Assembly (NCBI RefSeq): GCF_004010195.1 | Contig: NC_057757.1 | Span: forward strand, 2,503,292-2,555,262 | Direction: 5' to 3' | Length of the DNA: 51,971 nucleotides | Source of the DNA: Chiloscyllium plagiosum | Lineage: Eukaryota | Part shown: in pieces, positions 1 to 51,971 of the stretch | Numbering within the stretch: the first letter of the stretch is position 1 | Layout: each line of letters starts with the position of its first letter | Position numbers and translations under genes: made by a program | Notes under the pieces: model-generated | Databases searched by the model: none | Seen by the model: only the letters and a program-made list of their open reading frames with translations | Told to the model about the DNA's origin: nothing

Positions 1-590
1 CTGGTCTCCTTCCTATTGGAAAGATGTTATGAAACTTAAAAGGCTTCTGAAAAGATTTACAAGGATGTTGCCAGGGTTGGAGGATCTGAGCTACAGGGAG
101 AGGTTGAACAGGCTGGGGCTGTTTTCCCTGGAGCGTCGGGGGCTGAGGGGTGACCTTATGGAGGTTTACAAAATTACCCCTCCTCTCTCTCACCTTCCCC
201 CACTCCCTTTCCCCTTCCCCCTCCTCTCTCTCACCTTCCCCCACTCCCTTTCCCTTTCCCCTCCTCACTCTCCCCCTGGGGTGGGGGAGTCCAGAACTAG
301 AGGGTATAGGTTTAGGGTGAGAGGGGAAAGATATAAAAGAGACCTAAGGGGCATCTTTGTCACACAGAGGGTGGTACGTGTATGGAATGAGCTGCCAGAG
401 GAAGTGGTGGAGGCTGGTACAATTGCAACATTTAAGAGGCATTTGGATGGGTGTATGAATAGGAAGGGTTTGGAGGGATATGGGCCGGGTGCTGGCAGGT
501 GGGACTAGATCAGGTTGGGATATCTGGTCGGCATGGACGAGTTGGACCGAAGGGTCTGTTTCCATGCTCTACATCTCTACGACTCTATGA
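1..590 (+). mobile_element. CR1-clade (HER1-like) LINE 3' fragment
   Basis: Translates to the CR1-type RT C-terminus (RFTRMLPGLEDLSYRERLNRLGLFSLERR.LRGDL...VWNELPEEVVEAGTI..FKRHLD) and ends in the family tail ctctacgactctatgac; a C/T-rich patch replaces ~177-275. Confidence 0.9.
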
Positions 591-957
591 CAGAATCAGC
601 TTCCAATTTCCCACATTTGTATTGCCATGGAGACCGCATCAGTGATGTGGTTAAAAGCCGTCCTTTAGGGTGGGGGGAGATCTGCCATCCTTACCCTGGC
701 CTGGCCTGCACGTGACTCCAGGCCGACAGAGATGTTCCTGACTCAGCGCTGCCCTCAGAGACAGTCCCAGAAGGGATCAGGAGCCGTTCAGGAACTTGCA
801 GTCTTCCAGCGAGGTCCACTCTCTCCTCTGCTCCCTCCCAAACCCCCGTACCCCTTGAGAACTCCAAACACTAACAATGCCCCCCCCCCCCCACCGACTG
901 TACCGTAGCAACAAAACCGGGACACTAGATAAATCGAACCTTGCTGCATTTCTCCAG

Positions 958-1270
958 GATGGCCTCGGATCAGCGGGAGCAGTCTCGGAGTTTGACGATG
1001 ACCCCCCGCAGTGACGGAGGGACTCCGCAGAAATCCTGCCAGCCCAAGACGCACGTGATGTTCCTGAAGACCCACAAGACGGCCAGCAGTACCATCCTGA
1101 ACATCCTGTACCGCTTCGGGGAGGCGAGAAACTTAATGTTTGCCCTGCCCAACTCCTACCAGTTTGGCTACCCCTTCCTGTTCAGTACAAGGAAGATCAA
1201 ATACTACAGTCCAGCCAAGTTGCAGGAGTATCACATCATCTGCAACCACATGAGGTTCTTCAGGCCGCAG
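958..1270 (+). CDS. GAL3ST4: Galactose-3-O-sulfotransferase (GAL3ST4-like), penultimate coding exon
   Basis: Acceptor tttctccag|g at 957/958 and donor cag|gtaggt at 1270/1271. Encodes CQPKTHVMFLKTHKTASSTILNILYRFG (5'-PAPS-binding KTHKTASST) and YQFGYP...HIICNHMRF. Upstream transmembrane exon(s) lie outside the window. Confidence 0.9.
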
Positions 1271-1377
1271 GTAGGTGGCGATAATAGCGGCGTGGTGGTA
1301 TTATCGCTGGACCCCCCAGCTCCGAATCCCGACATGATGGGACCTGGATTCCGTTTTCAAAAGGAAGCGTGGAATTA

Positions 1378-1680
1378 AGATGGCGGCTCAGCCTTTAGCG
1401 CTGCTGCCTCACGGCGCTGGGGGCGTGGGTTCACTTCCACCCTCAGGCAAACGTCCGTGTGGAGCGTGCACATTCTTAGATTACCTACAGTGTGGAAACA
1501 GGCCATTCGGCCCAACAAGTCCACACTCACCCTCTGAAGCGCAACCCAACCCAGACCCATTCCCGCACATTTAGCCCTGCGCCTAACACTACGGGCAATT
1601 TAGCCTGGCCGATTCACCTAACCTGCACATTTTTGGTCCCCGTGGCTTTCCTCCAGTTTCATCCCACAGTCCAAAGGTGT
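1378..1680 (+). mobile_element. HE1/V-SINE interrupted by an inverted SINE 3' part (~1475-1632, minus)
   Basis: tRNA-like head atggcggctcagcctttagcgctgctgcctcacggcgc; the V-domain resumes at ccccgtggctttcctcc..tcccacagtccaaag; reverse-strand tail ttagattacctacagtgtggaaacaggcc lies in between. Confidence 0.75.
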
Positions 1681-2385
1681 GCAGGTTAGGGTGGATTGGC
1701 CGTGCTAAATTGTCCCATAGTGCCCAGGGATGTGCAGGTTAGGGTGGATTGGCCGTGCTAAATTGTCCCATAGTGCCCAGGGACGTGCAGGTTAGGGGGG
1801 TTGGCCGTGGTCAATTGTCCCCTAGTGTCCAGGAATGTGCAGGTTAGGGTGGATTGGCCGTGCTAAATTGTCCCATAGTGCCCAGGGATGTGCAGGTTAG
1901 GGTGGATTGGCCGTGCTAAATTGTCCCNNNNGGGATGTGCAGGTTAGGGTGGATTGGCCGTGCTAAATTGTCCCGTAGTGCCCAGGGGATGTGCAGGTTA
2001 GGGTGGATTGGCCATGCTAAATTGTCCCATAGTGTCCGGGGATGTGCAGGTTAGGGTGGATTGGCCGTGCTAAATTGTCCCATAGTGCCCAGGATGTGCA
2101 TGTTAGGGTGGATTGGCCGTGCTAAATTATCCCATAGTGCCCAGGGATGTGCATGTTAGGGTGGATTGACCATGCTAAATTGTCCCATAGTGCCCAGGGA
2201 TGTGCATGTTAGGGTGGATTGTCCGTGGGAAATTGTCCCATAGTGCCCAGGGATGTGCAGGTTAGGGTGGATTGGCCGTGGGAAATTGTCCCATAGTGTC
2301 CGCGGATGTGCAGGTTCGGGTGGATTGTCCGTGGGAAATTGTCCCATAGTGCCCAGGGATGTGCAGGTTAGGGGGGATTGTCCTC
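1676..2385 (+). repeat. 53-bp SINE-derived minisatellite (~13 copies) in the GAL3ST4 intron
   Basis: Unit gatgtgcaggttagggtggattggccgtgctaaattgtcccatagtgcccagg; gcagg recurs at 1681, 1734, 1787; 4-N gap at 1928-1931. Confidence 0.97.
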
Positions 2386-2484
2386 TCCCGGTAGTTCAGG
2401 CCCTGCGTTCCCAGCAAAATCCTTGTGAACATTCCGCGTAGGCTCACCAAACCCTTGACCCTTGTCCATTTGTGGCCTCTGTAG

Positions 2485-3306
2485 GTTGAGAAAGTGATGG
2501 CAAAGGGGACCTTGTACTTCTCGATCTTGCGGAGCCCGGTGACCCTGGCCGAATCGTCCTTCACCTACTACAAGGGGACCAGCTCGGCCTTCAAGAAGGT
2601 GGAGTCGCTGGAGCAGTTCCTCAGCGACCCATGGAGGTATTACTCTGCCCGGGAGCGGGGCAACCAGTACGCCCGCAACCTGATGTGGTTCGATTTCGGC
2701 TTCGACCCCAACGCCAACGACACGGCCGACTACGTGGAGCTGGTCCTCAAGGAGATCGGGGCTACCTTCCACCTCATCCTGCTCTCCGAGTACTTCGACG
2801 AGTCCATGATCCTGCTGAAGGATGCCCTGTGCTGGGAGTTCGACGACGTCGTCTCCTTCAAGCTGAACTTCCGCAGCAACGTTACGGTGAGGCGGCTGTC
2901 AGAGGACGCAACCCGACGGGTGAAGGCCTGGAACGCGTTGGATTGGAAGCTTTACCTCCACTTCAACCGCACCTTCTGGCAGAAGGTGGAGGACTACGGC
3001 CTACAGAGGATGAGGAGCGACGTCCTGATCCTGAGGGAGAAGCGCAGGAGGCTGATGGACCTGTGTCTCCAGGGAAGCAAGCCGGTGGACGCCAGCCAAA
3101 TCGAGGACAAGAACATCAAACCCTTCCAGTATGGCCGGGCCCAGATCATGGGCTATAACCTGAACCCGAATCTGGATAACAGCACCAGGGAGAAATGTTT
3201 ACGGATGGTCATGCCTGAGCTCCAGTACAAGGATCTTCTCGATGCCAAACTGTTCCCGTTGACTCCCACTGTCAAAAGCCTACAGACGCCACAGAAACAT
3301 TTCTGA
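2485..3306 (+). CDS. GAL3ST4: Galactose-3-O-sulfotransferase (GAL3ST4-like), last coding exon
   Basis: Acceptor ctctgtag|gtt, phase 0, joins RFFRPQ|VEKVM. Motifs YFSILRSP..LAESSFTYYKGTSSAF, YARNLMWFDFG, EYFDES, WNALDWKLY.HFNRTFW, PELQYKDLLDAK; stop TGA at 3304-3306. YYKxTSSAF and PELQYKDxLDAK match my recollection of GAL3ST4, and the TRAPPC14 neighbour supports that paralog. Confidence 0.9.
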   Translation, partial: VEKVMAKGTLYFSILRSPVTLAESSFTYYKGTSSAFKKVESLEQFLSDPWRYYSARERGNQYARNLMWFDFGFDPNANDTADYVELVLKEIGATFHLILLSEYFDESMILLKDALCWEFDDVVSFKLNFRSNVTVRRLSEDATRRVKAWNALDWKLYLHFNRTFWQKVEDYGLQRMRSDVLILREKRRRLMDLCLQGSKPVDASQIEDKNIKPFQYGRAQIMGYNLNPNLDNSTREKCLRMVMPELQYKDLLDAKLFPLTPTVKSLQTPQKHF

Positions 3307-3944
3307 GGAGGGCGGCAGAGAGGCATGTGTGGCTCCCTTTTGCCCAAGGGAAACATCTTGCCTGGTTGTTGGCACCAGGCCCAAGAGAAATCTCCCTAAA
3401 TGCCGCCACTCCTCCTCGCTGCCAATCCCACAATGCCTCCCCGGGGAGGGCGGCCATGTCAATTCCCGGCCTTCGTCCTGATCTAACGCTTCATTCTTCA
3501 GGGTTACCACGGTGGGGGGGTGGGTGGGTGGGGTGCTAAGGTCAAAGGTGTCGCGCGGTCAAAGGCGTCCATCTTGAATCCGTCAGGATGGGAACGCCGG
3601 GCTCCGTGGGGAGTTGGCAGGGCTGCGCGGAGACAATTTGCCGGCCAGGCGATGGATGCGGCTCACTTACCCTCGCACGCTAGGGTCTGCCCGCTGTCCT
3701 CATGTTCAGGAGCAGGTCACCCAGAGGCGTGGCGACATTTCTAGGGTGAGGCCAGAAAACGTTGACCGTTTCCAAGAAGGAGGCAGATGTGGTTCTCAGG
3801 ATCAAAGAGTATTGGGGGGTGTGTGTGTGTGGGGGGGGGGGGGAAGAGGAGAAAGCGGGAATAGGGGACTGAGCTGGATGGTCAGCCATGATCATATTGA
3901 ATGGCGGACTGATCTCCTCATAGAATCTCTGCAGGGTAGAAAGA

Positions 3945-4232
3945 AGCTGCTCAACCCAGGTTCGACTCCACCCTCAGGCCATTGTCTGTGGGAAAGCAGG
4001 CCTTCTCCGGGTGCTCCGGTTCCCTCCCACAGTCCAAAGACTTGCAGGTTAGGATGGATTGGCCGTGCTGAATTGTCCCGTAGTGTCCAGGGACGTGCAG
4101 GCTAGGTGGGTTAGCCATGGGAAATGCGGGGTTACAGGGATGGGGTAGGTCTGAGTGAGGCGCTCCTCAGAGAGTCGGTTTGCACTCGATGGGCCGAATG
4201 GCCTGCTTCCACACTGTAGGGGATTCTATGAA
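3945..4232 (+). mobile_element. HE1/V-SINE, partly deleted
   Basis: gggtgctccggttccctcccacagtccaaaga..caggttagg, with the tail gatgggccgaatggcctgcttccacactgtagggattctatga. Confidence 0.85.
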
Positions 4233-4579
4233 CGGGCTGGCCCTAATTCTGGAACCTTCCACCAGTGGACTTTGTAAATTTATGCTGCTCTCTTCCTGTT
4301 AATGTATTGAAGAATTCAATCAGATCACCCTGACCCTTCTAAATTCTAGGGAAAATGGGCCTCATCTGTACATCTGTCCTTGAAGCGTTGTGACCACCTC
4401 ACATGTATGAGCCCTAGCTTTGGTATCTTCCACAAGTGGCCAAAACAATATGTCTACCTTATCCAGCCCCTTCATAATCTCGGAAAGATCTCACTTTGGT
4501 CACCTTGCTGCATTTTCTTTTCTGAATTTGCTGACCAGCTCTACCTGAGCGATCTAAAGTCCGTTAGCACAGCAGGAGA

Positions 4580-4960
4580 CTTTTATTTATGGTGGGGGCA
4601 TCGCTGGCTGGGCCTAGTCTTTATTGCCCCATCCCTAATCGCCCCCCCGAGGGCAGTTAAGAGCCGATCCCATTGGCCGTGGGTCTGGAGTCACGTCTGG
4701 AGTCAGCAGGTCTGGCACCATCTGTGGAGAGAAATCAGACTCAACGTTTCAGTCTGGTGTAGGCCAGACCAGGTAACGATGGCAGTTTCCATCCCTGAAG
4801 GACATTAGAGAACCAGATGGGTTTTTCCCGACAATGAGTTCACGGTCATCATTAGATTCCAGATTCTTTATTGAATTCCGTGGCTGGATTTGAACCCAGG
4901 TCTTCGGAACATTACCTGATTCTCTCAGTTAACAGTCGGGTGATAAGGACCACTAGCGCC
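4580..4960 (-). mobile_element. Second tRNA-headed SINE family; further copies ~7370-7712(-), 18915-19745(+, with nested minus copy ~19020-19548), 35750-36090(+), 36900-37450(-)
   Basis: Recurrent core atttattgcccatccctaattgccc..gggcagttaagagtcaacc..gggtctggagtcacatgtaggccagaccaggtaa; B-box-like gggttcaaatcc in the head; A-rich tail gaatgaataaa. Confidence 0.8.
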
Positions 4961-5389
4961 CCCCCCCCCCCCCCCGTAATTATTATGATGTGGAGGTGCC
5001 AATGTTGGACTGGACAGATAAAGTCAGAAGTCGGGTGACACCAGGTTGTAGCTGAATGGGTTTATTTGGAATCAGAAGTTTTCGGAGCGATGTTCCAATT
5101 ATCATGGTGAGGAGACATCTCCCCTGTAGTATATCAGATACCTTAAAGCTTTCCACACCTTCCTGTCCAACTGTGCAAAACAAAACTGGACCCTATCTGT
5201 ACTCCCCCCCTCCCTCCCCCCAACTTTCAAAACTTGAGTGGCAAAGTCTCAACCAATCAGAGTTGACTTACTCAACCAATCAGCTCCCTTTTCTCATTTG
5301 GTATAAATTGTTGCTCACTTTGAAGTTTGGCATTCTTGCACGTGTCCTGATGCCTACGAGATTTATCAGTCATCCTTTTATAAGGACTA

Positions 5390-5579
5390 GGAGAAAGTGA
5401 GGGCTGCAGATGCTGGAGATCAGAGCTGAAAANNNNNNNNNNNNNNNNNNNNNNNNNNNNNNNNNNNNNNNNNNNNNNAAGCCTGATTCCTGAAGAAGGG
5501 CTTATGCCCGAAACGTCGATTCTCCTGCTCCTTGGATGCTGCCTGACCTGCTGCGCTTTTCCTGCAACACATTTTCAGC
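5390..5579. mobile_element. Short Penelope-derived fold-back insertion with a hammerhead motif (family A)
   Basis: TSD ttttat[a/c]aggacta at 5376-5389 and 5580-5593; motif ttc-CTGAAGA-A-GGGC-ttat-GCCC-GAAACGTC-ga at 5487-5520; internal N gap. Confidence 0.8.
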
Positions 5580-6409
5580 TTTTATCAGGACTATCCAAGT
5601 TCTTCACTCCCACAACTTTGGAAGTTAGAGGGAAACTTACAGAGCTGCCATAAGTGAGGCTTATGTAGAGATACATAAAAGAGGAGATTTCACTTGGAAT
5701 GGGTCTGCTTCATTAAAGCGTAGAGCTTATTTAAAAGGGGCAACTATTCTTGAGCTCTCAAAGTGTTGAACCCTCAGAGAATGTGAATTTTGATAAGAGT
5801 ACACATGTACAGGATGGTGAAGAGTTAGAACTGGGGGGGGTGGAGGAAACGTAATGTTTTTGGTTTGAATGCAAAACGAAAATGCATTTTTGTTTTGCGG
5901 GATGGTGCTCCCCAGCAGCAAATTCTGGTTGTGTTTTTGCGTATGTGAAAGGCACTATACAAATGCAAGTCGTCCTATTTATTTCCGTACAGTCACATTA
6001 ATACGGGTGTTTTGATTCGAGTTCCGGTTTTGTGTTTGGTACTGGATTGTGGGTTAAAATCCTAGAGTTCGTTTTCTCTCTCTTTCTCTCTCACATGTAC
6101 ACAGTACCCTTAACCACATGTTGATTCAAGATGGCGTCTTCACGTCAGCAGTTGGTGGGAGAGTGGGCTGAACCAGGGACATCCACTTCCACAAAAGACA
6201 GAGAAAGAAGCTTCATAGGAAGAAACACACGTTTTAGTTCTCTTTAGGAATCAAAGTTCAAGAAAGTTGAAAATAAAATAAAAACCACACAATGACTTTG
6301 CAAGATCTCAGTGGGCATGTCGACATCTTTAGAGAGAAGGAAGCAGAGTTAAGGGTACCCTTTTATCAGAACTGGGAGAATTCAAGATTGGACAGAGATT
6401 TTAAGCAAG

Positions 6410-6613
6410 TCAAAAGTGAAACAACTGCTGATGCTGTAGATCAGAAACGAAAAGCAGGAATTGCTGGAAAAGCTCAGCAGGTCTGGCAGCATCTGCGGAG
6501 AGAAAGCAGTGTTAAGGTCAAGTGAGGTTCTGAGGAAGGGACACCGGACTGAAATGTTGAGCCTGATTTCTCTCCACAGATGCTGCCAGACCTGCCGAGC
6601 TTTTTCCAGCAAC
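6410..6613. mobile_element. Fold-back Penelope-like tail element (family related to A)
   Basis: Inverted arms ttgctggaaaagctcagcaggtctggcagcatctgcggagagaaa / tttctctccacagatgctgccagacctgccgagctttttccagcaa; decayed motif gttCTGAGGAaggg...GAAATGTT. Confidence 0.7.
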
Positions 6614-6894
6614 GGCCTGGCTTCTCTATCCTCCCAGACTGTGGGAGTGAATTCCACATTTCTGTGACTTACTCAAATTTCACCTTCCGCTTTTATCATG
6701 GATCACTAAAGCCTCCGCATCCCAGTCCAGCCTCCATCCTGTGATTGACCCAGAATCACAGAAACCCAACGCCATTTGACTTGTGTTGTGGTTGTGTGGT
6801 ACTGGACTATGGGTCAAAGTCCTGGGGTTCTCTCTCTCTCTCTCCAACACACACACACACGGTGCTGTTTACCACACGGCAATTCACGTCAGGC

Positions 6895-7195
6895 CCACAC
6901 CCACACTCCCTGCGTTTCCCGTGGCTAACCCACCCAACCCGAACACGATGGGACAGTGTAGCACGGCCAATCCACCCTAACCTGCACATCCCTGGGCACT
7001 ATGGGACAATTTAGTACGGCCAATCCACCCTAACCTGCATATCCATGGATAGTGGGAGGAAACTGGAGCACTCAGAAGAAACCCACGCAGACACGGGGAG
7101 AACATGCAAACTCCACACGGTCACCCCAGGCTGGAATCGAACGTGGGTGCCTGGTGCTGTGAGGCAGCAGTGCTAACCACTGAGCCACCGTGCTG
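6895..7195 (-). mobile_element. HE1/V-SINE with 2-3 copies of the 53-bp unit
   Basis: Reverse complement of cacggtggctcagtggttagcactgctgcctcacagcaccagg and of the V-domain. Confidence 0.9.
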
Positions 7196-7917
7196 GAGTC
7201 CTCCAGCTCCTGTGGCAATGTGCACTTTTTATTGGTGTGCAGTAGCTGTGGACAGTGATGATCGAGACTCCAAGCCCTTTGAATCATGTTTCCAATATCC
7301 TGCTGTTCCCTCCTGGAAGTATTTACAAATCAGTTTGCAAACTGTTTAATAGAGACACCTTTTTTTGAAAATCATTCATTTGCAAGATGTGGGGGGATCA
7401 CTGACTAGGCCAGCGTTTATTGCCCATCCCTAATTGCCCAGAGGACAGGTGAGAGTCAACCCCATTGGGTGCAGGTCTGGAGTCACATGTAGGCCAGACC
7501 AGGTAAAGATGGCAGTTTCCTTCCCTTCAAGGCCAGGTAAATTTTCCCTCCAACAATAGTCACCATTAGACTCTTAATTCCTTTTTTTTTACCCTTGAAG
7601 CTGAATTCAAATTGCACCATCTGCCGTGGTGGGATTTGAACCGAGCTCTCCAGAACATGAGCTGGGTCTGTGGATTAAAGTCCAGCAACAATACCACTAG
7701 GCTATTGCCTCCTTCTGGGATACCAGGTACAGGACTTGAGGCAGAGATGGTACGTACTGAACCTCAGGACCAGTTTCTCCCGAGAGCTATAATCTCTCTG
7801 TGACCATCCTTGTAAAAAGTTACATCGCATCTTCCCTGGTGTGTGTGAGTCCTAGTTTAATACAGTCAAGACCAAACCGCTTTGGTGAGAAGGACAGGCA
7901 AAGAACATAATTACTAA

Positions 7918-8779
7918 ATTAAAAACCACCCAACACCAGGTTATAGTCCAACAGGCCTATTTGGAAGCACTAGCTTTCGAAGCACTGCTCCTTCATCAGG
8001 AGGTTGTGAAGAATAAGGTCATAGACACAGAATTTCTAGCAAAAGTTTACAGTGAGATGCAACTGAAATGATGTATTGAACAAACCGGGATTGTTGTTAA
8101 TGGGTTGCAGATTTTGGTTCATTAATACGTAAATCCCAGAATTACTTTCCAGTCACATTCTTGAGATAACTTAAGATTTTATATAAAAAAAACTCTCATG
8201 CACACACTCCCATGCTCTCTCCCTCCCCCTGCCCCTCACATGCACACACACAAACACATAAGTCTATGGGGTGAATTTGCATTTGCAAATACATTTTTTT
8301 TTATCAAAAAGTACACAACCTGCAGGCGGTCAATCCATGTAACATTTTATAATTTCCTACTTTGGAAATAGAACCAGTCGGACTCAAGACTGGGATACAG
8401 ACAGATCCTAACCTCACACCTTTAATACATTGTCTGAGCCGAGATGTTCCTTTTTTGTAATAAAACCTTATGTTATCTCGAGAATGTGACTTTAAAAAAG
8501 TTCTGGGATTTGCATATTAATGAACCAAAATCTGCAACCCATTCTAAAAGATGAAAGACTTAACAGCAATCCAGGTTTGTTCAATATATTGTTTTAATTG
8601 CATGACACTATGATCTTTTGCTGTACATTCTGGGTCTTATGATCCTGCCCCACTAGTTACCTGATGAAGGAGCAATTCTCCGAAAGCTAGTGCTTCCAAA
8701 TAAAGCTGTTGGACTATAACCTGGTGTTGTGTGATTTCTAACTTTGTCCACCCCAGACCAACACCAGCTCCTTCACATT
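7918..8779. mobile_element. Penelope-like terminal-repeat element with ~270-bp inverted arms (family B), one hammerhead motif per arm
   Basis: 7921-8180 is the reverse complement of ~8462-8738; motifs CTGATGA-A-GGAGC-agt-GCTTC-GAAAGCTA-gtg (7968-8002, minus) and CTGATGA-A-GGAG-caatt-CTCC-GAAAGCTA-gtg (8658-8692, plus). Confidence 0.8.
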
Positions 8780-8944
8780 ATAATGATTAAGGTGAACTTA
8801 TCTTTGTCGAATCTGATGTGGTGAGTTCCCTGTATGATACAGTCTTCCCAACTTGGCCATGTTCTGTCATGGGAAAAGCTTAGGTGAAATCGGGCTGAGA
8901 TTGTCTTACAACCCCGAAAGAATGCAAGTAAAGTTGACAACTTT

Positions 8945-9290
8945 ATTTGATTTGATTTATTGTACTGACATGCAGTGGAAAGTATTGTTCTGTGTGCTAA
9001 CCAGACAAAACATACCTTGCATGAGTACATCAGGGTAACAGAACAGAATGAATATCGAGTTAGAGTCACAGAGAAAGGACAGAGAGAGAGATCAACTCCT
9101 ACGTGTGAGTCTGATAGCAGCGGGGAAGAAGCTGTTCTTGAATCTGTTAGTACGTGTTTGTGTGTTCTGGAAGAAGATGGAAGAGAGTATAACTGGGGTG
9201 GGAGGGGTCTTTGAAGATGGCTGCTTTCCCGAGACAGCAGGTCGTGTCGACAGTGCAAGGAAGGCTGGGTCACCAGATGGACTGGGATAC
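8945..9290 (-). mobile_element. Rex1/Babar-like LINE 3' fragment; similar copies ~34930-35520(-) and 38540-38835(-)
   Basis: RTNRFKNSFFPAAIRL C-terminal motif, IIKDPSHP and LYFSRRLRRF..YRCTLESILS motifs, (aatca)n tail. Confidence 0.75.
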
Positions 9291-9799
9291 AGCGACTGTG
9301 CATATTTTGTTTCAGGACTGATCATTAATATTAAAACTGCATGCCTCAGACTGCACAATGACAAGTTAAATTGAGTGTACATTTGTACGGCTTGTTATTC
9401 ATTTGCACACACACTCTGTACAGGAAAAGAGAACTCATTCAAAAGATTTTTACAAAGCAGGGATCTGACTAACACGCGTTGTAGAAAGACGAAACTGTGT
9501 CCTTTGGAGAAATGTGACAGGGATATTTTTATAATTCGAATTAAATTCCACTTGCATAGATGGGAACTCATTTCATAATTGTTTTTAATCCAGGTACGTA
9601 AGGCAAGTGTTCTGGCGTTATCTTAACTGTGGAAAACTGCAATGAAGAAACATGTTAATTTATTAAAATGTTAACCTGACTAGTGTGTCTTTGTTAATTT
9701 CCTAACCTTGAGGTCTTCAGTCAGACTGTGCATCTTCTCATTTCTCGATGGGTTTGAAATCTTCCATAGGTTGAGCCCTGAGGACGGGGCGTACTTGCT

Positions 9800-10815
9800 G
9801 TTATGCAGAAAGCATAAGGGACTGTCAGAGAATACAGGAGGATATAGATAGACTGGAGAGTTGGGCGGAAAAGTGGCAGATGGTTTTCAATCCAGACAAA
9901 TGTGAGGTGATGTGTTTCAGGCAAGACTATTTCTCGAGCGAATTATACAATGAACGGGAGAGCCTTGGGAAAAGTTGATGGGCAGAGAGACCTGGGAGTG
10001 CAGGTCCACTGTACCCTGAAGGTTGCTGCACAGGTAGATAGAGTTGTCAAGAAGGCATATGGTATGCTTGCCTTCATTGGACGGGGTATTGAGTACAAGA
10101 GCTGGCAAGTCATGTTAACATTGTACAAGACATTCGTTTGGCTGCATTTAGAATACTGTGTACAGTTCTGTTCACCTCATTACCAAAAGGATGTGGACGC
10201 ATTGGAGGGGGTGCAGGGAAGGTTTACGAGGATGTTGCCTGGAGGGGATGGTGCTAGCAATGAAGAAAGTTGAGTAGGTTTGGTTTATTTTCATTAGAAA
10301 AAAGGAGATTGAGGGGGAACCTGATTGAGGTTTATAAAATCATGAAGGGTACAGACAGGGTGGATAGAGACAAGTTTTTTCCCAGGGTGAAGGATTCAAT
10401 AACGACAGGTCACGCTTTCAAGGTGAGAAGTGGAAAGTTTAAGGGGGGGATACACGCGGCAAGTACTTCACACAGAGTGGTGGGCGTTTGCAACGCATTG
10501 CCAGCAGAGATGGTAGAGGCAGGCACGGTAGATTCATTTAAGATGTAGGTTTGCTCCCTGAGCTGTAGGTTTGATATCCAGACGTTTCATTACCTGGCTA
10601 GGTAACATCATCAGTGGCGACCTCCAAGTGAAGCTACAAACCTTCACAAACCTTGCAAGATTCATTTAAGATTCGTCTGGATAAATGCATGAGTAGGTGG
10701 GGAGCAGAGGGATACGGATGCTTAGGAATTGACCGACAGGTTTCGACAGTACATTTGGATCGGCTCAGGCTTGGTGGGCTGAAGGGCCTGTTCCTGGGCT
10801 GGAAATGTTCTTTGT
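9800..10815 (+). mobile_element. CR1-clade LINE fragment (divergent subfamily) interrupted at 10545-10657
   Basis: QRDLGVQVH..LKVAAQVDRVVKKAYGMLAFIGRGIEYKS..LEYCVQF.SPHYQKD. Confidence 0.9.
10578..10617 (-). ncRNA. Minimal type I hammerhead ribozyme motif (family C), intact core
   Basis: Minus strand reads CCA-CTGATGA-T-GTTACCT-agcc-AGGTAAT-GAAACGTC-TGG: stem I CCA/TGG, 7-bp stem II, ACGT palindromic stem III, GUC cleavage triplet. Confidence 0.75.
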
Positions 10816-11259
10816 TGCAAATTGTCACTAGCTGAATGACCTCGTTGGAGCTTCCCATGTTGCTGGTCACGGGCCCCATGTGTGTATGTGTATGCGCGTG
10901 TGTGGCTGATGTCCCCCACCTCCGACCGCACGTTTGGCGTTTCTGGGACATGGCATTTATCTTTGAACTTGAGATACCTGGTGTTCCTTCTTCCGGTTCC
11001 TATTCCATACCTCCTCTTACCAATGGGTGTTCTTGTAGAATTGTGGTCCCTCATACAGGGATTCCTTCCCAGTTGGTGTCATGTGAACAAGGGTCGCCCC
11101 GGCCTGGACAACATTTCTTGAGTGAAGCTCTTCATGAAGTCTTTGGAATGCTTCCCACGTTCTCCTCACATTCGAACGCCTTCCCTTTTCCGTAATTTTG
11201 ATCACCTCAATATGATCACCTCTTATTCTTCTCCGTGGAGAATAAGCCCAATCTCCCTC

Positions 11260-12260
11260 TGAACAAAGAGACCTTGGAGTGCAGGTTCATAGTCCCTTGA
11301 AAGTAGAGCCGCAGTGGACAGGATCGTGAGGGAGGCGTTTCGTATGCTTGCCTTTCTTGGTCAGCCCATTGGGTATAAGAGTTGGAAAGAGTAAATGAGG
11401 AGTGATGAAGGGCCTATGTCCGAAATGTTACCTCTCCTGCTCCTCGGATGCTGCCTGACCAGCTGTGCTTTTCCAGCACCACACGTTTTGACCTTATAGG
11501 AGCTGGGAGGTCATGTTGTGACTGTACAGGACATTAGTTAGGCCACATTTGGAATTCAGTGTTCAATTCTGGTCTCCCTGCGGTAGGAGGGATGTTCAGA
11601 AACTTGAGAGAGTTCAGAAACAATTTACGAGGATATTGCCGGGGTTGGGGGGTTTGAGCTATAAGGAGAGGTTGAATAGGCTGGGGCTGTTTTCCCTGGA
11701 GCATTGGAAAATAAGGGGTAACCTTACAGTCAAGGTCTTTTTTCTCAGGTTAGGGGAGTCCAAAGGGGATTCACTAGAATGATACCAGGAATGAGATCTT
11801 TTAGATACAGGGGAAGACGAGAACCATAGAGTCGTACAGCTACCATAGCAACAAACATTTTTTACGCAGTTATACAGCACGGAAACAAACCCTTCAGTCC
11901 AACTCCTCCATACCGTCCAGATATCCCAACCCAATCTAGTCCCACCTGCCAGCACCCGGCCCATATCCCTCCAAACCCTTCCTATTCATACACCCATCCA
12001 AATGCCTCTTAAATGTTGTAATTGTACCAGCCTCCACCACATCCTCTGGCAGCTCATTCCATACACGTACCACATCCTCTGCGTGATAAACTTGCCCCTT
12101 AGGTCTCTTTTATATCTTTCCCCTCTCACCCTAAACCTATGCCCTCTAATTCTGGACTCCCCCACCCCAGGGAAAAGACCTTGCCTATTTACCCTATCCA
12201 TGCCCCTCTATAAGGTCAGCCCTCAGCCTCCGAGGGTCCAGGGAAAACAGCCCCAGCCCT
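11260..12260. mobile_element. Two CR1/HER1 LINE fragments (+ ~11260-11860, - ~11870-12260); family A tail inserted at ~11386-11494
   Basis: RT C-terminal motifs on both strands; insert flanked by tataagagttgg / tataggagctgg. Confidence 0.85.
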
Positions 12261-12872
12261 GTGTTACAATAATGGACAGTGTTGATTTGACCGCTTGTAA
12301 CTTGCCTTTTGTTTTCCTGTGATATAATCACCTTCCTGTTAGTCCCTGCAAATATTCAATTCCGTGTTTGAATAAACTCACACATTCTTTGCCCCTGCCA
12401 CCCGTTTAATCAGACCACACTCACTAACGTGAGTCCAGTGACGGGATCAGGGGGTTGATGGGTGATCTGGGCTACCTAAGTCCGGATTCTCATCCTGATG
12501 AAGGCCTTATGCCCGGAACGTCGAATCCTCCTGCTCCTCGGGCACTGCCTGACCTGCTGCGATTTTCCAGCGCTACGCTCTCTCGACCTCAGAGTGTCAG
12601 CGGTGTACTGATCCCACAAAACCAGAACTCCCTCCGCCCAGGTCCCTGCGAGGCTGCAGTGCAAACCACCAAGCAGCCGAAATGTGGTCAGACCAATGAT
12701 CTGTGGAGATGGAGCGCCCCGTCCTCACCCTGCTTTTCGAAAGCTCGCGTTTCGCCACTTTGCTTTTTATGAAAGACCAACATATTATGAAAGTACCTGT
12801 TCTTGCTAACCTAAAGAAATACAAAGAGGATGTTCGCTTTTCTGAGAAAAGGTGAAATTTTTCCCCGTATGA

Positions 12873-13610
12873 GCGGCACGGTGGCTCAGTGGTTAGTGCT
12901 GCGGCCTCACAGCACCAGGGTTCTGGGTTTGATTACAACTTAGGTGTCTGTCTGTGTGGAGTTTGCACACTCTCGCTGTGTCTGCATGGGTTTCCTCCCA
13001 CAGTCCAAAAATGTGCAGGTTAGGGTGGATTGGCCGTGCTAAATTATCCCATAATGCCCAGGGATGTGCAGGTTAGGGTGGATTGGCCGTGCTAAATTGT
13101 TCCATAGTACCCAGGGATGTGCAGGTTAGGGGGGATTGGCCGTGCTAAATTGTCACATAGTGTCCAGGAATGTGCAGGTTAGGGTGGATTGGCCATGCTA
13201 AATTGTCCCATAGTGTCCAAGGATGTGCAGGTTAGGGTGGATTGGCCATGCTAAATTGTCCCATAGTGTCCAGGGATGTGCAGGTTAGGGTGGATTGGCC
13301 ATGCTAAATTGTCCCATAGTGCCCAGGGATGTGTAGGTTAGGGTGGATTGGCCGTGCTAAATTGTCCCACAGTGCCCAGGGATGTGCACGTTAGGGTGGA
13401 TTGGCCATGCTAAATTGTCCCCTAGTGTCCAGGGATGTGCAGGTTAGGGTGGACTGGCCGTGCTAAATTGCCCATAGTGTTAGGTGTGCTAGTCAGGGGT
13501 AAATATAGGGTAGGGGGAATGAGTTTGGGTGGGTTACTCTTTGGAGGGTCAGTGTGGACTTGTTGGGCCGAAGGGCCTGTTTCCATTCTGTAGGGAATCT
13601 AATCTAATCA
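12873..13610 (+). mobile_element. Full-length HE1/V-SINE with an internal 53-bp array (~13010-13480, ~9 copies)
   Basis: Head gcggcacggtggctcagtggttagtgctgcggcctcacagc; tail gggccgaagggcctgtttccattctgtagggaatctaatctaatc. Confidence 0.93.
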
Positions 13611-13912
13611 TAAATTTATGATTCTTTGCTTTATGTCATTTCAGCTTACGAAAGGTTTCATCGGAGCTTTCCGATAGTGGGGAATCCTGTAGTTATAAAC
13701 CCTGGATCCTATACGCCTTTCGAATAACCCGGTTTCCACTCGCCTGGCCAGCGATCCCCGAGGTCCCTACGCTCCTGTACTCCCCTCAGAGTTGCACTGT
13801 TGAGGCCGGTTCTTCTAAGAAAATACACAAAGGATAAGTGTTTCCCAGCTGCTTTCAGAATGAAGCCAACAGCGTGGGTTCAATTCCTGCTTTGTCTGAG
13901 GTTATGACGAAT

Positions 13913-14985
13913 GCTGTACGTCTCTATGACTCTATGCAGGACTTATACACTTAATGGTGAGGTCCTAAGGAGTGTTGCTGAACAAAGAGACCTTGGAGTG
14001 CAGGTTCATAGCTCCTTGAAAGTGGAGTCACAGGTAGATAGGATAGTGAAGGCAGCGTTTGGTACGCTTTCCTTTATTGGTCAGAGTATTGAGTACAGGA
14101 GTTGGGAGGCCATGCTATGGCTGTACAGGACATTGGTTAGGTCACTTTTGGAACATTTAGTGCAATTCTGGTCTCCTTCCTATCGGAAGGATGTTGTGAA
14201 ACTTGAAAGGGTTCAGAAAAGATTTACAAGGATGTTGCCAGGGTTGGAGGATTTGAGCTATATGGAGAGGTTGAACAGGCTGGGGCTGTTTTCCCTGGAG
14301 CATCGGAGGCTGAGGGGTGACCTTATAGAGGTTTATAAAATCATGAGGGGCATGGATAGGATAAAGGTGTTTTCCCTGGGGTGGGGGGAGTCCTGAACTA
14401 GAGGGCATAGGTTTAAGGTGAGAGGGGAAAGATATATAAGAGACCTAAGGGGCAACGTTTTCACGCAGAGGGTGGTGTATGTATGGATTGTGCTGCTAGA
14501 GGATGTGGTGGAGGCTGGTACAATTACAGCATTTAAAAGGCACATGGATGGGTATATGAATAGGAAGGGTTTGGAGGGATATGGTCCAAGTGCTGGTAGG
14601 TGGGACTAGATTGAGTTAGGAATCTGGTCAGCATGGATGAGTTGGACCGAAGGAAGTGGAGTTGCAGGTCAATAGGATAGTGAAGGCGGCGTTTGGTATG
14701 CTTTCCTTTATTGGTCAGAGTATTGAGTACAGGAGTTGGGAGGTCATGCTAAGGCTGTACAGGACATTGGTTCGGCCACTGTTGGAATATTGCATGCAAT
14801 TCTGGTCTCCTTCCTATCGGAAGGATGTTGTGAAACTTGAAAGGGTTCAGAAAAGATTTACAAGGATGTTGCCAGGGTTGGAGTGTTTGAGCTTTAGGGA
14901 GAGGCTGAACAGGCTGGGGCTGTTTTCTCTGGAGCGTCGGAGGCTGAGGGGTGACCGTGCTGTACATCTCTGTGACTCTATGACT
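13913..14985 (+). mobile_element. Rearranged or partly duplicated CR1/HER1 LINE 3' region
   Basis: RT C-terminus to 14652, a second pass through the same region at 14654-14956, and tail motifs at both ends. Confidence 0.9.
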
Positions 14986-15329
14986 GAAAATATTGAGGCA
15001 GCAGGACATATCACCCAAAGGGTTGGGAAAGTAGTCAAGGAAACTCAATGTAGAAATTTCCAGGTCAATCCTCAAGTGGAGAGGTACACTTACTGAAAAT
15101 AATCCAGTGCAAAAAAACCCCAATGTCACAGCACACACAAACCCCTCCTCCTAACTGGAAATAGAGCCAAGATTGACAAATTCCAACTAAAACGACAAGA
15201 GGTCAAATTTAATTTTGACAGAACGGACAAACTATTGCCGGAGTTGAGATGATGAGGAGTGAATCAGCTTTGAGAAACCTCAGTAAGACTGGGCCCACTG
15301 TCGACTATGTGTTTGCACAAAGCCATTGT

Positions 15330-16300
15330 CAATGAACGATTATTCCAATGGTGAAAGATTGCAGCGTGCCGCAGTGCAGAGGGAGCTGGGAGTCCTTGTG
15401 CATGAATCACAGGAAGTTGGTTTGCAGGTGCAGCAGGTAATTAAGAAGGCAAATGGAATAGTGTCCTTCATTGCTCAAGGGATGGAGTTTAAATTAGAGT
15501 GGTGCTGGAAAAGCACAGCAGGTCAGGCAGCATCCGAGGAGCAGGAAAATCGACATTTCGGGCAAAGGCCCTTCATCCTTCCTGATGATGAGTGTTTGCC
15601 CGAAACATCGATTTTCCTGCTCCTCGGATGCTGCCTGACCTGCTGTGCTTTTCCAGCACCACTCTAATCCAGACTCTGGTTTCCAGCATCTGCAGTGCTT
15701 ACTTTTGCCTGAATGGAGTTTAAAAACAGGGAGGTCATGCTGCAGCTGTATAGGGTGCTGGGGAGGCCACACCTGGAGTACTGTGTACAGTTTTGGTCTC
15801 CTTACTTGGGAAAGGATGTCCTGGCACTGGAGGGGGCGCAGAGGAGGGTCATTAGGTCGATTCTGGTGTTGAGAGGGTTGGCTCATGAGGAGGGATTGAA
15901 CAGACTGGGACTATACTCATGGGAATTTCGAAGCATGAGTCGGGGGGATCTTAGAGAAACATATGAAATGATGAAGGGATTAGAAGCAGGGAGGCTGGTT
16001 TCACTGGTGGGTCAACTAGGGGGCATCGGGGGGGGGGGAGATGATTTGGGACTGAGTTCAGGAGGAAATTCTTCACCCAAAGGGCTTTGAATCTGTGGAA
16101 TTCCCTGCCCAGGGAAGTAGTTGAGGCTACCCCATTGAATGTTTTTAGATAGATTTTGGAACAGTAAAGGAATGAAGGGTTAGGGTGAGCGGGCGGGAGA
16201 GAGGAGCTGAGTCCATGAAAAGATCAGCCATCTTATTGACTGGTGGAACAGGGCTCAAGGGGCCAGGCGGCCTACTCCTGCTCCTATTTCTGACGGTCTT
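15330..16300 (+). mobile_element. CR1-clade LINE fragment interrupted by a fold-back family A element (15494-15712)
   Basis: QVQQVIKKANGIVSFIAQGMEFK|MEFKNREVMLQLYRVLGRPHLEYCVQFWSP; 12-bp TSD atggagtttaaa at 15482-15493 and 15713-15724. Confidence 0.9.
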
Positions 16301-16653
16301 ATGTCAACTTGATCATGTTTTGGAAGGGAACAATCTTTCATCACCGCAGACACATAGGCCTCTCTGGAGAATGTGTGCCTTCATGGCTTCAGAAAAGTGT
16401 GAACCCAGCATTTATAGTTGGGTTCTGGCAATAGTTTGTCAGCTCTAAGTTTGACCTCTGGTTGTTTTAGCTCGATTTTGTCACTCTTGGGTTCTATCAT
16501 CAGCGCTCCAAGAGAAAAGGGCGAACAACTTACTGTGGTGACAGGAACAACACTCCCTGGAGATGGAACGTCACCTGGATGAACGGCCAACGACAATGCA
16601 CACGCATACCATTAGCAGGTCAAGACTAGGTGTGAAATATAACGGGGAAACCG

Positions 16654-17015
16654 GGTGGCACGGTGGCACAGTGGTTAGCACTGCTGCCTCACAGCGCCAG
16701 AGACCCGGGTTCAATTCCCGCCTCAGGTGACTGACTGTGGGGAGTTTGCACGTTCTCCCCGTGTCTGTGTGGGTTTCCTCCGGGTGCTCCGGTTTCCTCC
16801 CACAGTCCAAAGATGTGCAGGTTAAGTGAATTGGCCATGCTAAATTGCCCCTAGTGTTAGGTAAGGGGTAAATGTAGAGGAATGGGTGGTTGTGTTTCGA
16901 CTTGTTGGGCCGAAGGGCCTGTTTCCACACTGTAAGTAATCTAATCTAAACAGTCCCACCAAAATTGAACAGGATGGGAAGTGGGGTGCCAACATTTTAA
17001 AAAAAAAGAAAAAAA
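16654..17015 (+). mobile_element. Full-length HE1/V-SINE with 3' extension, poly(A) and 19-bp TSD
   Basis: SINE 16654-16949, unique ~50 bp ending in TTTT, an A-tract, and TSD aaatataacggggaaaccg at 16635-16653 and 17016-17034. Confidence 0.9.
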
Positions 17016-17894
17016 AAATATAACGGGGAAACCGTTGGGAATAATGCACGAGGAGAATTGCGTGCTTGGTCACCAACTTGGGGTAACGCTGTGGGCTCAC
17101 GTTATTCCTTGCCTGGACAGGGGTTAATGCGTGAACGTGGATCCTGGTACCTCTCAGTTGTGTGAAACGCCCACAGCTGGTGGCTGGTGCCTGTTGTTGC
17201 ACGGTCCGTCCTGATTACAGGGGGGAGGGGAAAGGACGTGGGTAGGGATCTGAAAGCAAGGATGCCAAGTTTTAAAACTGCGAGGCGACATGGGTGAGAG
17301 GGCACAGGAAGAGAGTTAGGAGCTGAACAGCTGTATTGTGGGCCAGCTCGTGTTCGTGGAGAGCAGAAGGTGGGAAGCCGACCAGGGAGAGCCTTGGGAC
17401 AGAATAAAATTGGCAACGGCAATCCTCCTGCAAAGGGGGAAAGCAACCAAACAATACTGTTTTTGTGCTGCTGTTAGATCAGAGGCATTGCACTGCCGTG
17501 ACGGGAAGTGAGCTGCACTTGGAAGTTGAAAATTGGGGTCTGTTGTTTGTACGCTCAGCCAACACGCATCAATGGCTTTGCAGGCATTTGATCTTTCAAG
17601 TGGTATTTGTCTTTGCAAGCGGATGAGAAACGGTTTAATAGTTTGCATCGAATGCTTGTTCCCTTTGTCCCTTGGAGGGATGGTACACTGCGTTAACCAG
17701 GGGTGATCCAAATCAGCCAGCCCTGCAAAGACCTCTGCAAATTATTCTCACAAAGGAATGCCTTCCAAAACTGTTCCCTTCACACCACATCCCAGACAGC
17801 TCCAGAGGATTGACATTCAACACCACAGATTAACGGTGGAGTTTATTTAAGGGGGGAGTCTGAGTTACCATAGCAACAGGAACCTTCTACACAG

Positions 17895-18710
17895 AGCTGT
17901 ACAGCACAGACACAGACCCTTCAGTCTGACTCCTCCATGCCGACCAGATATCCTAAATTAATCTAGTCCCACCTGCCAGCACCCGGCCCGTATCCCTCCA
18001 AACCCTTCCTATTCATAAACCCATCCAGATGCCTCTTAAATGTTGTAATTGTACCAGCCTCCACCACATCCTCTGGCAGCTCATTCCATACACGTACCAC
18101 CCTCTGCGTGAAAAGGTTGCCCCTTAGGTCCCTTTTATATCTTTCCCCTCTCACCTTAAACCTATGCCCTCTAGTTCTGGACTCCCCCACCCCAGGGAAA
18201 AGACTTTGTCTATTTACACTATCCATGCCCCTCATGATTTTATAAACCTCTATAAGGTCACCCCTCAGCCTGTGACGCTCCAGGGAAAACAGCCCCAGCC
18301 TGTTCAGCCTCTCCCTGTAGCTCAAAATCCTTTAACCCTGGCAACATCCTTGTAAGTCTCTTTTGCACTCTTTTGAGTTTAACCACTTCTTTCCTCGAGC
18401 AGGGGAGACCACAACTGAGCACAATGGCCTAACCCATGTCCTGTACAGCCGCAACATGGCCTCCCAACTCCTGTACTCAATACTCTGACCAATAAAGGAA
18501 AGCATACCAAACGCCTTCTTCACTATCCTATCTACCTGTGACTCCACTTCCAAGTAACTATGAACCTGCACTCCAAGGTCTCTTTGCTCAGCAACACTCC
18601 TTAGGACCTCACCATTAAGTGTGTCAGTGCTGCCCTGATTTGCCTTTCCAAAATGCAGCACCTCACATTTATCTCAATTACATTTTGTCTGCCATTCCTA
18701 GGCCCATCTG
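17895..18710 (-). mobile_element. CR1/HER1 LINE 3' fragment
   Basis: ORFs 17963-18325 and 18332-18661 match the same RT C-terminus. Confidence 0.92.
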
Positions 18711-19272
18711 AATGTCTTTGACCACACCCTGGACACGTTCTGTGATCGTCAGGGGTCGGAATGGCTCTCGAACCCTAAGACATCTGATACTCTGATCACA
18801 GCTCCACGCGGCCTCTGAACACCTTGACACAATTTCCGAAGGGCCAATAATCGCATTGTAATGTTAGAGCATGCCATCCAGGTCCTTGGCATTAGCTCTA
18901 TTCAGTCACGCCATGCCCTAGTGGTATTATCACTAGAATATTAATCTAGAAACGCAGCTAATGTTGCAAGGACCACAGTGGATGGTGGAATTTGGTTTCA
19001 ATAAAGAATTCTTTTTTCTCTTTATTCATTCACAGGATGAAGGCGTCAATGGCCAGGGCAGGATTCATTGCCCCAAAGGGCAGTTAAGAGTCAACCATGT
19101 TGCTATGGGTCTGGAGTCACATGTAGGCCAGACCAGGTAAGGATGGCAGCTTCCTTCCCTAACTGGTGGACCAGATGGGGTTTTCCCCTTGCCAGCTGGC
19201 AATGGATTCATGGTTATCATTGGATTCTTAATTCCAGACATTTAGTGAATTCAAAATCCACCATCTGCCAGG

Positions 19273-19448
19273 AGAAAGTGCGGACCGGAGTTGCTGGAGA
19301 TCAGAGTCGAGAGTGCGGTGCTGGAAAAGCGCAGCATCCGTGCAGCAGGAGCAGCCTCATTCCTGATGAAGGACTTATGCCTGAAGCATCGATTCTCCTG
19401 CCCCTCAGCTGCTGCCTGGCCTGCCGTGCTTTTCCAGCATCACACCTG
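19273..19448. mobile_element. Fold-back family A insertion inside a SINE
   Basis: Perfect 14-bp TSD caccatctgccagg at 19259-19272 and 19449-19462; decayed motif CTGATGAaggacttatgcctGAAGCATC. Confidence 0.85.
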
Positions 19449-20366
19449 CACCATCTGCCAGGGTCAAGGATTTGAACCCAGGACCTCACGAACATTACCT
19501 GGGTCTCTGGATTAACAGTTCAGCAATAATACCGTTAGGCCATCACCACGAATCCATTGGAATAATCCATCTGTTCACTAATCCCCTTTAGGGATGGAAA
19601 TCTGCCATCCTTACCTGTGGTCTGGCCCATATGTAACTCTAGGCCCACAGCGATGTGATGGTCTCTTAACTGCCCTCTGAGCCATTAGGGATGGGCAATA
19701 AATGCCAGGCATAGGCAGCGATGCCATCATCCAGTGAGTGAATAAAGGAAAAGGAAATGATGTCTGATTGAATGGATACTGAGCTTCCTCCCCGCTTAAG
19801 GAAGGCGCTTGATTGACAGGAAGATAAAAGAAGGATTTCAAAGGTTCCCCTGAAGAAATGCAATGTCGTCATCAATGTGTGGGAGACCCTTGTTCAGAAG
19901 AAACTGTCTCAGAGGGAGCTCCTGTACATGGAGACGCAATTCTTCAAGAGAGAGAGTCCTTGGCAAGGGACAGTATGGAAAAGAAACTTGAAAACAGGAA
20001 TGCCAGGGATCTCAGGGCTAAGGATGGACTCCACCTCCCGGAAACACCGAAGGTGTGGTTGGAGGTATGGGTCTGGGATCAGCCACACCCAGAGGCCGTG
20101 GCCAGTGAGGTGGAACTTCCCAGGTCAATAACCATTCTCATTGGCCAGCGATTGCTAAAGGTGACAAAGGCAAAATCGCTGTAGTCCCCATTACAGCGAG
20201 CGATGACTGGTGGCGGTTTAACCGGAGGGTCACCAAGCTCCAGATGAGGGGAGGGGTTGAGAAGGAGAGTCCTGCGTGGTAACCCCAACCTATGCTAGGA
20301 TTGAACCCAGTGCGTTGGCATCACCAACAGAGCTAAGTGACTCCAGGCAGGTGGGTGGGGTGCATT

Positions 20367-21150
20367 AGGCAAAAGTGAGGACTGCAGATGCTGGAGGTCA
20401 GAGTCAAGATTAGAGTGGTGAGCAGGTCAGGCAGCATCTGAGGAGCAGGAAAATCAATGTTTCGGGCAGGAGCCCTTCATCAGGAATGACGCTGGGAACT
20501 TCCAGGGTGGAGAGATAAATGGGAGAGGGGTGGGGCTGGGGAGAAGGTAGCTAAGAGTGCAATAGGTAGATGGAAGTGGGGATAAAGGTGATAGGCCGGA
20601 GAGGAGGGTGGAGCAGATAGGTGGGAAGGAAGATTGTCAGGTAGGACAGTTCATGAGGATGGTGTTGAGTTAGAAGGTTGGAACTGGGGTAAGGGGGGGG
20701 GGGGGGGAGGGGAAATGAAGAAACTGGTGAAGTCCAAATTCATGCCCCGGCAGAAGTAAAGGTGTTCTTCCTCCAGGCATTAAGTGGTGAGGCAGCAGCG
20801 GTGGAGGAGGCCCAGGACCTGCATGTCCTTGGTAGAGTGGATGGGGGCGTTGAAATGTTCAGCCACGGGGCAGTGGGGTTGATTGGTGCGGGTGTCCCAG
20901 AGATGTTCCCTAAAGCGCTCTGCGAAAAGGCATCCAGTCTCCCCAGTGTAAAGGAGACCACACCGGGAGCAACGGATACAATAAATGATATTTGTGGAAG
21001 TGCAGGTGAAACTTTAATGGATCCTTGCGTTCCTTTGGAACACATTGTGAGCGTCGACTTGGGGTGGGATCCCCAGCAGCAGGTGGCGATGGTGAGGCAG
21101 GAGGAGGAGTGGCTGGATCAGTCAAATGGAGAAAGAAAGAGCGTCTTTGG
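20367..21150 (-). mobile_element. 5'-truncated Penelope-like element: GIY-YIG endonuclease remnant plus family A tail
   Basis: Minus strand reads FTCTSTNIIYCIRCSRCGLLYTGETGCLFAERFREHLWDTRTNQPHCPVAEHFN; downstream is CTGATGA-A-GGGC-tcct-GCCC-GAAACATT (20453-20487) and the tail ccagcatctgcagtcctcacttttgcct. Confidence 0.85.
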
Positions 21151-21944
21151 TAGAGAGAGGGAGAGGGCAGAAGACAAGGGACAGATGTCAGACAAAGGAA
21201 CTCCTGTGCCCATTATCCTGGTCTCTCCTGTTATTGGGAGTCAGGGTTGGAAAGGAAAATCCTGCAAATGACACTCTCATAGAAAATTGGGGCAGGAGTA
21301 GACATTTTTGGCCCTTCAGTCCTAATCTGCCACTCAATATGATGATGGCCGATCATCCAACCCGGTATCCTGTTCCCGCTTTTTCCCACATACCTTTCGA
21401 TCCCTATGCCTGACTCCTTCCGGCAATGCTTTGGCCTCGACCGCTTTCTGTGACGGAGAATTCCACAGACTCCCCGCTCTCGGGGTGAAGACATCTCAGG
21501 ATGATCTGCACGATCAACGTGACGCGCCTTCCATACTTCAAAATGGAACTCTGCGGTATTGTTCATGTCCAAGCCAAGTCACCTCCCACGACAAATGGGA
21601 AATGGTGGTGGAGGGTGCGGCGTGTCTGCTGGTTGGTCCATAGGGAGACCATTTCCCATCAGTAACGGGGTCGATACACAGCAGGCATAGTTTTGAGGCC
21701 AGGAGCAGGGGTTTGAGAGGAGATTGGAGGGGTTTTCTTCACCCTCAGCATGGTCAATGTGTCTCTGGAACTCAGACTGTAGAGGCAGGAACCCTCAAGA
21801 TATTCAGGAATTATCCTGATGATCACCAATGGCCTAAGTGCTGGGAAATGGGATGAGAAGCGGTGGGTGTTTGATGGCTAGCACTGACACGATGGGCCGA
21901 AGGTTGTAAAATTACTACCTCCCACCCAGTCTCTGCTATTCCTC

Positions 21945-22590
21945 CCCTTCCCGCTGGTCCTCCGGATGGCGCTGCTCTTCCAGATGGCGTTGTCCTTCCG
22001 CTGCTCCTCCGAGAGGCGCTGTTGCTGCTCCTCCGGTTGGCGCTGTTCCTTCCGCAGCCGCTGGTCCTCCGAGTGGCGCTGTACCTGGTCCTCCCACACC
22101 CCCGCTGGTTGTTGCTCCCTCTCCCAGTCGTTCCTCTCCCGGCCGCCGCTCCTCCAAGTGGCGCTATTCTGGATCCTCCCACCCTGCCAGGTTGTTGCTT
22201 CCTTTCCCTGTCGTTCCTATTCCTGCCGTTGCTCCTCCGAGTGGCGCTGTACCGGGTCCTCCCACCCTGGCTGGTTGTTGCTTCCTCTCCCTGTCGTTCC
22301 TATTCCGACCGCCGTTCCTCCGAGTGGCGCTGTACCGGGTCCTCCCACACCCCCCGCTGGTTGTTGCTCCCTTTCCCTGCCGTTCCTCCCGCGGCCGCCG
22401 CTCCTCCGAGTGGCGCTGTACCGGGTCCTCCCACACCCCCCCGCTGGTTGTTGCTCCCACTCCCTGCCGTTCCTCCCGTGGCCGCCGCTCCTCCGAGTGG
22501 CGCTGTACCGGGTCCTCCCACCCTGGCTGGTTGTTGCTCCCTCTCCCTGCCGTTCCTCCCGCGGCCGCCGCTCCTCCGAGTGGCGCTGCC
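21945..22590. repeat. GC-rich minisatellite, unit 83-87 bp (~6 copies) plus shorter subunits, directly upstream of the TRAPPC14 start codon
   Basis: cctcc[g/a]agtggcgct recurs; its [g/a]ag triplet starts at 22071, 22156, 22239, 22322, 22408, 22495, 22578. Confidence 0.95.
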
Positions 22591-22701
22591 GGACGGATTC
22601 GTTGTGCAGGGGGTGTGGTTGGGAGCGGGGCCGGCCGTTGCCATGGTGAAGGGCGGGGGTTAGGCCGGAGCCCGAGCCCGAGCCCGAGCCGGGGCAGGGC
22701 A

Positions 22702-33510: not shown

Positions 33511-36239
33511 GTTAAAGGTGTTTTTCTTTGTAGACTTCTCTACCAAGGACAAGTGATACAGAACAGAGCAGCACTCTGTCGAAGTCAGCTTGCTTGAAAA
33601 CAAAGCTTTTCACTGTATTTCGGTACACATGATTATAAATAAATTCCCATTCTGTTATCAAGGCTGCTGTGGTCATCTTTTGTATGAAGGTGTCAGTCAT
33701 ATCTGTCCCTCAGGTGCTTGGGGAAAAAAGTTACGTTAATATTTCAATGAAAAACCGGTGGGTTCTCTGTCATACGTCAGGTCAATAATTATCTGACAAA
33801 CGACATAACCAAATAAAGGATAGGATCTGTCCTGTCTTTTCCTGCTGCTCTGCCATCACTAAGTAACTGCAAGTTTTCCTTTGTAAAGATGGATTTTGTA
33901 AGCTTTTATTAAATGTTGCTGTTCTGATTAGTTTCTGAGAGAGGAGGGGGAATTTATGAAAGTACTTTGAGTTGACCAGGACACTCAGTTTCTTTTAACC
34001 TGCCGCTGGTTTAGTGTTGTCGTGTTTGAGTTGCAAAGTCTTGGTGTGTGGATTGCTGTTAGTCTGTGGTTGAGGATACATATAGCTATGGCTGCCATTA
34101 ATCCATTCCCCCAAGCTCCACACAAAAGCCTCCAGTATTAAGGGAGTTGTGAAAAGGGATGATTTAACAATATTCACAACTGTGGAGACTTTCCTGTTTA
34201 GGAGCCGTTCATTTGTTTTTTTTCTGCCACAAGGCTGACATCTTGTTTCTTTTCCTGTGAGTGGAAGGATCCAGGAAAACATCTCAAATTTCTTTTTAAC
34301 CATTTGACGTTTTCGATAGTAGACCATTTAGATGGTGCAACTGCTCAGTGAAAACACTGCTCAAAATCCTGCTGCGTCTTGGGTCCTGGTTCCCAGAAAG
34401 CCTGGGAAATCCTCTCCATAATCCAGAAAATTGCTGGACAATTCCCCCAAACCTTGTTAAAAATATTAACCGAGAGCATTTGCCTCTTTCCTGCTACTCT
34501 CTGTCTGCTTTCCCTTGGCAGTCCCATGCACCCCATCTGTGTAACCTCCATCTCTACGGACCCTCAGACCTAAGTGCCCCCCCCTGACGATCTTGAATGA
34601 GATCGAGGTTGTTCCTATTTTGGGAATACTCCCCGGCTGAGCAGCCAAAGGTTTCCGGGGTGTGGAGAATTCCAAGGATTTTCAATCCCCCCGAGTGAAG
34701 AGGTTCCTCCTCATTCCAGTCCAAAATGGCTGACCTGATCCTGAGACTGTGACCTGTGCCAGTACCAGTCAAATTCTCCAAACACTTCAGTGAGATTGGC
34801 TGTTATTCCGCTGAAACTGGCCTGTTCTATTACCCCATTCTACACAATCTCTCCACATGGGACAGTCTTCTCATTCTAGTGAACTTGGATTTCACCCTCT
34901 GTGGGGTAAGTGTCTCCTTCCTTGCATAAAGGTTTGATTTATTATTGCCACACGTACCTAGGTTCAGTGGAAAGTTTTGTTTTGCGTGCAGTGTGGGCAG
35001 ACTGTACCATACAAAGTACGTTTGAGGAACAGAACAGAGCGAGGAATACAATGTTACGGCTGTAGAGAAAGTGCACAGAAAGCAAGATCGATGTTAAATT
35101 TAAAATTTCAGAGGTCCATTCAGTAGCCTCACAACAGTGGGGAAGAAACTGATCTTGAATCTGCTGGTCGGTGTGTTTAAGCTTTTGTATCTTCAGCCTA
35201 ACCGAAGAGGTGGAAGAGATTATAACTGGGGTGAGAGGGGTCTTTGATGTTGGCTGCCTTCCCAAGGCAACGCGCAAGTGTCGATGGAGTCAGTGGATGG
35301 ACGGTTGCGTAATGGATTAGGCTGTGTTCACAACTCTGTGTTGTATCTTCCTGTTCTGGGCAGAGCTGATGCCATACCACACCTGGATAGGATGCTTTCT
35401 AGGGTGCATCTGTAAACATTTATGGACGTGCTGAATCTCCTTAACCTCCTGCTGAAGTAGAGGGATTGTTGTGGAATTGTATTACTGGAGTGGGAGGGTT
35501 CTTTGATTAAAGAGGCCATTGCCCTACACAGTTCCTCAGGTATGGTCTCCCCCGCCCCCCGGGATGGGAGGCTAGGGTGAGTGAAGTGGGAGCAAGTCGA
35601 GTCAACAGTTCGGGAATTAGGACTTGCCCATTTGAGCCTAAGGTGAGAATTTTGGTTTTCTCTCTCTGAAGATCGTAGTGTATTAGAAGCTCTTCCCCCA
35701 GAGAGAAGTGGAGGGTTACTTAGTTGAATATTGAGTTACATTGAGGGAAAGTATTATTGCAAGACTGTTAATCCAGAGACCCAGATGATATTCTGGGCAC
35801 ACGTGTTCAATTCCCGCCAAGGCAGATGGTGGAATTTGGACTCGGTAACATCTGGAATTAAGAGTCTCATGTGGATCATGAATCCATTGCTGATTGTTGG
35901 AAAAAACCCACCTGGGTCACTAATGTCCTTTCGGGAAGGAAACTGCCACCCTTACCTGGTCTGGCCTACACCTGACTCCAGACTCTCAGCAATGCTGTTG
36001 ACTCTCAACTGCCTCTTGGGCAATTAGGGATGGGCCATAAATGCTAGACCTAGCCAGCGCTGCCCTCATCCTATGAATGAATAAAAATAAATATATTGGA
36101 GGGAGAGAGTGGTTAGGCCTAACCCTATCGAAGGTGGGAAAGTGGCATTGAGCCCATAATCTTATCAAGTAGTGGAGCAGGCTTGAAGGGCTGAATGGCC
36201 TACTCCCTTTTATCTATCTACATTCCTGATTTTGTTTGT

Positions 36240-36475
36240 CATTCCCGCCTCAGGTGACTCTCTGTGTGGCGTTTGCACATTCTCCCTGTGTCTGCGTGGG
36301 CTTCATCCCACAATCCAAAGATGTGCAGGTTAGGTGAATTGGCCAGGCTAAATTGCCCGTAGTGTTAGGTGAAGGGGTAAATGTAGGGGAATGGATCTGG
36401 GTGGGTTGCGCTTCGGCGGGTCGGTGTGGACTTGGTGGGCCGAAGGGCCTGTTTCCACTCTAAGTAATCTAATCA
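36240..36475 (+). mobile_element. 5'-truncated HE1/V-SINE
   Basis: attcccgcctcaggtgact..V-domain..gggccgaagggcctgtttccactctaagtaatctaatc. Confidence 0.9.
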
Positions 36476-39018
36476 ACCGTTAGCACTTAAATGCCAGTTA
36501 TTCACCTCTATCTTGTGGCCAAAGTAGATGACGTTTCTCATTTGACCTTGTCTAAGGTAGAGCTTTGAGTAGTGCTGAGTAAGTGGTGACTTACTGGAAT
36601 AAATCACCGAGAGCATTAGCCCTATAACTCACTTGTGTTGCAGAAAATGGTTAGGTTCTTTGACCTGACTTTGGAAAGGTTCATTTTCCAATAATGTCCT
36701 GTGTCTCATATTCTGTAATTAAACACAGCCTGACTCCAGGTGCACAGGGTAGCTTACTACTGCAGAGCACTTTGAATCTAAAATATTTACACCCCTTAAT
36801 ATTTCATGCTGGAGCAGGACATATTCATCACTCCCAACTAATTTGCAATTCCACTTAATCCTTTTAGTGCTCAGAGCTGCTGGTGTTGACAGGCATCTTT
36901 TCTTCATTCATTTAGGGGTGAGGATATTGCTGGCTGGGCCCAGCATTTATTGTCCATTCCTAATTGCTCAGAGAGCAGTTAAGAGTCAACCACATTGCTG
37001 TGGGTCTGGAGTCACATGTAGGCCAGAGCAGGTCAGGATTTGGGTCAAACGCAGACAAGTGAAACCAGTTCAGTTTGGGAAACCTGGCTGGCATGGACGA
37101 GTTGGGCCGAAGGGTCTGTTTCCTTGCAGTATGACTCTATGACCTAATCATAAGATGAAAGATGACATGGCGCACAGACCGATGGGCTGAACGGCCCGTT
37201 TTTGTGCTGTGCATCTTGAGTAATGTCATCCGATGCAAACCCACAGAACAAGAAATGCTAAAGGATGTTAATGACTGGATGGGTTTTTCCCAACAATCGA
37301 ATCGGGCTCATTATTTAGACTCTTAATTCCAAATTGTTGTTGGATTCAAATTCCACCATCTGTTTTGGCGAGATTTGAACCTGGGTCCACAAACATTACC
37401 TGGGCCTCTGGAGAAATAATGCAGTGAAAATACCACTAGACCACCACTGCCTCATATGCAACACTGAGGGAGGCCATTTGGCCCATCATGTCTGAAATAG
37501 CTCTTTGTCAGAGCTGTTCAGTTAGTATCAAGCCACTCCTGCTCCTGCCCCAGGTATTTTTCCAAGTTCCCGTGTGGAATCTGCCTCCACCGTTATTTCA
37601 GGCAGTGCCTTCCACATCTCACCAACCTGTTATTGTTTGTTGAATAAATAACCTTTAATGATCTTTTGAAGTGTTCAAAAGAGGCACTTGAATGGAGACT
37701 CTCACTGATGACTGATACTGTTGTGCAGTTTTCAGCGTTGCTGTGATTTTATAAATCGAGGTTCAGACAATGCTTCAAGCACACAGCAGCTGAATAGAAT
37801 ATCCTGTTCAGTATTCACTGTGGGGGGGCGGGGTGCCGGAGTAAGTTGGAACAACCAATTGTTGCTTCTGCTTCTGAGCCAGGCCCAACATTTCTTGTTC
37901 CGTGGCTTTGCATCAGATTGCCTTACACAGGGTATACAGTCCAGAAACAGGCAGTACCATCTGTCTGTGCTGGTGTCTGTACTCCGTGTCCTCTTTCACC
38001 TTATTACTACGTCATACAGCATGGAAGCAGACCCTTCGGCCCAACTCGTCCATGCCAACCTGGTTTCCCACATTGAGCTAGACCCACTTGCCTGCGTTTG
38101 GTCGATATCCCTCTAAACCTTTCCTATCCAGGTGCCTTTTAAATGTGGTAACTGTACCCACCCCCGCAACTTCCTCTGGCAGCTCATTCCATCCACCACC
38201 ACCCTCTATGTGAAAAAGTTACCCCTCAGGTCCTTTCTTAATCTTTCCCCTCTCCCCTCTAGTTTTGCACTCCCTTACCCCGGGGGAAAGACCTTGACTA
38301 TTCACCTTATCTACTCCCTTCTAGTTCTTTCTGCTGTGTGTAGTTATCCAGCTTCCCCTCCAATATGTCTGTGCTCTCCACCCCAACTGCTCACTATGGT
38401 GAGAGTTCCACTTCCTCAGCACCACTTGGGTAAACAGGGTTCTCCTGGGGGATTTATTAGTGACTCTTTTCCATTTATGGATTCGTTGTTATAACCTCTC
38501 ATTTTTGGCATCATCCCTGTAAATCTTTCCACCTGACATTGATTTGATTTCTTACTGTCACGTGTACCGAGGTACTGTGAAAAGTGTTGCCTTGTGTGCT
38601 GGAGAGACCGATCGTACCGTACAAAAGTCATCAGGGTGGCAGAATGTTATAGCTGCAGAGAGAGAGATCAGAACTAACGTTAAAGAGGTCCATTCAAAAG
38701 TCTGATAACAATGGGGAAGAAGCTGTTCTTGAATCTGATGGCACATGTATGCAAACTTTTGTATCTTCTGCCTGACAGAAGACAGCATAAGCCGGCTGGG
38801 AGGGGTCTTTGATGATGTGCTTTCCCGAGGCAATGGCAATTGGGCTTGCAGTAGATACAGTTGGCTCTGTCCAAGTCATAGCACTGACCAGGCCCCCTTC
38901 ACTGCAATGCCCTGAATCTGTCGATTGCCATCTGTTGGACTCCAATTTGGCCTTTTAAGTCTACTTTTATTAGTTACGGTTGGTTGACAATGCCTTGATG
39001 CCGTCCACCAAGATTTTG

Positions 39019-39321
39019 ATTTTGAGGTGCCGGTGTTGGACTGGGGTGTATAAAATTAAAAATCACCCAACACCAGGTTGTAGTCCACCAGGTTTATTCT
39101 GAAATCAACATGGTCATTCTAAAAGATGAGAGACTTAACAAACAATCAATATATTGATCTTACAATATATAATTTCCGTTACATCACACTGTAAACTCTT
39201 GCTAGAAATCCTGTGCCTTATGATTTTATTCTCCACAACCGCCTGATGAAGGAGCGTCTCTCCGAAAGCTAGTGCTTCCAAATAAACCTGTTGGACTATA
39301 AGCTGGTGTTGGGTGATTTTT
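39019..39321. mobile_element. Family B Penelope-like insertion with an intact + strand hammerhead motif (39240-39274)
   Basis: TSD accaaga[t/g]tttg at 39007-39018 and 39322-39333; cgc-CTGATGA-A-GGAG-cgtct-CTCC-GAAAGCTA-gtg; inverted terminal segment. Confidence 0.82.
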
Positions 39322-40672
39322 ACCAAGAGTTTGGTCACCTTTCCAGAACGTCTCCTCGTGTGGCTCAGTGTCCAGCCTCGTTTGGTAATCGCTCCCACAA
39401 AGAGCCACGAGAAGATCTTCCTTTGTTGAAAGGCACTACATAAATGTAGAGTGTCGGCTGAATGGCTGGTTTGCCACACCAATAGCGTGGGTCCGATTCC
39501 CGCGCCTGCTCAGGTTACTGTGACGGTCCTGACTTCTCACCCTGTCCCATCGCCATGAACCCTCAGGTTAAACCACCACCTTAAAGAGAGAGCAGCCTCT
39601 GGTCCTCTGCAGGAGGGAGGGGGTACAATGATGGCTTTCCCTTTCTTAGATTAGATTCCCGACAGTGTGGAAACGGACCCCTTGGCCCAACAAGACTGGG
39701 GTGACTGACAATACCAGCCTTTCCCACGGGCAATAAGTGGGCAAATTCCAAATTCTGGTTTCATTAAGGACAAGGTCTACTTTTCAATCTGTTTTGCTGA
39801 TTCCCTTAAGAATATACATTTCAGGCACCAATCATCCAAACCCTTTGCATCAATATTGTTGGATGTTAGCGGACAGCACATTGGCAGCTGCAATTCAGAT
39901 CCTCAGTTGCACCTTTACAAATCACAGCTAAGCTGGAACCACAAACCTATTATGTTGGGATTACTGCTTTTAATCTGCTGCAAAACGTTACTTCAAGTTT
40001 CTGATTTACTTTTAGAGCATTGGCAGCCATTTTACTGCTTGGGGTTACGGAATTATCGGCGGGTTAGGGTGCGGAAGGGTTGGAGAGTTACGACGTGGAA
40101 AGATTGAAGAGTTGGGGTGGGGGGCAGGTGGCTCCGAGAGTCAGGGCGGGGGAAGGTCGGGGAGCCGAGAGGGTGGGAACGTCAGTGAGCCGGGGCGCAT
40201 CCAGGCAAGTGGGGAGTATCCGCTCGCATTCCTGACCTGTGGGACAGGCTTCGGGGAGTTACTTGCTGCAGGATTCCCAGCCTCTGACCTGCTCTTGTGG
40301 CTGCTGTGTTTATGTGGTTAGTCCAGTTGAGTTTCTGGTCAACAGTGACCCTCAGGATGTGGTGGGGGTGGGGGTTTCAGTGATGGTAACGCCATTGAAT
40401 GTCAAGAGGCGGTGGTTATTGTCTTATCAGCGATGGTCATAGCCTGGCATTTGTGTTCCTCAAAGAGCATTCAAAAGGAAGAGCTGGTGATGGGGGGGGG
40501 GGTGGAGGTTGGAGTGCCTTATGGAGCAATAGCTTGAGCCTGGGGCCTAGTTGGTGGTAGGCCCAGGCTCCCTGTGGTAGAGCACTTAAAATTAGAGCAA
40601 GGGATCACAGAGGACCAGTGGAGAAGGGTACCTCATGCAGGAGGGGCTTGAAATTGAAGTGGACTGCATGGG

Positions 40673-40799
40673 GAATGAAGGGCTTTTGCCCGAAACCTCG
40701 ATTTTCCTGCTCCTCGGATGCTGCCTGACCTGCTGTGCTTTTCCAGCACCAATCTAATCTAGACTCTGCTTTCCAGCATTTGCAGTCCTTGTTTTTACC
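40673..40799 (+). mobile_element. Family A tail insertion truncated within the hammerhead core
   Basis: TSD ctgcatggg at 40664-40672 and 40800-40808; atgaagggcttttgcccgaaac. Confidence 0.8.
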
Positions 40800-42009
40800 C
40801 TGCATGGGATATGGCAACATGTGGGCAGGAGCTGGTGCACACTGGAAGGCTGTAGTGGTGCTGAGTGAAGTCTGGGTGCAAACAGATATTTTACTGCCTG
40901 CTTTTGATTGACTGCTCAGCTCCACACTTGGATGGGCAAGGTCACTTACTGAGACCAGAGTGAGGTAATATCATGCAGCTTTGAGAACCCTTGTGGTGCG
41001 GTGGTAGTGTCTCTACCCTGGACCAGGAGCCCAATAGGGTCAAGTCCCATCCACTCCAGAGCTGTCTCTGAGCAGATTGGTTCAAAAATATCGACATTGC
41101 AGCTTTGCCTACCAGTGGGTCAGATAGCGAGCAGGAGCAATCCGAATCCCGAACCAGTTCCCAGCCTGTCATTAGGCATCAGTTTATTCTAATGCTCAGA
41201 CTGAGGTTCTGAACAAAGTGGGATTATCAAACTCGAGAAAGTGACGTGGGAAGCGTTTGAAATTGTAAATGAGCATTTGAAGTGTTGAGTCACGTCTCTA
41301 CAGCAGCTTGTCCATGTGACTGATTACTTGATCTTCCAATGTGACATGTAACATTTGTCACGAAGCTGTGTAATGTATGTACTTGAAATAGACAATGGAA
41401 ATGATCCCAGTGGAATGTTGAGTGTGTTCCACTTAGTTTAATAATGATCTTGGACAGCAGTGATGTTGGAGTGTAATCTATTGGCACTCCATTTTGCAGA
41501 AACTTAACGCTCATTAACTGAAGCTGTTCCTGCAGCAGAGAGCGTTCTTTGTGTAATTTATTTTGGTGCAGAATTGGTGCTGCATTTACTTCTGCAAACC
41601 AAATGACGACAGTATTTCTCTCCTCTCCCCTCCCCCACCTCTCGGTGTGAAGATGGACAGTGTTATCCTGTTGAAAGGAATCGGATAATAAATCTTTGCC
41701 CATCTCATCTGCCGAGGGAGAGGCTTGCATAACTGTCCTGCATTTTGATTCAGTGGAGAACTACATTTGAAGTCTATTATTTACACGCATGTCAATGTGT
41801 TTCCGATTGGCTGTGCCAGCTCTGTTTTGTGTTGTGGAGTATGCCCGGTGTTGGTGTCCTTCCGTTTAAATGATCTAAAGACTTAGTTCCTTGACAGTCC
41901 TTGCACAGGTCCAGGGGCTATGTCTGACAGCACCCCCAGAGCTGCTGGCGCTGTTGGAATTTCTGTAGGATTCCAGTTGAATTTCTCAGAAGGGAAAATT
42001 GAACTAATT

Positions 42010-42630
42010 GGGCGGCACAGTCGCTCGGTGGTTAGCAGGGCTGCCTCACAGCACCAGGGACCCAGACTCGATTCCACCCCCGGGCAACTGTCTGTGTGGA
42101 GTTTGCACACACTCCCCGTGTCTGAGTGGGTTTCCTCCAGGTGCTCTGCTTTCCTCCCACAGTCCAAAGATGTGCAGGTTAGGGTGGATTGGCCGTACTA
42201 AATTGTCCCATAGTGCCCAGGGATGTGCAGGTTAGGGTGGATTGGCCATGCTAAATTGTCCCATAGTGCCCAGGGATGTGCAGGTTAGGGTGGATTGGCT
42301 GTGCTAAATTGTCCCATAGTGCCCAGGGATGTGCAGGTTAGGAGGAGATTGGCCGTGCTAAATTGTCCCATAGTGCCCAGGGATGTGCAGGTTAGGAGGA
42401 GATTGGCCGTGCTAAATTGTCCCATAGTGACCAAAAATGTGCAGATTAGGCAGGTTGATCATGCTAAATTGTCCCTTGTGTCCGAGGATATGAAGGCTAG
42501 GTAGGTTAACCATGATAAATGTAGGTTTCAGTCTTAGGATGGAGTTGTGTGTCTGGGTGGAGTGCTTTTCATAGGATCATTGCAGACTTGATGGGATGAA
42601 TGACCTCTTTCCACTCTGTAGGGATTCTGA
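42010..42630 (+). mobile_element. HE1/V-SINE with an internal 53-bp array (~42170-42500)
   Basis: Head gggcggcacagtcgctcggtggttagc; 5-6 units; tail ccactctgtagggattct. Confidence 0.9.
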
Positions 42631-44306
42631 GTTACTTCCAGTTTTCAGTAGGTCTCCATAACGAGGAGCAGAGATCGACCATTTGGTCGTCCGGTGATGT
42701 GTGAACGAAGCAAGGGTAATGTGAGAGAGAAGGGAGTTTGGGAGGGTGAAGGATGGGGGTCGGGAGAGAAGAGAAAAAGACGGAAGGAGGGAATCAGGAG
42801 AGTGGAAAACAGTGAAGCTTGAGAAAGGGGAAAAGCAACAAATTAACATTTAATCTTTTTAACATATCGTCACAGCCAATTCCTTATTCATCTGTCTCGT
42901 CGAAAAAGAGCAGCAGGGTAGGAGAGATTAAACTGCTGGCAAGAGAAACAGCCATTCAGCTTTCACCTCGTGAGTAGTTAGGGCCAGGAATACACTGCCT
43001 GGAAATGTGTTGGAGGCAGGTTCCATTGAGGCGTTCGAGAGCTTACTCAGATAGTAACGGTGTGCAGGGAAATGGGGAAAAGGCAGGGGACTGGCAGTAG
43101 ATAGTAGAGTGGGTGCAGGCATGATGGGTTGAATGGTCTCCCCCTGCACCACGATAATTCTGAGAACATCTGTGCAAATCGAGTCAGTCACGCAGCAAAG
43201 GTGGGACCAGACGTGGGCGACGTCAGTCTCCATGGACTGAAAACCTTTTGGTTGTGCCCACTCAGTCGTGATTCTTTGGAGCATTCTGCGCTGGCCCGTT
43301 TTTACACAGGCATTGCATTTTGTTCACCCCGTCACTCGGCATCTCAACCCCTTGGGAAGAGGTTGTGCACGTTCCTGAGACCGGTGCAGAAATGCCGTGC
43401 TGCAGCCCTTTTGTTTTTAAGAACCAGGTTAATGCGGTGTTGTACAGCATGTCTCTCCTCAGTCCTTAGGACTAAACCCAAGAGAGTGCGAAAGAGATTT
43501 TTCCACTTGAAAGTGCTTGCAGAGACAATGCAGAGCTCAGATCACTTTAAATAGTCAATTTACGAAAGGCTTGACCTTCACAGTCTTTGTTTTTGAGAAG
43601 ATTAATCTTCCCAGACAGATCCCATCACGGTGGTGCTGAGACGGTCGTACATCAAGAGCCATCCACTGGTGGCAATCTATAATAATTACTGTTTTGCAAT
43701 CTTGCGTTCTTTAAATTGCTGTGTATGTTCGGAAGCAGCCTGATGCAAGTTCTTGTTAATAACTGTGTGGGCTTCAGTTACCAGCTGCCTGCCTGATGGC
43801 TGTCGTGACCCTGGTACTGTGTTACCCCCTCAGTCTGGGGTTACCCTCTGCCTCAGACATGACAGAGCAAAGCATTAGGATTTTGTTTCACGCTGACCAG
43901 CCGCTGTTCTTGCCAGCCTTACACTTTCCCTATCCTGCAGCTCTTTTCTGACTAGACAGCGAGATAACGAAGTGGCTGTGATGATATGTTTAACAAATGT
44001 TGATTTGTTTGTTTTCCTTCTGAAGCTTTCAGTCTCCTGTCTTTCCTGCTCCTTCACTCCTCCTTTGGGGTTTCTTTCTCTCTGTGCCTCCCTTCATTCC
44101 CCCTCCTTCCCCCCTCCTTCNNNNNNNNNNNNNNNNNNNNNNNNNNNNNNNNNNNNNNNNNNNNNNNNNNNNNNNNNNNNNNNNNNNNNNNNNNNNNNNN
44201 NNNNNNNNNNNNNNNNNNNNNNNNNNNNNNNNNNNNNNNNNNNNNNNNNNNNNNNNNNNNNNNNNNNNNNNNNNNNNNNNNNNNNNNNNNNNNNNNNNNN
44301 NNNNNN

Positions 44307-44695
44307 TGTGGTTCTGTTCGCCGAGCTGGGAGTTTTTGTTGCAAACGTTTCGTCCCTTGGCTAGGCGACATCATCAGTGCTTGGGAGCCTGCTGCGAAGC
44401 GCTTCTTTGATGTTTCCTCCGGTGTTTATAGTGGTTTGTCCCTGCCGCTTCCGGTTGTCAGTTTCAGCTGTCCGCTGTAGTGGTTGGTATATTGGGTCCA
44501 GGTCTATGTGTTTGTTGATGGAGTTTGTGGATGAATGCCATGCCTCTAGGAATTCTCTGGCTGTTCTCTTTCTGGCTTGCCCTATGATAGTAGTGTTGTC
44601 CCAGTCGAATTCATGTTGCTTGTTGTCTGCGTGTGTGGCTACTAAGGATAGCTGGTCGTGTCGTTTCGTGGCTAGCTGATGTTCATGTATGCAGA
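44307..44695 (-). mobile_element. Penelope-like element 3' end (GIY-YIG C-terminal half) with a hammerhead motif
   Basis: IHEHQLATKRHDQLSLVATHADNKQHEFDWDNTTIIGQARKRTAREFLEAWHS; GCA-CTGATGA-T-GTCGCC-tagccaa-GGGAC-GAAACGTT-TGC at 44341-44380 (minus). Confidence 0.88.
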
Positions 44696-44709
44696 TCAAC
44701 ATACATGTT

Positions 44710-47170
44710 GATCCCTAAACGTTGTAACTGTACCTGCATCCACCACTTCCTCAGGAAGTTTGTTCCACACACGAACCACCTGTGGCTACTAAGGATAGCT
44801 GGTCGTATCGTTTCGTGGCTAGTTGATGTTCATGTATGCGGATCAACATACATGTTGATTCCTAAACGTTGTAACTGTACCTGCATCCACCACTTCCTCA
44901 GGAAGTTTGTTCCACACACGAACCACCCCCATGTAAAATAAATATAGCCCCTCGTGTCTTTTTTTAAATCTCTCCCTTCTCACCTTAAAAATATACCCTG
45001 AATCTTGAAATCCCACACCCTAGGGAAAAGACACCTGCCATTTAGCTTATCTATACCCCTCATGGTTTTATTTTATTTGGTTTAAAAAAAACAGAAAGAT
45101 CAGAGCAGGAGTCGGCCATTTTGAGCTTGCTCTGCCGTTCCGTGAGACCATGGGTGAACTTCTAACACAGTACATTGTTCGAGCTTCCTCCCTGTATCCT
45201 TTCGCCCTAAGAACTATATTTATCACCACCTTGAAAGCATTCCATGGTTTGGTCTCCACTTCCTGTGGCAGAGGATTCCACAGGCTCCCCACTCTCTGGA
45301 TGAAGGCATTTCATCCCCTCTGACGCCTGCTTCTGCACTTCCCGGTTATCAGGAACATCCTGCATTTAACCTATCTAGCCCTGTTAGAACGTTATAGGTT
45401 TCTATGAGAACTCCCTCGGTTTTCTGAACCCCGGTGAATATAGTCCGAACCGATCCAGTCTCTCGTCCTGTGTCAGTCCTGCCATCCCAGGAATCAGTCT
45501 GCGAAACCTTCGCTGCATTCCTTCCCTTGCCAGAGCATCCTCCTTCAGATAACTGCTCCCAGTATTCCACGTTGGATCTCACTAAGGTCCAGTACAATAG
45601 CAGCACGATATCCCTGCTCCAATATGCAAATCCTCTTGCTACGAAGGCTACCATAAAGTATACCACTTTCAGTGGCTGCTGTACAAAGGTCTTGTTGCAC
45701 CTTCCTGTTTCTCAGTCACGTAAGAATCTGCCTTCCTGTTTTTTGCTACCAAAGTGGATAACCTCACATTTTGTTTGGTGGACAGATTCACAAGGCCGGC
45801 AGTGTGCCGGGCTTCCCCTGAGAGAGCCCTATTTCCGCAGGTGCTTTCGATTTGCCTTGCTTTGCAGGCCTCAAGGGGAATTCATTCATCGGCACAGAAC
45901 AGTGAATGCCGATGGACAGATTAACCCCAGGAGCCAGCGCCACGTATAATGTGGGACAACATCTCGAAGCCTCCCCAACTTACTTTGCCTGGTTATCGGT
46001 CAGTTCATGAAACCTCCGGCCTCTCGATATTGTAGCGAGGCCAAAACTGCTGTAATGTTGCGAGGAAGTGGGACAGGTCAGAAAAGAAAGCACGCTGTAG
46101 GTGTGGAGACTTTAGGTAATTGATAAACTTCTCCCTGCCTCCAATTGGCCCTGTGTTTTGGGGGATAAGTGTAAGGGAGATGTGCGTGGAAAGTTCTTTA
46201 CGCAGAGGGTGGTGGGTGCCTGGAATGCGTTGCCAGCAGAGTTGGTAGGGGCAGGCACAATAGCGTCATGTATCTAGACAGATACCTGTATAGGCAGGGA
46301 ACAGAGGGATACAGATCCTTAGAAAATAGGCAGCAGGTTTAGATAGAGGATTTGGATCGGCACAGGCTTGGAGGGCTGAAGGGCCTGTTCCTGTGCTGGA
46401 ATCTTCTTTGTGCTTTGTGGTTTCCCTAATTTGTACACTTTTGGAAAGGCTGTAATGGGATCCTTTTTGAGAGCACATATAAATCAGAGAGACCGAGGGA
46501 TTCAGGTACATAATTCTTGGATGTTTGTGTCACATGTAGAGAGGGTGGTTAAGAGGACATTGAGCACGCTTGCCTTCGTTGCTCAGCCCTTTGCATATAG
46601 GAGGTGGGATGTCATGTTGAGGTTGTACAGGACATTGGTGAGGCCTCTTCTGGAGAACTGTCTCCAGTTCTGGTCGCCCTGTTAAAAGAAAGACAATATT
46701 AAACCGGAGAGGGTTCAGAAAAGATTTACCAGGATGTCACTGGGACTGGAGTGTTTGAGATATAAAATTGGACTGGAAAGACTGGAAACTTGTTCACTGG
46801 AGCATAGGAGGTTGAGGGATGACTTGATAAAGTCATGAGAGGCGCAGATAAGATGAATAACAAAAGTCTTTTCCCTAGGGTGGAAAGTTCAAAACTGAGT
46901 GGCCTATTTTTAAGGTGAGAGGAGAAAGATTTAAAAAGGACGTGAGGGGTGACTGTTTTTTACACAGCGAGAGGTTTGTATGTAGACTGAACCGTCGGAG
47001 AAAGTGGTGGATGTGGGGACAGTTGCAACGTTTAAAAGACATTTGAATAGGGAAGGTTCGGAGGGAGATGGGCCAGGAGCAGGCAGGTGCGCCTAGTTTA
47101 GTTTGGGATTATGGTCGGCACAGACTGGTTGGGCCGAAGGGTCTGTGTTTCCGTGCTGTGTTACTCTAAA
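44710..47170. mobile_element. Cluster of decayed CR1-clade LINE fragments (- ~44710-45770; + ~46160-46410 and ~46460-47170)
   Basis: RT C-terminal motifs such as RWDVMLRLYRTLVRPLLENCLQFWSPC and SLWNPLPQEV. Confidence 0.8.
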
Positions 47171-47809
47171 TGATCATATTGGTAAAATCTAATCTATCAG
47201 AAAGGTAAGTTTCATTTGCTTAGCACTGTCGGGAGTTTTTGGGAGTTGGGCTGTTGTTGCTCGGCAAGCAAGCCAAGACAGTGGTTTCCAGTGGACCAAA
47301 CTGTTTTGGTATTGGTTAAGGGTGGGGGGAGAAAACGAAGTGGGAAGTGGAATGTTGGCCTGAACACGAGAAATTATGACTCTCCACCTGTTGCCATAGG
47401 GATGCGATTTGGCAGGCCAGGTCCGGGTTTAATATCCTGTCCCAAGCCTGGCATCTCAATAGCACAGCCCTGAATCAGACTGGAAGGAATTGTATATGAG
47501 GGGCTCCTGCTGTGGGACTCAAACCCAGCATTTGTCAGCTTCATTACCCTGTGAAGCACTTTGGAAATGTCCTGAGGTAGTCTGGAAATGCGAGTTTGAT
47601 TCCTTTTCCCTTTGCTGAAGCAGTTGAGTTTTTGTTGTTGTAGGTGTTCATCTTGGAGGTTGTGTATGGAATGTCAGAATGCTAAAGCATAGCAGAAAGG
47701 TATTTATCCCAGCCTCCCTGCTGACACTTCAACAGAGCCATCCGATTCATCCCACTCCTGTGTTCTTTCTCTTCAGCCCTGTAAATATGCTGGAAACCAT
47801 GTCACTCCA

Positions 47810-49322
47810 GCAGGTTTTGAGCAGATTTGTAGCTCACATTGAAGTTCTGGATGTAGGTTTGCTCGCTGAGCTGGAAGGTTCGTTTTCAGACATTTCGTCA
47901 CCATATTGGGTAACATCTTCAGTGAGCCTCCGGGTGAAGCACTGGTGGCAAGGCCCGCTTTCTATTTATGTTAGGTTTCCTTGGGCAGGTAATGTCACTT
48001 CCTTTGGTGACGCCATTTCCTATGGTGACATCATTTCCGGTTCTTTTTGTCAGGAGGTGGTAAATGGGTTCCAAGTCAATGTGTTGTTGACAGAGTTCCA
48101 GCTGGAATGCCATGTTTCTAGGAATTCTTATGTGTGCCTCTGTTTGGCTTGTCCTAGGATGGAGGTGTTGTCCCAGTCGAAGTGGTGTCCTTTCTCATGC
48201 GTATGTAAGGATACTAGTGAGAGAGAGTCATGTCGTTTTGTGACTAGTTGATGTTCATGTATTCTGGTGGCTAGTTTTCTGCCTATTTGTCCAATATAGT
48301 GTTTGTTACAGTTCTTGCATGGTATTTTGTAAATGACATTAGTTTTGTTTGTCTGTATAGAGTCTTTCAAGTTCATGAGCTGCTGTTTTAGTGTGTTGGT
48401 GGGTTTGTGGGCTACCATGATGCTAAGGGGTCTGAGTAGTCTGGTAGTCATTTCAGTCTGACCACATACTGAACTACAGAAGCAATCATCCCAACACCCA
48501 CAAACAAAGTTGTATTAGAACATTATTTCAATGAGTCACCACACACTGCAGCACACAGGAACTACAAAGAGCAGAGGAAAATCACCTATACAGCGTATTC
48601 AAAAAGAACAGGTAACTAATGAACACAGTCCGCTGATTTCTCTCAGCAACAAACCCAAACAAGCAGACAAAACACGTCCAGAAACCCTAGCCACTCTCCC
48701 CTACATCGAAGATATCTCGGAAATGACTGCCAGACTCCTCAGACCCCTTGGCATCATGGTAACCCACAAACCCATCAACACACTAAAACAGCTGCTAATG
48801 AACTTGAAAGACTCTATACAGACAACAAACAAAGCTAACTTCATTTACAAAATACTGTGCAGGAACTGTAACAAACACTACATTGGAGACAGACAGGCAG
48901 AAAACTAGCCACCAGGATACATGAACATCAACTAGCCACAAAACGACATGACCCACTATCACTGGTATCCTCACATACAGATGAGGAAGGACACCACTTC
49001 GACTGGGACAACACATCCATCCTAGGACAAGCCAAACAGAGACACTCATGAAAATTCCTAGAAGCATGGCATTCCAACTGGAACTCTATCGACAAACACA
49101 TCGAGTTAGTCCCCATCTACCACCCCAAGAAAAAGAACAGGAAGTGACTTCACCGCAGGAAATAACATCACCACAGGAAATGACATCACCAACCCAAACA
49201 TATAAATGGAAAGCAGGAATTTTCAGCATTGCTTCGCCTGAGGCCCACTGAAGATGGTACCTAGTAGGGTAATGAAACGTCTGGAAATGAGCCTATCAGC
49301 TCAGTGAGCAAACCTACATCCA
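47810..49322. mobile_element. Inverted (head-to-head) pair of Penelope-like GIY-YIG element 3' halves (family C)
   Basis: Minus 47810-48455 and plus 48456-49322 both encode NVIYKIPCKNCNKHYIGQ..RKLATRIHEHQL; the plus copy carries CCA-CTGAAGA-T-GGTACC-tagtag-GGTAAT-GAAACGTC-TGG at 49245-49284. Confidence 0.9.
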
Positions 49323-49329
49323 TCGTGTC

Positions 49330-49575
49330 ATGCTTCCCAAGCTTTTTGTCTTGCATTCATCAGGACAAATGCACGAATGCCAATTTTTAAATGATTGCAA
49401 CAGTGTAACTTCTTGTCATCAGGGAAAGCGTAAGAAGCAGATTTTATCAAATTGCAGAGCAGTTTTGAGGGCACCCTCCTCCTAATTTATGAGTATTCGA
49501 CGTGCAAATTGTTTGAAGTTTGGCATTCTTGCACATGTCCTGATGAACGCAAGACTGAAAGCTTCAGTCATGTTT
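49330..49575. mobile_element. Short inverted-repeat element with decayed hammerhead-like motifs (family D)
   Basis: aagctttttgtcttgcattcatcaggacaaatgcacgaatgccaa is the reverse complement of ttggcattcttgcacatgtcCTGATGAacgcaagactGAAAGCTTC; related fragment at ~5320-5352. Confidence 0.65.
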
Positions 49576-49710
49576 TCAGCCACATTCAAGAGTTCTGTGC
49601 TGCAGAATGACGTCTGAATGTCTTTCCATGATGCCCTTGCTGTGGTACAGAATTGACAGCATGCCTTGTGGGGCCCGTGTATCTGAGTTTCTGTTTCTCT
49701 TGTTCTCCAG

Positions 49711-49806
49711 GCTACAGTGGAGGAGCCGATAATTCACAACGATGAAGTTATCTTTCCGCTGTCAGTGGCTCTGGACAAGCTTCCGGTGGGAACCATAAAG
49801 GCAAAG
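49711..49806 (+). CDS. TRAPPC14: TRAPPC14 coding exon 2
   Basis: Acceptor tttctcttgttctccag|gct and donor aag|gtgaga; ATVEEPIIHNDEVIFPLSVALDKLPVGTIKAK versus recalled human LPVEEPIVSTDEVIFPLTVSLDRLPPGTPKAK; phase 0 matches exon 1. Confidence 0.93.
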
Positions 49807-49970
49807 GTGAGAGACTTAATTGTCTGCGAGATGGGTGCGTGTCAGAGCCAGCCCCTCTTTCTGAATATATGCAGGTCTCGCACTCACTCCTCAGAAATGT
49901 ATCCCCCCCCCACCAGCACAGTTCAGGGGCTGGTTGTAGAACTGGTCTATACCTGTCCAGAATAGAGTGG

Positions 49971-50525
49971 AAACTGCTGAAAATGTGTTGCTGGAAAAGC
50001 TCAGCAGGTCAGGCAGCATCCAAGGAACAGGAGAATCGACGTTTTGGGCATAAGCCCTTCAGGAATGAGGAAAGTGTGTCCAGCAGGCTAAGATAAAAGG
50101 TAGGGAGGAGGGACTTGGGGGAGGGGCGTTGGAAATGCGATAGGTGGAANNNNNNNNNNNNNNNNNNNNNNNNNNNNNNNNNNNNNNNNNNNNNNNNNNN
50201 NNNNNNNNNNNNNNNNNNNNNNNNNNNNNNNNNNNNNNNNNNNNNNNNNNNNNNNNNNNNNNNNNNNNNNNNNNNNNNNNNNNNNNNNNNNNNNNNNNNN
50301 NNNNNNNNNNNNNNNNNNNNNNNNNNNNNNNNNNNNNNNNNNNNNNNNNNNNNNNNNNNNCAGCCTTGATCTCCAGCATCTGCAGTCCTCACTTTCTCCT
50401 TGAAGATTTTAACCTACTGCGAATCCTCTTACAAGGATGCCTTCCTTGAAGAAGCTCTCTTCCTCCCTCTACAAGGATTTCAGTGAGTCCCTCTCTCACT
50501 GCACACCCCAGGTCATCTCCTCTGC
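49971..50525. mobile_element. Family A Penelope-like insertion with inverted arm, internal gap and extended 3' tail
   Basis: 14-bp TSD ccagaatagagtgg at 49957-49970 and 50526-50539. Confidence 0.85.
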
Positions 50526-51034
50526 CCAGAATAGAGTGGCCCATACAAAATGGCCGACAGACAAAAGAGAGGCAGCCTACCTTAGAATTAAACACAAGGT
50601 GGCTGAGGGGAGATAAACAAGAGTAACAGTCTGTTCCAGTCTTTAGTTAAAGAAAACAATAACATCTTTGAACAGTACCACTCCCCGGCCATAAGTACAC
50701 GATTCTGAGCAGTTTTGGATAACAGCATTGCGTCATACAGACAAGCGACCAACCCTGACCTTCTGTAATGAAAGAATAATTGTAAATGGAAGATTTACTC
50801 CCTCAGAATGACAGCTAAAGTTATAGTATTTCTTTAGAGTGACTCAGAACGTTAAAAATCAATAGGTTCTAGTTAAAGATGTTTTAGAATCATGGAGATA
50901 GGTTTCAACCTAAAATATATACATCTTACCAACGCTTAGTAAAAGTGTTAAAGAAAAAGCATTTTGATCCAGATGTGAAGTTAACTAGCTTTAGGAAAAT
51001 GGCTTTTTTTATATGCTGAACCAATCAGATTGTT

Positions 51035-51210
51035 GGGCGAAAGTGAGGGCTGCAGATGCTAGAGATTAGAGTCAAGATTAGAGTGGTGCTGGAAAAGCAC
51101 AGCAGGACAGGCAGCATCTGTGGAGCAGGAAAATCGGCGTTTCAGGCAGGAGCCCTTCGTATGAAATCCTGATGAAGGGCCCCTGCCTGAAACGTTGATT
51201 TTCCTGCTCG
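51035..51210. mobile_element. Fold-back family A insertion with an intact + strand hammerhead motif (51166-51199)
   Basis: TSD tcagattgtt at 51025-51034 and 51211-51220; ATC-CTGATGA-A-GGGC-ccct-GCCT-GAAACGTT-GAT. Confidence 0.85.
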
Positions 51211-51971
51211 TCAGATTGTTCACAGCCCATTAACCACAAACTGCTGAAGTAGAGTTAGTTATGTGACTTTAACATTTTATAACTAACTTTGTAACAGAAA
51301 TCAGTGTTACAAATCTCAGAGCAACTAGCTAAAACTAACTGTCTTTTGTATTTTTACACATTAGGTCAGTGGGAAATATGAGGAATAACTGAATTTGATA
51401 AAGACAGGATATGAGAACTAATAAATAACAATTCCAACAGTCTGTACAGATAAAGCCAGCCTGAAAGGTCTGAAGAAGTGTCGCATTTAACATTGGAATA
51501 CGAATGATTAAGATGCATAGAAAGATCCCAAGGCCTAGAGGTTATATTGCCTGTTAAACACCATGAGGCTGCCCAGAGGGATGCCCATCATTGATTCAGT
51601 GTTTTACATGATCCGGTACATGGATTAGGAGGCAAGGGCTGTAACCACATTGTGTGTGATTATTGTACTACAGAAATGTATAAAAAATACTGCTTTTTAA
51701 TGTACATGTTAGAAGGTGTCATTAATCTATCTTCTGATCTGAGCCAAAGATGAAGCAAATAACTGAGTTCGTACCTTGAGGCATGATTCAAGGAAGATCC
51801 TTTGGCCCTCTCTCTCCCTGCTTTAACTGGTTTCTATGAATAAACAACTTACACTTGCCTGATGTCTTCCTTCCTCCTGAGTTTTCATTCCCTGTCAGGG
51901 GAAAATGCTCTCTCGTTCCCCTTCCCCTCTCTTGCACTCCCCATCTCCCCCCCCCGCTCCTCTTTCTCCCC

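Follow-up and report, generated by a model that had tools for sequence, protein, structure and literature searches.

Putative minimal type I hammerhead ribozymes in end pieces of abundant Penelope-like elements of the shark Chiloscyllium plagiosum

Penelope-like elements (PLEs) encode a protein that nicks the target and primes reverse transcription at an internal RNA position downstream of a hammerhead ribozyme, which gives rise to a 'tail'; cleavage by the ribozyme is weak and takes place as a dimer, through a 4-nt palindrome, or with the help of protein. Minimal hammerheads were described from metazoan PLEs in 2014, and an extra nucleotide before stem II, a G10.1-C11.1 pair and the palindrome are among their listed features; no shark is named among the hosts in the covered text and supplements (Cervera and de la Pena, 2014, PMC4209133). 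Units of endonuclease-positive (EN+) PLEs harbor a head-to-head inverted copy, a 30-40 bp tail at one end, target duplications of 8-10 bp and a pseudo-LTR with a putative TATA box plus initiator, and a Cys-rich linker between reverse transcriptase (RT) and endonuclease (EN) marks Neptune and Nematis, according to the covered parts of Arkhipova et al. (2013, PMC3846280) and Craig et al. (2021, PMC8557442). In PAc, a Poseidon element of the green anole, the ORF starts at stem II, two internal sites downstream of the hammerhead, at which RT starts, give rise to the tail, uncut RNA serves as template and both target strands are extended; a multi-copy read-through RNA is proposed, and neither a 5' pile-up at the core nor a poly(A) site appears in the covered parts (Frangieh et al., 2024, PMC11167929). 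No evident way in which pseudo-LTRs are regenerated was seen in the covered parts of PMC2377424. Finally, non-LTR retrozymes form tandem arrays with type I hammerheads related to those of PLE pseudo-LTRs, and are reported in one chondrichthyan, in the parts covered of a preprint (10.64898/2026.07.22.740005).

The shark copies share the three features listed in PMC4209133 and add a shark to this class, with copy numbers that are very high, an intact-core pattern having 166,323 genome matches here vs. about 4,000 in coelacanth and 9,000 in Xenopus in that paper, where the descriptors differ. Their stem I is shorter (2-4 bp, with a U.U mismatch in family A). As in the EN+ units, inverted copies, one-ended tails, target duplications and TATA-like boxes can be found, but most units are only 170-240 bp long and joined at the core box. 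Families A and B resemble PAc in their two RT starts, presumably also in the uncut template and the extension of both target strands, and family C resembles it in its ORF start, although in the reference sequence employed family C ends at a single 3' position. Unlike the retrozymes, the shark copies are dispersed or inverted.

The window, i.e., the whole stretch of 51,971 nt analysed here, contains 55 CTGANGA words, and a motif or damaged copy is present at all 17 coordinates given in a preliminary description. A hand-built list comprises 30 copies or fragments (Table 1), with the CTGANGA box full in 19, cut or damaged in six and absent from five. A strict descriptor, combining the core with a stem II of at least 3 bp, the first pair of stem III and a stem I of at least 3 bp, matches six copies (8658+, 39240+, 51163+, 10617-, 44380- and 47925-), vs. 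a mean of 0.05 and a maximum of one in 40 dinucleotide shuffles. These six display the CUGANGA...GAAA...UH core of minimal type I PLE hammerheads, which is also in excess genome-wide; the extra nucleotide, the G10.1-C11.1 pair and the palindromic 15.1-16.1 segment are present except in family D. The early figure of about 20 hammerhead motifs, one per 2-3 kb, is right for the 19 boxed copies in 52 kb, but 13 of them fail the strict descriptor. Examples of failure are changes in the GAAA box at 12495 (GGAA), 19363 (GAAG), 27156 (GAGA) and 30117 (AAAA), a broken stem II at 15582, 6530 and 49248 (pair 2), and a stem I that is lost at 27166 and reduced to 2 bp at 5490 and 1 bp at 7999; at 51163, stem I owes its 6 bp to the inversion junction. 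That all these motifs are chance matches, as the short core and the number of CTGANGA words might suggest, has a negligible probability considering the strict matches, the 246 genome matches of the reversed control pattern and the common flanks; shuffles, genome counts and shared flanks rule it out for families A, B and C. Family D is the sole family whose hammerhead nature is still doubtful in this respect, and the weak variant reported near 49537, which belongs to it together with 49363, has core boxes but forms no stem II. As for the proposed cleavage as dimers, the short palindromic stem III is there, but no direct tandem of two window motifs provides a dimer partner, the close pairs being inverted.

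Table 1. Copies and fragments of the hammerhead-bearing families in the window
Feature	Position	Strand	Remarks
Subfamily A3 fragment	4703-4760	-	without CUGANGA box
Old family B fragment	4985-5096	-	without CUGANGA box
Family D fragment	5319-5352	+	5' half only
Family A (A2)	5390-5586	both	+ hammerhead and tail 5486-5586 with intact core and 2-bp stem I; - tail 5390-5432 beyond N gap; probably a head-to-head pair
Subfamily A3 head-to-head pair	6425-6613	both	damaged hammerhead at 6530 in + arm
Family B copy	7912-8095	-	intact core with 1-bp stem I at 7999; copy 8494-8764 is the probable partner
Family B copy	8494-8764	+	strict match 8658-8692; mutated TATA-like box upstream
Family C short copy	10542-10634	-	strict match 10617-10578; ATG at stem II start; begins about 20 nt before core
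Family A short copy	11403-11483	+	5' end within core box
Family A short copy	12493-12571	+	mutated GAAA box
Family A head-to-head pair	15482-15724	both	joined at core box; long tail in + arm only
12-bp target duplication of pair 15482-15724	15482-15493, 15713-15724		
Family A copy	19271-19444		+ damaged copy 19353-19444; - inverted tail 19271-19336
Family A long copy	20364-21022	-	GIY-YIG remnant 20801-21022 and 3' UTR, followed by damaged hammerhead (20483) and long tail
Family A head-to-head pair	27028-27268		both hammerheads damaged; 12-bp target duplication 27028-27039, 27257-27268
Family B head-to-head pair	29993-30209		- arm without G12; + arm core box cut
Family B tail only	32956-33027	+	additional to the list of 30
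Family B head-to-head pair	39017-39322		+ arm: strict match 39240-39274, AATAAA in tail
Family A short copy	40675-40799	+	5' end within core box; long tail
Family C (C3) copy	44307-44843	-	C-terminal endonuclease remnant 44364-44843, TATAAA, strict hammerhead 44380-44341; N gap cuts copy
Family C head-to-head pair	47848-49322		per arm: endonuclease remnant (48101-48469 -, 48642-49135 +), TATA-like box, hammerhead (47922 -, 49248 +), tail
Family D head-to-head pair	49339-49564		49363 -, 49540 +; core boxes, no stem II; hammerhead status unproven
Family A (A2) copy	49976-50070	-	core box minus 3 nt; continues upstream toward N gap
Family A head-to-head pair	51025-51220		10-bp target duplication 51025-51034, 51211-51220; + arm passes descriptor via junction sequence only

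Stem I of family A had been read as ATC/GAT, which is wrong. The commonest form is ATTC/GATT (28/116 listed motifs, a set enriched by the search patterns used), with two pairs, a U.U mismatch and then A-U, i.e., only two contiguous pairs. That the helices change around the core is borne out by natural representatives, in which covariation of helices I and II is seen from one subfamily to another. In 13 of these, picked by hand, 89.7% of cells are paired vs. 62.7% when shuffled and 15-39% with slid partners, and two-sided changes occur at 7/7 pairs of helices I and II, with two of five covariation measures failing to beat shuffles (196/500 and 259/500). The two family B rows were excluded from this set because MAFFT misaligned them, and their helix pairs were read directly.

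Judging from sequence, it is very probable (about 0.9) that each motif is a minimal type I hammerhead situated in a PLE pseudo-LTR, that at least three endonuclease-positive families are involved, and that the copies in the window are 5'-truncated and dead on arrival. The motifs are real, though of a known kind, namely end pieces of abundant shark PLEs. The identification of families A, B and C as distinct PLE 3' ends (pseudo-LTR plus 'tail') is supported by remnants lying upstream of the motif in the same orientation, of GIY-YIG type in A and of endonuclease in C, which agrees with the Penelope assignment and the several lineages proposed at the outset. Within the window, matches to PLE proteins lie at 20792-21058, 44364-44843 and 47876-49294; two family C window fragments have no Pfam match at E 0.01, one giving GIY-YIG at E 0.07. 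For family B, the endonuclease link is made at locus L068, by similarity only, across an assembly gap and with a fragment devoid of Pfam match. A separate fragment, at locus L049, reaches 26.5 bits for GIY-YIG (Pfam cut-off 22.6). Database relatives of all three families combine an RT with a C-terminal endonuclease, RVT_1 being above the Pfam cut-off in P0007, P0008, P0012, P0021 and P0039; it is through these relatives that the RT is linked, core RT not being seen in the window. A full-length element (pseudo-LTR, ORF, pseudo-LTR) was not recovered from the genome loci covered, the one long frame there being a run of N. The closest named relatives are proteins of Chiloscyllium, Stegostoma and Hemiscyllium, with up to 84-96% identity, as expected from the suggestion that the lineages are those of a shark host. 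With a C-x4-C-x2-C motif in the RT-EN linker of relatives P0001, P0007, P0008 and P0039, families A and B look Neptune-type. Family C looks Penelope/Poseidon-type, relatives P0012, P0015 and P0021 having no Cys-rich linker and the ORF apparently starting in the hammerhead, with an ATG at the stem II start in 4/4 window copies and a frame open for 24 codons in two.

Regarding copy boundaries, counted from C3 of CUGANGA as 0, 3' ends cluster near +80 and at +111 to +129 in A, at +85 and +120 in B and at +72 to +74 in C. The two preferred ends of A and B, about 35-45 nt apart, match the tail and two RT starts of PAc in the covered parts of PMC11167929. Most copies are 90-140 nt long without coding sequence, the lengths of others reaching up into the ORF, and the optional 30-40 nt tail, the inverted 5'-truncated copy and the 5' truncation of EN+ PLEs are all present. 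Partners are head-to-head rather than tail-to-tail (26 vs. 5 of 79 in A, 27 vs. 2 of 49 in B) and rarely direct (5/79 and 3/49); the first 100 genome matches of a B tail word include 19 head-to-head pairs, with about one expected, vs. two tail-to-tail. Target duplications of 10-12 bp flank three of eight window pairs and were not seen at the other five.

High density is a property of the genome rather than of the window: the window is unexceptional because the intact-core pattern is so frequent genome-wide, with five window matches vs. about 2.4 expected at the mean of one per 21 kb (Poisson p of about 0.1). An exact intact pattern is matched by at least 14,753 copies. In 19 unselected family B copies, 11/190 non-CpG core positions (5.8%) are changed vs. 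29/673 in the tail (4.3%); the family B core decays after insertion like its flank and looks neutral. Intact cores remain in 12/19 copies of B and 9/39 of A. The fixed core of the preliminary description does not extend to the window copies, most of which are broken; it would reflect selection on source elements, where alone the fold would be maintained.

The 5' ends deserve separate attention. Among copies collected by their tail alone, 35/59 in A and 10/23 in B begin at -15 to +10, with two and none in the next bin upstream and six and two near the cut site; for A1/A2-type copies only, 29/43 lie in the pile-up and one near the cut site. Ends accumulate at the core start rather than the cut site, and TATA-like boxes precede this position by about 30 nt. 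Of the long copies, 20/25 in B have a TATAAA-type box at -36 to -40 and 17/19 in A, across subfamilies, a TTAT motif at -34 to -37; in C, such boxes are situated around -47 to -53. Family A also has an initiator-like sequence at -4. In family B, 1,404/3,254 RNA reads of one sample end in poly(A) 27-30 nt beyond the predicted cut site; on locus L081, loose poly(A) ends at 1557, 1559 and 1560 (591, 112 and 701 reads) follow ATTAAA or AATAAA at a distance of 12-15 nt, and the sequence downstream is GU-rich and lacks a run of A. Reads spanning the cut site are silent on the cleaved share, because a cut 3' piece of about 30 nt plus poly(A) would likely be lost. Most short copies may come from an uncut template that began just 5' of the core, on which cDNA would run off after 90-140 nt, hence their length; head-to-head pairs could result from a single fold-back event or from two short cDNAs, each on a different strand of the target.

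Tentatively, these features can be read as a pseudo-LTR with a U3-R-U5 layout, compatible with a PLE origin, in which RNA would start 4-20 nt before the core and family B RNA would end at +55 to +58. With polyadenylation there, the RT starts at +85 and +120 would exist only near the RNA 5' end; the first cDNA would therefore be short, 'strong-stop-like', and would have to jump to the RNA 3' end via a redundancy of 65 nt in which the hammerhead lies; where the jump failed to occur, short copies and pairs would be left. The pile-up, the boxes and the poly(A) ends favor this layout, as do 11/19 genome pairs whose arm 5' ends sum to between -19 and +12. However, no transcription start is seen in the family B read data, a second RNA run gave 0 reads, A[AT]TAAA is absent from the A and C tails examined, and the poly(A) reads, all of a single sample and spread over many diverged copies (66/3,254 at 99% identity or more), may be host transcripts. 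Word-count estimates of the drop in coverage are soft, with the TATA region retained in about 38% of the B copies that have the core vs. the core in about 69% of those that have the tail, and they are blurred by subfamily differences. Moreover, the Drosophila Penelope promoter is internal and TATA-less in the covered parts of PMC2377424, and a multi-copy read-through RNA is what PMC11167929 proposes. That shark pseudo-LTRs actually work in this manner, a TATA-like box starting RNA at hammerhead stem I, the redundancy ending at the poly(A) site and short or fold-back copies being failed jumps, is a doubtful proposal. An origin in structure or microhomology, by stalling or fold-back of the RT at the imperfect core-box palindrome or by self-priming on an antisense template, is a somewhat unlikely source of the same pile-up and pairs; piled-up copies are often arms of close inverted pairs (21/35 in A, 9/10 in B) and head-to-head palindromic junctions are taken as self-priming in the covered parts of PMC3846280, but the better palindromes (stem II, ACGT/AGCT) gather few ends (5/59 at +11 to +24), a close inverted arm is missing from 14/35 A copies of the pile-up, and the TATA-like spacing in three families is left unexplained.

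It is improbable that the short copies, despite their length and want of coding sequence, form a non-autonomous family of their own, similar to SINEs or retrozymes and spread via short RNAs or circles from hammerhead cleavage. The covered parts of the retrozyme preprint do derive animal retrozymes from PLEs and report them in one chondrichthyan, but none of 28 tandem-repeat rows from the window and the other loci covered is a hammerhead array, direct partners are rare, few 5' ends lie at the cut site, and short and long copies have subfamily sequence in common, with lengths reaching into the ORF. Still more remote is a role of dispersed copies as active, host-selected ribozymes, e.g., detaching the poly(A) tail wherever a host RNA relies on the B signal: the predicted cut site precedes a used poly(A) site and exact intact copies abound, but the B core decays as fast as the tail (19 copies only), inverted-pair hairpins would hide the motif, and minimal hammerheads are without monomer activity in the covered parts of PMC4209133.

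If the U3-R-U5 layout is correct, a hundred thousand or more short and fold-back genome copies would record failed jumps, a natural record of PLE reverse-transcription intermediates, and would offer a testable route for pseudo-LTR regeneration as well as direct tests of the origin of pseudo-LTRs and inverted ends and of the timing of the ribozyme cut. In the open literature, no PLE hammerheads of sharks or Chiloscyllium were found, nor, at the level of listings, PLE poly(A) sites or a strong-stop/template-jump layout; Repbase or Dfam may already list the families. The main practical use lies in repeat annotation and fewer false microRNA calls. The hammerhead is the minimum-energy fold in 0/6 monomers tested, lying 0.6-6.4 kcal/mol above the minimum, and close inverted pairs are predicted to fold as long hairpins of 60-84 pairs (-92 to -156 kcal/mol).

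Endonuclease remnants lie upstream of the hammerheads of families A and C in the window and of family B at a locus elsewhere in the genome (L068), which bears out the earlier proposal that this shark genome hosts several Penelope lineages. In family A the remnant is of GIY-YIG type, and the equivalent fragment at locus L049 scores above the Pfam cut-off. In family C, each arm of an inverted pair carries an endonuclease remnant, a hammerhead and a tail, and a second subfamily is present. The related endonuclease of family B is separated from its motif by an assembly gap, and P0039, a database relative of it, carries a reverse transcriptase (RT). Comparison of P0039 with the family A relative P0007 gives 35% over 651 columns, and with the family C relative P0021 26% over 421 columns. 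A Cys-rich linker is present in the A and B relatives and absent from the C relatives; according to PMC8557442 and PMC3846280, this linker sets Neptune/Nematis apart from Penelope/Poseidon, so that A and B look Neptune-type and C Penelope/Poseidon-type. Named protein relatives belong to Chiloscyllium, Stegostoma, Hemiscyllium and other sharks. The window and the C. plagiosum loci covered yielded no full-length element, and a long frame of 1,178 aa turned out to be a run of N.

The motifs are very probably (about 0.9) the dead 3' ends of several endonuclease-positive Penelope-like element (PLE) families with minimal hammerheads. Any ribozyme activity would reside in the RNA of source elements and would depend on dimer formation or on protein, modes of action described in PMC4209133, PMC11167929 and the review PMC6765202. 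The hammerhead class itself is already known.

Every motif coordinate named in the preliminary description corresponds to a motif or a damaged copy. By hand, 30 copies or fragments can be found in the window, 19 of them with a full CTGANGA box; the figure of about 20 thus holds for boxed copies but not for intact ribozymes, of which a strict descriptor (core, stem II of at least 3 bp, first pair of stem III, stem I of at least 3 bp) retains six (40 shuffled sequences gave 0.05 on average). With one core change allowed, eight are found (0.7 in 10 shuffles). Stem I of family A, described as ATC/GAT, is most commonly ATTC/GATT, with ATTC/GAAT in one natural subfamily, and family D, including the variant noted near 49537, is without stem II, none being assignable from five copies. 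An Rfam search of the window (E up to 10) returned 15 matches, none to a hammerhead family, and the inverted pairs gave sub-threshold microRNA precursor scores. A generic motif at L036 (minus strand, 2802) was dismissed as a chance match within another repeat whose relatives are without the core.

In the 3.56 Gb assembly, exact patterns for one A subfamily and for family B have 16,581 and 14,753 matches, respectively, with none for either control. A generic intact-core pattern, which does not enforce pairing, has 166,323 matches (control, 246), and the 100 listed are of A, B and C types. The very high density claimed earlier is genome-wide, and the window is not special, its five matches being close to the genome mean.

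Among 13 natural A-type and C-type representatives, chosen by motif and after exclusion of two misaligned B rows, 89.7% of cells are paired, versus 62.7% when shuffled and 15-39% when slid, and each of the 7 pairs in helices I and II shows two-sided changes. Two other measures, the number of changed pairs and the number of pair types, did not outdo the shuffles. The covariation holds between subfamilies; likeness within a family is descent. Host-selected ribozyme activity of the copies has been weighed as a rival; in 19 unselected B copies, non-CpG core sites differ from the majority at 5.8% and tail sites at 4.3%, which argues that it was the source elements that came under selection. Among six monomers, the hammerhead was the predicted minimum-energy fold in none, lying above the minimum in all six, as expected for the class and with no bearing on activity. 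Five inverted pairs are predicted to fold as long hairpins, which would hide the motif.

Copy ends were surveyed over ~300 kb (window and loci, six overlapping loci left out). The 3' ends fall into two groups in A, two in B and one in C, the tail signature of PLEs (PMC11167929, PMC8557442). Inverted partners are predominantly head-to-head rather than tail-to-tail in both A (26 versus 5, n=79) and B (27 versus 2, n=49); the first 100 genome matches of a B tail word include 19 head-to-head (~1 expected) and 2 tail-to-tail. Target duplications of 10-12 bp flank 3/8 window pairs, and these three are thus single insertions.

For 5' ends, copies were gathered by tail alone, N gaps removing 3/62 in A and 1/24 in B. 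Counting from C3 of CUGANGA, with the cut site at +28, ends fall at -15 to +10 in 35/59 usable A copies (29/43 in subfamilies with long comparators) and 10/23 usable B copies, with six and two, respectively, near the cut site. An alignment-free check agrees, since the arm ends of 11/19 genome pairs sum to -19 to +12. Family B word counts (tail 76,071; core 47,995; TATA region 22,639; -74, 14,913) suggest, by word co-occurrence and with a soft error, that the steepest loss occurs on passing from the core to the TATA region. Judged by sequence, the A ends are unlikely to stem from a 3' splice site, since AG lies at -18 (A1) and -10 (A2) and most ends are nearer the core. In all three families, TATA-type or TTAT motifs precede the pile-up by ~30 nt, and an initiator-like sequence lies at -4 in A.

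It is possible, if rather doubtful, that RNA starts at the hammerhead and, in family B, ends 57 nt beyond; RT start sites would then lie downstream of this end and the short copies would be strong-stop-like products. A TATA plus initiator was proposed earlier for a rotifer pseudo-LTR (PMC3846280), and the Drosophila Penelope promoter is TATA-less and internal (PMC2377424). Fold-back or microhomology at the core could instead lie behind both the 5' pile-up and the pairs, or, less probably, the short copies could be an independent short family.

With ~2% of a raw single-cell poly(A) run read, 3,254 reads mapped to L081:1200-1680, a natural copy of family B; from another run on this sample, none mapped. 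Poly(A) ends at +55, +57 or +58 in 1,404 of these reads, 12-15 nt past ATTAAA or AATAAA and followed by GU-rich sequence free of A runs, show that B tails serve as poly(A) sites for some transcripts of the element sense strand. Among the tails of A and C that were inspected, none has either hexamer. At 90-95% likeness for the most part, the reads come from many copies, and host RNAs may be their source. Depth differs little between the stretch before the cut site (1,701) and the site itself (1,895), and no pile of molecule ends is among those listed, but a cut 3' piece would be too short to show. Depth drops between 1489-1505 and 1472-1488 of L081, a drop explained equally well by how far reads extend back from their poly(A) end and by an RNA start.

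Coordinates of hammerhead-bearing and neighbouring features (window positions unless a locus is named)
Feature	Position	Strand	Remark
Family A motif	20483		GIY-YIG remnant ~320-540 nt upstream, same strand
Family C inverted pair	47848-49322		
Family C, second subfamily	44307-44843		
Direct duplication, 147 bp	44634-44927		within family C endonuclease remnant
Family D	49363, 49540, 5319		
Further hammerhead subfamily	L071:768-980, L019:2793-2892		stem I AGCT/AGCT, stem II GAGTC/GACTC-like; also a head-to-head pair
Galactose-3-O-sulfotransferase, two coding exons	929-1375, 2485-3306	+	PF06990
TRAPPC14 N-terminal exon	~22714-22985	+	PF15806; GAL3ST4 adjoins TRAPPC14 in human
53-bp unit, five arrays (2-13 copies)	1678-2380, 6944-7048, 13011-13479, 31091-31516, 42169-42475		embedded in dispersed repeat; without hammerhead core
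Broken frame	33028-33450	-	no family match; adjoins family B tail end at 33027
tRNA-like match	28752-28825	-	39.2 bits, above Rfam cut-off; acceptor stem broken
Coding-like repeat	13936-14956, 17890-18673, 25684-26440, 27772-28380, others		many copies, 78-94% alike; no Pfam match in the one frame checked

The broken frame resembles the C-terminal part, rich in Cys and His, of L1/Tx1-type ORF2, and the adjoining B tail reads as a PLE insertion into that element. The tRNA-like match is probably a SINE head, and the coding-like repeat resembles CR1-type LINE 3' ends. PLE endonuclease fragments are also found inside shark gene models (P0018, P0029, P0032, P0045 and P0047), namely MAP3K7, CUEDC2, PPP1R12A-like, septin 5a and XRCC5 isoforms, as either exonisation or annotation artefact.

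Follow-up and report, generated by a model that had tools for sequence, protein, structure and literature searches.

The insert and its target site

We have analyzed a stretch of 51,971 nucleotides of the Chiloscyllium plagiosum genome, termed here the window. At 929-3306 it contains exons of a galactose-3-O-sulfotransferase gene (Pfam E = 6e-93). A GC-rich, first-exon-like segment with a plausible coding start lies at 22650-23240 and gives way to a long tandem repeat that contains an N gap, while the minus strand at 28752-28825 has a tRNA-like Rfam match of 39.2 bits, which exceeds the gathering score, possibly the head of a SINE or a tRNA pseudogene. The feature of main concern is an insert of 219 bp (15494-15712), which splits a LINE fragment on the plus strand (15287-15910) that we take to be CR1-like by resemblance.

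The insert is bordered by target-site duplications (TSDs) of 12 bp, at 15482-15493 and 15713-15724 on the plus strand, which were identified in a TSD search and match at 12 of 12 positions. The target site was checked by joining the LINE flanks. Removal of the insert and one TSD by script restores an open LINE frame, which aligns across the site to another LINE copy of the window (178 nt, 68%). The initial annotation had described a 219-bp insert in a LINE with a perfect 12-bp TSD, and both the duplication and the restored frame bear this out.

Signed positions below are counted along the sense strand of the element, the initial C of the hammerhead core (CTGATGA) being 0. We took them by eye from the alignments, and errors of 1-3 nt are possible at junctions with microhomology. 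Inside the TSDs lie two inverted arms, each derived from the end module of a Penelope-like element (PLE) family that we call family A. The left arm (15494-15577, minus strand) runs from +2 to a proximal 3′ end at about +87 and is tail-less. The right arm (15579-15667, plus strand) starts at -3 and contains a decayed minimal hammerhead motif, with its core at 15582-15588 and GAAA at 15602-15605. A single junction base (15578) separates the two 5′ ends. The right arm alone continues into a tail of 45 nt (15668-15712, plus strand), in the sense in which the term is defined in PMC11167929, reaching a distal 3′ end at about +130. The inverted arms 15485-15577 and 15584-15676 are 90% complementary; inside the TSD the arms are 84 bp long and agree at 78 of 84 positions, close to the inverted repeat of about 85 bp with a one-sided tail of about 45 nt that had been noted before. 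To judge from its sequence, the insert is two 3′-end stubs of a Neptune-type PLE, placed head to head.

The hammerhead motif

In the window we counted 22 instances of the core CTGATGA, where 9.8 would be expected; none of 100 shuffles reached 22. The motif fits the minimal-hammerhead pattern described in PMC4209133, by our own descriptor scan and alignment, with cleavage as a prediction. The predicted cut, numbered from the standard core, falls after +27, and the cut product would start at +28. Helix II has a predicted stability of -7.9 kcal/mol, with its 3′ foot at about +20. A hairpin over the 5′ edge of the core is weaker, at a predicted -3.3 to -3.9 kcal/mol, and has its 3′ foot at +4 to +9.

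Two head-to-head ribozyme motifs had been proposed for these inserts, and this holds in part. Motif-bearing arms do face each other; at the focal insert, however, the left motif is clipped, lacking the first two bases of the core, and the right one is decayed, with four changes in helix II and one in the helix III palindrome. Either strand of the insert carries only one motif in sense, folded into a long hairpin (predicted -169 kcal/mol). In the pairs at 19273 and 29995 one arm is without the core. An Rfam search of the window gave no hammerhead match; seven miRNA matches were returned, all far under the gathering score. Palindromic stubs mimic both MITEs and microRNA hairpins, and may be misannotated.

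Further copies in the window

Family A is represented by 16 arms at 10 loci of the window, and 14 of the arms were aligned. Head-to-head pairs are found at 27040-27256 (starts about -3 and -3, tail on the left, TSD 12/12), 19273-19448 (starts +32, on the tailed arm from which the core is absent, and -11; TSD 14/14) and 51035-51210 (starts +3, on the tailed arm, and -2; TSD 10/10). In the last of these the short arm stops early, at about +43, a point at which TSD and element are similar in sequence. The center of the pair at 5390-5578 is hidden by 46 N (TSD of 15 bp with one mismatch), and that of the pair at 49976-50400, one arm of which extends to at least -87, is likewise hidden by N. Three solo stubs lie on the plus strand: one from +3 with a tail (40673-40799, TSD 9/9), one from +1 and tail-less (11402-11494), for which a clean TSD was not found, and one from about -7, also tail-less (12488-12587). 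Between the likely TSD and the stub at 11402, 15 extra bases (11387-11401) hold a 7-nt inverted copy of -8 to -2, a possible template-switch scar.

A second PLE family, B, provides the head-to-head pair at 29995-30202, which starts at about -9 (tailed arm) and +11 and has a TSD of about 11 bp with two mismatches, as read by eye. The initial annotation had listed this locus together with 27040, 19273, 51035 and 5390 as being of the same build. That is correct for the latter four, which all belong to family A; the locus at 29995 has the same build, but belongs to another PLE family. A third family, C, forms a pair at 10545-10657 (TSD 15 bp), in which an arm from -20 is joined through short microhomology to an inverted piece consisting of the tail only, of about 30 nt. 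None of 2000 shuffles reached the score of this alignment.

Related structures of other sizes and families are present as well. A large family-C head-to-head pair at 47848-49322 has arms of about 600 bp with GIY-YIG remnants, the same build on a larger scale, and family C appears to be like Poseidon by its ATG at helix II. In the family-B pairs at 7912-8765 and 39019-39322 the arms are longer (-128 to about -210), and the middle of one pair is a microsatellite-rich segment of 259 bp. A sister family of A, with another helix II and another tail, is seen at 6408-6612 and 4703-4758, head to head and with a one-sided tail; a clean TSD was not found there. A fourth hammerhead-bearing family (D) occurs at 49336-49566 and 5290-5375; a head-to-head pair of this family, with an imperfect 9-bp TSD, adjoins the family-C element. 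Its arms end about 25-33 nt after the start of the core, near the predicted cut, and its 3′ ends may be set by the ribozyme.

Several regularities are evident. The 12 TSDs collected from four families, several of them imperfect, measure 9, 9, 10, 10, 10, 11, 12, 12, 12, 14, 15 and 15 bp. The tail is on one side only in all six pairs listed. Family-A 3′ ends prefer two sites, one at about +87 to +92 and the other some 40 nt further on, at about +130: seven of eight short ends lie at the first, with one at +43, and eight tail ends are no more than a few bases from +130. At several insertions (the end at 15494, the end at 51210) the TSD is similar to the continuation of the element, which would fit target-template annealing.

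The centers of the pairs are not alike. Three subfamilies occur, as judged by eye, and the four readable family-A centers in the window (the 15k, 27k, 19k and 51k pairs) are all different, which indicates that each pair was likely built anew. Both arms belong to the same subfamily in 4/4 pairs, again by eye. Beyond the subfamily markers only one private variant is common to both arms of a pair, a CpG in the 51k pair, so that one template RNA is not distinguishable from two. We are confident that these PLE stubs are built anew at each insertion.

Identity of the element

The stubs can be linked to a longer copy on the minus strand (20365-21030), which comprises a GIY-YIG remnant (about 20753-21022), a pyrimidine-rich UTR, a hammerhead core at 20483 and a tail. 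Stubs, solo copies and this long copy have one end module in common, and the GIY-YIG remnant upstream of that module ties the stubs to an element encoding a reverse transcriptase (RT) and a GIY-YIG endonuclease. The remnant is weak when compared with Pfam (E = 5e-4; 20.7 bits, under the cut-off of 22.6) and its frame is broken. No RT sequence is left in the long copy, and a convincing TSD for it was not found. Nowhere does the window contain a full-length copy of the tandem pLTR-ORF-pLTR form.

The two best database relatives of its reading frame are proteins of Chiloscyllium punctatum, 80-83% identical. One of these, P0001, to which the remnant is 78-83% identical, has RT-like motifs, a Cys-linker and a GIY-YIG domain near the C-terminus, in that order, the RVT_1 match having E = 0.008 and both Pfam scores lying under the cut-off. 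The CX2-5CxxC linker between RT and endonuclease is found in P0001; the copy in the window is truncated downstream of the linker position. This linker and the order RT-linker-GIY-YIG correspond to the reported layout of Neptune-type PLEs (PMC8557442), and family A would thus be a Neptune-type PLE by the layout and linker of its relatives rather than by a tree.

A Penelope target-primed origin rather than a DNA transposon had been suggested earlier. The GIY-YIG remnant with the same end module, the TSDs of 9-15 bp and the one-sided tail all agree with this. Pattern scans with a 20-mer gave no match in viral contigs, 17 in metagenomes and 9 in prokaryote genomes; since no match extended beyond 34 nt against the window, all were taken as chance.

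A sharp 5′ boundary at the edge of the core

A start that is readable or bounded is available for 13 of the 16 family-A arms; the other three are hidden by N. The starts are -11, -7, -3, -3, -3, -2, +1, +2, +3, +3, +32, beyond -87 and about -547. Ten of the 13 thus fall between -11 and +3. The probability of finding ten in any interval of 15 nt is at most 0.003 under four exponential null models, in which the interval was picked after the data were seen and the longest start was entered as -530. Breakpoints had been expected to cluster at the 5′ edge of the ribozyme, and they do.

The same boundary is seen in sequencing data. Reads and contigs of four runs were aligned to the long copy at 80% likeness; one of the runs, X22, yielded no alignments. 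For the raw reads of an RNA library (X21; 2915 aligned) the depth is 1371 at +41, 1232 at +25, 889 at +13 and 553 at -4, and falls to 79 at -7 and 57 at -15. Past the drop it is 36-69 at the four upstream points listed and 104-114 in the ORF. The flat coverage upstream identifies this as a step and not a decay. Between -4 and -7 the depth of DNA contigs drops 9-fold in one set (X1, 0.87M to 0.095M) and 7-fold in a set from another species (X9, 1.43M to 0.21M). Among the loose ends listed (18 of 2059), those at -4 comprise 534, 471 and 190 records with agreements of only 0.31, 0.31 and 0.41, indicating mixed flanks; loose ends arising from a deletion in the reference itself have agreements of 0.62-0.79.

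The reference is an old copy that differs from the majority at -7 and upstream. Because of the mismatch at -7, ends between -4 and about -11 are not separated, and some long copies may be clipped artificially at -6. The bound on the share of long copies is correspondingly wide, at about 9% from RNA reads and about 30% from DNA contig depth (2.26M in the ORF bin against 7.4M), depth being no copy number. Of the X21 reads, 97% continue into unlike sequence, and most stem from copies that sit within other sequence. X21 showed no accumulation of molecule starts or ends; it is a poly(A) single-cell library, ill-suited to the mapping of starts and hence a weak test. The step itself is real; the base at which it falls, and its height, are approximate.

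At -4, the loose sequence opens with a G (sense strand) in the X1 and X9 data, though not in those of X21. A G derived from the cap has been described for L1 (PMC9341517), and we considered the letter as possible evidence of a cap; it was rejected as such, as a subfamily variant (the arm at 5480 has G) or the partner arm could give the same letter.

At the other end of the element, the family-A tail end (20366-20380; also at 5390, 19273 and 50400) is a pyrimidine run followed, in some copies and in loose ends of reads, by CTAG. This resembles a splice acceptor; a convincing donor upstream was not seen. Contigs of two species join the tail end (20371/20372) directly to a copy from about +37 or +45 (20438 or 20446), forming short head-to-tail duplications without the core.

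Promoter-like motifs at and upstream of the boundary

The initiator consensus is YYANWYY, and a TATA box is typically spaced about 30 nt from the start of transcription. The sequence TCATTCC (-6 to 0; 20483-20489, minus strand) matches this consensus with its A at -4 (20487), which is the position of the pile of loose ends listed at the 5′ boundary. The match must be read against the commonness of the consensus, which occurs at 0.96% per base, with five more instances in the 300 nt upstream. A TATA-like TTTAT (20515-20519, minus strand), which is a weak TATA box, lies 32 nt upstream of the A at 20487, and 31 nt upstream in the copy at about 50062. The spacing of 31-32 nt between TTTAT and TCATTCC is thus kept in two subfamilies that differ in the sequence between. 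Two family-A arms start upstream of -4, at -7 and -11.

The other families can be compared in the same manner. In family C, a TATAAA or CATAAA box is located at -47, -48 and -53 in three of three long copies. Its one short arm begins exactly 30 nt behind the box, at the motif lying there, and ends in a 3-nt microhomology; every one of the four copies has an ATG at +6. The box of family B, at -39/-40, is weaker, and of this family's short arms the one reaching furthest upstream begins at about -9. Many arms stop earlier than this: other family-B short arms start at about +8, +11, +35 and +45, and the partner arm in family C is the tail only. The upstream limit of the short arms nevertheless follows the box rather than the ribozyme in families A, B and C (in B and C by one arm each).

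Transcription start sites inside the pLTR have been reported for the PLE of D. virilis, described as TATA-less (PMC2377424), and for a Chlamydomonas PLE (PMC8557442), and TATA and Inr-like motifs were noted in a rotifer pLTR (PMC3846280). From the position of these motifs, it is likely that the RNA that is copied starts at the boundary just before the ribozyme motif.

A proposed mechanism for the formation of the stubs

The reading that we favor, to which as a whole chain we assign a probability of about 0.6, is that both nicked target strands prime reverse transcription, and that both cDNAs run off the 5′ end of the RNA before the core, in one event. The endonuclease would stagger its nicks by 9-15 nt. 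One 3′-OH would prime at the distal internal site, giving the tailed arm, and the other at the proximal site, giving the tail-less arm. In the Poseidon PLE of the anole, RT is reported to start at two internal sites that delimit the tail, and the element cuts and extends both target strands, shorter RNA 5′ ends giving shorter products (PMC11167929). Two priming sites per event are what two such internal start sites would allow, and we infer twin priming at the present loci. The main transcript would start at the initiator-like A at -4, with a spread of about -11 to -4, set by the TATA-like box about 31 nt upstream. With this start the cDNAs would measure only 90-135 nt each, and would resemble a retroviral strong-stop product. 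The two cDNA ends would lose a few bases and then be joined by repair, and in this way the mirror, the one-sided tail and the TSD could arise in one event. Priming by a single target end would yield solo stubs, and read-through templates or a template jump would yield long copies. The position of the ribozyme at the turning point would then merely reflect its location directly behind the start site.

Unlikely, in our estimation, is an alternative in which PLEs undergo an LTR-like strand transfer. Here the RNA would extend from -4 in an upstream repeat to the hammerhead cut at +27 in a downstream repeat, giving a terminal redundancy of about 31 nt. RT would prime near the 5′ end and run off the cap, and the cDNA would jump to the RNA's 3′ end, rebuilding a promoter-bearing pseudo-LTR; on the same slim odds, stubs and mirror pairs would be failed jumps. 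The step, the flat coverage beyond it, and a strand-switch joint of +28 to -6 all fit such a scheme. This joint is the only one of its kind among the 15 of 323 joints listed, is seen in 5 and 6 contigs from two species and in one read, and is uncertain in position by a few bases since the reference has mismatches at +25 and +27. Against it, ribozyme mutants of the anole element still insert in vitro, and read ends are reported as absent at the cut (PMC11167929). If true, strand transfer would give the PLE ribozyme a job, and would supply a mechanism for pseudo-LTR regeneration of the kind said to be missing (PMC2377424).

About equally doubtful is the proposal of the initial annotation that the structure of the ribozyme stalls reverse transcription, that is, that RT halts or falls off a longer, read-through template at a ribozyme-linked structure, or a bound protein, at the 5′ edge of the core. 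Breakpoints do hug the core, and the 3′ foot of the weak hairpin at its 5′ edge lies close to the starts of four arms (+1 to +3). However, RT would meet the stronger helix II first and should leave ends at about +20, yet 10 of 13 arms pass it and six end 5′ of the core. Moreover, the boundary coincides with the initiator-like motif, and the furthest-upstream short arms lie at differing offsets from the core in the three families and track the TATA-like box, again with one arm each for B and C. Stalling at the ribozyme is thus poorly supported as a cause.

We think it improbable that a single cDNA folds back on the TCAT...ATGA palindrome at the 5′ edge of the core and self-primes the mirror arm. 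The quasi-palindrome is present, the shared subfamily of the two arms in 4/4 pairs is as expected from such a process, and the first bases of the solo copy at 40673 are similar to the joint that fold-back would produce. Self-priming at palindromic junctions, with the antisense template preferred, has been proposed for rotifer PLEs (PMC3846280). Yet the predicted joint is found in none of the four readable family-A centers, all of which differ, and fold-back leaves unexplained both the solo stubs with the same 5′ boundary and the occurrence of the tail on either the earlier- or the later-starting arm.

Splicing could in principle create a sharp boundary, if a pyrimidine tract and AG at -10/-9 ended an intron and a spliced or mis-spliced RNA were the template. 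The long copy does have a long pyrimidine tract and CAG just upstream, and in D. virilis the 3′ end of an intron maps to the 5′ end of helix I (PMC4209133). A common upstream exon would be expected, whereas the loose ends at -4 are mixed, as seen above. The copy at about 50062 is without AG at this position, the arms at 19352 and 5480 retain it, and canonical intron ends occur in none of the 15 joints listed (of 323). This explanation is accordingly given little weight.

A short ribozyme-cut or circular RNA as template, in the manner of retrozymes, had also been suggested in the initial annotation; we regard it as very improbable for the stubs in general, and as accounting for a minor class at most. 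One arm in the window starts at +32, near the predicted cut, and together with the joint of +28 to -6 this makes a minor cut-derived class possible; retrozymes are, furthermore, reported to derive from the pLTRs of PLEs (10.64898/2026.07.22.740005). Such a template should give tandem units from +28, whereas most of the arms start some 30 nt upstream of that position, extend to +88 or +130 and lie inverted. The arm at +32 is the only one of 13 near +28, and the poly(A) library shows no pile of molecule ends, though this is a weak test. For the anole element, insertion by ribozyme mutants and RNA-seq data in which no reads end at the cut both argue against a cut template (PMC11167929). The label of retrozyme was rejected for these loci: none of the 10 family-A loci is tandem, and the boundaries (-11 to +3; about +88 or +130) are off the predicted cut.

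Finally, an independent MITE, a derivative of a DDE transposon, or a fixed non-autonomous palindromic family copied as a unit, although suggested by the small size of the elements, their long inverted arms and their very high copy number, is largely refuted by TSDs that vary from 9 to 15 bp and differ in sequence, asymmetric termini, four differing centers across three subfamilies, and the presence of the same ends on solo stubs and on the GIY-YIG-bearing copy.

Comparison with known systems

In L1 twin priming two target ends prime on the element RNA, and adjacent, non-overlapping parts become inverted; at the present loci both arms copy the same stretch. Retroviral minus-strand strong-stop DNA is a short cDNA that runs off the 5′ end of the RNA; it is tRNA-primed, and is not integrated as such.

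The architecture described here, an inverted truncated copy with a one-sided tail, a variable TSD and a minimal hammerhead, is already published for PLEs. Insertions of EN+ PLEs likewise have an inverted 5′-truncated copy by the 5′ end, head to head, and a hammerhead in the pLTR (PMC8557442, PMC3846280). Their tail of 30-40 bp on one end and, in rotifers, TSDs of 8-10 bp compare with about 45 nt and 9-15 bp here (PMC8557442, PMC3846280). Truncation is described as variable in those accounts, whereas here both arms are bare, ORF-less stubs of 90-135 nt with a sharp 5′ step.

A close biochemical parallel in mechanism is provided by the Poseidon element PAc of the anole, where both strands are cut and extended in vitro and two internal RT start sites define the tail (PMC11167929). 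The distal RT start of PAc is 111-118 nt behind an ORF start at helix II, and family C likewise has an ATG at helix II (PMC11167929). Family A differs in being Neptune-type by the linker of its relatives. The available text of PMC11167929 maps no genomic 5′ ends or transcription start sites, and leaves inverted pairs unexplained.

Minimal hammerheads of metazoan PLEs have the same core boxes, a bulged base before helix II, a palindromic minimal helix III and a short helix I (PMC4209133). They are described there as mostly single and from truncated PLEs, with some opposite-strand pairs 100-700 bp apart; the distance in our pairs is 0-25 bp, and at the focal insert the motifs are decayed or clipped. 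Non-LTR retrozymes are likewise non-coding, hammerhead-bearing and PLE-related (PMC7229834, 10.64898/2026.07.22.740005). As reported, however, they consist of direct repeats of 150-450 bp in tandem and have canonical type I ribozymes and circular RNAs, while the copies in the window are inverted or solo and have minimal motifs.

A 5′ step linked to the transcription start site in PLEs was found in no report within the open-access literature searched. What is added here is the comparison of the TATA-plus-30 position across families A, B and C. How inverted and pseudo-LTR structures arise in PLEs, and what function the ribozyme has, are open points of the field. A sharp 5′ boundary that tracks a promoter-like motif would turn the very many stubs in genomes into a record of the reaction, and into a clue to the replication of PLEs.
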